From: Heterodontus francisci
Lineage: Eukaryota
NCBI RefSeq assembly: GCF_036365525.1
Contig: NC_090402.1
Location: 49,017,700-49,081,699, forward strand
Length of the DNA stretch: 64,000 nucleotides
Direction: 5' to 3'
In this document: one piece after another, positions 1 to 64,000 of the stretch
How positions within the stretch are numbered: position 1 is the stretch's first letter
How the letters are laid out: the number at the start of each line of letters is the position of its first letter
The notes under the pieces: generated by a model
Told to the model about the DNA's origin: nothing
What the model saw: the letters and a program-made list of their open reading frames with translations, nothing else
Database searches by the model: none
Made by a program: the position numbers and the translations under genes

Positions 1-275
1 GACTTGGTCTTCTCTAGGACTGTATGGTGGTCACTCCTACCAGTACTGTCATGGACAGATGCATCTGTGGTAGCCATATTGGTGAGGATGAGGTCAAGTA
101 TATTTTTCCCTCTTGTTGGTTCCCTCACCACCTGCCCCAGACCCATTCTATTAGCTATCTGCTTTAGGACTCTGCCAGTAGTGGTGCTACTGAGCCACTC
201 TTGGTGATGGACATTGAAGTCTCCCACACAGAGTACATTCTGTACCATTGCTACCCCCTCCAAGTACTGATTCAT
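1..275 (-). mobile_element. LINE fragment (CR1/L2-superclade family, AP-endonuclease region)
   Basis: Near-identical to 32320-32600 and 58820-59110, whose minus strand encodes APE-like text (e.g. VREPTRGKNLLDL). Confidence 0.75.
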
Positions 276-1340
276 TAGTGGACCAACATTTACTTCAGCT
301 ACTCTCTTCCTTTTTACATCCTTAGAAAAGCTCTTACAATCTGTTTTTATATTTCCGGCTAGTTTACTCTCGTTCTATTTTTTTCCCTTTTTATCAACTT
401 TTGGGGGCTCTTTGGTTTCTAAAACATTCCCAAACCTCAATCTTGCTACTGTTCTTTGCAACATTCAGCCTTTTCTTTTAATCTGATATTATCCTTAAAT
501 TTCTGAGTCTTTCTTACTGAGTTTATGTTTTTCAATGGAGTAGATTTTTGTTGAACATTTTGAATTGTTTCTTTAAATTTTTCCCACTGTTTATTTACTG
601 CCATACCTTTTAGTCTATTTACCCAATCAACCTTAGCCATTTCTCCCCTCATACCTATGTAATTTGCTTTGTTTAAGCATAAGATTCTTGTTTTTAATTG
701 GAGTATGTCACTTTCAAATTAAACATGCAAATCAATGGTATTGATCACTATTTCCCAGCAGATCTTTTTCTGAGATTAATAATTAACCATGCCTCATGAC
801 ACAATACTAGATGTAAAATAGCTTTATCCCTAGTTGGTTCCACCATGTATTGCTCCAGGAAACTGTCATGAAAACATTCTCCAAACTCATCTTCTAGACC
901 ACCCTTGCCAATTTGATTGTCCCAGACTATATGAAGATTAAAATCCCTCACAATTATTACATTGCTTTTGTTACAAACTCGAATTGTTTCTTGTTTAGTG
1001 CTCTGTCCAATGGTATAACTACTTTTAGGGGGCTTATAAACTACACCCACCAACGTTTTCCGACTCTTGCTATTCCTTATCTCCACCCATACTGATTCTA
1101 TTTCATGATCTTCTGAGCCCAGATCCTTTCTCACTAACACCCTATGTTATCCTTTACTACCAGGGCTACCCCTCCTTTGCCATTCTGTCTGTCTTTCTGA
1201 AATATTGTGTATCCTGGAATATTTATTTCCCATCCTTAGTCACCTTGTAATCATGTTTTTGTAATGGCAATTAAATCTAAACAGTTTTGCTCTATTTGTG
1301 CCACTAGTTTATGCTTCACGCATTCTGATAAAGAACCTCG
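276..1340 (-). mobile_element. CR1 (HER1-like) LINE fragment, ORF2 endonuclease region
   Basis: ORFs 748-1140 (ESVWVEIRNSK...VGVVYKPP...DFNLHI) and 446-652 match CR1 ORF2 APE domain text; broken by stops/frameshifts. Confidence 0.85.
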
Positions 1341-1519
1341 AATTTCATTTTTTACTCTGCGATTTTTGCACTCCTCCAATTCTGGCCTTTTTTGTATCCT
1401 CGATTTACTTTGCTCCACAATTGGTGGCTGTGATATCAGCTACCTAGGCCTTAAAGCTCTGGAATTTCCTCCCGAAACCTTTGTTCCTTTAAGATGCTCC
1501 TAAAATCTATGTCTTTGTG

Positions 1520-2246
1520 CAACGACTGTTGGAGATGATCCGTGATGAGGAACAGCGGGTCCAACAGAGCATCCTGATGTAGAAAACCTACTGGATGGAA
1601 TTGCAGCAGAAGCGAACCAACATTAAAAACTATCTCAGCAGGTCTGGCAGCATCTGTGGAAAGAGAAGCAGAGTTAACGTTTCGGGTCAGTGACCCTTCA
1701 TCGGAACTGACAAATATTAGAAAAGTCACAGGTTATAAGCAAGTGAGGTGGGGATGGGGCAAGAGATAACAAAGGAGAAGGTGCAGATTGCATTTATTTC
1801 ATTTCATCTTAGTTTGTTCAGTTTGCTTACCCACTGTTTTTTTTCAGGTTTGCACTTGCTGCTGTTCAATATTCAGTGTATTTACACCTAATCTGTACTA
1901 ATGCTTTGTCTTTCAACACACCTTTAACATATTGTTTGCCTTTGCTCCGTGACCTTTTGGTCAGCTATGTGGTCTGGTCCAATCTAGACCTCCTTTGTTA
2001 TCTCTTGCCCCACCCCCACCTCACTTGCTTATAACCTGTGACTTTTCTAATATTTGTCAGTTCCGATGAAGGGTCACTGACCTGAAACGTTAACTCTGCT
2101 TCTCTTTCCACAGATGCTGCCAGACCTGCTGAGTGGTTCCAGCATTTCTTGTTTTTATTTCAGATTTCCAGCATCCGCAGTATTTTGCTTTTATTAAAAA
2201 CTATCTGGTGGACACACTGACCAAAATGGATGACTGTGCCCTTGTG
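1520..2246 (+). pseudogene. BSPRY: BSPRY pseudo-exon (coiled-coil region), interrupted by Penelope insertion
   Basis: Manual translation QRLLEMIRDEEQRVQQSILM*KTYWMELQQKRTNIKNYL[insertion]VDTLTKMDDCALV resembles remembered BSPRY QRLLEQVHGEEERAHQSILTQRVHWAEALQKLDTIRTGLVGMLTHLDDLQLI. TAG at 1580-1582; GT donor at 2247. Confidence 0.8.
1636..2192. mobile_element. Penelope-like element terminal remnant with inverted arms and 14-bp target duplication
   Basis: 1634-1777 is the reverse complement of ~1990-2131. ATTAAAAACTATCT occurs at 1622-1635 and 2193-2206. The same terminus flanks the GIY-YIG element at 35814-38152. Confidence 0.8.
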
Positions 2247-2326
2247 GTGAACAACATTACTATCCAGTCCCATTTATAAATTGCTTCTGTTTTCTGATTA
2301 ACTGAATTCACTCTCTTTCTCTGCAG

Positions 2327-2352
2327 AAACACCAGAAGGAAATATTTGAAAG
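2327..2352 (+). pseudogene. BSPRY: BSPRY 26-nt micro-exon (KHQKEIFER)
   Basis: ctctctttctctgcag|AAACACCAGAAGGAAATATTTGAAAG|gtatgc; matches BSPRY QKEQEIFER directly after the previous exon. Confidence 0.8.
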
Positions 2353-3586
2353 GTATGCCCAGTCAATAATATAGAGCAAACACTGGCTACATGTGAGCAA
2401 ATGAACATACGAGCTAGGAGCAGGACTAGGCCACTCAGCCCCTCGCGCCACCAATCAACAAGATCATGGCCGATCTTTACCTCAGCTTCATTTACCCACC
2501 TTTGACCCATATCCCTTGGTTGGGTTATAAACAATAACTACTTGCATTTAGATAGCATCTTTAATATAATAAAACATTCCAAGGTGCTTCACAGGGGCAT
2601 TACCAAACAAAATAGGACACAGAGCCACATAAGGAGATATTATGAGAGTTGACCAAAAGCTTGATCAAAGAGGTAGATTTTAAGGAACATCTTAAAGTAA
2701 GGGGGAAAGGTAGAGAAGTGGAGAGATTTAGGAAGAGAATTCCAGCGTGCAGGGCCTCAACAATTGAAAGCACGGCCACCAATAATCTGCCATCATTGTC
2801 ACTAGTCTGTGGATTTAAAAATACTTTTTGTTTGAAATAATCTTGCCAAGTTACTGGCAGGGATTACCTAAACCAGCTGCCTTATTAGTCAGGATACAGT
2901 CATCAACCTGGGGCAACAAGCAAGGAGCTTCCATCAGTCCTCTCCTTCTCATCCTGAGGGCTGTGAGTTCAGACAGTCATTTGCCCACGTGTCATCTTTA
3001 GTCTGTGATTTTTAATGTGATTCTTCTGCAAATGAAGTCCCAGCTGGGGAACTTGGTGGCCCAATGGATTAGGCTACTGACCTTTCACCTTTGGGACAGG
3101 GGTTCAGACCTGATGGGATGGAAGTGTTCTCTGTTTACTGGCTGTAAGGGTTCAATGGAAAATGTATCTCAATCTCATGAGTACAGGGCCTCAATATAAA
3201 ACCAGTTCTAATTGGCAGCATCACTGAGATGGGCTGATTGATGGTTGCTATGGGAACAAAATGTGACACTGGTGCAGTGGGGCCTGCTGTTCTGTGGTGG
3301 AGGTGTGTACTGGGACAGAGCAGAGAGAAGGCTTCACTGAACATCTCCTGGTGCTGACATCACTGCCTCAAGTATAAACTATTCCATTCCCCGGCGCTAA
3401 TATCTTCACCTCCAATTGGAAGACAAATTAATTTAGTGTCTTTTATGACCTCAGGATGTCCCAAAGCACTTCACAGCCGATGAAGTACTTTCTGAAGTGT
3501 AATCACTGTTGCAATGTAGGAAACGTGGCAGCCAATTTGCACACAGCAAACTCCCACATCCAACAAAGTGATAATGACCAGATAAT

Positions 3587-3905
3587 GGGCGGCACAGTGG
3601 CGCAGTGGTTAGCACTGCAGCCTCACAGCTCCAGGGACCCGGGTTCAATTCTGGGTACTGTCTGTGTGGAGTTTGCAAGTTCTCCCTGTGTCCGCGTGGG
3701 TTTACTCCGGGTGCTCCGGTTTCCTCCCACCGCCAAAGACTTGCAGGTGATAGGTAAATTGACTGTTATAAATTGCCCCTAGTGTAGGTAGGAGGGCATA
3801 TGGGATTACTGTAGGGTTAGTATAAATGGGTGGTTGTTGGTCGGCACAGACTTGGTGGGCCGAAGGGCCTGTTTCAGTGCTGTATCTATAAATAAATAAT
3901 AAAAA
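3587..3905 (+). mobile_element. HE1-type tRNA-derived SINE
   Basis: Head GGGCGGCACAGTGGCGCAGTGGTTAGCAC...GGGTTCAATTC with A/B boxes and a CR1-like 3' tail (TGGGCCGAAGGGCCTGTTTCAGTGCTGTATCT). Near-identical copy at 62712. Confidence 0.85.
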
Positions 3906-4189
3906 TAATCTGCTTTAGTGATAAGTATTGGCCAGGACTTGGTGGGGTGGTGAGGAGGTGGGTAAGGGTTGTGGTAGGGGAGTACCCTTCTGTTGTTCTT
4001 TTAAATAGTGCTCTGGGATCTTTCATGTCCCTCTGAGAGAGCAAATGGAGCCTCAATATAATGCCTCATCCGAAAGACAGCGCCTCCAACTCCCTCAGTA
4101 CTGCACTGGGAGCTAAAGGCCAGCTCAGGTGTACAATTTAAACCCGACCCGGGCCCGACCCGACCACATCTAACCCGAACCCGACCCAG

Positions 4190-4411
4190 TTTGATGATGA
4201 GTACATTGTCGCCCATGATGGCCAGCTGAAAACCTTGGATCTGTTGAGGCGCCCAAAGTTGATTGGTGTGCTGGTGGACAATGATGGGGGTGAAATCCTC
4301 TTCTATGATGCTGATGCCTGTGCTGTAATGCACAGCTATAGAACAAAGCTCACCTTTCCCATCCACGCTGCACTGGCGGTGACAGATGAAAGTATCATGA
4401 TTGTCCAATAA
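4190..4411 (+). pseudogene. BSPRY: BSPRY terminal exon fragment (C-terminal part of SPRY domain)
   Basis: FDDEYIVAHDGQLKTLDLLRRPKLIGVLVDNDGGEILFYDADACAVMHSYRTKLTFPIHAALAVTDESIMIVQ* resembles the remembered BSPRY C-terminus (YDQEFRFSHNGQHEPLGLLRGPAQLGVVLD...LLFYEP...FAVADQTISIVR). The 5' part of SPRY is absent, replaced by an ACCCGA-rich repeat. Confidence 0.8.
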
Positions 4412-5731
4412 CAGGATGGCGGATGCACTGGATATCTCCAAGTATGTGCCTAATATTTTGGTTCTGGAATTCTCTCATTCTGGGAAGAGATTCCTGTCTG
4501 ATTCTATGGGAACCAGCAAAATGTCTCAAAGTTGGTTTAAACAGAGCATAAAAGCTTCTTAGGTTGAGTTCCCAACATAGAGATGTTTCATTCTTGCTGT
4601 TTGGGTTATAGCAAGTCATCCTGTGTTAATAAGATGTTGACATAGCTTACAGTTAAATATGGAAAGGACGGGTAACAGGGATTTTCTTCTCTAGTTTTCT
4701 CCCCTCATTTTCCCTCTTGATTTCCTTGTTGATGTAGATTTTATTAAAATTTTGTTCGGGAGGTGGGCCTCATTGGCATGGTCAGCATTTATTACCCATC
4801 CTAGGTTGCCCTGAGATGGTGATCTTGGGCCTTCTTCTTGAATCACTGCTATCAGTTTGATACAACAGAGTGCAGTTAAGAGTCGACCACATTGCTGTGG
4901 GACAGGAATCACATGTCAGCCAGACAGGGTAAGGACAGCAGATTTCCTTCCCTAAAGGACAGCAGTGAAACAGATAGATAGGTTTTTACGACAATCCAGC
5001 ACCTTCATGGTCATCATTACTGATACCAGTGTTTTATTTCCAGATCTAAAAAAATTTGATTTCAAGTTCTCAAACGGCCATGGTGGGATTTGAACTCACA
5101 TTCTCTAGATTATCAGTCCAGTAACATAATTACTACACTACTGTACCATATTGTGGCACTGAATGTTGACAGGCTATTTCACTGTCAGAGATGTTCAGAG
5201 GGAGGGAGCTGACTGGATAGGGACAAAGAACAGGAACCAGGGCTGTTTTCTGCCTCACCCAGGGCCCCAAACATACCCTGCTATTGTCATCCTGGTAATT
5301 TAATGCAGAAAAGGATAAAATAACTGGTCATTGGGATCAGTCATGAAGTTTTTAATGTTGGCAATCTGTGAAATGGAAACTGTCTGAAATTCAGATTTTG
5401 TGTTGTGTGCCTGCTTGTCTAATGTTCCATCGAGGATGTTGAGATTTCCAGAGCCTTTCAGTTCCAGGTACAGACTGACTGGGTGAAACTGGGCAGAAAA
5501 GCCTCGAGGGGCTGAATGACCTGCTCTTGATCCTGTGATATATAATGCCTGCTTTTAATCCCTGGTATTGGAACAGTGTCCCCTGGATAGTGAGGGGTGG
5601 GTGCGAGGGCTGAGTGTAATAAATAAGCTACTGAAAACCATTTCATTTCTATCTCTCTCAAATTCTTTCAGCTCTTGCAATGTCACACCGCCACATTCTT
5701 TAAGAGGGTTTGGAGAGGGATAGAGTAGGGA

Positions 5732-6004
5732 TAGGGTTACCAACCCTCCAAAATTAACCTGGAGTTTCCAGGAATTAAAGATTAACCTTCTGGACACTGT
5801 TATGAGTAACTCAGGAGAAAATTAATGGGAGCAGTTAAAAAAAATTGTGTTCAGCTCATTCTCTGTTGAATACTTTTGCCTATTAATGCTAAAGACAGTG
5901 TAGATGTGGGGAGGGGGAAAGGCTGTTTGACCGGATGGGGCTGTTGGAGTGGGAGGCCATGTGACAAAACCACCATGAATACATGCAACCAGAGTTGGCA
6001 ACCT
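5732..6004. mobile_element. Non-autonomous DNA transposon (hAT-Blackjack-like MITE)
   Basis: Terminal inverted repeats TAGGGTTACCAAC ... GTTGGCAACCT; related copy at 17586-18033. Confidence 0.6.
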
Positions 6005-7189
6005 GAAGCAGAAGTGATCAAATAGATTGTGCTTTAAATAAGACTTGGGGGGAACCTATAACTGGAGGATATTGCCTCACAATACAGTAACAGTTATGGA
6101 ACCAAATAGGTTACAGAGATGGAGATGGGGTTGGCAGGATGGGCACTAAGCTCTAAATCTGATTACAAGAGGAGCAAAGCAACATGCACTCTCAATGCCC
6201 AGGGTACGTGGCACCATGTTGCTCACTCCCATTTGAAACATGTTTAGTTATATTTTGCCTCTTGTTGGTTACAATTGACCCTTCCAAATACTGTGAACAT
6301 GTATTGTTCCAGTGACTGAGCTGATTCCCTCAGCTACAAATTCTATGCTGGATCATGGCTGCACTGCACTACAGTGCCAGGAGTTAAAGGGCAGCATGAC
6401 CATTCAGAGAGCTTTGGAAAGGCTGAATTTCTGGAACTGTATATTCTCTAGTCTCAGTTATTTAACGATGAATGTATTTCTTATTCAATAGTGTGTTATC
6501 ATTAAATAAAAGTATTTACACAAATGTATTTATGTTTGTACTTCTGATTTATGAAAATTACTTTATTGAACACAGCTTTTGTTTTTTCCCTATTCTCTCC
6601 TCTATCTTTTGCAGCCATGTGTGCTCTGTGACTCAAATCCCTTTACAACATCGTATCACATCTCACTCTGTAACTGAGGCAAAATCTATATGAGAATGAA
6701 TGAGGCAGTGAGAGAAAGCGTGCATTGCAGTTGGTCAGCAATTTATATCTTTCTTCCCTCATTAAATTTGACATGAAGGTTGAGCATCACCTTCCATTTG
6801 CTGACTCTGCCAATCAGAATCCCCAGGTTTTCCTCATGCCATTCCCCCGGCAACTCACCTAAGTCACTGTTCAGAACATTGGAGGTGGTAATGTACATTC
6901 TCCAGGGAACTAGCCAGCACGAGTCACAATGAAGTACACTGAGGCACTGCACCTTTCTGCAATATTAAATTCATACACCAACCAGTGAACTTGTCCTCGA
7001 CACCTACAGACCACTGCAGTCTGCATCTTTCTCCCAAGCGGAACTTCCTCACTCCCCTTGATTATGACCTCTGCACACGACTGCACCATGAAGATCTGAA
7101 ATCATGACAATGTAGGTACTGTCCTTATGCCGGACGATACAGCCACAGTTTTGTGAAAGTAAGTACAGTGCATCTCTTGTATCTTGTTT

Positions 7190-7640
7190 GTACTGTAATC
7201 TGTAATCTTTCTCGGGAAAGACTGAGCAGGCTGGGGCTCTTTTCTCCAGAAAATAGAAGGATGAGAGGTGATTAATGATGTCTTTTAAAATCATGAAAGG
7301 GTTTGATGGGGTTGGCGTAGAGAAGATGTTTCCACTTGAGTCAGACCAGAACTAGGGCATCAATATAAGATACTAATAAATCCAATAAGGAATTCAAGAG
7401 AAACTTCTTCACCTAGAGAAGTGGTTAGAATGTAGAACCCACGACCACAAGGAGTAGTTGAGGCGAATAACATAGGTGCGTTTAAAGGGAAACTGTTTCG
7501 GAACATGATGGAGAAAGGAATAGAGGGTTATGCAGATAGGGTGAGATTACAAGGAGTGGGCAGAAGCTCGTGTGGAGCACAAATAGCAGCAGAGACCAGT
7601 TGGGCCGAATGGCTTGTTTCTGTGATGTAAATTATGTACA
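7190..7640 (+). mobile_element. CR1 LINE 3' fragment
   Basis: Degenerate CR1 ORF2 C-terminus and 3' UTR (TGGGCCGAATGGCTTGTTTCTGTG). Confidence 0.65.
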
Positions 7641-8159
7641 TTAAAGGATAGGCTTTGCATTCTCCTGGATGTCTTTCCATATTAAGGATAAATAATACAT
7701 ATTGTTTGTGAATTTTATTTTTACTGAGCCTGCTTTATTCATACTGTTCAGACAACAAGGCACCATTTGACTGGCTCCAGTGGGTTTTAAGGTTTTCTCA
7801 TTACTCCCTTTGAGATTTCAAGCACACCCCATACACATTGAAGGAGTGTTAATATGTGAACTTATATGTGATTGTCAGTGAGAGGCTTGACTGTGACTTT
7901 TCTCCCCCAGTTTTACTCTAATCTCCCAATTATTACAGACATTATTGACTCTGCTGCCGTACTGAGGACTTGTGCTCCTGAACAAACTGCACCCTTCGCC
8001 AAGCTGTTCCAGTACATCTACAACGCTGGCATCTACCTGACAATGTGGAAAATCTCCCAGCTAAGTCCTATTCACAAAAAGCGGGAAAATCCAATCCAGC
8101 ATTGAATACCCATCAGTCTACTCTCAATCATCAGCAAAATGATGGAAGGTGTGTCGACA

Positions 8160-11100
8160 GATCTATCAAGTGGCACTGAGTGCTGCTTGAGCGCACAGAG
8201 TGTAAAATCAGGAGTTTGCTGAGTGAGGGAGTTCAGTGAAGAGGGGAAATATAAATTAATTAACACAATTAAGGATGGCAGGACAGATGATGTGTTGCGG
8301 CTGCAGCATGTGAGAGCTCCTGGATGCCGCTGTAATCCATGGCAATCACATCTGTGGGAAGAGTCTGTGGCTTGAGGAGCTTTGGTTCAGAGTTAATGAG
8401 CTGGAGACTGAGCTGCAGACACTGTGATGCATCAGGGAGGGGTAGAGTTACCTGGACAATTTGTTCCAGAAGGCAGTCACACCCCTTAGGATAGGGTTTG
8501 GTCAGTGGTCAGGGACAGGCGGGTATGATTGCAAATCAGGCAGGCAAGGGGATCGAAAAGATGGAAGTGGAGGAGCCTCAGCCCTTGCAATTGACCAACA
8601 CGTTCAGGGTTCTTGCAGCTGTATGGGCAAGAGTGAAGGCTGTAGTATGGATGAGCAGACTGACCATGGCACAATGGTACAGGAAGCCATTCAGGTGGGG
8701 GGAGTTGAAAGGAATGTAGTGGTAGTAGGGGACAGTATAGTCAGGGGGATAGACACTGTTCTGTGCAGCCGAGAGTGAAAATCCAGAAGGCTGTGTTTCC
8801 TGCCCGGGGCCAGGGTTCGGGACATCTGCTCAGGGTTAGAGAGGAACTTGCAGTGGGAGGGGCAGTATACAGTGTCATGGTCCATGTAGATACCAATGAC
8901 ATAGATAGGACTAGGAAAAAGGTTCTGCATGAGGAGCTTGACACTAAACTAAAAGGCAGAATCTCAACGGTAATATTCTCTGGATTATTATCTGAGCCAC
9001 ATGCAAAATGGCATAGGGAAATAAGATTAGAGAGATGAATGCATGTTTCAAAGGCTGGTGTGGGAGAAGTGGGTTCTGGTTTATGGGGCACTGGCACAGT
9101 ACTGGGGAAAATGGGGGCCGTACCGTTGGGATGGACATCACCTGAACCATGCTGAGACCAGTTTTCTTGTGAGTCATATAACTGGGGAAGTAGTGAGGAC
9201 TTTAAACTAAATAGGGGGGTGGGGGCGGTGGTGGGGAAGGGATCATGCAGGGGAAGGAAATGTCAAAGCAATAAATCAAGGTAACAATAAAGGTAATGAT
9301 GATCAGAGTATGGCAGGAAGGGACAGTGATTGCAAAATAGTCTGCCGGCAGATAGGGCCAGAGTTTACAAAAACAGTAACAAATTGGAGTTCAGGGCTCT
9401 GTATCCACAGCATTCACAATAAAACAGATGAATTGTCAGTTCAAATAGAAATTCATATGTTGGACCTGATAGCCATTACAGAAATGTGGCTACAAGGAAA
9501 CCACAGTTGGGACCTGAATATCCAAGGGGATGTGACATTCAGGAAGGACAGGAATCTGGGAAAAGGTGGTGGGGTAGCTCTGTTAATTAAAGAGGGCATT
9601 AGTACTGTAGTGAGATATAACCTTAGTTCTAAAGATTAAGGCGTAGAATCAGTTGGTGGAACTAAGAAACCGCAAGGGGAAGAACACATTGGTGGGAGTT
9701 ATTTACAGGCCACCAAACACCACTGGTCATGTAAATCACAGTGCATATCAGGAAATTAGAGGTGCGTGTCACAAAGTTAATACAGTAATCATGGGGGCTT
9801 TCAATCTACATATAGACTGTGTAAACCTAATTAGTACTAATGTTGTGGTGGACGAATTCTTGGAATGTATGTGAGATAGTTTTCTAGAGCAGTATGTTGA
9901 GGAACTAACTAGGAAATGGGCTATTTTAGATCTAGTATTGTGTAATGAGAAGGACTAATTCATAATCTTGTAAAGGAGCCTTTAGGAAAGAGTGACCATA
10001 ATATGAAGAATTTTACAGTAAGTTTGAAAGTGATGTAGTTCAATCAGAAACTCGTGTCTTAAATTTATGCAAAGGAAACTATGTAGGTATGAGGGGCAAC
10101 TTGGCTCTGGTGGATTGGGAAACTATTTTAAAAGATATGATGATAGACAGGCAATGGCTAACATTTAAAGATCTAATATAGTTTACAACAAAAATACAAT
10201 CCTTTAATGCACAAAAACCAAGCAAGGAAAGTGTTCCAATCATGGCTAGTGAAAGAAATCAAGGATTGTATTAGAGTAAAGGAAGTGGTGTATAAAGTTG
10301 CCCAAAAAATGGTAAGCCTGAGGATTTGGAGCTTTTTAGAATTCTGCAAAGGAAGACCAAGAAAGGTATGCAAAAAGAAGATTAGCAAAAACAAATGTGG
10401 GTCCATTACAAGCGGAGTCAGGAGAATTTATAGTGGGGAATAAGGAAATGGCAGAGAAACTAAACAAATTCTTTGTGTCTGTCATCATGGAGGAAATACT
10501 GAAAACCTCCCATAAATTATACAGAATCAAGGGACCAGTGTAAACGAGGAACTGCAAGATATTAATATCAATAAAAAAGTGTACTAGAGAAATTAATGGA
10601 CTTTCTTTGGCCTCCTTGTCTCGCGTGTTCCATGCGCCTCACATGGCCAAGCCATCTCAAGCACCGCTGGCTCAGTAGGGTGTATATGCTGGGGATGTTG
10701 GCTGCCTCGAGGACTTCTGCGTTGGAGATACGGTCCTGCCACCTGATGCCAAGGATTCTCCGGGGCAGCAAAGATGGAATGAGTTGAGACATCGCTCTTG
10801 GCTGACATACGTGTCCAGGCCTCGTTGCCATAGAGCTAGGTACGGAGGACACAGGCTTGATACACTTGGACATTTGTGTTCCGTGACAGTGCGCCATTTT
10901 CCCACACTCTCTTGGCCAGTCTGGCTAGCAGCGGACACCTTTCCCATGCGCTTGTTGATTTCTGCATCAAGAGACAGTTTACTGGTGACAGTTGAGCCTA
11001 GGTAGGTGAACTCTTGAACCACTTCCAGAGCGTGGTCGCCAATATTGATGGATGGAGCATTTCTGACGTCCTGCCCCATGATGTTCGTTTTCTTGAGGCT

Positions 11101-12790
11101 GATGGCTAGGCCAAGTTTGTTGCAGGCAGCCGCAATCCTGTTGATGACACTGATGACCACGATGAAACAAGCAGACACTCTTCGGTGTGGGATGTTAATG
11201 CAGCATCATCAGCAAAGAGGAGTTCCCTGATGAGGACCTTCCGTACTTTGGTCTTCGCTCCAAGTCGATAAATTCCCTGGACCTGATGATCTACATCCCA
11301 GAATGGTGAAAGAGGTGGCTGTATCCATAGAAGATGCATTGGTGGTCATCTTTCAAAATTTTAAAGACTCTGGAATGGTTCCTGCAGAATTTAAGAAAGA
11401 GAAAATGGGGAACAACAGACCTGTTAGTCTAACATCAGTCATAGGGAAAATGCTACAACCTATAATAAAGGTCGTGATAACAGGACACTTAGAAAATAAT
11501 GGTAGTATTGGGCAGAATCAACATGGATTTATGTAAGGGAAATAATGTTTAAGAAACCTGTTGGAGTTTTTTGAGGAAGTAACTAGCAGAATAGATAAGG
11601 GGGAACTGGTGAATGCAGTATATTTAGATTTTCAGAAAGCTTTTGATAAGGTCCCACATAAGAGGTTAGTAGACAATATTAGAGTGCATGGGATTGGGGG
11701 GAATATACTGGCATGGATTGAGAACTGGTTAATGGACAGAAAACAGAGAGTAGGAAGAAATGGGTCATTTTCAAGTTGGCAGGCTGGACTAGTGGGGTAC
11801 TGCAAGGATGAGTGCTTGGACCCCAGCTGGACACAATCTATATCAATAACTTGGATGTGGGGATTAAATGTAATATTTTCAAGTTTGCAGATGACATAAA
11901 ACTAGTTGGAAGTATGAGTTGTGAAGAGGATGCAAAGATGCTTCAAGGGTTTTTGGAGAGGTTGAGCGAGTGGGCAAAATTTTGTCAGATGGAATACAAT
12001 GTGGTGAAATGTGAGGTTATCCACTTTGGGAGGAAAAACAGAAATACAGAGTATTTCTTAAATTGAGAGAGGCTGGGAAGCATTGAACTTCAAAGGGACT
12101 TTGGTATCCCCTGAAAGCTAACATGCACGTACAGCAAACAAGTAAGAAGGCAAATGGCCTTTATTATGAGTATTTGAGGATAGGAGTAAAGATGTCTTGC
12201 TGCAATTATATAGAGCCTTGGTGAGACCACACCTGGAGTATTGTGTGCAGTTTTGGCCTCCTCACCGAAGCAAAGATATACTTGCCATAGAGGGAGTGTA
12301 ATGAAGATTCACCAAACGAATTCCTGGGATGGGGGGATTGTCCTATGAGGAAAGATTAAATAGACTGGGCCTTTATTCTCTGGAATTTAGAAGAATGAGT
12401 GTTCAGCTCATTCAAACATAGAAAATTCTTCCAGGGCTCGAGAGGGAAGATTCAGGAAAGATGTTTTTCCCGGCTGGAGAGTCTAGAACCAGGGGACACA
12501 ATCTCGGATTAAGGGGCAGGCCATTTAGGACTGAGATGAGAAGGAATTTCTTCACTCACAGAGTGGTGAATCTTTGGAATTCTTTGCCCCAGAGGGCTGT
12601 GGGGGCTTAGTCATTGAGTATGTTCGAGACTAAGATCGATACATTTCTACATATTAAATCCATCAAGGGATACGGGGATATTGCAGGAAAATGTTGTTGA
12701 AGTAGGAGATCAGCCATGAACTCATTGAATGGCGGATCAGGCTCGAAGGGCTTAATGGCCTACTCCTGTTGCCATTTCTTATGTTCTTAT
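8160..12790 (+). mobile_element. Near full-length decayed CR1 LINE (ORF1 with SGNH esterase, ORF2 APE+RT, 3' UTR)
   Basis: ORF1 from ATG ~8276 with VVVVGDSIVRGIDT; APE fragments 9310-9874; RT YLDFQKAFDKVPH and KFADD at 11561-12066; 3' tail ATTTCTTATGTTCTTAT. Many stops. Confidence 0.85.
10603..11270 (-). mobile_element. RTE LINE fragment nested in CR1
   Basis: ORFs 10672-11178 and 11106-11339 (LLFADDAAL, VVQEFTYLGS) match the RTE at 25485-27980; CR1 text resumes on both sides. Confidence 0.85.
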
Positions 12791-12819
12791 TTACTCCGTG
12801 ATTCTGAGTTTGTGTTTTG

Positions 12820-14560
12820 CCAGGTGAGTTCAGGTCCAGACCTCATTACAGCCTTGGTCCATAATTGGACACAAGAGCTGAATTCCAGAGGTGACTGCTC
12901 TTGACATCAAGGAAAAATTTGACCAAGTGGTTGTTTTATTCGTCCTTGGAAGTGAGCATTGCTGGAAAGGTCAGCATTTATTGTCCATCCCTAAATGTCC
13001 TTGAGAAGGTGATGGGGAGCTGCCACCTGGAACCACTGCAGACCATGTGAGGTAGGTACACCCACAGTGCTGTTAGGAAGGGAGTTCCAGGATTTTGACC
13101 CAGTAATAGTGAAAGGATGGTGATACAGTTCAATGTCAGGATGTTCTGTGACCTGGAGGGGATTTTGCAGGTGGTTACATTCCAATCACCTAGGTCATAG
13201 AGGTCACATGTTTGGATGGTGCTGTCAGAGGAGCCTTGACGTGTTGCTGCAGTGCATCTCATAGATGGTACACAGTGCTGCTACTGTGCACCAATAGTGG
13301 ATGCAGTGAATGTTTAATCTGGTGGATCAGGTGCTGATCAAGCGGGCTGCTTTGTCTTGGATAGTGTTGAGCTTCTTGAGTGTTGTTGGAGCTGCACTCA
13401 TCCAGGTAAGTGGAGAGTATTCCATCACACTCCTGACATATGCCTTGGAGATGGTGGACAGGCTTTGGGGAGTCAGGAAGTGTGTTACTTGCTGCAGAAT
13501 TCCCAGCCTCTGACCTGCTCTTGTAGCCACAATATTTATATGGCTGGTACAGTTAAGCTACTGGTCAATGATAACCCTCGAGATGTTGATGCTGGGGGAT
13601 TCAGCGATGGTAATGCTGTAAAATATCAAAGGGATACGGTTAGATTCTCTCTTGTTGGAGATGGTCATTGTTTTAGCACTTGTGTGACGCAAATGTTACT
13701 TGCCACTTATCAGCCTGAGCCCGAATTGTGTCCAGGTCTTGCTGCATGTGGGTATGGACTGCTTCTGAGAAGTTGAGAATGGTGCTGAACATTGTGCAAT
13801 CATCAGCGAACAGCCCCACTTCTGACCTTATGATTGAAGGAAGGTCATTGATGAAGCAGCTGAAGACGGTTGGGCCTAGGACACTACCCTGAGGAACTCC
13901 TGCAGTGATGTCCTGGAGATGAGACGATTGACCTCCAACAACCATAACTGTCTTTCTTTGTGCAATGCATGATCCCAACCAGTGGTGTTTTCCCCCTGAT
14001 TTCCATTGACTTCAATTTTGCTCAGGCTCCTTGATGCCACACTCGGTCAAATGCTGGCTTGATGTCAAGGGCAATCACTCTCACCTCACCTCTAAAATGT
14101 AGCTCTTTTGTCCATGTTTGGACCAAGGCTATAATGTGGTCTGGAGCTGAGTGGCCCTGGCGGAACCTAAACAAGCAGGTGTTTGACCCGATGCAACGAG
14201 ACTTCATGCCGTCTCGAGCCAATGTTGAGGACTCCTAGGGCCACTACCTCCTGACCGTATACCACTGTCCTGCCATCTCTGGTGGATTTCTCCCACCGGT
14301 GGGACTGAACCTACCCAGGGATGTTGATGGAGGAATCTAGGACATTGGCTGCAAGGTCTGATTTGGTATGGTTATGTCAGGCTGTTGCTTGACTAGTCTG
14401 TGGGACAGTTCTCCCAATTTTGGCAGTCTCCAGATGTTACTGAGAAGGACTTTTCAGGGTCAACTGAGTAGGGTGTGCTGTTCTTGTTTCTGGTGCCTCG
14501 GTCAATGCCGGGTGGTCCATCTGGTTTTATTCTTAATCAGATTTTCTGTAGTAGCATCAA
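12820..14560 (-). mobile_element. LINE fragments (CR1/L2-superclade family, RT and 3' end)
   Basis: ORFs 13673-13978 (AGVPQGSVLGP...LFADD), 13327-13530 and 14022-14222 (ALDIKPAFDRVWH). Confidence 0.8.
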
Positions 14561-15230
14561 GGAGCCCTAGCTAAGTTGATATCAAGGGGAAAACTATCCA
14601 CTGATTGGAGTCATACCTAGCACAAAGGATAATGCTTGTTTTCATTGGAGGTGAGTCATCTCAGCCCCAGGACATCGCTGCAGGGGTTGTTCAGGGAATT
14701 GTCCTAGGTCGAGCCATCTTCAGTTCATCAATTACCTACCCTCCATCACAAGGTCAGGAGTGCGGATGTACGCTGATGGGAGCACAGTGTTTGGTGCGAT
14801 TTGCAACTCCTCAAATACTGAAGCATTCTGTGCCTGCATGCAGTAAGACCTGGACAACATTCAGACTTGGGCTGATATATGGCAAGTCACATTTACTCTC
14901 TCCACCACTGGGCCAGTGACAGCAGTGTGTACTATCTATAAGATGCATTGCAGCAACTCACCAAAGCTCCTTCAATAGAACCTGCCAAACCCGAAGCCTC
15001 TCCCAAGTAAAATAATAAGGGCAGTAGGCAACATGGAAACACCACCATCTGCAAATTCCCCTCCTCGTCACACACCATCGAGACTTGGAACTATATTGCT
15101 GGTCATTCCCTGTTGCTGGCTCAGAATTCCTGGAACACCCTCCCTAACAGCACAGTGGGTGCACTACACCACATGGACTGTAGCAGTTCAAGAAGGCAGC
15201 TCACCACCACCTTCTCATGGTCAACTAATG
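14560..15230 (+). mobile_element. Same LINE family fragment in opposite orientation
   Basis: ORF 14605-14919 ESYLAQR...QDIAAGVVQGIVLG matches the RT region of the neighbouring minus-strand copy. Confidence 0.7.
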
Positions 15231-15789
15231 ACAAACAATAAACAGAAACAGGAAGTGCTGGAAACACTCAGCAAATCTGGCAGCATCTGTTGAGAGAAAA
15301 ACAGTTGATGTTTCGAATTGGATATGACTTTCTCAGAACAGGCAATAAATGCTGGTGACACTCATATCCCAGGCACGTAAAAAAATGCCTTTTTTCTCAT
15401 TTCCAATAGTTTTATAACTGATACATGAAAGTGTTCAAAGTTAATTATCCTCCAGTGTCCAGGAGATTATTTCTTGAAGACTCAGGACAATCCTGGAGTG
15501 TTGCTGACTCCAGCCCGACAGACACTAGCCTGAGCATTGACAACACAATAAATGAGAACAGGAATAGGTGCTAGACCAGGATTTATGAATGTTGACATGC
15601 TAATGGTAAAATTATCATAGTGCCAAACAATGAATAGGAGGCAAAGTTTCACTGGTTCAGAAGTTAGCATTTCCCTGATTCCAAGGCATGGGCTTGAACT
15701 CCTAAGACTTTGCAAACTGAATCCCAACGCAAGTTCAATGCAATTGCTCCTTTATATACTCTAATTTCCGAAACTTCATTAAACTGTGA

Positions 15790-16020
15790 CTCTCCAGCGT
15801 CCTCAGCCTTTGCACAGAAAAGAACACTCAGCGGAACGGCAGACAGGGAAGAGTAGGGTTCCGGCGGATTGTTTCTGGGGGCGGATCACGGGCACAAACC
15901 GGAAGGTGCATCGGCTCAGTACTCCGGGTGGATGCACGTCCCGGGTGGTGACGTCACGGACCTCAGGGGTGAAAATCTGAGGCCTCGGATTGGACAAGTG
16001 TCCTTCGGTTACCAGGTGCA
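15790..16020 (+). promoter_or_regulatory. CpG-rich housekeeping-type promoter / first exon, probably of HDHD3
   Basis: Non-repeat CpG cluster with GC box GGGGCGG (~15878), ETS CCGGAAG (15899-15905), CRE TGACGTCA (15949-15956) and a possible donor CAG|GTGCAG at ~16015. Confidence 0.55.
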
Positions 16021-16173
16021 GTGAAGCAGTATTAGAGCAGCTTCCAGTCTAAAGGTTAGCATTTACATAGAACAGTACAGTACAGTACAGGCCCTTCGGC
16101 CCACGATGTTTTGTTTCATTATTAACTTGTTGAAGGGCTGGAGAAAAAAGAGTCTCCTCAGTAATCTCTTATC

Positions 16174-17540
16174 TTTGGCCTCCTTGTCTCGAGAGACAAT
16201 GGGTAAGCACCTGGAGGTGGTCAGTGGTTTGTGAAGCAGCCCCTGGAATAGTTATAAAGGCCAATTCTAGAGTGACAGACTCTTCCACAGGTGCTGCAGA
16301 TAAAATTGGTTGACGGGGCTAATACACAGTTGGCTCTCCCCTTGTGCTTCAGTGTTTTTTCTTGCCAACTGCTTAGTCTCTTTGACTCGCCACACTTTAG
16401 CCCTGCCTTTATGGTCTGGTGATCGCTGCCAACTGACTCCCACGACTTGTGATCAATGTCACAGGACTTCATGTTGCGTTTGCAGACGTCTTTAAAGTGG
16501 AGACATGGGCGGCCGGTGGGTCTGCTACCAGTGACGAGCTCGCTGTACAATGCGTCCTTGGGGATCCTGCCATCTTCCATGCGGCTCACATGGCCAAGCC
16601 ATGTCAAGCGCCGCTGGCTTAGTAGAGTGTATAAGCTGGGGATGTTGGCCGCCTCGACGACTTCTGCATTGGAGTTACGGTCCTGCCACCTGATGCCAAG
16701 GATTCTCCAGAGGCAGTGAAGGTGGAATGAATTGAGAAGTTGCTCTTGGCTGACATACGTTGTCCAGGCCTCGCTGCCGTAGAGCAAGGTACTGAGGACA
16801 CAGGCTTGATACACTCGGACTTTTGTGTTCCGTGTCAGTGCGCCATTTTCCACACTCTCTTGGCCAGTCTGGACATAGCAGTGGACGCCTTTCCCATGCG
16901 CTTGTTGATTTCTGCATCGAGAGACAGGTTACTGGTGATAGTTGAGCCGAGGTAGGTGAATTCTTGAACCCCTTCCAGAGAGTGGTCACCAATATTGATG
17001 GATGGAGCATTTCTGATGTCCTGTCCCATGATGTTCATTTTCTTGAGGCAGATGGCTAGGCCAAGTTCGTTGCAGGCAGCCGCAATCCTGTCGATGAGTC
17101 TCTGCAGACACTTCTGTGTGGGATGTTAATGCAACATCGTCAGCAAAGAGGAGTTCCCTGATAAAGACCTCCCGTACTTTGGTCTTCGCTCTTAGATGGG
17201 CAAGGTTGAACAACCTAAATTTGATCTTATGTGGAGGAAGATTCCTTCTTCTGAAGACTTGGACGCATGTTAGAGCAGCAGGGAGATGAAGATCCCAAAC
17301 AGTGTCGGTGCGAGAACACAGCCCTGTTTCACGCCACTCAGGATAGGAAAGGGGTCTGATGAGACACCGCTATGCTGAATTGTGCCTTTCATATTGTCAT
17401 GGAATGAGGTGATGATACTAAGTAGCTTTGGTGGACATCCAATCTTTGCTAGTAGTCTGTAAAGACCATGTCTGCTGAGAGGTCAAAGACTTTGGTGAGA
17501 TCTATGAAAGCAACGTAGAGGGGCATCTGTTGTTCGCCAT
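16174..17540 (-). mobile_element. RTE LINE, 5'-truncated and decayed
   Basis: ORFs 16221-16853 (LLYGSEAWT...CSTCGRVCHSRIGL), 16835-17038 and 16986-17213 (LLFADD). Confidence 0.9.
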
Positions 17541-17585
17541 CCAGCTCACCACTCAGTCATAACATTATTTCTGTTCATTCCCAGG

Positions 17586-18033
17586 TAGGGTTGCCAACCC
17601 TCCAGGATTGCTGTGGAATTTCCTGGAATTAAAGCTTCATCTCTTGGACAACTGCTTCCAACAAGCCAGGAAAATCCATTGGGACATCAACCAAACATTG
17701 TGCGCAGTTTTCATTTTCTTTGATCTCTTTATGCTGGAGATGGAGGTTCAGCAAGGTTATTTGTTAAATATATATCAGACAATCATTCAATTGGCTAATG
17801 CGGAGTTTGCTCACTTTCTGATTAATGTGGGAAGCTGGTGCTCCGCAAGGATGGAGTCGTTTGTTTATGGGTGGTGAGGGCGAGGCTGTTGGAGTAGGGA
17901 GGTCATCCGATCAAACATGCAGGAATATGTGGTAGAGTCATTTAAGGCACAGAAGGAGGTAATTCAGCCCATCGTGTCCATGCTGGCTCTCCACAGAGCT
18001 ATGCAGTCAGTCCACCCAGAGTTGGCAACTCTA
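17586..18033. mobile_element. hAT-Blackjack-like MITE
   Basis: TIRs TAGGGTTGCCAAC / GTTGGCAACTCTA; flanking 8-mers TTCCCAGG / TTCTCAGA resemble a decayed 8-bp TSD. Confidence 0.6.
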
Positions 18034-18049
18034 TTCTCAGATTGAGAGT

Positions 18050-18480
18050 GTCGCTGACAAAGCTAGCATTTATTGCCATCCCGAGTCGCCCTTGAGAAGG
18101 TGGTGGTGAGCCACTTTCTTGAACTGCTGCTGCTGTGGGTTAGGGACATCCACAGTGCTGTTAGTGAGGGTGTTCCAGGATTTTAACTTGGCGACAGTGA
18201 AGGAACGGCGATATAGTTCCAAGTCAGGATGATGTGTGACTTGGAGGGGAGCTTTCAGGTGGTGATGTTTCCATGCACCTGGTGCCCTTGTCCTTCAAGG
18301 TAGTGGAGGTTGTAGGTTTGAAAGGTGCTGTTGATGAAGCCATGGTGAGTTGTTGCAGTGCATCTTGTAGAAGGTATAGACTGTGGCCAGTGTGTGGCAG
18401 TGGTGGATGGAATGAATCTTTGGAGTAGTGATGGGGTACCCATCAAGAGGGCTGCTTGTCCTGGACGATGTTTAGCTTTG
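18050..18480 (-). mobile_element. LINE 3' fragment (CR1/L2-superclade family)
   Basis: Similar to 12960-13380 and 55870-56320. Confidence 0.7.
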
Positions 18481-19569
18481 TTAATGGATTTCTCCCTTGG
18501 TTACTAATGCAACAAACGGTTGTTAGTCCTTGTTGGTGTGGTGACAACAACTCTCTTATGCTTTGCCGAAAAGGGGAAATAGGTTTTATTCTTAAACTAT
18601 AATCCAACCTTGCTGTATGCACATGTAGTTATGTAGGTTTCATATTTAGCTGAGGCTGTATTTTTAGGTGTTTACCCAGCTTCTAATCTTTTCACTTTTG
18701 CATTTGTGCAACAAGCTTTTCTTCCACTGCAGTTAAGTGCATAGACCAAATGTTTATCTGTCACTGGATATATGGTGTTTTGGCAACTAGTCTTTTATCA
18801 GGGTATCTTCACCTGGGTGCTTCCATTCTCTGTCCTTGCATTGCCAAACTGCCTGTTCAGATAAAGAAAGAAGATTAAGATTTCGCTTTGCCCCACATTT
18901 GTCCTCACTCTAAAAATTCCAAAAGAAATGATACTGGAATAGCTTGACCATTTAAATGATTTTTTCAATATTTTAACAAGCTTCTTGAGTGTTTTTGTAG
19001 CTGCATCCATCTCGCAGTTCACTTACACTCCTGACTTGTGCCTTTTAGGTAGGTAGATGGTAGCTGCTGTCGAGCAAGTGGTTATTGGAACTATTCCCTG
19101 CAATAGAGGGATTTTGAGCTGATGAAGCAAATTTTGCTTCATCTGTAAGCTTATGTGTCTCCTGCATTCTACGAATCTAAATGATTGTGGTGAAAGGGAA
19201 ATGTGCTGCCACTCTTTGAACCCAGTGTCAGTATGAAAAGTCCCATTAGATGCAGAATGCAGCTGCCTCTTCTGACACCCAGTGAAGTGTATCAAGAACG
19301 AATATTTTCAGCCAGCAGTAGGTGCAGCTGTGACTTCATCAGTGATGACAAGGTGTTGCAAACTATCACTCCAGGTAAGTGTCAGCAGGCGAGTGGAAAG
19401 GCCCTGTGCAGTCTATTGGAATTCCCCTTTACTATTCTATTCCTGTGCTCTGAAGCTAAATTAAGTGTCACTCAGTCATTCGCTCATTAACCACTAACAC
19501 AGTGCTGTCAGCTGTGACTCAGTTGGTGGCACTCGCACCTCCTGAGTCAGAAGGTTGTGCGGTCAAACA

Positions 19570-21470
19570 TGCGAATTAGGAGCAGCAGTCGGTCACTGGG
19601 CCCTTCAAGCCTGCACCGCCATTCAATAAGTTCATGGCTGAACTGATTACTCCACATTTCCACCTACCTCCGATAACCTTCCACCCCCTTGCTTATCAAG
19701 AATCTATCTATCTCTGCCTTAAAAATATTTAAAGACTCTGCTTCCACTGCCTTTTGAGGGAGAAAATTCCAAAAACTCACAACCCTCTGAGAGAAAAAAT
19801 TTCTCCTCATCTCTGTCTTTGAAACAGGGATCCCTAGTTCTAGATTCTCCCACAAGGGAAAACATCCTTTCCGCATCCACCCTGTCCAGACCCTTCAGGG
19901 TTTTATATGTTTCAATTAAGTTGCCTCTTACTCTTCTAAATTCCAGCAGATACAAGCCTCGCCTGTCCAATCTTTCCTGGTAAGACAGCCCGCCCATTCC
20001 AGATATTCGTCTAGTAAACCTCTGTACTGCCTCAAACGCATTTACACCCTTCCTTAAATAAGGAGACCAGTGCTGTACACAGTATTCCAGATGTGGTCTC
20101 ACTAATGCCCTGTACAGCTGAAGCAAAACCTCCCTACTTTTGTATTCAATTCCCCTCGCGATAAACAATAACATTCTATTAGCTTTCCTAATTACGTGCT
20201 GTACCTGCATACTAACCTTTTGCAATTCATACACCAGGACACCCAGAGCTCTGCAATCTGTGTCATCAGCAAATTTAGCAACCATACCTTCGGTCCCTTC
20301 ATCTAAGACATTTATATAAATTGTAAGAAGTTGAGGCCCCTGCACAGATCCTTGTGGCACACCACTTGTTACATCTTGCCAACCAGAAAATGACCCGTGT
20401 ATGCCGACTCTCTGTTTCCTGTTAGCTAGCCAATCTTCTGTGCATGCCAATATGTTAACCCCGACACCATGAGCTTTTATTTTCTGCAATAACCTTTGAT
20501 GTGGCACCTTATCAAATGCCTTCTGGAAATCCAAGTACAATACATCCACCAGTTCCCCTTTATCCACGGCACAGGTAACTCCTTCAGAGTACGCCAATCT
20601 TTTCTTCTTTCTTTTGGGCCTCCTTGTCTCGAGAGACAATGGATACGCGCCTGGAGGTGGTCAGTGGTTTGTGAAGCAGCGCCTGGAGTGGCTATAAAGG
20701 CCAATTCTAGAGTGACAGGCTCTTCCACAGGAGCTGCAGAGAAATTTGTTTGTCGGGGCTGTTGCACAGTTGGCTCTCCCCTTGTTCCTCTGTCTTTTTT
20801 CCTGCCAACCACTAAGTCTCTTCGACTCGCCACATTTTAGCCCTGTCTTTATGGCTGCCCGCCAGCTCTGGCGAATGCTGGCAACTGACTCCCACGACTT
20901 ATGATCAATGTCACAGGATTTCATGTCGCGTTTGCAGACGTCTTTAAAGCGGAGACATGGACGGCCGGTAGGTCTGATACCAGTGGCGAGCTCGCTGTAC
21001 AATGTGTCTTCGGGGATCCTGCCATCTTCCATGCGGCTCACATGGCCAAGCCATCTCAAGCGCCGCTGACTCAGTAGTGTGTCCAAGCTGGGGATGTTTG
21101 CCGCCTCGAGGACTTCTGTGTTGGAGATACGGTCCTGCCACCTGATGCCGAATATTCTCCGGAGGCAGCGAAGATGGAATGAATTGAGACGTCGCTCTTG
21201 GCTGACATACGTTGTCCAGGCCTCGCTGCCATACAGCTAGGTACTGAGGACACAGGCCTGATACGCTCGGACTTTTGTACTCCTTCAGAGTACGCCAATA
21301 AATTGGATAAACATGATTTCCCTTTCACAAAACCATGTTGACTCTGCCTGATTACCTTGAATTTTTGTAAATGCCCTGCTGTGCTGTTTTTAATAATAGC
21401 TTCTAAGATTTTCCCTCAGACAGATGTTAAGCTAACTGGCCTGTAGTTTCCTGCTTTCTGTCTCCCTTTT
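19570..21470 (-). mobile_element. CR1 LINE RT/3' fragment with nested RTE
   Basis: ORF 19719-20639 YLDFQKAFDKVPH...KFADD...RPHLEYCVQ; ORF 21071-21328 begins with CR1 KGKSCLSNLL. Confidence 0.9.
20599..21278 (-). mobile_element. RTE LINE 3' fragment with 21-bp TSD
   Basis: ORF 20661-21086 is the RTE C-terminus; ACTCCTTCAGAGTACGCCAAT is duplicated at 20578-20598 and 21279-21299. Confidence 0.9.
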
Positions 21471-22631
21471 TGAAGTGGATGAAGTTGCATCCACTTCAGA
21501 CACTTGAACATAAAATCTAGACTGTCATTTCAAGTGCAGTAGTGAGGGAGATCGGCATTGCCATCTTTCAGCTAAGACATTAAACCGAGGGCCCATCTGT
21601 CCTCTGAGTTGGCCATGCCGATCCTTTGGCACTATTTCAAGGAGAGGCAGGGGAGCTCTCTGGTCTCCACACCTATACTTACCCTCACCTTCCTCACCTA
21701 ACATCATGGGAAAAATAAACAAATTGGCCGAGAATTTTCAGTAATGACAGTGAGGCTCTCAGCACTCACCGTAATGAAAGATTAAATCGGATAGCAACTT
21801 CCACTGACTGCACGTGTGCAAGGGATCAGGAAGTTGCTGTCTGAGTTGCCATGCTTCCCTCAGAAGCGTCACTGTACCTGACCTCACCCAGAGACTCGCC
21901 AATGAAACACATAAGTGCGCAAAGTTGCTGTACTTGCCCACTGGAAACCCACTAAACAGGGCAGAAATTTTAGGGCTGGTGCATTCAGGTATTTGTGATT
22001 TTTTTTTAATGTATGGGAAGTGATAATTACTGCCAAACAACTTCTCTGGAACTGAAATTTAATTTTACAGGCATGTTCTCTCATTCCTTCAGAATTTAAT
22101 TGTTGTAGGTCTTTTTTAACTTTATTTTCTGTCTCTTTCTGTCTATGATTTTGCAAAGAATTAAATATTTTAATTTTATATTTCCTGGTTTAGACTCTGC
22201 GTGCCTCAGTGATAATTTTTCAATCTGATTGGTTGAAGTGCCATGTTTTTGCTTGGCCTGCTCACGGACAAAACAATCCCTGTCGAGAGCACCACGCAGT
22301 TTCGGACTCCTGATGATAGCATATTGCAACTCATGCTCACAAAATGTGTGTGGCCAGCTGAGAGTGTAATGAATGGCAAGTCGTACCATTGCCACTGACC
22401 ACAGAATCCGGTCCATTATTTGGTCATTGTCACATTGCTCTGTGTGGGAGCTTGCTATTCACGAATTGACTGCCGTGTTTCCTACATTACTGATACACTT
22501 CAAAAGTATTTCATTGGCTGTAAAGTTCTTTGAGACACTCTGAGGTCATGAAATTCACTACATAAATGTGAATTGTTTCTTTCTATTACTCAGAGCATAG
22601 CCACGATCTGTGTTGATTGAAGTAAGGGTGA

Positions 22632-23354
22632 ATGAAGATGAGGACTCGGTTGCTGACCTGGGATGTGAAAAATACTCTGCTCTGAGTGCGTCACACAGTC
22701 GGTGAGCTGTACTCTTCAGAGGCCAAGTTGCACGGGATCCGTGTGGAGGCCAAGGCTCTTAACAGGTCATTCCAAGCCTTCGTCCGAATGCAGGACAAGT
22801 TGTTCCCCAACTACGGTCAAGGCCAGGGCCTGAGCTCCCATCAGTGGTGGGTGGAAATTGTCAAACGGACCTTTCGGGTCTGCGGGGTGAGCGATGAGCT
22901 GGTATTGTCTCTTTTGGCAGAGAACCTTTATCAAGGATTCAGCAGTGCTAAGAACTGGGAGGTGTTCAGCGATGTGAAGGACACCCTGATTCACTGTGAC
23001 AGACTGGGCATCCACATGGCAGTGATTTCCAACTTCGACCACCGTCTGGAGCAGATTTTAGTCGATTGCGGCCTGCGGGAGCATTTCCAGTTTGTGTTGA
23101 CGTCGGAGGGTGTTGGAATCGCCAAACCAGACCATCGGATCTTTACTAAGGCCCTGGGCTTCGCTCAAGTGGAACCCAAGCAGGCCATGTACATCGGCAA
23201 TGATGTGTGGATGGATTATCTGGCGGCCAGGGCTGTGGGGATGGAGAGTTACCTGATCTACAGAGGGAAGGAGGAACCCGCCAAGGCGAAGGGACTGGTG
23301 CCCAGGGCGCACATCCTGCACTCCCTGCAGCAGCTGCACAGCCTCCTTAAATGA
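22632..23354 (+). pseudogene. HDHD3: HDHD3 (HAD-like hydrolase domain-containing 3), single coding exon with premature stop
   Basis: MKMRTRLLTWDVKNTLL*VRHTVGELY...FPNYG...WW...AVISNFDHRL...FVLTSE...KPDHRIF...YIGNDVWMDY...RAVGM matches HDHD3 (LLTWDVKDTLLR...). TGA at 22683-22685; acceptor CAG at 22591-22593. Confidence 0.88.
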
Positions 23355-24949
23355 ATGTCTTCTTGCCTGGATCCCCAAACTCGTAATGCTGTCATTAAAT
23401 GTACCCACAAGAAATGGAGAGTCTGTTTCATTGAGGAACGATTAGCATTCTGATAGGCATTGAGGTGTTTGGTGAGAGTCACTTTCCCTCTTATCGGGGG
23501 AGCTCATGGTTGCACATTGGCGAGTTGGTGTAAATTTGCATGATATACAGAGGGTCTCTGCATCCCCAATAGGTGCCGTCTTTGTGAACAGCCACTCGAA
23601 GAATTCTGTACAAATTACAAACTTTACGGAAAAGTCTGGCAATTTTCGGGTGCATTGTATAATATCATTGCCGTTATCTTCAAGGAGGAGCCCAATAATT
23701 AACATTTTGCTGTGGTGATTTGGATAATATTTTATTCAGGATTTCTGAAATAACCATTTCTCTTCCTTTTGACCAGTTTCTCCTGTGTTCAGTCTTGAAG
23801 AATAGCATTTCCCACACCCTCTGTTCAGCTCCAAGTCTGTACTGTGCACCTCAGTGAGGTGACATGACATGAATGGGAGATAACTGTGTTTGTCTCAAAT
23901 TAAGTGCTACCTTCTTGCGTGTTTGCTTCTGCTGAACAGAATGGAATGGAAGAATGAGGAAGATTAACATTACAGATAGTGTCTTCTGACATCTGTCAGA
24001 TATCTCTGAGCTTCATGTACGCAATGAAGTAGGCTGGAGTGTAGTGATCTCTGTATGCAGCTTATGTGCAGTTAGAATCTTGCAAAGTGATTGAGAAATT
24101 CACCATTAAGCTACATTTGGTGGTGTTTGTTGAGAGAGGCGTAATGGCCAGGATACTGGTAGAGTGCCCTGTTCTTTGAATGGCACCATTGGTGCAGTAG
24201 TGTACTGATTCAGTCAATGGACTGATCCAGAGAGCGGGGGTTCAGATCACACCATGACAGTGTGAGAATTTGAATTTTGAAATAAAAAGCAAGTATCAGT
24301 AAAAATGACCATGAAACATTGGATTGTTGTAAAACCCCCAACTGTCTCACTGATGTCCTTACGGGAAGATAACCTGCTATCATTACCCAGTCTGGTCTAT
24401 ATGTGACTCCAATCCCACACCATCACTGTAAAGGGGCCTACCAAGTCACTCCAGCGGGCCATCTAGGGATGTGCAATAAATGCCGACCTTACCAGCAACA
24501 CCACATCCCAGAATGAATAATCAAAGGATCTTTATTGTCTGTTCGAACCATCGGTGCCAGCAGATGGAGTCTTGATTATGTTCTCCACAGATGACCTTTT
24601 GCCAGTGAGAAAGCCAAAACCTTCGTAATTCATAACTTTTTAATAAGGATAAAATGATATTTAGATTTCTGCCAGATGAACCAGACCAGTGGGCACTCTT
24701 CCACATGCATCCCCTTCACCAACTTCTCACCTGTCTACCGTATACAGAGGGGAGAGCGCTGGCAATGCACAATGAAGAGGAGGGGGACTGTCCAGAGAGT
24801 TGGGCGGGATGGGGTGTGCAGGACAGTGGTGGGCAGTGTAGATGGGGGAGACCTAGTGAGCTGACTGGGTCACAAAAATACTGATGTCAGAATGAAATAC
24901 TGATGATTGTTTTGAAAGAATTCCATCTCCCTCCTGTTGTCTTCCTTTT

Positions 24950-25414
24950 GAACCAGACTGTTTGCAACCTTGACATTCGATTTTACCCTAAGCTGAGCTT
25001 TTGATCTCATATCCTCTCCATCACAAAGACCACCTACTTCCACCTCTGTAACATCACCCATCTCCACCTTGTCTCAGTTCATCTGAAACCCTCATCCATG
25101 CCTCTGTTAACTCTAGATTCTCTTATTCCAATGTTCTCCTGGTAGCCTCCCACCTTCCAACCTCTAAATTGAGTTCATTCAGAACTCTGCTACCTGTATC
25201 CTAACTCGCACCAAGCCCAACTCACCCTATCACCCCTGTGTTCCCTGAACGACATTGGTTCCCAGCACCCAAAGCTTCAATTTAAAATTTCTCATCCACT
25301 TGTTCAAATCCTTCCCTGTCTCTCTAACGGCCCCACAACCCTCCAAGAACTGTGCTGTCCTCCAACTTTGTTTCATAAGGCCAGGTAACATGTCTTGGAT
25401 CATTTTACTACATT
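24950..25414 (+). mobile_element. L2 LINE 3' fragment
   Basis: L2-like C-terminal text (ETLIHA...SRFSYSNVLL). The tail continues after the RTE at 27982-28020 (ACTACATTAAAGGCACTATATAAATG). Confidence 0.6.
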
Positions 25415-27981
25415 CCTTTTTTTTTCCTATCTATCTTTTGGGCCTCCTTATCTCGAGAGACAATAGATACGCGCCTGGAGGTGGTCAGTGGTTTGTGAAG
25501 CAGCGCCTGGAGTGGCTATAAAGGCCAATTCTGGAGTGACAGGCTCTTCCACAGGTGCTGCAGAGAAATTTGTTTGTTGGGGCTGTTGCACAGTTGGCTC
25601 TCCCCTTGCGCCTCTGTCTTTTTTCCTGCCAACTACTAAGTCTCTTCGACTCGCCACAATTTAGCCCTGTCTTTATGGCTGCCCGCCAGCTCTGGCGAAT
25701 GCTGGCAACTGACTCCCACGACTTGTGATCAATGTCACACGATTTCATGTCGCGTTTGCAGACGTCTTTATAACGGAGACATGGACGGCCGGTGGGTCTG
25801 ATACCAGTGGCGAGCTCGCTGTACAATGTGTCTTTGGGGATCCTGCCATCTTCCATGCGGCTCACATGGCCAAGCCATCTCAAGCGCCGCTGACTCAGTA
25901 GTGTGTATAAGCTGGGGGTGTTGGCCGCTTCAAGGACTTCTGTGTTGGAGATATAGTCCTGCCACCTGATGCCAAGTATTCTCCGAAGGCAGCGAAGATG
26001 GAATGAATTGAGACGTCGCTCTTGGCTGGCATACGTTGTCCAGGCCTCGCTGCCGTAGAGCAAGGTACTGAGGACACAGGCCTGATACACTCGGACTTTT
26101 GTGTTCCGTGTCAGTGCGCCATTTTCCCACACTCTCTTGGCCAGTCTGGACATAGCAGTGGAAGCCTTACCCATGCGCTTGTTGATTTCTGCATCTAGAG
26201 ACAGGTTACTGGTGATAGTTGAGCCTAGGTAGGTGAACTCTTGAACCACTTCCAGAGCGTGGTCGCCAATATTGATGGATGGAGCATTTCTGACATCCTG
26301 CCCCATGATGTTCGTTTTCTTGAGGCTGATGGTTAGGCCAAATTCATTGCAGGCAGACGCAAACCTGTCGATGAGACTCTGCAGGCATTCGTCAGTGAGA
26401 GATGTTAAAGCAGCATCGTCAGCAAAGAGGAGTTCTCTGATGAGGACTTTCCGTACTTTGGACTTCGCTCTTAGATGGGCAAGGTTGAACAACCTGCCCC
26501 CTGATCTTGTGTGGAGGAAAATTCCTTCTTCAGAGGATTTGAACGCATGTGAAAGCAGCAGGGAGAAGAAAATCCCAAAAAGGGTGGGTGCGAGAACACA
26601 GCCCTGTTTCACACCACTCAGGATAGGAAAGGGCTCTGATGAGGAGCCACCATGTTGAATTGTGCCTTTCATATTGTCATGGAATGAGGTGATGATACTT
26701 AGTAGCTTTGGTGGACATCCGATCTTTTCTAGTAGTCTGAAGAGACCACGTCTGCTGACGAGGTCAAAGGCTTTGGTGAGATCAATGAAAGCAATGTAGA
26801 GGGGCATCTGTTGTTCACGGCATTTCTCCTGTATCTGACGAAGGGAGAGCAGCATGTCAATAGTCGATCTCTCTGCACGAAAGCCACACTGTGCCTCAGG
26901 GTAGACGCGCTCGGCCAGCTTCTGGAGCCTGTTCAGAGCGACTCGAGCAAAGACTTTCCCCACTATGCTGAGCAGGGAGATTCCACGGTAGTTGTTGCAG
27001 TCACCGCGGTCACCTTTGTTTTTATAGAGGGTGATGATGTTGGCATCGCGCATGTCCTGGGGTACTGCTCCCTCGTCCCAGCACAGGCATAGCAGTTCAT
27101 GTAGTGCTGAGAGTATAGCAGGCTTGGCACTCTTGATTATTTCAGGGGTAATGCTGTCCTTCCCAGGGGCTTTTCCGCTGGCTAGGGAATCAATGGCATC
27201 ACTGAGTTCCGATTTGGTTGGCTGTATGTCCAGCTCATCCATGACTGGTAGAGGCTGGGCTGCATTGAGGGCAGTCTCAGTGACAGCATTCTCCCTGGAG
27301 TTCAGTTCTAGGTAGTGCTCAACCCAGCGGTCCATCTGTTTGCGTTGGTCAGTGATTATGTCCCCCGATTTAGATTTGAGGGGGGTGATCTTCTTGATGG
27401 TTGGCCCAAGAGCTCTCTTCATGCCATCATACATTCCTCTGATGTTTCCGGTGTCTGAGGCCAGCTGAATATGACTGCATAGGTGTTGCCAGTAGTCGTT
27501 TGCGCAACGCCTAGCTGTTCTTTGTGCAGTACTTCTGGCTGCTTTAAGTGCTGCGGATGTTAAATCGCTGGGGGCTTTCTTGTAGTTCAAGAGTGCAATG
27601 CGCTTAGCGGCTATGACAGGTTCCAGCTCTTCATTATGAGATTGAAACCAGTCTGCATTTCTCTTCGCACTTTTGCCGTAGGTGGTCAAAGCTGACTCAT
27701 AGATGGCGTCTCTGATGTGGGCCCACTTGGTCTCAGCATCCCCTGTGGGAGTGTTTTGAAGGGCTGTTACAAGTGAATTTAGAAATTTTTGTAACAGCTG
27801 TGGGTGAGAAATTCTGCTCGTGTTGATGCGCGGGTGGCCCTTCTGCTTGGAATGATGCAACTTCTTTGGTCTGAGTCTAACCTTGCTGCACACCAGGGAG
27901 TGGTCGGTGTTGCAGTCCGCACTGTGGAAGCTGCGTGTGATTTGAACACTGTTTAAGGCGGCTCGCCTTGTGACAATGAGG
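25415..27981 (-). mobile_element. RTE-clade LINE, 5'-truncated, uninterrupted ORF (end of APE, RT, C-terminal CCHC-like motif)
   Basis: ORF 25485-28064: NYRGISLLS, FIDLTKAFD, GVKQGCVLAP, LLFADD, CSTCGRACHSRIGLYSH. TSD ACTACATT at 25407-25414 and 27982-27989; A-rich tail. Confidence 0.93.
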
Positions 27982-29074
27982 ACTACATTAAAGGCACTAT
28001 ATAAATGTAGGTTGTTGCTGAAGTTGTAAAATTTGACCTCCAGAGATTGTGGGACCAAAGTCATTACTCAATGTTTCTCTCTGGTGCGCCTTGCTGTCAT
28101 TGTGTTAAATTAAAAGAAAGCTGCTATGAAATCACTTTGCAGCCTTTTATGCTCCAGTAGAAACCTTCTCAGTATCTCAATATCAAGAGGCAGATGTGTC
28201 TGGGAAAGACGACTGTAAACATGGAGGTTCAGGATCTGAAAGGACTCGGGACTTATTGTAAATGGCTGTTACATTGCAGTGAATACTGGACTGGGACAAG
28301 TGATGATGGTGCAGCTGTGTAAATAGCACCAAATACTGTCTGCCTGTGTTACAACAATGTGACCTGTGAATGGATGCATCAAACTGCCACCTGTGCAAAA
28401 GGTAAGAATTAATCACAGAAGAAAATGAGAAAAACCAACTGTTTCATGCATTTGTTTTTATTCAGTTTTATTTGCTTTGCTAAGCAGCCTTACATTGTGA
28501 TAATTGTACAGACACTAGGAGCGCAGAGGCAAGGGAAAGGCTGTGAGGCATCAATTCCATCAGTGATATGACTTCAACAACATTGTTTGAAATATTACAG
28601 AATCAGTACGACATCAGTCACTGGTTCAAATAGTGTCCCTGTTTAAACTAAAGTCTCATTGGGGCCAGTTATTATTGGATCTAACCAGCAATATTCTCCA
28701 GGGCTCTGACCAGTGCCCAGCATGAACATGTTGCCCTGATATTTGTTGAATGTTTTCAGGCACTTGTTGGATGACCTGAGCTGTAATATAAAGTGTTAGT
28801 TGCTGATTCCATTTTTAAGAATTAAGTTTTGTGTAATTTTCACATGTTTGTACTTTCAGATTGAGTTTATAATTCAATGTCACACTGACCCCCACAAGCA
28901 AATATTTGTAAATCGGCAGCACAGATTTCAGCTCATTAAATTATGATCAGTAATTTCTTTATTTCAGCACATGTAGACAAATAGCTAGGGTTGTAGTTCA
29001 ATGCGTTCATCCTTCATTAAATGGTCCTTCCCTCCATGGAGAATGAGATCAATCAAACTGCAATAGATGTAAAA

Positions 29075-29126
29075 TAAATTAGACGTTCTTCTTTATTGAG
29101 TTTCCTTGCTCTGTATTACACCTGCT
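29075..29126 (-). other. Candidate terminal (3' UTR/poly(A)) exon of the prepropeptide gene
   Basis: Minus strand: atttctcacttacattccacag|AGCAGGTGTAATACAGAGCAAGGAAACTCAATAAA... AATAAA at 29097-29092 followed by U-rich sequence; 3' end approximate. Confidence 0.6.
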
Positions 29127-29916
29127 CTGTGGAATGTAAGTGAGAAATATAACAGTATAAAAAGTGGCAGAACAAAAATGAATGGCTTTTCTGAACATTG
29201 TCTCCTGATTGTACAGATTTTTATATTCAAGAAACAATAATGAACCTTTGTGAAGGACCATAAACAATCCAGCTGTTAAAGGGATGGCTTGTGTCTGCCC
29301 CCCAAGTGGATCAGTGAGTAACCGTGAGCACTCCTGGTACTGCAGGATGCCAGTGACATAATACTCTTTGCTAGATTGGCAGCTGCTGGTTGGGACAGGG
29401 GTGGTGAGGCTGCAGTCCATGACGGGTAGGTGAACTCACAGTGCTGTTAGGAAGAGGGTTCCAGGATTTTGACCCAGCAACAGTGAAGGAACAGCAATAT
29501 AGTTCCAAGTCAGGATGGTGTGTGGCTTGGAGGGGACTTTGCCGGTGAGGGTGTTGCCATGCATCTGCTGCCCTTGTTCTTTTGGGTATTAGATTTCGTG
29601 GGTTTGGAAGATGCTGTCTAGGGAGCCTTGGTACATTGCTGCAGTGCATCTTGTAGATAGTACACACACTACTGCCACTGTGGTGGAGGGAGTGAATGTT
29701 TGTGGATGGTGTGCCATTCAAGCGGCTGCTTTGTCCTGCATGATGTCGAGCTTCTTGTGTGTTGTTGGAACTGCACCCATCCAGGCAAGTGGAGAGTGTT
29801 CCATCACACTCCTGATTTGTGCCTTGTAGATGTTGGACAGGCTTTGGGGAGTTAGGAGGTGAGTTACTCGCAGCAGGATTCCTGGCCTCTGATCTGCACT
29901 TGTAGCCATGGTATTT

Positions 29917-30755
29917 ACCTGGTTGAGTGAGTGGGCAAATGCATGGCGGATGCAGTATAATGTGGATAATTATGAGGTTATCCACTTTGGTTGCAAAAAC
30001 AGGAAGGCAGATCATTATTTGAACAGCTATAAACTGAGAGAGGGGAATATGCAGCGAGGCCTGGGTGTTCTCATACACCAGTCGCTGAAGGTAAGCATGC
30101 AGGTGCAACAGGCGGTAAAAAGGGCAAATGGTATGTTGGCCTTCATAGCGAGAGGATTCGAATACAGGAGCAGGGATGTCTTGCTGCAATTATACAGGGC
30201 CTTGGTGAGGCCACACCTGGAATATTATGTGCAGTTGTGGTCTCCTTATCTGAGGAAGGATGTTCTTGCTACAGAGGGTGTGCAGCGAAGGTTTACCAGA
30301 CTGATTCCTGGGATGGTGGGATTGTATGAGGAGAGATTGAGTCGGTTAGGATTATATTCGCTGGAGTTCAGAAGAGTGAGGGGGGGATCTCCTAGAAGCA
30401 AATAAAATTCTAACAGGACTTGACAGGGTAGATGCAGGAAGGATGTTCCCGATGGTCGGGGAGTTCAGAACCAGGGTTCATAGCCTAAGGATACGGGGTA
30501 AACCTTTCAGGCCTGAGATGAGCAGAAATTTCTTCACCCTGTGGAATTCGCTACCACAGAAAGCAGTTGAGGCCAAAACATTGTATGTGTTCAAGAAGGA
30601 ATTAGATATAGCTCTTGGATCTAAAGGGAACAAAGGTTATGGGGCGAAAGCGGGAACAGGTTACTGAGTTGGATGATCAACCATGATCCTAATGAATGGC
30701 AGAGCAGGCTCGAAGGGCTGAATGGCCTACTCCTGCTCCTATTTTCTATTTTTCT
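29917..30755 (+). mobile_element. CR1 LINE 3' fragment nested in older LINE
   Basis: ORFs 29908-30405 (RPHLEYYVQLWSP) and 30443-30667; CR1 3' UTR tail. Confidence 0.85.
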
Positions 30756-32891
30756 ATATGGCTACTCCAGTTCAGTTTCTGGTCAATGGTAACCCCCAGG
30801 ATGTTGATAGTGGGGGATTCAGCAATCGTAATGCCATTGAATGTCAAGGGGTGTTGGTTAGATTCTCTCTTGTTGGAGATAGTCATTGTCTGGAACTTAT
30901 GTGACATGAATGTTACTTGCCACCTATCAACCTTAGCCTCAATATTGTTCAGGTCTTACTGCATTTCTACACGGACTGGTTCAGTATCTGTGGAGTCGCG
31001 ATTGGTGGTGAACATTGTGTATTATTAACGAACATCCCCACTTCTGACCTTATAATTGAAGGAAGGTCATTGATGAAGCAGCTAAAGATGGTTGGGCCAA
31101 GGACACTACCCTGAGATGATTGACCACCAACAACCATAATCATCTTCCTTTGTGCTAGGTATGACTCCAACCAACGGAGAGCACCCCCTGATTCCCATTG
31201 ACTCCTGTTTTGCTAGGGCTCCTTGCTGCCATACCTGGTCAAATGCTGCCTTGATGTCAAGGGCAGTCACTCTTGCCTCACCTCTTGAGTTCAGCTGTTC
31301 AGTCTATGTTTCAACCAAGGCTGTAATGAGATCAGGAGCTGAGTGGCCCTGGCGGAACCCAAACTGAGCGTCACTGAGCAGGTCATTGCTCAGCAAGTGT
31401 TGCTTGATGGCACTGTTGACAACACCTTCCATAACTTTGCTGATGATTGAGAGTAGGCTGATGGGGCGGTAACTGGCCGGGTTGGATTTGTCCTGCTTTT
31501 TGTGTACAGGACATACCTGGGCAATTTTCCACATTGCAGGGTAAATGCCAGTGTTGTAGCTGTCCTGGAATAGTTGGCTAGGGGCGCGGCAAGTTCTGGA
31601 GCACAGGTCTTCAGTACTATTTCTGGAATACTGTCAGGGCCCATAGCCTTTGCAGTATCCAATGCCTTCAGTCGTTTCTTGATATCACACGGAGTGAATC
31701 AAATTGGCTGAATACTGGCATCTATGATGCTGGGACTTCAGGAGGAGGCCGAGATGCATCATCAACTCGGCACTTCTGGTTGAAGATTGTTGCAAATGCT
31801 TCAGCATTATTTTTTACGCTGATGTGCTGGGCTCCCCATCATTGAGGATGGGGATATTTGAGGAGCCACCTCTTCCAGTTAGTTGTTTGAAGGTCCACCA
31901 CCATTCACAACTAGATCTGCACAACTGCAGAGCTTATATCTGATCCATTGGTTATGGGATCACTTAGCTCTGTCTATCGCATGCTGCTTACGCAGTTTGG
32001 CATGCACTATTGTAGATTAACACCTCATTTTGAGGTATGTCTACTGCTGCTCCTGGCATGCCCTCCTGCACTCTTCATTGAACCAGGGTTGGTCCCCTGG
32101 CTTGATGGTAATGGTAGAGTGGGGATATGCCAGGCCATGAGGTTACAGGTTGTGATTGCGTACAATTCTGCTGCTGCTGATGGCCCACAGCACCTCATGA
32201 ATGCCCAATTTTGCATTGCTAGATCTGTTCAAAATCTATCCCATTTAGCACGGTGATAGTTCCACACAACACGATGGAGGAGATCCTTAATATGAAGGCG
32301 GAGCATCGTCTCCAGAAGGACTGTGCGGTGGTTACTCCTAACAATAATGTCATGGACAGATGCATCTGCGGCAGGCAGATTGATAATGAGGAGGAGGTCA
32401 AGTAGGTTTTTCCCTCTTGTTGGTTCCCTAACCACCTGTGGCAGACCCAGTCCAGCAGCTACATCATTTAGGACTCGGCTAACTCGGTCAGTAATGGTGC
32501 TACCGAGCCACTCTTGGTGATGGTCATTGAACCCAGAGTACATTCTGTGCCTTTGCCACCCTCAGTGCTTCTTCCAAGTGCTGTTCAACATGGAGAAGTA
32601 TTGATTCATCAGCTGGGGGAGGGCAGTATGTGGTAATCAGCAGGAGGTGTCCTTGTCCACATTTGACCTGATGCCATGAGATTTCATGGGGTCTGGCGAC
32701 GATGTTGAGGACTCCCAGGCCAACTCCCTCCTGACTGTATACCATTTTGCCGCCACCTCTGCTGGGCCTGCCCTGCCGGTAGGACAGGACATACCCGGGA
32801 ATGGTGATGGCGGTGTCTGGGACGTTGTCTGTAAGGTATGATTCCGTGAGTATGACAATGTCAGGCTGTTGCTTGACTAGTCTGTGGGACA

Positions 32892-33255
32892 AAATTTTGA
32901 GGGGCCTGGATAGAGTGGAGGTGAAGGGTCTATTTACCTTAGCAGAGCGGTCACTGACGAGTGGGCATAGATTTAAAGTGATTGGTAGAAAAATTAGAGG
33001 GGAGATGAGGAAAAACGTTTTCACCCAGAGGGTGGTGATGATCTGGAACTCACTGCCTGAAAGGGTACTTGAGGCAGAGACCCTCAACTCATTCAAAAGG
33101 AATCTGGATATGCACCTCAAGTGCTGTGAGCTGCAGGGCAATGGACCAAATGCTGGAAGGTGAGATTAGATTAGGTGGATAGTTTTTTGGCCTGCACAGA
33201 CATGATGGGCCAAGTAGCCTCTTTCCGTGCCTTAAACTTTCTATGATTCTATTCT
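32892..33255 (+). mobile_element. CR1 LINE extreme 3' fragment nested in older LINE
   Basis: KILRGLDRVE...FTQRVVMIWNSLP followed by TTCTATGATTCTAT tail. Confidence 0.8.
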
Positions 33256-34233
33256 GTGACAGCTCTCCCAGCTTTGGCACAAGCCCCCAGTTGTTAGTAA
33301 GGAGGACTTTGCAGGGTCGACAGTGCTTGGTTTGCCATTGTGGTTTCCGATGCCTCAGTGGATGCCGAGTGGTCCATCTGGTTTCATTCCTTATTGACTT
33401 CGTAGCCATTAGCTACAACTGAGTGGCTTGCTAGGCCATTTCAGAGTCAACCACATTGCTGTGGGTCTGGACACATGCAGGCCAGACCGGGTTAGGACAG
33501 CAGATTTCTTCCCTAAAGGACATCAGTCAACCAGTTGGGTTTTTACAATAATGGACAATGGTTTCATGGCCATCATTAGACTAGCTTTTTTTAAATTCCA
33601 GATTTATTAATTGAATTGAAATTCCACCTTCTGCCCTGGTGGGATTCGAGCCCTTGTCCCCACAGCAATACCCTGGGTCTCTGGGTTACTAGACCAGTGA
33701 CAATGCCACTACGCCTCTGCTTCCCCTGTCACATTTCCTACAATACAGCAGTGACTATACTTCAAAAGCACTTCATTAACTTCAATTTCTTCGGGATGTC
33801 CTGTAGCTGGGACAGGTGCCATATAAATGTAAGTCTTTCTTCCTTTACATTCTTTTTGCCTCTCTCATTTCCTTCCTCACTTCTCCTCTCTAGTCCCTGT
33901 ATTCAGCTTGATCCTCTCCCCTATTATTAACCTGATATTTATTCTAAGCCTCCTAGTTTTGTTTTATTTTTATCTCAATCTCTTTTGTCATCCCAGTGGC
34001 TCTAGCTTTGTATGCCCTCCCTTACCCCATCATAGGAATAAGTGTAGTCTGCACCTAATCTATCTTCTTAAGGCCTCCCATTGCTTATTTACTGCTTATG
34101 AAAAAGGACAAGAAATTATAAGAGGTGATAATTTGTCAGCTGTACTTAAGCTCTGCCGTCTGTTTCTCTGTGACTGGCAGCACAGCATAGATCAGTTCAG
34201 AGGCGAGGGAAACTTAGAATGACTTCTACTTAC

Positions 34234-34544
34234 TCAGACCTCAGCTGGAGGCTCTTGCTCAGCCGGAGGCTCTTGCTCAGCCGGAGGCTCTTGCTCAGCC
34301 GGAGGCTCTTGCTCAGCCGGAGGCTCTTCCTCAGCCGGAAGCTCTTGCTCAGCCGGAGGCTCTTCCTCGGCCGAAGGAGGTGCTTTCTCCTCAGTAACTG
34401 GATATTTTGGCTTCAAAGTTTTCTTCATTTTCTTTGCTACTTTCTTCACTATTTTCTTTAGTTTCTTTGCTACTTTCTTCATTATTTTCTTTATTTTCTT
34501 TGCTATTTTCTTCGCTATTTTCTTTGCTTTCTTCAGGAACTTCT
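34234..34544 (-). CDS. Prepropeptide exon 5: Lys-rich helix plus acidic Pro/Glu tail and stop
   Basis: Acceptor ttgccttctatttcag|AGAAGTTCC; ends GTCTGA|gtaagt. Corresponds to ORF 34234-34560. Confidence 0.85.
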
Positions 34545-37500
34545 CTGAAATAGAAGGCAATATTACATCTATCTGGTGTTTTCATTTTGGAACTTTTGGT
34601 CCAAGTTGCAGCTTCGATAATTAGTGATTTATTCAGCTGCATTTCTTAAAACTCCTCCACTTCATCTGGGTTTGCTTATTCAGTGCTGTAGCACCAAACT
34701 GTGCCCTGATGTGGTACTAAATTCTCTTTCAGGGATAACTAATGTGAGAAATTAAAGTGATAAACTGATGCAGTGAGCGATTTTAATGTTAGGGCTTGGC
34801 AGCATTAATGGAGCTGAGAACTGAGCAGTTCACTTTGACCGGGGGATGTTTTCTGCAGGTAACAATGCATTAAGTTACTGTGACGTAGCATATAGAAAGC
34901 ACTGGGTCCTCATAGTTTACACCCCAAGGATTCCTGAAAGCAAACTAGGGAGAAATATCACAAGTCCCACTATAATTTTCTAAATCTCTGAAAAAGTACT
35001 CTGAAAAGTAAAATTGTGCCAGGGACTGCTGGGAAATATCATTCTCTTCAAAAAGGGAGACAGGCACAAGCTGAGAATTTATAATCTCACTTCAATTGTT
35101 GGTAAACCACTAGACTACATAATACCAGAAAGAATTATTATGGCCAACACTTGGGGAGAAAGATGATTAGAGGAGAGAAAGGGAGTTAGTTAGAATGGAA
35201 AGGTAAGGTGAGTGATATATACTTATATACTTTGTTCTTTGATGATCTGGACTAAGGAATTGAGGAAACAATATCGAGATTTGCCAAAGACACCCAATTG
35301 AGGAGGATGGCCCATTCAGACAAAGAGCTTAAAAGATATTAGTTGGTTACAGGATTGGCAGGTGAGTAGAACTCCCCTCCTGACTCCCCAAAGCCTGTCC
35401 ACCATCAACAAGGCACAAGTCAGGAGTGTGATGGAATACTCTCCACTTGCCTGGACGGGTGCAGCTCCAACAACACTCAAGAAGCTTGACACCATCCAGA
35501 ACAAAGCAGCCCGCTTGATTGGCACACCACGCACAAACATTCACTCCCTCCACCACCGACGCACAGTGGCAGCAGTGTGTACCACCTACAAGATGCACTG
35601 CAACAATGTGCTGGTGTCCTATGTCGGCCAGACCAGGTAAGGACAGCAGATTTCCTTCCCTAAAGGACATTAGTGAACCAGATGGGTTTTTACAACAATC
35701 GACAATGGTTTCATGGCCATCATTAGACTAACTTTTAATCGCAGATTCATTAATTGAATTCAGATTCCACCTTCTACTGTGGTGGGATTCGAGCCCATAT
35801 CCCCAGAGCAATAAAATAAAAGCAAAATACTGCAGATGCTGGAAATCTGAAATAAAAGCAATCAATGCTGGAAATACTCAGCAGGTCTGGCAGCATCTGT
35901 GGAGCGAGAGAGGAGCAGAGTTAACGTTTCAGGTCAGTGACCCTTCTTCAGAACTGACAAATATCAGAAATGTAATAGGTTTTAAGCAAGTAAAGTGGGG
36001 TGGGGTAAGAGATCACAAAAAATAAAGTGTTGTTAGGATAAGGTCACAGAGAATAACTGACCACAAGGTCATGCAACAGAGGCAAATGGTATGTTACTGG
36101 TGTGCTGAAAGACAAAGCGTTAGTGCAGAGAGGATGTGAATAGACTGTAAAGCACAAAGCACTCCAAGCACAAACATTTCTGTTTTTTTAAAAAAACAGA
36201 AACAGTGGGTAGGCACAGTAGAAACAAACTAACCAAAATAAAAAAAATTAAAATAAAATAATCAAATAAAAAACAGTAAAAGAAAAAATAACTAAACTTA
36301 AAATGGGGCGGGGGGGTGGGGAGGTGGGGGTGGAGCCGTCATGCTCTGAAATGAATGGATTCAGTGTTCAGTCCGGCAGGGTGTAGTGTGTCTAATCGGT
36401 AAATGAGATGCTGTTCCTCGATTTTGTGTTGTTGTTTGCTGGAACACTGCAGGAGTCCCAGGACAGAGATGTGAGCATGGGAGCGGGTGGGGGGGAGCGG
36501 GGGGTTGGTGGTGTTGAAATGGCCAGCAACCGGAAGTTCAGGGTCCTGCTTACGGACTGAGTGGAGGTGTTCTGCAAAGCGGTCACCCAATCTGCGTTTG
36601 GTCTCCCCAATGTAGAGGAGACCACATTGTGAGCAGCGAATACAGTACACTAAATTGAAAGAAGTACAAGTAAATCGCTGCTTCGCCTGAAAGGAGTGTT
36701 TGGGGCCTTGGATAGTGAGGAGAGATGACAATTCCCTTCCCTTCCTCAACTTCTCTGTCTCCATCTCCAGTGATAGACTGTCTACTAATATTCATTATAA
36801 GCTCACCGACTCCCACAGCTACCTCGACTACACTTCTTCATACCCTGCCTCCTGTAAGGACTCCATTCTCCCAGTATCTCCGCTCCGACGCATCTGCTCT
36901 GATGATGCAACCTTCCACGACAGTGCTTCTGATATGTCTTCCTTTTTCCTCAACCGAGGATTCCCCCTCCACTGTGGTTGACAGGGCCCTCAACCGTGAC
37001 CAGCCCATTTCCTGCACCTCTACCCTCGCCCCTTCCCCTCCCTCCTAGAACCGCGATAGGGTTCCCCTTGTCCTCATTTTCCACCCCACCAGTCTCCACA
37101 TCGAAAGAATCATCCTCCCCCACTTCCGCCACATCCAGCGTGATGCCACTACCAAAGGCATCTTCCCCTTCCTTCCCCTGTCAGCATTCCGAAGGCATCG
37201 TTCGCTCTGCGACACCCTGGTCCACTCCTCCATTACCCCCACCATTTCGTCCCCTTCCCACGGCACCTTCCCCTGCAATCACAGGAGGTGTAATATCTGC
37301 CCATTTACCTCCACTCTCCTCACTAGCCAAGGCCCCAAACATTCCTTTCAGGCGAGGCAGCGATTTACTTGTACTTCTTTCAATGTAGTATAGTGTACTC
37401 ACTGCTCACAATGTGGTGTCCTCTACGTCTGGGAGACCAAGCGCAGACTGGGTGACCGCTTTGCGGAACACCTTCGCTCAGTCCATAAGCATGACCCCGA

Positions 37501-40500
37501 GCTTCCAGTTGCTTGCTATTTCAACAACCCCTCCCCCGCCCCTGCTCTCATGCTCACATCTCTGTCCTGGGATTGCTGCAGTGTTCCAGCGAACATCAAC
37601 GCAAGCTCGAGGAACAGCATCTCATTTATTGATTAGGCACACTACAGCGTGCCGGGCTGAACATTGAATTCAATCATTTCAGAGCATGACTGGATCCCCC
37701 TTTTTATGTTTAGTTATTTTTTTATTATTTCTGTTTTCTTTTTTCTTTGTTATTTGGATATTTTATTTTAGTTTTTTTTTAATTTGGTTAGTTTGCCTAC
37801 TCACTGTTTCTGTTGTTTTTTTTTAAAATTTAATGTTGTGCTTGGAGTGCTTTGTGCTTTACAGTCAATTCACACCCTCTCTGTACTAACGCTTTGTCTT
37901 TCAGCACACTATTAACATACCATTTGCATTTGTTCCATGACCTGGTCAGTTATTCTCTGTGACCTTGTCCAATCAAAACCTTGTCTTTTGTTCTCTCTTG
38001 CCCCACCCCCCGCTTTACTTGCTTAAAGCCTTTTACATTTCTAATATTTGTCAGTTCTGAAGAAGGATCACTGACCTTAAACGTTAACTCTGCTTCTCTC
38101 TCCACAGATGCTGCCAGACCTGCTCAGTATTTCCAGCATCTCTTGTTTTTATCCCAGAGCAATACCCTGGGTCTCTGGGTTACCTAGTCCAGTGACAATA
38201 CCACAACGCCACTGCCTCCCCTAAGGTAGGTAGATCTTGCTTTTTGTTGGGGCCCAGGATTCTTCTTGAACCTTGTTCGCTGTAGGTGACTTTTCTGTCT
38301 TGGGGGTTCATGTGTCTTCAGTGGATTCAGAGGCTTGTGAGAAAGAGATGGGAGCAGACAGGAGAGATCTTCTCAGTCCAGGAGCAAACAGACACTCTCA
38401 CATGGAGATTGGACCTGCTTGAGAAGGGCAGCGGCGGCAGGAGATAAAAACCGGCGGCAAAGAGGGAAGCCCAGCACACGGAGAGTGGACCTGCGTGAGA
38501 AGGGCAGCGGTGGCGGGAGATAAAAACCGGCGGCAGAGAGAGAAGCCCAGCACACGGAGAGTGGACCTGCGTGAGAAGGGCAGCGGCGGCGGGAGATAAA
38601 AACCGGTGGCAGAGAGAGAAGCCCAGCACACGGAGAGTGGACCTGCTTGAGAAGGGCAGCGGCGGCAGGAGATAAAAACCGGCGGCAGAGAGCCACTTCT
38701 ACCTGTTAGTGTTAAAGTGTGACGTCACAGGAAAACAGGTAGGTGATTGGTGGGTATCTCTTCGTGTCTCTTTGAATTGGCCAAGAGGTTTAAATCAAGA
38801 GACGTTATTACCGCTGAAGAGTACAGTTAAGAAATTCTCTTTGAAAATATTTAACATCCAAATTAATTAATTAAATAGAATAAAGATGGCTGGGCAGGTG
38901 ATGCATCGGAGCTGTCGTATATGGAAGCTGGCGGACGCCGGTAGGATCCACATGTGGCCGCATCTGCAGCAAGTGTTGGCTGCTGGAAGACCTTTGGCTC
39001 CGAGTTGATGAGCTGGAGTCCGAGCTGCAGACACTGTGATACATCAGGAAAGGGAGAGTTACCTGGACACTGTTTTAGGAGACAGTCAGACCCCTTAGAT
39101 TAATTACATCAAAGTTGGACCGTGGTCAGGGACAGGAGGGTGCGACTGTGAGTGAGGCAGGTATGGGGATCCAGAATTTAGCTTTGGAGCAGCCTCAGCC
39201 AGTGCCGTTATCCAACAGGTACAAGATTCTTGCTCCCGGTGTGGACAAGGGCACAGACTGCAGGGAGAATGAGCGAACTGACCACAGCACCGTGGTTCAG
39301 AGTGCCATTCAAGTGTGGGGGAGAAGAGAGAAATGTAGAAGTAATAGGGAATAGCATAGTTAGGGGAATAGATACTGTTCTCTGCAGCAAAGATAGGGAG
39401 TACCGAAGGCTGTGTTACCTACCTGGTGCCAAGGTTAAGGACATCTCTTCTGGACTGGAGAGGAACTTGGAGTGGGAGGGGAAGGATCCAGTTGTTGTGG
39501 TCGACATAGTTAGGATTAGGAAAGAGATACTGCTGAGGGACAATGAGCAGCTCGGGGCTAAATTGAAAAGCAGAGCCACAAAGGTAATAATCTCCGGGTC
39601 ACTACCTGAGCCACAGGTAAATTGGCATAGGGTAGATAACATTAGAGAGGTAAACGTGTGGCTCAAAGATTGTTGTGGGAGAAATGGTTTCCGAATTATG
39701 AGGCACTGGCACCAGTACTGGGGAAGGAGAGAGCTGTTCTGTTGGGATGGGCTTCATGTGAACCATGCTGGGATCAGAGTCCTGGTGAATCGTATAACTA
39801 GGGTTGTAGACAGGACTTTAAACTAATTAGTGGGGGGGAGGGTTCAATTGAAGGGAAGTTTTTAAAAGATTTAAAAGAAATGAGAGAGCAAAGATGCAGG
39901 GTAGTGAGGAGGCGAATGATAATCAAAGTGTGACAGGAAGTGCCAGAAAATATAAGCAAAAGAGTGCATCAGAAATTAGAACCAGAATGAGTAATAATGG
40001 CAAAAAATCAAAGTTTAAGGCTCTTTATCCGAATACACGCAGCATTTGTAACAAGATAGATGAGTTGACGGCACAAATAGAAATAAATGAATGTGACTTG
40101 ATAGCTATTAGGGTGACCAAGACTGAACGCTCAATATTCAAGGATATTTGACATTTCGGAAAAATAGGCAAAAAGGAAAAGGAGGTGGGGTAGCTTTGTT
40201 AATAAAGGAAGGTATCAGTGCGGTGGTGAGTCGTGATAAAGGTGCAATAAATGGTGATGTGGAATCAGTTTGTGTGGAAATAAGGAATAGCAAGGGGAAG
40301 AAGTCGCAGGTGAGAGTCGTCTATACGCCTCCGAAGAATTGCCTCACTGTAGGACAAAGTATAAATTGGGAAATAATGGAGGCGTGTAAGAAGGGCGCAA
40401 CAATTGTCATGGGTGATTTTAATTTGCATATTGACTGGACAAATCAGATTGGCAGAGGTAACATGGAAGACGATTTTGTCGAGTGCATCAGGGATTGTTA

Positions 40501-43500
40501 CTTGGAGCAATATGTTGTGGAACCTACCTGGGAACAGGCAATTTTAGATCGAATAATGTGTAATGAAGTAGAATTAATAAGAGATATTGTAGTTAAGGAT
40601 CCTCTAGGGGGTAGCAATCACAACATGGTAGAATTGCAAATTCAGTGTGAGGGCGAGCAACTCGGGTCTCAAACCAGTGTCCTCAATTTAAACAAGGGCA
40701 AGTACAGAGGTATGAAGAAAAAGTTATCTAAAGCGGGCTGGGAAAAGAGACTAAGAAGAAGGTCAGTGGATGAGCAGTGGAAGACATTTAAGAAGATATT
40801 TCATAATGCGCAACAAAAATTTATCCCGGTCAAAAAGAAGGACTCGATGAGAAGGATGAACCACCCGTAATTAACAAAGGCAGTCAAGGAGACTTTCCAA
40901 TCAAAAACTAAAGCATACAAAGCGGCAAAAACTAGTGGTAGGCCAGAGGATTGGGAATTTTTTAGGAACCAGCAATGGATGACTACAAAAGCTAATAAAG
41001 AGGGAGAAAATTGATTATGAAAGTAATTTGGCAAGAAATATAAAAACAAACAGCAAGAGCTTCTACGGGTATATAAAAAGAAAGAGAGTAGCTAAAGTGA
41101 GCGTGGGCCCCTTGGAGAATGCAATTGGAGAAGCGGGGAACAGGGAAATGGCCGATAATTTAAGCCAATATTTTGCATCGGTCTTCACAGTGGAGGACAC
41201 TATAACATCCCACAGATATCAGATAAGCAAGGAGCTAATAGGAGGAAAGATCTTGTAACAGTCTCTATCACGAGGGACAAAATATTTGATAAACTAATGG
41301 GACTAAAGGCACCAGGGCCTGATGGCCTACATCCAAGGGCTTTAAAGGAAGTGGCTGCAGAGATAGTGGAGGCATTGATCAAAATATTCCAGAACCAACT
41401 GGATTCCATGACGGTCCCAGCAGATTGGAAAACTGCTAATGTGATGCCCCTGTTCAAGAAGGGAGGGAAACAAAAAGCAGGAAACTGTAGGCCAGACAGC
41501 CTCACATTGGTCGTTGGGAAAGTGCTAGAGTCCGTTATTAAGGGAGAAATAGCAGGACATTTAGAAAAGCTTAAAGCAATCAAACAGAGCCAACATGGTT
41601 TTGTGAAAGGGAAATCATTTTTGACAAATTTTCTTGAGTTCTTTGAGGATATAACAAGCATAGTTGATAAAGGGGAACCGGTAGATGTAGTGTATTTGGA
41701 TTTCCAGAAGGCATTCGATAAGGTGCCACATAAAAGATTATTGCACAAGATAGGAGCTCACAGTTTTGGGGGTAATGTATTAGCATGGATTGAGGATTGA
41801 TTAACTCTCAAAAGATAGAGAGTTGGGATTAATGGGTCTTTTTCAGGTTGGAAAGGTGTAACTAGTGGAGTGCCACAAGGATCAGTCCGAGAGCCTCAGT
41901 TATTTACTATCTATATTAATGACTTGGAGAAGGGGGCAGAGTGTAATATATCCAAATTTGCTGATGATACAAAAATAGGTGGGAGGGCATGTCGTGATGA
42001 GGACATAAGGAATTTGCAAGGGTATATAGATAGGTTGAGTGAATGGGCAAAAACTTGGCAGATGGAGTTTAATGTCGGAAAGTGCGAGGTCATGCACTTT
42101 GATAGGAAGAATCAAAAGGCAGACTATTATTTAAATGGAAAGAGACTCCAAAAAAGTGCAGTACAGAGGGATCTGGGTGGTCTTGTGCATGAAACACAAA
42201 AAGTTAGCATGCAGGTGCAGCAAGTAATTAAGAAGGCAAATGGAATTTTGGCCTTTACTGCTAGGGGGTTGGAGTTTAAAAATAGGGAAGTCTTGTTGCA
42301 ACAATGTAGAGTGTTGGTGAGGCTGCACCTGGAGTACTGTGTACAGTTTTGGTCCCTGTATTTAAGAAAGGATTGGAGGCAGTTCAAAAGAGATTCACTA
42401 TGCTGATTCCTGGGTTGAAGGGGTTGACTTATCAAGAACAGCTAAACAGGTTAGGCCTTTATTCATTAGAGTTTAGAAGAATAAGGGCTGATCTTATTGA
42501 AACGTACAAGATTTTGAGGGGGCTTGACAGGGTAGATGTTGAAAAGATGTTTCCACTAGTGGGGGAATCTCAAACAAGGGGACATAGTTACAGAATAAGG
42601 GGACACTCATTTAAAACTGAGATGCAAAGGAATTTCTTCTCTGAGGGCAGTGAATGTCTGGAATTCTCTACCCCAGAGAGTTGTGAGGCTAGATCAGTGA
42701 AAGTATTTAAAGAGGAGATAGATAGATTTTTGAAATATTGGGGAGTTGAGGGCTATGAGGAGCTGGCACGAAAGAGGAGTTTGAGGTCTGGGGCAGATCA
42801 GCCACGATCTTATTGAATGGCAGGGCAGGCTTGAGGGGCTGAATGGCCTACTCCTGCTCCTATTTCTTATGTTTTTATGTTCAGTACAAACTGTTTGTAG
42901 AATTCAGAAAAACCCAGATTGCCAAGCAGGTTAGTCATTTGACGAACTGGTCTGACCACGTCTTGGATTGTATCACCTTACCAGTCTCTGGAATACTCCT
43001 TTCACACACCATACCTGGTGATCAAGGTGCATTGAGGGTTAAATGGTCAGGGAATAGTCCTTTGTCCTTTGAATCACCATGTGTTAATATGCAAATGTCT
43101 TTTCCAGCCATGGCTGATCTGTTTAACAAGTTTCTTTCTTCATTCCAGTAACAGTTTAGTCTCAATATTCAAGACAAAATTAATTTGCCTCATTCTTGGC
43201 AGGTCGGGGCCTAACATGACAAGTGCCTTTGATGTTTTAGGAAAGGAAGTGGAAGGCTGGGTTAGCAAGTTTGCCGATGACACGAAGGTTGCTGGAGTTG
43301 TGGATAGTGTGGAAGGCTGTTGTCGGTTGCAACGGGACATTGACAGGATGCAGAGCTGGGCTGAGAAGTGGCAGATGGAGTTCAACCTGGAAAAGTGTGA
43401 AGTGATTCATTTTGGAAGGTCGAATTTGAATGCAGAATACAGGTTTAAAGACAGGATTCTTGGTAGTGTGGAGGAACAGAGGGATCTTGGGGTCCATGTC

Positions 43501-46500
43501 CATAGATCGCTCAAAGTTGCCACCCAAGTTGATAGGGTTGTTAAGAAGGCGTATGGTGTGTTGGCTTTCATTAACAGGGGGATTGAGTTTAAGAGCCGCG
43601 AGGTTATGCTGCAGCTCTATAAGGCCCTGGTTCGACCACACTTGGAATATTGTGTTCAGTTCTGGTCGCCTCATTATAGGAAGGATGTGGAAGCTTTAGA
43701 GAGGGTGCAGAGGAGATTTACCAGGATGCTGCCTGGACCGGAGGGCATGTCTTACGAAGAAAGATTGAGGGAGCTAGGCTTTTCTCATTGGAGCGAAGAA
43801 GGATGAGACGTGACTTGATAGAGGGGTACAAGATGATGAGAGGCATAGATACAGTGGATAGCCAGAGACTTTTTCCCAGGGTGGAAAGGGCTATCACCAG
43901 GGGGCATAATTTTAAGGTGATTGGAGGACGGTTTCGGGGAGATGTCAGAGGTAGGTTCTTTACACAGAGAGTGGTGGGTGCGTGGAATGCGCTGCCAGCG
44001 GTGGTAGTAGAAGCAGATACATTAGGGACATTTAAGCGACTCTTGAATAGGTACATGGATGATAGTAGAATGAAGGGTAGGTAGTTAGTTTGATCTTAGA
44101 GTAGGTTAAAGGTTCGGCACAACATCGTGGGCCGAAGGGCCTGTACTGTGCTGTACTGTTCTATGTTCTATCTCAAAGCGCTTTACAGCCAATAAAGTAC
44201 TTTCGAAGTGTAACAAAAAAACTTCCATTTATAAAGTGCATTTAACGTAGTAAAATGTCCCAAGGTGTTTAACAAGAGCAATAGCAATAAAAACATTTTT
44301 GACACTGAGCCACAGAAGGTGCTATCAGGGCAGATAATTAAAGGCTTGATCAGAGTAGATTTTAAGGAGCATCTTAAAAGAGGAGAGTGAGGTAGACAAT
44401 TAGATACAATGAATAGAGTCAAGCTCAGATAATTACACCCAGCTAGATAGCAGGTATTGGTGAAAGAGGTTGTGGCCAATTTGTGCAAAGCCAAGACTCC
44501 AGGGAGAACTCCCCTGCTCTTTTTCAAATCATGCCATGGGATCCTTTATAGCCACTTGAAAGAACAAACAGGCTCAGTTGAACCTCTCATCTGAAAGGCA
44601 GCATCTCTGACAGTGCAGCACTCCCACAGTACTGCACTGGAGTGTCAGCCTCAACTTTGAATGCAAGTCTTTGGAGTAGGCTTGAATCCATAACCTCTGA
44701 CTCAGAGGAGATAGCATTGCCACTGAGCCATGGCTGATACATTGAGTAATTTTGTCTGTATGTGCGCACGTGGGTCTGTGTGAGATGAGGCCACAGTAAT
44801 CCCTGTTCCTTTTGATAGGACCAGAAATTCAAGCTTTTCAAAAAAAGGAAAATAAATTTCAGTAAGGTAATAATTTGACAGCTGTGCTTAAGCTCTGCAG
44901 TCAGCTTCTCTGCAACTTGCAGCACAGCACAGATCAGTTTAGAGTTGAGGAGCTGGAAATGACTTCTACTTACTCAGGCCTCGCTTCGCAGTGTCAGTCT
45001 GATCCTCAGGCAGTCCTGATTGAATGAGTGTCCTTGCTATTGTTTCTAAAATAGGAGACAGAATTATACTTTTGTGTCATTTTCACTTTCGGATTTTTGA
45101 TCCAAATTTAATTAATTAATGATTTATTCCCTCCATTTCTTAAACCATCTCAATTTAGTCTGGCCTAGCTTATGCACTGCGACAGCATATTACTGTGCCC
45201 TAATGTGGAGGAGAGTGTAGGGTCTGAGACTCTTTATAGGAAGGATATGAAAGTAACGGAAAAGGTCAGCGTGATAACAGGGTCGAGAGGCCGCAGTTAT
45301 GGGGAGAAACTTGAGACGGTGGGACTTTACCGAATCTGAGAAAGATGACCTGGCAGAGATCTTTAAGATTCTGGAAGGTTTTGAGCAGGTAATGAGAAAT
45401 TGTTTCCATTGCCTTCAAAAGGATAATTAGAGGGCATAAACTTTAGATAATAGCAGAAAGAATTAAAAGGGAGGTTTGAAATCAATTCTTTACACAGAGG
45501 GTGTTGGAACCCGGAATTCTCTGCAACAAAGCATTATTGAAGCAAATCTATCAGTTCTTTTTAAAGACTATTAGTTAGTTGCTTGAAAAAGAGGAATATT
45601 CGTGTTTGGGGAATGGGGTGGGGTGAGTTACTCATGGAGAAAAACTTTCAAGATTTCAGTTCTTCAAAAGGCTAGAGTCAGAGTAAGGGACTGTTCAGAA
45701 GGAGATATGGGGTAGAGTAGATGGCAGAGAAAGTGTGGAATGAGGCCAAGGAGGGATTTAAAGGTGAGGACAAGGCTTTTGAATCGAATTGTGACATGCA
45801 GGACAGAGGATGAACTCTATTCTCCACTTCTCTGATGGGATTTGTCTTGTCTGACAATCATCTGACAATACAAAGTCAATCGGGGAGTTGAGGGAAGTGA
45901 AGAGGTAGAATTGGATGCCATCAGCATGCATTGGAAAGATGATTCTATGCTTACACATAATACTGAGACACCATTTACAATTACATTTGTGTTTGTGCTC
46001 ACATAAGTAGAAACCAGTACACACAGGTACTTAATTACTCATAAATGCTGACAGGTACATCAATGTGCTTAGAAGTGCATAAAGACAAATGCAATATATA
46101 AAGTGAGTATTCGACCAACGAGGGCTGGGCAATAAATGTGCCCTTTCCCACATGCCAGGAAAAGACTTTCTCATAGAATAGTTTTCCTGTCAGAAATTGT
46201 TTTCCGTGGAATTATGTTCTGATGAGGAAATATCAATGCTTTCACCAGGTAGTAGGTAACATTGAGAACCACAGAGAGTGAAGATGGAGCCAATGTTAAC
46301 CCACGGTGTAGACTGTGAGATTACAGCACAGTAACTGAGTAACGGGAGATACCGACATCCACATACATCCCACATGATCTACAATACATGTCTCCAATGA
46401 GACCCAGCCAACCTTGGCCCACTGAGCTCATTTCTCATACGTGGGGCACAAGATGTCAGACTGGGTCAGTTTCCTTGGGATCCAAGTGGCTTCCAGGAAT

Positions 46501-49500
46501 ATCGGACAATGTTATAACCAAGTCCCTCCATCAATCCTTTCACTATTGTATTGTTTCAGTAATTAAAAGGAAATGCTTACCAGCTATTTTGCTGCCAATT
46601 CTAAAAAACAACCTACCAATAAATCGGGGTGATGACTCTAAAGGAACAGGATGACAAATGGCACTGATTCGTAGTCGAGATCCGCTGTATTTGTTAAAGT
46701 TCGCTAATATCACTTAGCACTGAGTGCTGGCAAAAGTATATTACAGTAGCCAGTGCTCAAGTGCCAACTGAAAATGTATTCACAGTTAAATTCTGTAAAA
46801 TCCCACTTCTTGTTTTATTTGGCAGTTTACATGGTCCGGCACAAAATAGCACAGTCTAAGGGGACCAACACCCTTCTGACCCCAAATAACCTCCCTCTTC
46901 TGATCTGGCCAAGATCATCTCACTGAGTGGAGACCAAGGTTCGAACTTAGAGCAGGAGGAGGCCATTCAGCCCCTGCACCATTTAGTGAGATCATGGCTG
47001 ATCTCTACCTCAACTGCATTTACCCACCTTTGCTCCATATCTGTTGATAGCTGGACCTAACAATCAACTATCAATGTTAGTCTTGAAAGCTCTTGACCTC
47101 CAGCATCCACAGCCTTTTGGGGGAGGGAGTTCCAGATTTCCAGTACCCTTTGTGTGAAAAGGAGCTTCCTGATTTCACTCCAGCCAGCCTAGCTCTAATT
47201 TTAAAGATTATGTTTCCTTGTTCTCAATTCCCCCATCAGGGAAAATAGTTTCTCCATATCTACCCGATCAAATCCTTGTAACATTTTAAGCACCGCAATC
47301 AGATAATCCCTCAATCTTCTAAACTCAAGAGAATACAAGCCAAATTTATGCAAACTGTCCTCACAATTTAACCGTCTAAGCCCTGGTATCATTCTGCTGA
47401 ATCTCCGCTACACCAAAGCCAATGTGAAATATGGTGCCCAGAACTGAGCGAAGCACTCCGGGGCGTTTGATCAAGGCTGTGTACAACTGAAGCAAGACTT
47501 GCTCCTCTTTGTCTCAGAAGCAAAGGACCTTTATTGCGGAGCACACTCTAATTTGTTAGTTTTCCTCACTTACCCAGATCTTGATTCTCTAGATTGCTAA
47601 CCTCAGACTCTGAATCATCCAACTCACGCAACGCCTCTTCTGAAATAAATAGAAAGTGTTGTATTTTCACAAAGTTATCAGTATAGATGATGATCTCACG
47701 TTGTCAATTACCTGCAGAATTCTTTCAATATTCGAAGCAGCTGAGTGGAGATGTTTGCTGTCTGCTCATAGAATTGCACAGCATGTACAACACAGAAACA
47801 GGCAATTCAGCTCAACTGGTCTGTGCTGGTGTTCATGTTCCACACGAGTCTCCTCCCACCCTACTTCACCTCATCTTATCACATATCCTGCTATTGCTTT
47901 CTCCCTCATGTAGCTTCCCCTTAAATGCATCCATGCCATTCATCTCAACTGCTCCTGTGGTAGTGAGTTCCACATTCGAGCCACTCTGGGTAAAGAAGTT
48001 CCTCCTGTATTCCCTATTGGTGACTGTTCTGTGTTTGTGGCCCCTTGTTCTGGTCTCCCCTACAAAGGGAAACATCTCTACGTCTACACTATCGAACTCC
48101 TTAATAACTTTAAATTCCTCCTATTGGGCCACCCTCAGCCTTTTCTATTTTCCCTAATTCACTTAGGGTTTACCACAAGAGATGTTCCAAGATAGACTAC
48201 TGCTTCCTGAAACAATCCCACCCATCCCAAATAACACACTGTGATATGGGAAAAGAGTGGGAAGAGATGTGTAATGTCACCTCCTCAAGTACCTTTTATT
48301 CTTGTTTTAACTTGGCTGTGAGTAAGGGTAGGTTCCTGACAACAGAAAACCAGGAAACCTTCAATTCACAGCCAGTTGAGCACAATGGATGGAGAGGCTG
48401 CCCCTGGACTCTCACTTCAGTCTGTTTGCCCTCTTTTTGTTCCCCATAAATGTCATTTCAGGGTGACACTGAGCCTTGTGCTTCCTCGCCAATGTTTCTC
48501 CATTCCAGCCCGCTCCTTAAGCTATTGACCCATTCACTAGGATTGGCTCCATGGCCATGGCTCTCCTTTAGACATGTGGGGGAACCACGACAGGAAGTGC
48601 TGGCAGACTGTGCTACTGAGGAGGGAGTCCCAGCCCTGGATCCTGCCCTCAGACAGTGACCCACATCAGGGAAAGTTCTATGTGATTGAGAGTGGCAGTC
48701 GTGGCCAATCTCCCCTTTTCTAACTCAGGTTGCTGCTCCCGATTGTGATGCCCCTGAGATCCTCTCACTCTGTGCAGTCGAGGTTGGGGTGAACTGAGCC
48801 TGTCACAGTCTGTAAGGCAGAGATACACATGGTATGTGAACAGTCCAGACACTTACCCAGCTCTTGCATCTGTGGCTCAGTAACGTCAAACTCAGAATCA
48901 TCCTCCTCGCGCAGCGCCTCTTCTGAAATAAATAGAACATGTATTGTCTCTGTTGTTTCAGTAAAGAACATTTGCTAAATTACTGCCTGTCCCTCTGTCT
49001 AATGTACTTCAGACTGTTGAGTTCAGTTACGCCTGTCCTTTGTTTCTTATTACAGCTTAATTCAGTTTTGCTGGGTGGGATGTCTAATAGACAGGATGTG
49101 TAACAAGTGGGTGTGTTATGGGTGTGTGTTTTCCAGGCACCAATCCACTGACACCCATTTTATACCAACACCGACAGGTAAAATCAGCCCTATACAATAT
49201 CTGCTCCACCACACTACCAGGCAGTGCATTCCAAATCCTAACCATGTACTGTGTAAAAAAATGTTTTTCCTCATGTCGTTGTTGCTTCTTTAGCCATTCA
49301 CCTTAAATCGGTGTTCTCTGGTTCTTGATCCTTCTGCCAATGGTTCTCCCTGTCTACCCTGTCCAGCCCTTTTGTGATTTTGAACATCACTATCTAATCT
49401 CCACTCAACCTTCCCCTCTGCAGAAAACAGCTCCAGCTTCGCCAATGTATCCTCGTAGCTGAAGTCTCTCATCCCTGGAGCCATTCTCGTAAATCTCTTC

Positions 49501-52206
49501 TGCACACTCTTGAATGCCTTCGCATCTTCTGATATTGTGGTGCCCAGGATTGGACACAATGCTGCAATTGAGGCTGAATCGGTTTTATACAAGTTCACCA
49601 TAACTTCCTTGCTTTTGTACTTTTTGTACTCTGTGCCTCTATTTAGAAAGCCCAGGATCCCACATGCCTTATTAATGCCATTCCTAACCTGTCCTGGACA
49701 TATATCCCAGGGCCCTCTGTTCCTTCACCCCCTTTAGAATTGTATCCTTTATTTTATAATGCCTTTGCTGGAATTCCTACGAAAATATATAAGTTGACTC
49801 TTCTCTGCATTGAATTTCATCTGCCACATGTCTCCCCATTCCACCAGCCTGTCTAAGCCCTCTTGAAGGCAATCACTATCCTCATCACAGTTCACAGTAC
49901 TTCCAAGTTCTGTGTCATTTTCAGATTTTGAAATTGTGCCCTGCACACCCAGATCTAGGTCATTAATATAGATCAAGAAAACCAGAGCTCCTCGTACCAA
50001 TTCCCAGGGGAACCCAAGTATATACCTTCCTCCAGTCTGAGAAACAATTGTTGACCACTACTCTCTGTTTCCTGTCACTCAGCCAACTTTGTATCCATGC
50101 TGCTAATGTACCTTTTATTCCATGGGCCTCAACTTTGCTGACAAACCTGTTATGTGGCACTTTGATAACACCTTTTGGAAATGCACGTACACCACATCAA
50201 CCGCATTACACTCAAGCATTTCTGTTACCTCACCAATAAATTCAATCAAGTTAGTTAAACATGATTTGCCTTTAACAAATCTGTGCTGGCTTTCCTTAAT
50301 TGTTCCGTTTGTCTAAGTGACTGTTAATTTTGTCCCAGATTATCGATTCTAAAAGTTTTCCTGCCACCAAGGTTAAACTGACTGGCCTGTAGTTGCTGAG
50401 TTGATCCTTTACACTGTTTTCGGAAGAAGGGTGTAACATTAGCAATTCTCCAGTCCTGTGGCATCACCCCTGTATCTAAGGAGGATTGGAAGATTATGGC
50501 CAGCACCTCCGCAATTTCCACCCTTGCTTCCCTCAGTATTTCGAATACATCTCATCCAGTCCTGGTGACTTAGCAATTTTAAATACAATCTGCCTTTTTA
50601 ATAGGTCTTCCTTATCAATTCTTAGCGCTTCCAGTGTCTCAAGTACCTCTTTCCCTACAACTTGGGAAGCATCTTCTTCTTTGGTAAAGACAGATGCAAA
50701 GTAGTCATTTGGTACCTCAGCCACACCCTCTGCCTCCATGTGTAAATCCACGTTTTGGTCCCTAATGGGCCCCACCCCTCCTCTTACTACCCTTTTAATA
50801 TTTATAAGCCTATGGAAGACGTTTGGATTGCCTTTTATGTTAGCTGCCAGTCTCTTTTCATACTCTATCTTTGCCTCTCCTATTTCCTTTTTCACTTCCA
50901 CTCTGAACTTTCTGTATTTAGACTGATTCCCACTTTTGTAAGATCAACCTGACATCTTTCATATGCATCCTTTTTCTGCTTCATCTTACTCTCTATCTCA
51001 TTCATCGTCTAGAGAGTTTTGGCTTTGCTTGCATACTTTTTCCCTTCATGGGACTGCTGTCCCTTGTTCTCATTGCAGCTCATATCAGTTTCATTGGGCA
51101 GGGTGTTTTACTGGTGGGCTGTATAGGGTGTAAAACAGGTGGATGTATAATGGGTGGGATGTATAATGAGTGGGATGTCTCATGGGCATGGTGTATCGCA
51201 GGCGGGTATTACCGCACCAATCCACTGATACCCATTTTTCACCAACACCAACATTTAAAGTCTGTCCATTACAATATCTAACACTTTGCTGAAATCTAAA
51301 TATCTGGCACCCACATAATTCCCGTGGCCAGCAAAGTTCACCATTTCTTTCAAGACCTTCAGTAAACTTGTTAGACAAGTCTTCTCATAATTGCATAACT
51401 AATCCCTCTAATCCTACTGTATCCCAGTTCATTATCCCCTCTTTCAGAATACCTACCAACGATTTACCCTCGACCAATGACAAAGTCTCTGACCTTTTGC
51501 CTCTTGGGTCATCCGATGGGATTTTTTTTTCAAGATTGCTGCTACATTCCTTACTTTCCAAACCTCAGGCTGTGATCTCATTCCTAATGATTCCCTAAGA
51601 TAAGGGCATGCACAAGACCAATCTTCCTGGCCATTTCTTTAAATAACACTGTCGGACACCCACTCAGGCTTAGTACCTTGTCTTCATTAATCTCCCTCAG
51701 TTTATCAGTGAAATTTAAGTTCCCTTCAGCACTTCTCTCAGATAGGTAAATACGAAGATGTGGAGGATTCACAGGAAACAGAAAACAATAATTAATTTAG
51801 TACAATTACTATCACTTGCTCACTTGTTATTATGGGACCTTTGGGATCTTTCAATGGTTCCATCCTTCCCAATATTTCATTACAATGCTATTGGTTACAA
51901 GGAGGTGTCCAGCAAGTGCTGAGCTGCTGTTTCAACCTCAACACATTCAGTCACTCCTGAATCTTCTGACACTGTTGCAGAAATGTTATATCTTTTACTC
52001 CTCTCTGACCCATGATAGAATAGTCGGAGCAGATACTCTCCTTTAGAATGTTTGTAGGTCTCCAGAAGAGCCTGTATTTCTGTTAGGCTCAGTTGAGATC
52101 AGACCCCAATTGAACAGGTAATTAATATTAACTCACCTGCCCCAGCAGAATGGAGGGCGATCGCACACAATGTGGCCAACAGCACTAGAAGAGAAAGTGG
52201 CTTCAT
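34234..52206 (-). CDS. Spliced 194-aa secreted prepropeptide, cationic amphipathic host-defence-peptide-like; join(52206-52137,48922-48857,47639-47574,45045-44974,34544-34234)
   Basis: Exon lengths 70+66+66+72+311=585 nt form one open frame with GT-AG phase-1 junctions: MKPLSLLVLLATLCAIALHSAGA EEALREEDDSEFDVTEPQMQEL EEALRELDDSESEVSNLENQDL ETIARTLIQSGLPEDQTDTAKR GLKKFLKKAKKIAKKIAKKIKKIMKKVAKKLKKIVKKVAKKMKKTLKPKYPV TEEKAPPSAEEEPPAEQELPAEEEPP(AEQEPP)x4AEV*. Confidence 0.85.
34240..34370 (-). repeat. 18-bp coding tandem repeat (GCTGAGCAAGAGCCTCCG, AEQEPP), about 7.5 units
   Basis: Visible on + strand as repeated CGGAGGCTCTTGCTCAGC. Confidence 0.95.
34410..34533 (-). repeat. 33-bp coding tandem repeat (KKx KKxx KKxx), about 3.7 units
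   Basis: AAGAAAGCAAAGAAAATAGCGAAGAAAATAGCA / AAGAAAATAAAGAAAATAATGAAGAAAGTAGCA / AAGAAACTAAAGAAAATAGTGAAGAAAGTAGCA / AAGAAAATGAAGAAAACTTTG. Confidence 0.9.
35814..38152. mobile_element. Penelope-like element (RT C-terminus + GIY-YIG) with long inverted arm and 12-bp TSD
   Basis: Minus ORF 36339-36764 NLVYCIRCSQCGLLYIGETKRRLGDRFAEHL (GIY-YIG). Plus-strand PFLNFSV...IHYKLTDSHSYLDY and a second GIY-YIG at ~37340-37690. CCCAGAGCAATA at 35802-35813 and 38153-38164. Confidence 0.88.
35919..35955 (-). ncRNA. Minimal hammerhead-ribozyme motif in Penelope terminus
   Basis: AGTT-CTGAAGA-A-GGGTCA-C-TGACCT-GAAA-CG-TT-AACT: CUGANGA and GAAA cores, stem II hairpin, palindromic stem III and AGTT/AACT stem I. 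Variants at 1672-1708, 2059-2095 and 38053-38089. Confidence 0.6.
38395..38692 (+). repeat. 76-bp GC-rich tandem monomers (about 4) at the 5' end of a CR1
   Basis: GGACCTGC recurs at 38411, 38487, 38563 and 38639. Confidence 0.92.
38395..42883 (+). mobile_element. Essentially full-length decayed CR1 LINE (5' monomers, ORF1 esterase, ORF2 APE+RT, 3' UTR) in intron 4
   Basis: ORF1 from ATG 38887 including 39230-39826 (VIGNSIVRGIDT...WDGLH); APE 40148-40870; RT 41297-42406; tail ATTTCTTATGTTTTTATGTTC. Confidence 0.9.
43230..44170 (+). mobile_element. CR1/HER1 LINE 3' fragment, relatively young
   Basis: ORFs 43069-43806 (KFADDTK...[13 protein letters not shown]) and 43788-44084; tail GTACTGTTCTATGTTCTAT. 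Confidence 0.9.
44974..45045 (-). CDS. Prepropeptide exon 4 (ETIARTLIQSGLPEDQTDTAKR-GL)
   Basis: tgtctcctattttag|AAACAATAGC...GAAGCGAGGCCTGA|gtaagt; 72 nt, phase 1-1; carries the KR site. Confidence 0.85.
46945..47510 (-). mobile_element. CR1 LINE 3' fragment
   Basis: ORF 47201-47392 (IPGLRRLNCEDSLHKFGLYSLEFRRLR) plus 3' UTR. Confidence 0.75.
47574..47639 (-). CDS. Prepropeptide exon 3 (EEALRELDDSESEVSNLENQDL)
   Basis: ttctatttatttcag|AAGAGGCGTTG...GATCTGG|gtaagt; 66 nt, phase 1-1. Confidence 0.85.
48857..48922 (-). CDS. Prepropeptide exon 2 (EEALREEDDSEFDVTEPQMQEL)
   Basis: ttctatttatttcag|AAGAGGCGCTG...GAGCTGG|gtaagt; 66 nt, phase 1-1. Confidence 0.85.
49210..51047 (-). mobile_element. 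Decayed CR1 LINE fragment (RT region)
   Basis: ORF pieces 50533-50901, 50324-50521 (DWRIANVTP), 49963-50160, 49749-50000. Confidence 0.8.
52137..52206 (-). CDS. Prepropeptide exon 1, signal peptide MKPLSLLVLLATLCAIALHSAGA
   Basis: GGGAAAATGAAG start context; basic n-region, hydrophobic core, A-G-A cleavage motif; donor CAG|GTGAGT. Confidence 0.88.
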
Positions 52207-52224
52207 TTTCCCGAGCTGTGAAGT

Positions 52225-52555
52225 CGAGTGATGAGCTACAGTCTCCTCTGCCCCTTATGTACCATCTTATCATCACATCTCAGAATTTGTCCTAATCTCA
52301 CTTTCCAAGAAAAACCTTGTTCTTTGTCAGGACAATGCTCACCTGGTTGACAATCTGATTCCAGGTAATAGCTGTGACAGATAGGAGGAGGCCAGACCTC
52401 AAATGAGTCACTGCATGTCTTTAAAGCATTCATTGTTCTTTCATTTCTTATTCTCAGCCCTGTTATACAAAGATTGCCCATAACAGAGGGAGTCACAGTG
52501 TGAGTCAAATGATGAGATCGGTAGATTCTGAGGTGCAGGCCTGTTGCGGTCAAAT
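52225..52555 (-). promoter_or_regulatory. Candidate proximal promoter of the prepropeptide gene
   Basis: TATA-like TACATAAG (52261-52254), Inr-like TCACTC about 30 nt downstream, GATAAG (52271-52266), STAT/GAS TTCCAAGAA (52303-52311), AP-1 TGAGTCA (52404-52410, 52501-52507), RUNX-like TGCGGT (52545-52550). Confidence 0.55.
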
Positions 52556-53284
52556 GTGTAAGTTACTGTGAAAAATAATTCAGGGTTTATAATTATTTCA
52601 AACACCGGGTGTGTAGAGATCATGGACCTCTTTGTCTCCAACATTGAGACAATGTCCAGAGCTGTCTCTGCCAATGTTCTCTTTTCTCTCCCTTTTGCTT
52701 CTGACTTTGCCCCAATTCACCAACCTTGTACATCCCAGATCCTGAGACTGCAGTTTCACTCCATCTACTCCCATGCCCATCTTTGGATCCCCCATTCAAC
52801 CCTTAGTCACTCAACTCTTGACCACGCAGCATTTGTTCCTGGATGCCGTGCTAGTGGGCATTGTTAACAGCTCCCATCCTCTGGGAACATTGTTTCTCCT
52901 TTCAAATCGGCCATCATCGGCTCCTCCTCAGAACACCCAATTTGACCACATCAGTTCTCTCCAACAAGTGCTTCATCTCAAACCTCCCAGTTCTCTCTAG
53001 ATCCTCAAATACATCATCACCTCACAACTCCATGCCCGTCTCCCTCTATACAATCTGTCTGAATCCATCCAGTATGTTTTCTAAACTTCCCACAGCACAG
53101 AAACATATCCACAAAATGACATTTTTTTTGAATAAGATGCAGAATCCCTTGTTATTTATTTATTTCTTTAGAGATACAGCACTGAAACAGGCCCTTCGGC
53201 CCACCGAGTCTGTGCCGACCATCAACCACCCATTTATACTAATCCTACATTAATCCCATATTCCTACCACATCCCCACCTGTCC

Positions 53285-54240
53285 CTCCTCTATCATTCTA
53301 CAGTGTTTGATACATTTGGCTACACCATCCTCCTTTGTCGCCTGTCCTCCATTGCTCAGATCTGTGGGACTGCCCTGACAGTTGACCATCGAGCACAACT
53401 CTAGCAATGGCTTCTCTTCACATCCCTGCACCATTAGCTCTGGAATCCCTGAGGATCTATCCTTGGCCTCTTTCTCTTCCTCATCTGCAAACTGCCCCTT
53501 GGTGACATCATCTCCAGGCATAGGGTCAGCCTCCGCATGTATGTTGGTGACATCCAGCACTATCTCTCCATCAGCTGTTGTAAAGCCCCAACCTCCTCTG
53601 TGCTGTCAGATTATTTCTCAGACATCGAGTCGTTGATCAGTCACAACTTCCTCCTATTAGGCATTGGGAAGATTGTTCCATCCCTCGTCATCAACTCCAC
53701 TTCCTTCACTCTGACTCCATCTTCCAGTCTGGCCACACACACTGAACTAGGCCACACACAGAACCTTTGCACCTTGTCTGGCTCACAAGTTAGCTTCAAA
53801 TACCAAATAAATTGCCGCTAGTGTAGGTAGGTGGTAGGGAATATGGGATTAATGTAGGAGGGGATGTGGTAGGGAACATGGGATTAATATAGGATTAGTA
53901 CAGATGGGTGGTTGATGGTCGCACAGACTCGGTGGGCCGAAGGGCCTGTTTCAGTGCTGTATCTCTCTATGACTCTATGACTAAGACTGATCATTTCCAT
54001 CCTCACAACATTACCACCTATTAACTTCTCTGCAGCCCCTGAAAAACTTATTCATCACTCTGTTACCTCAGGACTCAATCATTCCAATGCCCTCCTGATC
54101 AGTCTCCTGTCCTCCAACATGATCGAAACTCATCTGCCCATCTGCTGTCCCACATTAATTTCTGCTCGCTCCATACATCATCCTTTCATACATTTGCTCG
54201 CTGTCGCCTGAAGCTTTATTTTGAAATCCTGTGCTGATTT
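53285..54240 (+). mobile_element. L2 LINE fragments interleaved with partial HE1 SINEs (53165-53280 minus, 53810-53985 plus)
   Basis: Degenerate L2 RT-like text (GIPEDLSL..., MYVGDIQHYLS) and HE1 3' halves. Confidence 0.6.
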
Positions 54241-55544
54241 TCCGATCTGGGTCTGTTGCTTGTAATGTGGAACTCAACTGTACCATTCCCATATTGGAGT
54301 AGGAATCAGTTGAAATAGTGAGCTGTTAAAGCGCGAACTGAACTGCCCGAAAAATGGAACATGCTCCAACTGTCGAGTGTGCAAGTAACAGGAATGTATC
54401 AGTGAATGGATGTTTGGTGTGTATCAATCAAGTAAAAATTCACAGCTGCTCACCTCCATTCCCAGCCGCAAAAGTGTGCAGAATATAGTGGTTCTAAAAA
54501 ATATCTTCTGTATGATTCCCTCGGGAATTGCATTTCTACTAACATCCTTGTAGCATAATGGTGGAAACACCTAATGACCGTCTCACAATTTGCCCTCTAT
54601 ATAGGGTTTGGTGGGATATTGGTTATTTTGGACTTGAAATACTGGACAAAGAATGCAGGGAATGCTGAGTTCAAATCCCACCATGGCATTTTGAGAGTTG
54701 GAATTCAGTTAAAAAAAAATTTGGATTATTAAAAGTGACCCCTGAAGCTGTTGGATTGTTGTAAAAACCTAATTAGTTTACTTTGGCTTTTATATGACTT
54801 CAGTCATGGTTGTCTCTTAATTTCCCTCTGAAGTGGCCTTACAAATTCCTCAAGTTAGTTCAAAAAGAAGGCCCATCTTCTCAAAGCAGCCAGGGTTGGG
54901 CAATAAATGCCAGTCTTGTCAGTGACACCCAGATCCCCAGAATTAATCTTTAAAAACTCCATCGAGGTTTACAGCACAGAAGGAGGTCATCTGTTGCCAA
55001 CACTCACTGCTACAAACTAAGTCAGCAACCTTCAGCACCTCTTTTGTCCATTACCCACCACTTCTCCCCAAAAGAAAAGAGAATCAGAAAAGAAGCAAAA
55101 GGTGGGGAGTAGTTAGAGAAATATAGCCATTAGCAGCAGCAACACAAAGATGAGCCACAAATAAGAAATAGACCATGTGCACTGATTCACCTTGAGCAAC
55201 AGCACAGGAGCACTGTTTATACACTGTTCAAAGTCTTCGATAAGGAACAAAGGAACAGGAAGAGGCCATTCAGCCACTTCAGCCTGTTTCACCATTTCGT
55301 TAGATCATTGCTGATCTGCACGTCAACTTTATTTACCTCTCTTTAATCCATATCCCTCAATCTCCTTGCCTAACTGAAATCTATCAGTCTCAGGCTTGAA
55401 AGCTCTAGCATCCTCAACATTTTGGGGGAAGAGACTTCCAGATTCCCTCTTAGTGTGAAAAATTGCTTGCTGATGTCACTCCTAGCTCTAATGTTAAGAT
55501 TAGCTTACCTTGCTCTGGAATCCCCCATCAGAGGAAATCAGCCG

Positions 55545-55860
55545 TGTAGCTGAGGCTCAGTTGGTAGCACACTCACGGCAAGTCATAAGGTTGTGGGTCC
55601 CACTTCAGAGACTTGAGCACAAAATCTAGGCTGACACCTCACTGCAGTACTGAAGGATTGCTGCACTGTCAGAGGTGCCATCTTTCAGATGAGATATTAA
55701 TCCAAGGTCTTGTTTATCCTCTCAGGTGGATGTAAAAGATCCCATGGCAGTATTTTGAAGACGAGCAGAGGAGTTATCCCTGGTATTCTGGCCAATGTTT
55801 ATCCTCAACCAACATTGCTGTTTGTGGGAGCTTGCTGTGCGCAAATTGGCTGACACAATT
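55545..55860 (+). mobile_element. Deu-domain SINE (SacSINE1-like)
   Basis: tRNA-like head followed by CTGCACTGTCAGAGGTGCCATCTTTCAGATGAG...CTCAGGTGGATGTAAAAGATCCCATGGC. Related pieces at ~3905-4115, 21490-21720 and 44480-44720. Confidence 0.6.
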
Positions 55861-58800
55861 TTTTTTATTTGCTTATGGAACGTGGGTGTCCCTGGCAAAG
55901 CCAGCATTTATTGCCTATCCCTTATTGCCCTTCAGAAAGTGCTAATGAACTACCTTCTTGAACTGCTGCAGTCCATGTGAGGTAGGTACACCCATAGTGC
56001 TGTTAAGAAGGAAGTTCCATGATTTTGACCCAGCAACAGTGAAGGAATGCTGACATTTTTCCAAGTCTAGAAAGTGTGTACCTTGGAGGGATAGTGGTGT
56101 TCCCATTCATCTGTTGCCCTTGCTCTTCTAGGTAGAGGTTGTAGGTTTGGATGGTGCTGTCCAAGGAGCCTTGGCGAGTTGCTGCAGTGGATATTGTATC
56201 TGGTACACACTGCCGCCACTGTGCACCGATGGTGAAGGGAGTGAATGTTTAATGTGGTAGATGGGGTGCCAGTCAAGTGGGCTTCTTTGTCCTGGATAGT
56301 TGAGCTTCTTATGTGTTGTTGGAACTGCATTCATCCAGGCAAGTGGAGTGTATTCCATCACACTCCTGACTTGCGCCTTGTAGATGGTGGACAGAATTTG
56401 GGGGTCAGGAGTTGAGTTACTCGCCGCAAAATTCTCAGCCTCTGACCTGCTCCTGTAGCCATGGTATTTATATGGCTGGTCCAGTTAAGTTTCTGGCAAT
56501 GGTAACCCACAGGTTGTTGATGCTGGGGTTTCAGCAATGGTAATGCCCTTGAATGTCAAGGGAGATAGTTAGATTCTCGTTTGAAATGGTCATAACCAGG
56601 CACTTGTGTGGCGTGAATTTTACTTGCCACTTATCAGCCCAAGCCTGAATATTGTTCAGGTCTTGCTGCATGCGGGCATGGTCTGCTTCAGTATCTGAGA
56701 AGTTGTGAATTGTGCTCACACTGTGCAATCATCAGTAAACATCCGCACTTTTGACCTTATGTTGGAGGGAAGGTCATCGGTGAAGCAGCTAAAGATGGTT
56801 GGGCCTAGGACACTAGCCTTAGAACCCCTGCAGTGTGTTCAGGGACTGAGGTGATTGGCCTCCAAATCTTCCTTTATGGTAGGATGAACCCAACCAATGG
56901 AGCGTTTTCCCCCAATTCCCATTGACTTCAATTTTACTAGGGCTCCTTGATGTCATACTTGCTCAAATCCTGCCTTGATGTCAAGGGCAGTCACTCTCAC
57001 CTCATCGCTTGATATCAATGTTGAGGAGACTTTCCATCACTTTACTGATGATCAAGAGTAGACTGATGAAGTAGTAATTAACCGGGTAGATTTGTCCTGC
57101 TTTTTGTGGGCAGGACATACCTGGGCAATTTTCCATATTGCCGGGTAGATGCCAGTGCTATAGCTGTACTGGAACAACTTGGTTCGGGGTGCAGCTGGTT
57201 CTGAAGTACAAGTCTTCAGTACGACAGCTGTGATGTTGACAGGGCCCGTAGCTTTTGCTGTGTTCCTGTACCCTCAGCTGTTTCTTGATATCACATAGAG
57301 TGAATCGAATTGGCTGATGCTTCAGCTTTGTCTTTTGCACTAATGTGCTGGGCTCTTTCAGTGTTGAAGATGGTGATGTTTGTGTTACCTCCTCTGGCTA
57401 ATGGTTTAATTGTCCGCCAGCATTTGGAACTGGGTATAACAGGGCTGCAGAGCTTTGATCTGGTTTGTTGGTTATGGGATGGCTTAGCTGTGTCTGTAGC
57501 ATGCTGCTTCCGCTGTTCAGCATGCATGTAGTCCTGTGTTGTAGCTTCACCTTGGAGTCACACAACACAGAAACAGGCCCTTTGGCCCATCGTGTCTATG
57601 CCTGCCATCAAGCACCTAACTATTCTAATCCCATTTTCCAGCACTTGGCCCGTAGCCTTGCATGCTATGGCGTTTCAAGTGCTCATTTAAATACTTCTTA
57701 AATGTTGTGAGGGTTCCTGCCTCTACCATCCCTTCAGGCAGTGCGTTCTGGATTCCAACCATCCTCTGAGTGAAAATTTTTTCCTCAAATCCCTTCTAAA
57801 CCTCCTGCCCCTTACCTTAAATCTATGCCCCCTGGTTATTGACCTCTCCCCAAGGGAAAAAGTTTCTTCATATCTAACCTATCAATGCCCCTCATAATTT
57901 TGTATACCTCAATCAGGTCCCCCCTCAGCCCCATTTCCCACAAGGAAAACAACCCTAGACTTTTCAGTCTCTCTTCATAGCTGAAATGCTCCAGCCCAGG
58001 TAACATCCTGGTGAATCTCCTCTGCACCCTCTCGAGTGCAATCACACCATTCCTATGTGGTGCCCAGAACTGTATACAATACTGCAGCTGTAGCCTAACT
58101 AGCGTTTTGTACAATTCCATCATAACCTCCTTGCTCTTATATTCTATGCCTCGGCTAATAAAGGCAAGTATCCCATATGCCTTCCTAACCACCTTATCTA
58201 CTTGTGCTGCTGCCTTCAGTGATCTATGGACAAGTACACCAAGGTCCCTCCGACCCTCTGTACTTCCTAGGATCCTGCCATCCATTGAATATTCCTTTGC
58301 CTTGTTAGCCCTCCCAAAATGCATTGCCTCACACTTCTCAGGATTAAATTCCATTTGCTACTGCTCCACCCATCTTACCAGCCCATCTATATCATCCTGT
58401 AATCTAAGGCTTTCCTCTTGACTATTTACAGCACCACCAATTTTCGTGTCATCTGCAAACTTACTGATCATACATCCTATATTCAAGTCTAAATCACTAA
58501 TGTATTCACGTCTAAATCATTACTGTCCAGATTGGCATCTCATTTGTGGGTATGCCTGTTGCTGCTCATGGCTTGCCCTGCACTCCTCATTGAACCTGCA
58601 TTGGTCCCCTGGCTTGATGGAAATGATAGAGTGAGGCGATATGTCAGACCAAGAGGTTATAGATTCTGGTTGAATAAAATTCTGGTGCTGTCGATGGCCT
58701 ATAGCACCTCATGGATGCTGCTAAATCTGTTCTGAATCTATCCCATTTAGCACGTAGTAGTGCTACACATCACAATGGAGGGTCTTCTCAGGGTGAAGAC

Positions 58801-59470
58801 AGGACTTCGTCTCCACAAGGACTGTGCGGTTGTCACTTCTACCAATACTGTCATGAATAGATGCATCTGCGACTGGTAGATTGGTGAGGACCAGGTCAAG
58901 TAGGTTTTTCCCTCTTATTGGTTCTCTCACCACCCTCCGCAGGCCCAGTCTGGCAGATATGTCTTTCAAGACTCGGTCATCTTGATTATAGTGGTGCTAC
59001 TGAACTGCTCTTGATGATGGACATTGAAGTTCCCCACCCAGAGTACATTTTGTGCCCTTGCTATCCTCAGTGCTTCCTCCAAGTGGTGTTCAACATGGAG
59101 GAGCACCGATTCATCATCTGAGGGAGGGCAGTAGGTGGTAATCAGAAGGCGGTTTCCTTGCCCTTGTTTGACCTAATGCCATAAGACTTCATGGGGTCTG
59201 GAGTCAATGTTGCGGACTCCCAGGGCCACTCCCTCCTGACTGTATAAAACTGTGTTTCCACCTCTGGTGGTAGGACAGGACATACCCAGAGATGGTGAAG
59301 GAGGTGTCTGGGACATTAGCTATAAGGCATGAAACAGTGAATATGACCTTGTCAGGTTGTTGCTTAACTAGTCTGTAGGATAGCTCTCCCAATTTTGGTA
59401 CAAGACCCCAGATGCTGGTGAGGAGGTTTTTGCAGGATTGACAGGCCTGGTTGTGCCATTGTTGTTTTCA
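55860..59470 (-). mobile_element. Long decayed LINE (CR1/L2-superclade family) with nested CR1
   Basis: ORF pieces 59204-59392, 58763-58969, 57158-57527, 56531-56728 and 56067-56361 are colinear with the 29300-33400 copy. Confidence 0.8.
57553..58503 (-). mobile_element. CR1/HER1 LINE 3' fragment
   Basis: ORF 57836-58354 (MEFNPEKCEAMHFGR...LERVQRRFTRMLPG). Confidence 0.88.
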
Positions 59471-59514
59471 GTGCTTAGGTCAATGCAGGGTGGCCTGTTC
59501 AGTTTTTTTTTTAA

Positions 59515-59832
59515 GAGAGTCATAGAGAGATGCAGCACTGAAACAGGCCCTTCAGCCCACCGAGTCTGTGCTGACCAACCACCCACTTATACTATTCTGA
59601 CATTAATCCCATATTCCCTACCACATCCCCACCATTCTCCTACACTAGGGGCAATTTACAATGGCCAATTTACTTATCAACCAGCAAGTCTTTGGCTGTG
59701 GGAGGAAACCGGAGCACCCGGTGGAAACCCACATGGTCACAGGGAGAACTTGCAAACTCCACACAGGCAGTACCCAGAACCGAACCAGGGTCACTGGAGC
59801 TGTGAAGCTGCAGTGCCACCCACTGCACCACT
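59515..59832 (-). mobile_element. HE1-type SINE
   Basis: Reverse complement of the 3587 and 62712 SINE sequence. Confidence 0.8.
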
Positions 59833-60915
59833 CTAATTCAACTTATTTTAACTTATCTTATTCAACTTTTCTGCAGTGGTTTGATACAACTGAGTGGCTT
59901 GCTAGGCTGTTTCAGAGGGCAATTAAATGTCAACCACATTGTTAGGGGGCTAGAGTCGCATGTAGGCTAGACCAGGTAAGGGCAACAGATTTCTGTCCCT
60001 AAAGGACATTAGTGAACCAGATGGGTTTTTAGAACAATCCGGTAGTTTCATGGTCACCAGTACTTAGCTTTTTATCGCAGATTTAACAATTAATTGAATT
60101 TAAATTCCGCCTACATTTTCCTATATTACAACAGTGACTACACTTCAAAAGTACTTCATTGTCTGTAATGTATTTGGGTCTTGAAAGATGCTCTGTAATT
60201 TCAAGTCTTTTTCAAATCGTTTCTCTGCATCTATCCCATCAAATCCCTTCATCATTTTCACCAACTATTTGTTTCTTTCTGCCGTGCAAATGAGATTTAT
60301 GCTCCCAAAAGCTTTCTGGAAAAACTAAGTGACTACGGTGATGTCAAGGAAAATTAGAAAAAAGGTCAAAGCTAAAGGCACTTATAGCTATGCAAAGCAT
60401 TTGCAACAAATTAGATAAGTAATAGTATAGATAGAAATTAATAATTGATCTAATAGCCAAATGGAGACATGGTTGCAAAGTGACCAAGGTTGGGAAGTAA
60501 ATATTCCAGGATACTTTTAGAAGAGATATTCAAAATGGAAAGGGAGAAGGGGTTGCCTGATAATAAAGGTTCGGATAAAGACAATGGAGAGAAACGAATC
60601 TCAGAGAAAATCAAGAAGTAGAATCAGTTTGGGTGGAGATAAGGAACAGCAAGGGGCAGAAACCATTGTTTGGAATTGTTTTTAGGCACCCGAATAGTAG
60701 TTGTAGTGTAGGTCAGGGTATAAATTAGGAAAGTAGAGGTGCATATAAGAAGGTTAATAAAGTAATCATAGGAGAGTTTAATCTCCATGTAGACTGGGCA
60801 AACCAAATTTGCAATGATCGTGTGAAGGACGAGTTCTTGGAATGTATACAAGATGGTTTTCTAGATCAGTATGTTGAGGAACCAACAGCAACAGGCTATT
60901 TGGGATCTAGTATTA

Positions 60916-64000: not shown

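Follow-up and report, generated by a model that had tools for sequence, protein, structure and literature searches.

Precursors of the skin peptides of hylid and ranid frogs follow a plan of signal peptide, acidic spacer, Lys-Arg (KR) site and helix. In precursors of linear cationic helical peptides, anionic pro-regions that flank the helix are standard, as set out in parts of PMC7387483 and PMC10608444, and the latter also describes that anionic propeptides neutralise the mature peptides. For cartilaginous fish, section 14 of PMC6795676 names transferrin, squalamine and kenojeinin I as peptide antibiotics, and a table in PMC12734493 gives kenojeinin I alone. Here we describe a gene of the shark Heterodontus francisci (gene A) that we consider fairly probable to be a lineage-specific precursor of a linear cationic helical host-defence peptide with putative activity, stored in a charge-shielded form and freed by proteolysis. 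What is new here is probably the precursor gene family, with its tandem paralogue (gene B), a broken copy (copy C), matched charges and a step of 18 residues in helix length.

The analysed window is a stretch of 64,000 nt on contig C32 (C32:49017700-49081699), and all positions refer to it unless a C32, C17 or C44 prefix is given. By ORF and splice reconstruction in the window, gene A was placed on the minus strand with five coding exons within 52206-34234 and a product of 194 amino acids (Table 1). All four introns are GT..AG introns of phase 1, and the spliced frame of 585 nt has a single stop, a TGA that abuts a further GTAAGT donor. Scored with an approximate consensus matrix against the same strand of the window, the four acceptors outscore 99% of the AG sites and the five donors 95% of the GT sites. 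Gene A is a real gene. An earlier sequence-only reading of this DNA had joined five scattered exons into one 194-residue frame, and this observation is confirmed, including its counts. The same reading had let the junction of exons 4 and 5 create the motif AKR/GLKK. The KR and the Gly-Leu are there, but both lie within exon 4 and the splice falls inside the next Lys codon; the bar in the motif marks the predicted cut and not the splice. A 76-nt tandem repeat (38399-38692, 3.9 copies at 94%) lies inside the intron between exons 4 and 5.

Table 1. Features of gene A, its promoter and the tandem duplication. Plain positions are window coordinates.
Feature	Position	Strand	Description
Tandem duplicate pair	C32:48980001-49011855 vs window 16907-54248		94-99% identity
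STAT-type (GAS) palindrome	52303..52311	-	105 nt before ATG
GATA site	52267-52272	-	-66 from ATG
TATA-like box	52254-52259	-	-53 from ATG
Coding exon 1	52206-52137	-	70 nt; 23-residue signal peptide (by rule), phase-1 donor
Coding exon 2	48922-48857	-	66 nt; acidic propiece unit 1
Coding exon 3	47639-47574	-	66 nt; acidic propiece unit 2
Coding exon 4	45045-44974	-	72 nt; propiece end, single KR site, Gly-Leu
Coding exon 5	34544-34234	-	311 nt; Lys-rich helix, then Pro/Glu tail
Exon 5, first part	34544-34399	-	Lys-rich amphipathic helix closed by Pro-Lys-Tyr-Pro
Exon 5, second part	34398-34234	-	54-residue Pro/Glu tail built of an 18-nt repeat
Candidate non-coding last exon	29126-29075	-	52 nt; acceptor score 4.0 before 29126; AATAAA at 29097

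Exon 5 has an alternative acidic frame that is open in A and in B, and its use had been named beforehand as an observation that would count against the gene. The frame is open, yet it cannot be reached from exons 1-4, because it needs a phase-2 entry and the consensus donors of these exons are all phase 1; nearby phase-2 GTs carry a stop or score poorly. An SCPP-type acidic phosphoprotein was also considered. SCPP genes keep to a phase-0 intron rule and the introns of gene A are all phase 1, and this assignment was rejected. The end of the gene had been set at 29075 in the sequence-only reading, which fits the candidate non-coding last exon, a stretch that is also present in B.

Contigs from four sequencing runs (X1-X4) with exon 5 words, presumed to be RNA, were placed on 33000-52900 at a likeness of 88. 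Among the 32 contig pieces listed, three map to exon 5 (from runs X1, X2 and X4; two studies and two organism labels), and X3 has no exon 5 piece among these 32. The contigs of X1 (448 nt) and X2 (463 nt) have 0 differences and carry 202 and 217 letters beyond the exon 5 acceptor, respectively, and that of X4, from the other study and organism label (368 nt), shows 5 differences over 201 positions, no gap and 167 further letters. In each of the three the match to exon 5 breaks off at 34544, where the acceptor is predicted, and the contig continues elsewhere. A single exon 5 contig supplies a bin depth of 10.4 out of 10.6 in X1 and 18.2 out of 19.6 in X2, and therefore the adjoining intron is nearly bare; in a largely unique intron bin (45616-46279) the depth is 0.42 and 0 for X1 and X2. 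Because the contigs end at the acceptor with extensions and intron depth is near nil, we infer that exon 5 is spliced at its acceptor, and gene A as a whole is probably spliced. Spliced transcripts had been proposed as a check on the gene: the contig ends fit splicing, but at this likeness transposon contigs predominate, and the 15 joints listed out of 1453 all lie in repeats and none of the four junctions is among them.

Exons 1 and 2 have next to no contig cover, which carries no weight because the 167-217 extra contig letters had no placement at all. With all exons present 274 coding nt precede exon 5, and 202 or 208 without one small exon. The contig extensions would thus end 57-107 nt downstream of the ATG in a five-exon transcript and between 15 nt before and 41 nt after the ATG in a transcript that lacks one small exon. 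The shorter transcript suits contigs whose ends fall close to a start site some 25 nt upstream of the ATG (TATA-like box at -53). If the contigs reach near the transcript start, their lengths hint that a transcript without one small exon fits better than the five-exon one; an early end of the contigs is also possible. The KR site is lost if exon 4 is skipped, and it is kept if exon 2 or 3 is skipped. Taken together, we lean modestly towards exon 4 being included in the main mRNA.

Gene A and gene B lie in a tandem duplication of about 55-60 kb, each half of which holds HDHD3 and one of the two genes, with 94-99% identity and differing transposon insertions. The five exons recur in gene B (C32:48994744-49010465, minus strand), whose frame of 164 residues is intact. 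The exon 1 regions are almost identical, which suggests a recent duplication or gene conversion. Exons 1, 2 and 3 differ at 0, 1 and 1 nt, respectively, with an identical signal and the same exon 3 peptide; the divergence of the coding sequence is found in exons 4-5. Exon 4 shows 9 differences in 72 nt (8 nonsynonymous and 1 synonymous) versus 66 in 2930 nearby (P about 5e-5), and 185 of the 24607 72-nt windows of the A/B alignment likewise hold at least 9 differences. The 8 nonsynonymous changes fall on about 50 sites and the 1 synonymous change on 19, which is no proof of selection. Helix B is 18 residues shorter than helix A, and this corresponds to exactly five turns.

Copy C is an inverted third copy. 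Its exon 1 (C32:49086485-49086553) shows 83% amino-acid identity to A with no GT donor after it, and the alignment of its promoter has a gap of about 0.7 kb. In the 60 kb searched for its later exons the only find was an exon-4-type intron remnant at C32:49115361 (L027:5361-5495), 29 kb further on. As the donor is missing and only this remnant of the later exons was found, copy C is probably dead. In the 6.0-Gb assembly no further gene copies were detected; exon 1 matches three places and exon 5 two strong places, all of them on C32. Weak matches to exon 5 of gene B (E 0.03-0.5) are found on C44, C37 and C23. On C44 ten weak repeated matches (E 0.03-0.5) form a cluster (C44:24145280-24180825) that is probably another acidic Pro-rich repeat gene. 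DNA matches on C17 were rejected as copies of exon 5, since they belong to an array, more than 3 kb long, whose short repeat unit is A-rich (C17:32618299-32621861). This array, either a gene or a satellite, is open for more than 1000 codons in a Lys/Thr-rich frame and in a Glu/Asn/Lys/Asp-rich frame.

The precursor of gene A is composed of a 23-residue signal, a 66-residue propiece, a 51-residue cationic part and a 54-residue Pro/Glu tail. Read by rule, the signal encoded by exon 1 has a basic start, a Leu/Ala core and an Ala-x-Ala end, and it contains the sole Cys of the precursor (residue 14). The sole dibasic site with an Arg is the KR at residues 88-89, at the end of the propiece, and downstream of helix A no dibasic or amidation signal was found. 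The sequence-only reading had proposed a cationic 52-mer: residues 90-141 do contain 26 Lys, but the end of this 52-mer is arbitrary as no processing signal follows the helix.

Helix A has a mean 18-residue hydrophobic moment of 0.79 versus 0.26 for shuffled sequences, and none of 5000 shuffles reached it. Helix B is as amphipathic as helix A (0 of 5000 shuffles reach its moment). In helix A the hydrophobic residues are spaced 3-1-3-3-1 and the hydrophobic face, 20 of 47 residues and mostly Ala, Ile and Val, is fairly mild; the periods of the helix-coding DNA (21 and 33 nt) equal 7 and 11 residues. AlphaFold2, run with two sequences as input, predicted a helix over exon 5 residues 2-42 (pLDDT 77-86), which was expected and adds little, and a Pro/Glu tail without regular structure. 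Given +26 over 51 residues, the mild hydrophobic face and the lack of a C-terminal processing signal, the product might also be a polycation secreted for a structural or packaging purpose; in granules, mucus, the egg capsule or seminal fluid it would bind polyanions (glycosaminoglycans, DNA, mucins), its acidic flanks keeping it soluble until release. However, a helix that faces a membrane is indicated by the strict 3-1-3 spacing of hydrophobic residues and by the five-turn indel, and polyanion binding alone would not require such a helix; the single KR lies directly before the helix, so that we regard a polycation role as unlikely.

In the five-exon frame the net charges of propiece, helix and tail are -18/+26/-18 in A (the helix including the exon 4 residues) and -13/+16/-13 in B, and the whole-precursor net charge is -9 in both. 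The 10 extra positive charges of helix A are matched by 5 more negative charges in the propiece, all of them via exon 4, and 5 more in the tail. For nine random changes in exon 4, a shift of the charge by 5 in the compensating direction has a P of 0.003-0.01. When exon 4 is left out, the net charges become -10 in A and -15 in B and the match is lost. The match, noticed after the fact and in two paralogues only, is the best argument for the translation of exon 4 and for a shielding of the helix by its flanks. The exon 4 substitutions thus argue for its translation, and from the computed charges the acidic flanks would shield the charge of the helix.

Over 88 nt, exon 2 matches exon 3 at 82% identity (57% at the amino-acid level), while their flanking introns do not match each other. 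By its sequence exon 3 is an old duplicate of exon 2, and both look constrained because they have stayed alike and their introns have not. The intron flanks of exon 4 match those of exon 5 by 70% (171 nt) and 82% (144 nt), and the final bases of the two exons, ahead of the donor, are almost alike; they are read as the stop in exon 5 and, shifted by one base, as Gly-Leu and the start of Lys in exon 4. As intron flanks and terminal bases are shared, one of the two exons derives from the other. Should exon 5 be the ancestral form, exon 4 would be a shrunken and frame-shifted duplicate of the exon 5 unit, and the KR site would have been made by the frameshift.

These features also bear on whether the frame is used at all. 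A spliced transcript that is untranslated or functionless, with the Lys-rich frame as a by-product of an A-rich repeat, would agree with exon 5 being open in two frames, as is the unrelated A-rich array on C17, and with the finding of no annotated A or B protein although the protein library holds Heterodontus francisci. The signal peptide, the kept phases, the register-keeping indel and the matched charges all speak against a non-coding transcript, as does the conservation of the old duplicate exons 2 and 3 next to introns without a match, and we consider it very improbable.

Next to gene B, HDHD3 (L020:5719-6438) is intact, and its product is identical to the named Heterodontus francisci protein; the duplicate in the window (22632-23354, plus strand) has a premature TGA at codon 18. 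In family searches, a PRP4-domain gene, one of two genome matches, was found about 0.48 Mb away on the same contig, and ALAD 3.9 Mb away. This neighbourhood matches the human PRPF4-HDHD3-ALAD region, in which we know of no antimicrobial peptide (AMP) gene. Some 66% of the window has matches elsewhere in the window or in the 60 kb that adjoin it on the right. A LINE open frame of 860 codons (25485-28067, minus strand), presumably RTE-type, is absent at the matching place beside gene B and is therefore seen as a young insertion into copy A. A reverse transcriptase frame of 472 codons, presumably CR1/L2-type, lies at 61199-62617 (minus strand).

Homology searches were run with single, low-complexity exons, which are less sensitive queries than the joined protein. 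For exon 5, 7999 candidates of 180-2000 aa contained no protein homologue at E<=0.01, and 3245 candidates of 56-179 aa none at E<=0.1. HMMER against 1.84 billion representatives gave only 7 matches for exon 5, which were read as unrelated and compositional, and the PDB gave nothing usable (4 matches at E 0.67-8.9). The ESM Atlas returned no usable match for exon 5, which shows neither absence nor novelty. None of seven exon pieces matched Pfam at the cut-off, and the HDHD3 query matched as expected. In the protein library control, 12 of 49 HDHD3 rows came from 11 chondrichthyan genera, Heterodontus francisci included. As the library holds shark proteins and no match was obtained, A and B seem unannotated as proteins in it, within the limits set by single-exon low-complexity queries. 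In the literature, with subscription journals and supplements outside the scope, no description of such a shark precursor was found, and five short precursor peptide motifs gave no match. The gene family is probably undescribed.

The claim that the precursor has no cathelin domain and no Cys outside the signal was borne out: PF00666 is absent from the exon pieces and the sole Cys is residue 14. Cathelicidin motif 1 (Prosite PS00946) has no match in the spliced A frame, and a search of the genome for the cathelin domain gave no match, which carries no information as its positive control gave none either. By the features tested the product is, as had been stated, not a cathelicidin, defensin, hepcidin or NK-lysin, and a piscidin is excluded likewise. 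Protein, Pfam and PDB searches with single exons also gave no clear match to a characterised non-defence family, which had been named as a possible refutation. A convergent defence-peptide family had been proposed, and the AMP-type precursor build, the lack of detected homology and the diverging tandem duplicates agree with this, but "convergent" means only that no homology was detected in protein libraries.

A Lys-rich helix closed by a Pro motif resembles the peptides of reptile and mammal cathelicidins, and the mature part of the shark product lies mainly in the last coding exon. The gene could thus be a much diverged member of a known family, either a cathelicidin without cathelin domain or a relative of piscidin or frog-skin precursors. 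This is highly doubtful in view of the missing Cys motif and motif 1, the 0 of 7 exon pieces matching Pfam, the neighbours HDHD3, PRP4-domain gene and ALAD, and five phase-1 exons instead of the four-exon plan given in parts of PMC12006171.

For the host-defence precursor we propose the following sequence of events. The five-exon frame is observed, and its RNA would have exon 5 joined at the acceptor where the contigs end. The signal would send the precursor into the secretory route. There, the acidic propiece and tail outweigh the helix charge to the net -9 computed for both paralogues; this would shield the helix and therefore keep the precursor harmless in the producing cell. A prohormone-convertase-type enzyme would cut at the single KR, and a second cut, by some protease, would follow after Pro-Lys-Tyr-Pro and give a peptide of about 51 residues (A) or 33 residues (B). 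The helix, whose amphipathicity was computed, would form on anionic membranes and permeabilise microbes and perhaps host cells. Diversification may have proceeded by tandem duplication, helix growth by whole turns and compensating acidic changes.

The GAS and GATA sites of the promoter are kept in A, B and the diverged copy C. As background, GAS occurs in 6% of 1276 sampled 200-nt windows and GAS with GATA in 1.7%, with 8 motif types tried, and their conservation hints weakly at cytokine control. Fin spines are present in horn sharks, and by the same precursor mechanism the peptide might be the cytolytic part of a defensive or venom-like secretion, in skin or fin-spine tissue, against predators or parasites. 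We rate this as quite unlikely, since the polar face is purely Lys-based with few aromatic residues, which usually favours anionic microbial membranes, and a STAT-type site in all three promoters fits, weakly, cytokine control. The same precursor build does serve cytolytic peptides, and styelins are haemolytic according to part of PMC10608444.

Beyond the host-defence precursor itself we put forward, tentatively and with somewhat less than even confidence, a wider reading: a helical defence-peptide family of cartilaginous fish with its own origin at the HDHD3 locus, whose convertase site came from a frame-shifted duplicate of the terminal exon and whose helix lengthens by whole turns in charge-for-charge co-evolution with the two acidic shields. 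Such a family could fill the role of cathelicidins and piscidins in other vertebrates, and skipping of exon 4 could switch processing. A gene-encoded, duplicated and fast-changing helical peptide family would, if true, fill the peptide-antibiotic gap in cartilaginous fish. It would also offer nature's own test of whether two flanking pro-regions shield a charge, may exemplify how exon duplication with a frameshift creates a processing site, and could serve as a candidate template for peptides that tolerate salt and urea.

In its build the gene belongs with the linear cationic alpha-helical AMPs, with a secreted precursor (signal by rule), a cationic amphipathic helix and an anionic pro-region. 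With exon 4 included, as is somewhat more likely than not, the shark precursor would share with the linear AMP precursors of frog skin the order of signal, acidic spacer, KR and cationic helix, and the KR depends on this exon; no Pfam match to the frog-skin precursor family was found for exons 1-4, which as pieces of 21-23 residues have low power. Measured against frog peptide lengths the shark helix is about twice as long, and it has a second acidic shield behind it. Defensins, hepcidins and NK-lysins carry a framework of 6-8 disulphide-bonded Cys in the mature part, whereas the shark precursor has no Cys outside the signal. In pipid frogs (CPF/XPF/PGLa/magainin), parts of PMC3731216 describe genes clustered in tandem, pseudogenes among them, with exon duplication and with a peptide encoded across two exons, as in the shark gene. 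However, the pipid genes sit at the cck locus (trak-1, ulk-4, ctnnb-1; PMC3731216, in part) and the shark gene beside HDHD3.

Cathelicidins, as covered by sections of PMC12006171, share with the shark gene a prepropeptide and a cationic peptide mainly in the last coding exon, and Lys-rich helical members exist. In contrast, they have a cathelin domain with CX10-CX5-CX16-C, and the shark precursor has neither a PF00666 match nor a Cys beyond the signal. They also have four exons with the antimicrobial domain in the last (same sections), whereas the shark gene has five, with the peptide starting in exon 4 and followed by a 54-residue acidic tail.

Piscidins and pleurocidins, also from fish, have in common with the shark gene a signal of 22-23 residues, an amphipathic mature peptide and a C-terminal prodomain (PMC4995043, in part). 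The acidic tail of the shark precursor (net -18) corresponds to this prodomain by build and not by sequence, and when the exon 1 and exon 5 pieces were searched up to an E of 10, the pleurocidin family model was not among the matches. According to the same part of PMC4995043, piscidins have a conserved 22-residue signal with the mature peptide directly behind it, whereas 66 acidic residues and KR lie between the two in the shark.

The tunicate peptides Ci-MAM, styelin and clavanin have a signal, a cationic amphipathic region and a C-terminal anionic pro-region that is removed without a dibasic site, as described in parts of PMC7387483. The tunicate precursors screened there have 50-100 residues and a helical anionic tail, unlike the shark precursors with 164-194 residues, a 66-residue front propiece and a non-helical Pro/Glu repeat tail. 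By analogy, this Ciona-type removal of the tail without a dibasic site may serve as a model for the second cut of the shark precursor.

Follow-up and report, generated by a model that had tools for sequence, protein, structure and literature searches.

In the skin antimicrobial peptide (AMP) precursors of ranid and hylid frogs, those of the brevinin and dermaseptin type, a Lys-Arg pair precedes a peptide that starts with Gly-Leu. In ranid genes, a single exon codes for all that comes after the signal (PMC13128954, available sections). The AMP genes of pipid frogs (magainin, caerulein/CPF, PGLa, and hymenochirin) are laid out as signal, acidic spacer, basic cleavage site, and helix (PMC3731216, PMC3899252); in the available parts of their descriptions, the coding sequence of the helix spans an exon junction and exons are duplicated in tandem. 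Piscidins, as far as the available part of PMC3978493 describes them, have the mature peptide directly after the signal and a C-terminal prodomain, in a gene of 3–5 exons. Cathelicidins have a cathelin prodomain of 99–114 amino acids with four cysteines and a peptide in the last coding exon that in some cases is built from repeats (PMC3487008, available sections).

The only antimicrobials named from sharks and skates in the available part of a 2019 review (PMC6795676) are transferrin, squalamine, and kenojeinin I. No shark family of gene-encoded helical AMP precursors appears in that part or in the available part of PMC10707392, and none from cartilaginous fishes was found in the open-licence literature, a scope that excludes subscription journals.

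We analyzed a window of 64 kb (the whole stretch of DNA, 64,000 nucleotides) from the shark Heterodontus francisci and found a gene that we read, with a probability of about 65%, as encoding the precursor of a single host-defence peptide and as having grown through successive duplications of short exons in phase 1-1. Five coding exons with AG/GT borders were predicted on the minus strand; all introns are in phase 1, and splicing gives a single frame of 194 codons (Table 1). Splice sites were scored with a simple matrix, by which 1626 GT and 2325 acceptor sites were ranked. All nine sites of the model fell in the top 5% of scored sites; the donor of exon 1 ranked 1/1626, and those of exons 4 and 5 were moderate (rank 76/1626).

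The predicted 194-aa product begins with a 23-aa signal-like sequence, judged by eye, and a 66-aa propiece of net charge −18 that ends in Lys-Arg. A 51-aa segment of net charge +26 starting with Gly-Leu follows, and then a 54-aa Pro/Glu tail of net charge −18. The first 44 exon 5-frame residues of the +26 segment are predicted to form an amphipathic helix. The stop codon of exon 5 is its final codon, with a GT directly after it, so a non-coding last exon is likely; the acceptors of the candidate rank 12 and 25 of 2325. There may also be a non-coding exon upstream of coding exon 1. GAS-type, GATA, and TATA-like motifs all lie at most 105 nt from the ATG, a weak signal; 19 GAS-type sites in the 64 kb make the chance of one within 200 bp about 6%.

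Table 1. Features of the predicted peptide gene (positions in the 64-kb window)
Feature	Positions	Strand	Remarks
Putative proximal promoter	52255..52311	-	Regex scan with consensus motifs; weak, post hoc
STAT/GAS-type site	52303-52311	-	Regex scan
GATA site	52267-52272	-	Regex scan
TATA-like box	52255-52261	-	Regex scan
Coding exon 1	52137..52206	-	ATG; 23 aa, signal-peptide-like, ends Ala-Gly-Ala; phase 1 intron
Exon 2	48857..48922	-	66 nt, phase 1-1; acidic propiece unit
Exon 3	47574..47639	-	66 nt, phase 1-1; duplicate of exon 2
Acceptor-side flank, exon 4	45046..45208	-	Homologous to 34545-34714; 45 mismatches in 163 aligned nt
Exon 4	44974..45045	-	72 nt, phase 1-1; end of propiece, Lys-Arg, predicted peptide residues 1-2 (Gly-Leu)
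Donor-side flank, exon 4	44842..44973	-	Homologous to 34101-34233; 20 mismatches in 130 aligned nt
Acceptor-side flank, exon 5	34545..34714	-	Self-BLAST and intron-only alignment
Exon 5	34234..34544	-	311 nt; last coding exon, basic helix and acidic tail
Exon 5, part 1	34414..34544	-	Four 33-nt units (12+9+12); four 11-residue repeats, predicted amphipathic helix
Exon 5, part 2	34240..34377	-	7.7 copies of an 18-nt unit; acidic Pro/Glu hexapeptide tail
Exon 5 end	34234..34243	-	Putative out-of-frame vestige of the exon 4 end; stop is the final codon before the GT donor
Donor-side flank, exon 5	34101..34233	-	Self-BLAST and intron-only alignment
Candidate non-coding last exon	28945..29126	-	Inferred only; acceptor at 29126 or 29057; AATAAA at 29097 and 28963

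The product has the predicted frog-skin-type architecture of a signal, an acidic spacer, a dibasic site, and a cationic amphipathic helix. It shares a signal exon and an acidic propiece with ranid and hylid precursors, but its propiece is divided among three exons and its peptide is followed by an acidic tail. The layout, a helix coding sequence across an exon junction, and tandem exon duplication are common to the pipid genes. However, the trak1/ulk4/ctnnb1 synteny of the cck-derived pipid family was not seen within the 64-kb window, where the only recognized neighbors of the peptide gene are an HDHD3 copy and a SPRY fragment, and the homologue searches revealed no cck homology. According to the available pipid descriptions, the repeats of that family are near-identical and yield several peptides, whereas the shark duplicates have grown apart, one now serving as a linker and the other as the exon of a single peptide.

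A linear amphipathic helix followed by a C-terminal prodomain (here the acidic 54-aa tail, with putative removal) is also found in piscidins and pleurocidins, but in the shark gene the 66-aa acidic propiece stands between signal and peptide, and the helix is about twice the piscidin length and built from repeats. As in cathelicidins, a last coding exon of its own encodes the peptide, which is repeat-built in some of them as far as their available descriptions go. Unlike cathelicidins, the hagfish HFIAP included, the shark gene has no cathelin domain, its propiece having 66 aa and exons 2–5 lacking Cys; in place of four exons with the peptide wholly in exon 4, it has five coding exons and a peptide whose coding sequence is split between the last two of them, with its start in exon 4. 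On the best reading, the gene encodes an orphan host-defence precursor that would work in the manner of the frog-skin AMP precursors, on which it converges, and that bears a tail like that of piscidins.

The preliminary description of this DNA had claimed that the introns around exons 4 and 5 are homologous on both sides, and our results agree. Self-BLAST aligned the donor-side flanks (34101–34242 with 44842–44982) at 81.9% identity over 144 columns (E = 1e-31) and the acceptor-side flanks (34544–34714 with 45045–45208) at 69.6% over 171 columns (E = 1e-12). The 20-mer that had been quoted as shared lies at 34218–34237 and 44958–44977. In local alignments of intron sequence only, the z scores were 38 on the donor side and 27 on the acceptor side, and 0/300 dinucleotide shuffles equaled either score. 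The matches extend right to the AG and the GT and stop at the splice sites. Farther out, four tests found no extension of the duplicated unit (z −0.4 to 0.4). These alignments indicate that exons 4 and 5 very probably have a common origin from one exon-plus-flanks unit.

The window is repeat-rich vertebrate DNA, with 62% of its length matched by other places inside it in a self-match scan. The shared flanks might belong to a dispersed repeat, which the preliminary description had named as the finding that would undo its proposal. Within the 64 kb this does not hold: each flank has a single partner elsewhere in the window in the self-match scan, nhmmer profiles of the flanks detected just these two copies at E < 0.1, also when the 10 kb of intron separating the exons are counted in, no terminal inverted repeat common to both copies was found, and Rfam and tRNA scans gave zero matches.

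The HDHD3 copy at 22632–23354, a single exon, is 98% identical to the H. francisci protein, as against 72–81% for the eight shark and ray proteins that rank after it, which points to a bullhead shark or a paralogous locus of one; it has a premature stop at codon 18 and five substitutions relative to H. francisci, so the region around the peptide gene may be decaying. This neighbor, and also the lack of a public protein match although H. francisci is annotated, would fit a pseudogene lying in a segmental duplicate that is falling into decay, or flanks that are a dispersed element exonised twice. Such a reading is nevertheless quite improbable for a gene whose five exons are all intact and in frame, and the flank matches that end exactly at splice sites, in only two copies within the window, argue against a dispersed element.

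Between the splice sites, the two exons have little in common. Their ends are identical at 8/10 nt and are read in different frames, as Arg-Gly-Leu in exon 4 and as Glu-Val-stop in exon 5, in agreement with what had been noticed earlier. The resemblance of TIAR in exon 4 to KIAK in exon 5, which had been taken as a sign of kinship, exists (10/12 nt, in the same frame) but is at chance level, since 166/300 triplet shuffles contain a best 12-mer with 10 or more matches. The local score of exon 4 against exon 5, introns left out, was reached in 208/300 shuffles. Colinear global alignment gave p values of 0.0005–0.008 with the terminal 10 nt and of 0.03–0.17, borderline at best, without them.

A second pair of duplicates is formed by exons 2 and 3, which are identical at 50/66 nt (z = 17.6; 0/300 shuffles) and have mostly decayed flanks. 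The two pairs contrast: exons 2 and 3 kept the exon and lost the flanks, and exons 4 and 5 kept the flanks while the exon was remodelled. Four exon comparisons did not support homology of exons 2/3 with exons 4/5 (z ≤ 0.6), and the best flank comparison across the pairs (upstream flank of exon 2 against that of exon 5; 5/300 shuffles) may only reflect the pyrimidine tract.

Exon 5 itself is made of two arrays. In the basic array, TRF found a period of 33 nt with 3.7 copies; these 33 nt (11 residues) are the real higher-order unit, in place of the 12-nt KIAK unit first proposed. The repeat pattern is K-K-h-h-K-K-h-K-K-h-h, with Lys at 24/24 lysine positions and apolar residues at 19/20 of the others. 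The maximum of the hydrophobic moment, 0.79, falls at 98 degrees per residue, where a pure four-residue repeat has 0.00; the 4+3+4 spacing, with its three-residue blocks, therefore keeps one apolar face over 12 turns. With the order of the 12 blocks shuffled 20,000 times, 6.4% of the trials equaled the moment of the real array, so the block order gives no significant effect. AlphaFold2, run without an alignment, predicted a helix at residues 2–43 (pLDDT about 90) and gave the tail no structure. When 44,738 windows were scanned across the six frames, 30 proved cationic and amphipathic, and every one of these belongs to the frame of exon 5.

Nucleotides that deviate from the majority of their column number 1/72 in lysine codons and 15/60 in other codons, or 0/54 and 7/45 in units 1–3 alone. 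The units are not independent, and slippage or conversion explains the invariance of the lysine codons, synonymous sites included, as well as selection does. In the acidic array, TRF gave 93% matches.

The pooled divergence of the flanks of exons 4 and 5 is 22% (JC 0.26), and that of the repeats is lower, at 3.7% among the six inner 18-mers of the acidic array and 9–15% among units 1–3 of the basic one. The duplication thus came first, and the arrays, which are much younger, expanded later. We also tried an absolute date with the epaulette-shark pedigree rate of 7e-10 per generation (PMC10587355, available part); it gave ~2e8 generations, which is implausible, and the duplication is therefore called merely old.

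It had been proposed that the peptide exon arose as a duplicate of exon 4 followed by repeat expansion. The common unit and the younger arrays bear out part of this proposal; the direction is a matter of inference, as the interiors of the two exons are unalignable. Exon 4 requires its KRGL end, whereas exon 5 has only a remnant of it, read out of frame; an exon-4-type origin is the simplest account of this, and from the sequences we consider this direction somewhat the more probable. A tandem duplication would have copied an exon ending in KRGL together with the intron sequence on either side; of the two copies, the downstream one would have lost its frame at the 3′ end and become the last coding exon, and slippage or unequal crossing-over would later have produced the 33-nt basic and the 18-nt acidic array.

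By eye and post hoc, we observed that GAGG occurs twice in exon 4, 25 nt apart. Loss between the two may have produced an end that matches exon 5 at 11/15 nt and places the stop; the length after such a loss equals that of exon 5 modulo 3 (47 and 311).

Both exons may instead come from a peptide-bearing ancestor. The preliminary description regarded the gene as built, like a polyprotein precursor, of [peptide-spacer-KRGL] modules, and in a decayed form of this idea the ancestor had several such exons, the peptide of exon 4 has shrunk, and relatives keep several. With its symmetric phase (1-1) and its KRGL end, exon 4 could be copied in tandem and the frame kept; a mild amphipathic character (moment 0.41) marks its first 13 residues, and tandem exons of this kind occur in the magainin, caerulein, and hymenochirin genes as partly described. 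Those 13 residues are, however, net neutral and have no dibasic site before them. In the gene as it stands, we found one Lys-Arg, one cationic segment, and an exon 5 end that is out of frame and closes with a stop, rather than at least two in-frame peptides that each follow a processing site, and the modular structure was not borne out. No cationic phase-1 frame was present after 11 good non-repeat downstream acceptors in the 64-kb window, where a third copy of the flanks was also missing, and the available accounts of frog repeats have them near-identical, unlike the interiors of exons 4 and 5. A decayed polyprotein, or the reverse direction, is rather doubtful.

Searches for homologues covered exon 1, exons 2/3, and exon 5, each by itself; low complexity and the limits set on protein length weaken the negative results that follow. 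The exon 5 read-through matched 0/6153 candidates at E ≤ 1e-5 (proteins of 63–202 aa), and the exon 2/3 alignment 0/587 at E ≤ 10 (proteins of 80–2000 aa). Against 1.84 billion representatives, exon 5 gave five matches, all on the acidic tail and to unrelated-looking proteins, and the ESM Atlas gave no usable match. In Pfam, no family passed the cut-off with exon 5 (among 25 of 26 matches listed) or with exon 1, and the frog signal/propeptide family was absent among the three matches of the exon 1 read-through, all under the cut-off. H. francisci proteins were in the searched set, so that the gene has probably diverged or was missed in that annotation. Among PDB sequences, the best matches were designed helical bundles, and apolipoprotein A-IV appeared with E values of only 0.2–0.5.

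Amphipathic repeats of 11 residues are typical of exchangeable apolipoproteins, and secreted low-complexity proteins are common. The product could thus be a secreted polyanion-binding or structural protein (of mucus or egg case, sperm-associated, or lipid-binding) with a non-lytic basic helix. This is hardly probable, because the lone Lys-Arg and the Gly-Leu stand exactly at the switch from acid to base and the charge-complementary arms fit a masked peptide; the Pfam result for exon 5 also argues against it.

As a host-defence precursor, the product would enter the secretory pathway with its basic helix masked by two acidic arms. A convertase would cleave after Lys-Arg, the acidic tail would be trimmed by another protease or retained as a brake, and the released lysine-rich helix would bind and permeabilise anionic microbial membranes. 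A membrane-active defence function of the peptide is, on its predicted properties, probable. Lysine-rich helices with a narrow apolar face favor anionic membranes, which is established AMP biophysics.

The dorsal fin spines of Heterodontus are reputed to be venomous, and a 44-residue helix is long for an AMP. Both points count for a real precursor whose peptide is a cytolytic deterrent of the skin or fin spines, aimed at predators or parasites and not at microbes. Fish skin toxins and antimicrobials do overlap, and venoms may come from skin secretions (PMC6409815), but the literature gave this reading no support, Heterodontus being absent from the available part of that paper. A helix that is 55% lysine with a narrow apolar face favors anionic membranes, and we hold a deterrent to be most improbable.

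Two designed peptides resemble the predicted peptide: KFLKKAKK, an exact 8-residue match, is common to MSI-78/pexiganan and the peptide start (PMC7412451, in part), and KIAKKIA, an exact 7-residue match, is the unit of a designed selective antibacterial peptide, (KIAKKIA)n (PMC3348531, in part). Both have the same Lys/apolar pattern and are synthetic. They demonstrate bacterial killing for sequences of this kind but not for the shark peptide itself; the likeness is low-complexity convergence, not descent.

Tentatively, and with more doubt than confidence, we suggest that sharks own a family of linear, helical peptides for host defence that annotation has so far missed, and that this gene records the birth of one, with a 44-residue helix on an 11-residue register and an acidic tail both made from short tandem repeats alone. 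A duplicated propiece exon bearing the cleavage site would have grown a helix and its neutralising tail with no older peptide involved, converging on designed Lys-rich antibiotics. Exon duplication in AMP genes is already well known, which makes this part less of a surprise. If active, the peptide would fill a gap in what is described of innate immunity in sharks, and cationic peptides that tolerate salt could be modelled on it as a natural template. The gene would also let one follow how repeat expansion turned a duplicated linker exon into the source of an active peptide, a tractable example that existing shark genomes could date.

Exons 2 and 3, the acidic propiece units of the predicted five-coding-exon gene, are duplicates of each other. 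Twelve of the 21 whole codons differ between them, and nine of these 12 differences are non-synonymous; acidity was preserved despite the codon differences.

The gene has repeats within and beside it. The minisatellite sits in the intron that separates exon 4 from exon 5, and the gene is adjoined on the downstream side by a young element whose open frame we take to be a LINE-type reverse transcriptase, with related copies (87-94%) revealed elsewhere by self-comparison of the window. The inverted pair near the window start belongs to a dispersed repeat family.

The neighbouring single-exon HDHD3 copy is probably a pseudogene and possibly marks a segmental duplicate. Its substitutions include D190N, which falls in a motif presumed to be catalytic. 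The SPRY fragment, preceded by repeat sequence, may be a truncated last exon; the gene order around HDHD3 in human suggests that it belongs to BSPRY.

Features in the window
Feature	Position	Strand	Details
Inverted pair, 144 nt each	1634-1777 and 1990-2133		98.6%, near-perfect (self-comparison of window)
C-terminal SPRY fragment	4189-4410	+	Pfam E 0.005, under cut-off
HDHD3 copy	22632-23354	+	Stop at codon 18; five substitutions vs H. francisci
Putative LINE-type reverse transcriptase, 860-aa open frame	25485-28067	-	Related copies at 87-94% in the window
76-nt minisatellite	38399-38692		3.9 copies, 94% matches
Exons 2 and 3	48857-48922 and 47574-47639	-	Codon comparison
Possible splice acceptors	52215 and 52371	-	52371 by splice-site scoring, 52215 by eye

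Two possible acceptors lie upstream of the ATG, and the gene may therefore have an additional non-coding first exon. Frog AMP genes have such an exon, a feature that the shark gene may share.

Follow-up and report, generated by a model that had tools for sequence, protein, structure and literature searches.

Cathelicidins, notably the Lys-rich helical peptides of snakes, join an amphipathic helix ending in a Pro-containing stretch to an acidic segment beside the mature peptide, and pardaxins and grammistins are secreted cytolytic deterrent peptides. An 11/3 register with a straight apolar strip is shared by the 11-mer helices of membrane surfaces (apolipoproteins, synucleins and perilipins) and by designed Lys/Leu/Ala lytic peptides; in exchangeable apolipoproteins, 11-mer helices carry acidic as well as basic residues on the polar face. 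Gene structures have been described for several helical peptides of frogs and fish. In pipid frogs, according to the covered portion of PMC3731216, the peptides are divided between two exons and bordered by RXXR, KR or RR, their number grows through exon duplication, and in tandem genes they diversify while the signal is conserved. Piscidins, in the covered parts of PMC7369796 and PMC4995043, have four exons, the first non-coding and exon 2 encoding the signal and the start of the mature peptide, with the mature peptide placed directly after a 22-residue signal and with lengths of up to 44-65 residues; the covered part of PMC7369796 also describes tandem genes in which the signal is conserved and the mature peptide changes fast. 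Ranid genes have a separate conserved signal exon and the rest of the frame, encoding one peptide, in one exon, and their tandem clusters evolve by birth and death, leaving pseudogenes and orphan signal exons (covered portion of PMC13128954). For sharks and skates, the covered portion of a 2019 review names only transferrin, squalamine and kenojeinin I as isolated antimicrobials (PMC6795676), kenojeinin I is the sole cartilaginous-fish entry in the covered portion of a 2025 review table (PMC12734493), and shark, skate and elasmobranch go unmentioned in the portion of PMC13518417 that was covered. Here we describe a real and apparently undescribed peptide-precursor gene of a shark; the literature searched, which took in few subscription papers and no supplements, contained no description of such a shark gene and no link of HDHD3, its neighbour, to such peptides.

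The window, by which we mean the whole stretch of DNA analysed (64,000 nucleotides, C32:49017700-49081699), lies in a 6.0-Gb genome, and retroelement frames are abundant in it. The initial annotation had described a strict 3-4-4 periodicity of Lys pairs encoded by a 33-bp repeat, and the minus-strand frame is indeed open and reads as stated there. Past the first three residues, the spacing of the pairs is 3,4,4,3,4,4,3,4,4,3,4, and the identity of positions as Lys or non-Lys is preserved at lag 11 in 30/30 cases. Tandem Repeats Finder (TRF) reports a 33-bp unit in 3.7 copies with 86% matches and 0% indels (34411-34533). The 44 residues ahead of a Pro-Lys-Tyr-Pro motif include 24 Lys and no Asp, Glu or Arg. 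Twelve Lys pairs had been counted; the pairs are real, but the genomic stretch holds 11, and the twelfth is made by splicing, from the last base of exon 5 and the first two bases of exon 6.

The hydrophobic moment of this helix peaks at 98.4 degrees (0.787 per residue), within the 98-100 degrees that had been predicted for it, and 0/5000 residue shuffles reach this value (shuffles were scanned in 2-degree steps, the real sequence in 1-degree steps). At 98.2 degrees the apolar residues span a 132-degree arc that contains none of the 24 Lys; at the heptad angle of 102.9 degrees, 18/24 Lys fall inside the apolar arc. Any tandem expansion would yield periodicity. However, the repeat units vary in 0/18 Lys-codon columns as against 8/15 apolar-codon columns (Fisher p = 0.0005), the variant residues being Ala, Val, Ile, Leu, Met and one Thr, all apolar or small. 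Variation thus spares the Lys codons and touches only apolar ones, so repeat expansion alone does not account for the pattern, and the earlier proposal of selection on helix geometry is supported. Constraint is equal in the two halves of the helix.

To place this frame in a transcript, we aligned contigs from four runs (two studies; putative RNA) to positions 33400-52500. Three of the runs, X1, X2 and X3, derive from one sample (S1); X4 carries another organism label and belongs to another study. Among the matches listed, all four runs have a record whose alignment ends exactly at 34544 with more letters beyond it (X1 record 1, X2 record 8, X3 record 15 and X4 record 23), and a pyrimidine-rich acceptor adjoins this position. 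The X1-X3 records show 0 differences from the genome, and X4 record 23 has 5 substitutions and 0 gaps across 201 bases. The X1 and X2 contigs carry 72 unplaced letters beyond 34544, after which alignment resumes at 46617; we assigned these letters to exon 5 (45045-44974) by exact length, last base and bin depth. Exon 5 has a good acceptor and ends in A, as the exact break at 34544 demands. Since exon 5 is open in phase 1 only, the Lys frame of exon 6 is fixed, and together with the splice at 34544 in 4/4 runs this bears out the view of the initial annotation that the Lys frame is the real one. A competing Glu/Ser/Asn-rich acidic frame of exon 6, which stops at 34391, was discarded, as exon 5 has stops in both other phases. 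A DNA search of the 6.0-Gb genome found no intronless copy of the gene, and this, together with the exact skips between GT and AG ends, argues that the runs contain spliced transcripts.

Further exons were sought by splice-site scans, and exon 1 by a search upstream of the repeat for sequences that combine an ATG with a hydrophobic core and a strong donor. The resulting gene model has six predicted coding exons; the five upstream of exon 6 are all phase 1, and the first is signal-like.

Features of the predicted shark gene (positions are those of the window)
Feature	Position	Strand	Basis
Putative promoter: TATA-like hexamer 53 bases before ATG, GATA-type site 66 bases before	52254..52272	-	pattern match only
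Exon 1, coding part: ATG, 23-residue signal-peptide-like sequence, phase-1 donor	52137..52206	-	scan, best of 2 candidates
Exon 2: 66 nt, phase 1-1, acidic pro-segment, net -8	48857..48922	-	splice-site scan (predicted)
Exon 3: 66 nt, phase 1-1, acidic pro-segment, net -7, open only in phase 1	47574..47639	-	splice-site scan (predicted)
End of intron 3, in contigs of sample S1 (internal start, upstream acceptor or unspliced intron)	46638..46761	-	X1 record 1 to 46746, X2 record 8 to 46761
Exon 4: 57 nt, phase 1-1, Ser-Pro-Arg (candidate cleavage) and N-terminal half of peptide 1	46581..46637	-	splice-site scan
Exon 5 (72 nt, phase 1-1): end of peptide 1, brief acidic spacer, Lys-Arg site and start (two residues) of peptide 2	44974..45045	-	only well-scoring unique 72-nt candidate
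Exon 6, 5' part: 44-residue Lys-rich amphipathic helix, 11/3 register, net +24, 33-bp repeat	34411..34544	-	acceptor at 34544 used in 4/4 runs
Exon 6, 3' part: linker with Pro, then acidic tail of 58 residues (18-bp, 6-residue repeat; net -17) and stop	34234..34410	-	TRF

The predicted precursor is encoded by 642 nt and has 213 residues, or 201 if exon 4 is spliced at an inner in-phase donor after 46617, which leaves a 21-nt form of that exon. Its predicted order is signal peptide, two acidic exons, Arg site, peptide 1, acidic spacer, Lys-Arg, helix and acidic tail, with exon 3 a duplicate of exon 2 (82% alike). Predicted peptide 1 (~26 residues, net +3) opens with a Phe-rich apolar stretch and is amphipathic, with a moment of 0.46 at 100 degrees. 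Predicted peptide 2 consists of Gly-Leu-Lys and the 44-residue helix, 47 residues in all with a net charge of +25, and the Lys-Arg site (44986-44981, -) stands directly ahead of the helix. Both predicted peptides span two exons; peptide 2 is preceded by Lys-Arg and peptide 1 by a single Arg, so that the first site is monobasic, and there is neither a basic nor an amidation site at the end of the long helix to close peptide 2. The signal peptide and the cleavage sites were judged by eye and with a hydrophobicity filter. In phase 1, exons 2-6 encode no Cys. Beyond the helix, the Lys frame continues through the acidic 18-bp repeat (34240-34377, 7.7 copies by TRF) to a stop at 34236-34234, with donor-like sequence immediately after the stop and poly(A) signals downstream at 33968 and 33943. 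Charge sums to ~-15 in the acidic segments before the helix and to -17 after it; with a whole-chain value of ~-6 (exon charges plus junction residues), the acidic segments roughly cancel the charge of the helix. Acidic segments stand on either side of the helix, which appears to be one module of a predicted secreted precursor spread over six exons, a context that the initial annotation had not noted.

Exons 5 and 6 are related by duplication: their upstream flanks match at 118/163 bases and their downstream flanks at 110/130 (0/300 shuffles), and their interiors have diverged. At the shared 3' end, a one-base difference separates read-through into Lys-Arg-Gly-Leu in exon 5 from a stop in exon 6. 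The second peptide would have arisen through duplication of the last exon.

The contigs also include the main result against a secreted precursor, namely a transcript that contains part of intron 3. Past the exon 4 acceptor, the X1 contig runs 109 bases and the X2 contig 124 bases into intron 3; this form uses the inner donor of exon 4 and has no AUG before mid-helix. Since its first AUG lies inside the helix, the form would be unable to make the secreted precursor. It may have arisen in this one sample from an internal start, from use of an upstream acceptor or from RNA that had not been spliced. An acceptor-like site is present at 46767 (-), and its use would put a stop in frame. Among the contig matches listed, none joins exons 1-3 to exon 4, and the coverage of exon 1 (none in X1, X2 and X4, a trace in X3) is uninformative either way. 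A signal-bearing transcript that includes exons 1-3 is predicted from the splice sites and open frames.

A block of ~52 kb in the window (2451-54248) has a direct copy 55-60 kb off (G000:C32:48965121-49011855) at 93-99.5% identity, with several large insertion differences, and all six exons are intact in the tandem copy of the gene, which lies at a distance of 57 kb. In both copies exons 1-3 retain phase, open frames and strong splice sites; they differ at 2/202 bases, compared with 21/1800 in their flanks (p = 1); exon 1 differs at 0/70. Exons 4-5 differ at 15/129 bases (exon 4, 6/57; exon 5, 9/72), an excess both over their flanks (25/1200; p = 1.4e-6) and over exons 1-3 (p = 2.6e-5). Twelve of these 15 differences are non-synonymous, giving a dN/dS-type ratio of ~1.5 (12/89.6 vs 3/33.4) that alone is not significant. 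Conserved signal and pro exons combined with fast-changing peptide exons are, as far as this one pair of copies indicates, the signature of host-defence peptides.

The helix of the tandem copy keeps the register at a different length. It has 26 residues, 18 fewer than the helix in the window (54 bp; 11+7 residues, or five turns), and its moment peaks at 98.5 degrees. The initial annotation had expected length differences among homologues to come in 33-bp units, and this does not hold in the one paralogue compared, where the 54-bp difference is not a multiple of 33 bp. Over the last 19 residues of the shorter helix, four apolar positions differ and no Lys differs; one Gln and two Thr on its non-Lys side are a mild departure from the rule that this side is apolar.

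In the copy of the block inside the window, neither neighbouring gene is intact. The HAD-family gene HDHD3 (22632-23354, +) has a premature stop at codon 18 (22683-22685), and at the counterpart of a PRY-SPRY exon (~4187-4189) the alignment skips ~730 bases, including the start of that exon. An intact copy of the HAD-family gene outside the window (L013:8019-8738) is identical to the Heterodontus francisci HDHD3 record, which marks the animal as a horn shark or one whose protein is the same, and the PRY-SPRY exon lies beyond this copy (L011:9229-9792); from human gene order we take this neighbour to be BSPRY. ALAD is on the same contig at C32:52.93 Mb, 3.9 Mb from the gene. The peptide gene in the window is intact and matches the putative RNA contigs, which, together with the broken neighbours, favours a true duplication kept for the peptide gene; alternatively, the 52-kb pair may represent two haplotypes assembled in tandem rather than tandem genes. 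A third copy is inverted and degenerate. Its exon 1 (G000:C32:49086371-49086596, L017) has 85% identity and a broken donor, a remnant of the intron following exons 5/6 lies 29 kb further on (49115361-49115478, L020), and the 120 kb beyond the window contain no recognisable exons 2-6 of this copy.

An 860-residue reverse-transcriptase frame of a LINE (25485-28067, -), presumably RTE-like, is absent from the duplicated block, so it was inserted or lost after the duplication. A block of retroelement pieces (35946-41686) is likewise absent from the other copy and includes a 76-bp tandem repeat (38399-38692, 3.9 copies). The block also contains an inverted pair (35852-36724 / 37314-38152) with a frame at 36339-36791 that, from its motif, we take to be GIY-YIG-like. 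On contig C17, 39 weak DNA matches to the helix were rejected as non-homologous, as they fall in a long simple repeat of similar letters and share no flanks with the gene. This repeat (G000:C17:32618299-32621885, L003-L010) exceeds 3 kb, is open over its full length in four frames, of which one is rich in Lys, Ile and Thr, and matches the helix by composition only; it could be a repetitive coding exon or a satellite.

Protein searches for relatives found none. Residues 25-70 of exon 6 yielded 0/31 candidates among longer proteins, whole exon 6 yielded 0/3245 among proteins of near length, and exon 2 with flanking frame yielded 0/10 among longer proteins at E 10. A query of 43 residues from exon 6 of the tandem copy had 0 matches at E 0.001 among 1.84 billion representatives, and the ESM Atlas gave no usable match to residues 1-52. 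These protein queries were single exons, short or of low complexity, so their blanks weigh little against distant relatives. That no protein relative was found even from the same species suggests that the gene is unannotated as a protein in the searched collection. Pfam hmmscan of seven stretches gave no row for exons 2-5, and for exon 6 (best 25 of 26 rows) only helical noise below the cut-off. Among solved structures, 31 rows were returned at E up to 10 with designed helical bundles on top; apolipoprotein A-IV and apolipophorin III were among them at a non-significant E of 0.22 to 1.5.

Compared with the described systems, the shark gene would, by analogy, work most like the multi-peptide precursors of frogs. 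On the covered portions of the sources, pipid precursors (magainin, PGLa, CPF and XPF; cck-derived) likewise have a signal, a spacer, a cationic helical peptide encoded by two exons and secondary peptides, and likewise show tandem genes, exon duplication and a diversifying peptide region under a conserved signal. The basic sites agree in part: Lys-Arg precedes peptide 2 of the shark precursor, but its first site is monobasic rather than RXXR and no basic site closes peptide 2. Its helix is twice as long and is followed by a long acidic repeat tail. The pipid cluster lies beside cck, trak1, ulk4 and ctnnb1 in the covered portions, whereas the neighbours identified for the shark gene are HDHD3 and the PRY-SPRY gene, with ALAD 3.9 Mb away. 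No sequence match to pipid precursors was found, and the likeness is likely to be convergent. Ranid genes, so far as the covered text describes them, resemble the shark gene in their separate conserved signal exon and its orphan copies (compare the third shark copy, with its broken exon-1 donor); unlike them, the shark gene splits its frame over several exons and is predicted to encode two peptides.

Piscidins and pleurocidins, again in the portions covered, resemble the shark gene as fish genes with a linear amphipathic cationic helix spread over small exons, a C-terminal prodomain, tandem copies and a conserved signal. The amphipathic helix of +24 followed by a 58-residue tail of net -17 is a trait of the piscidin type, but the shark gene has six predicted coding exons, an acidic pro-region of two exons between the signal exon and peptide 1, and two peptides. 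The covered parts of the two piscidin sources name no flanking genes. PF08107 (Antimicrobial12) had no match in the shark's own genome (41/41 candidates scored) or in the exon-wise hmmscan; the control for the genome search found no match in 14 prokaryote genomes, which leaves its sensitivity unproven. The cathelin domain PF00666 had no match in the same genome (4/4 candidates scored), with a control that matched nowhere. As these genome-wide family searches had no working positive control, exon structure outweighs their blanks. Cathelicidins resemble the shark gene in a Lys-rich amphipathic helix with a Pro-containing end and an adjoining acidic segment; in contrast to cathelicidins, with their four-Cys cathelin domain, the shark precursor has neither a cathelin domain nor any Cys after the signal exon, and its helix is followed by an acidic tail rather than closing the chain. 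On sequence and exon structure, the gene would therefore appear to belong neither to the piscidins nor to the cathelicidins. The 11-mer membrane-surface helices and designed lytic peptides share its register, but the polar face of the shark helix is purely Lys, has no acids, and sits inside a cleavable precursor.

We consider that the gene is probably a secreted host-defence (antimicrobial) peptide precursor of a new shark family, with a probability of about 0.7. This reading draws on the helix geometry, the codon constraint, the splice at 34544, the phase-1 exons, the Lys-Arg site and the fast-changing peptide exons. A conserved signal with fast-changing mature peptides also matches the pattern reported for piscidins (PMC7369796) and pipid peptides (PMC3731216) in the covered portions of those sources. 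The same precursor logic and fast evolution would fit a secreted cytolytic deterrent of skin or fin-spine tissue, directed in the manner of pardaxins and grammistins against predators or parasites rather than mainly against microbes, and peptide 1 starts with a Phe-rich apolar stretch. Horn sharks bear fin spines. However, the long helix has a narrow apolar face with 24/44 residues Lys, and a narrow apolar face with high Lys favours anionic microbial over neutral vertebrate membranes, which makes a deterrent unlikely. We give a poorer chance to a non-secreted product, in which the transcript that starts in intron 3 either codes for nothing or encodes an intracellular basic protein (e.g. a germ-cell DNA-binding protein) beginning at the Met of the helix, exons 1-3 being silent relics. 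This form is the only one seen in X1 and X2, and its first AUG, inside the helix, is in frame for 82 residues. Against it stand the open frames, phase and strong splice sites that exons 1-3 keep in both copies, the excess of amino-acid change in exons 4-5, ahead of that AUG, and the equal constraint on the first half of the helix, while X1-X3 represent one sample.

Two further readings concern what the helix binds. The very high charge density, the regular Lys pairs and the secreted-precursor layout would suit a secreted protein that binds polyanions (heparin, proteoglycan, LPS or extracellular DNA, in granule packing or immune signalling) through a non-lytic helix; such a protein would have no need of a continuous apolar face under selection, and we regard this role as less probable again. 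An exchangeable-apolipoprotein-like or surfactant-like lipid binder made of 11-mer helices is the most improbable of these readings. The 11-residue register and the weak matches to apolipoprotein A-IV and apolipophorin III point towards it, but those structure matches are not significant (best E 0.22) and rank under designed helical bundles, no Pfam apolipoprotein family is among the best 25 of 26 rows, and the helix has no acids. The dibasic site and acidic pro-segments point instead to proteolytic release, and fast evolution also speaks against a lipid binder.

For a secreted host-defence precursor, general knowledge of prepro-peptides suggests how secretion, charge masking, Lys-Arg cleavage and membrane binding would follow one another, the Lys frame, the exon 6 splice, the amphipathic geometry, the tandem copy and the fast peptide-exon change being established at this locus. 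The acidic segments may offset the charge of the cationic helices while the precursor is secreted or stored in granules. Cleavage at Lys-Arg would fall to a proprotein convertase, and removal of the tail to another protease. Once freed, the helix could bind parallel to the surface of anionic microbial membranes. Its straight 11/3 apolar strip (132-degree arc) would sink into the head-group region over a length of ~7 nm, and the helix would disrupt the membrane in a carpet-like manner.

At roughly even odds, we propose more specifically that cartilaginous fish possess a family of gene-encoded helical host-defence polyproteins, of which this gene would be the founding member; the family would have no relation to piscidins or cathelicidins and would have arrived at the frog-skin design independently. 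Duplication of the last exon and a one-base shift would have turned a stop into a read-through Lys-Arg, and 33-bp expansion would then have produced an 11/3 helix that is unusually long, has an almost entirely Lys polar face and differs in length between copies by whole turns. The gene would offer a case of precursor growth by exon duplication, by a shift, in either direction, between stop and cleavage site and by repeat expansion in helical register. Its two natural length variants, of ~29 and 47 residues, would provide a means of asking how the length of an 11/3 helix relates to target range and salt tolerance. Few antimicrobial peptides are known from cartilaginous fish, and a dedicated, fast-evolving helical peptide gene, if our reading is true, would fill this gap.
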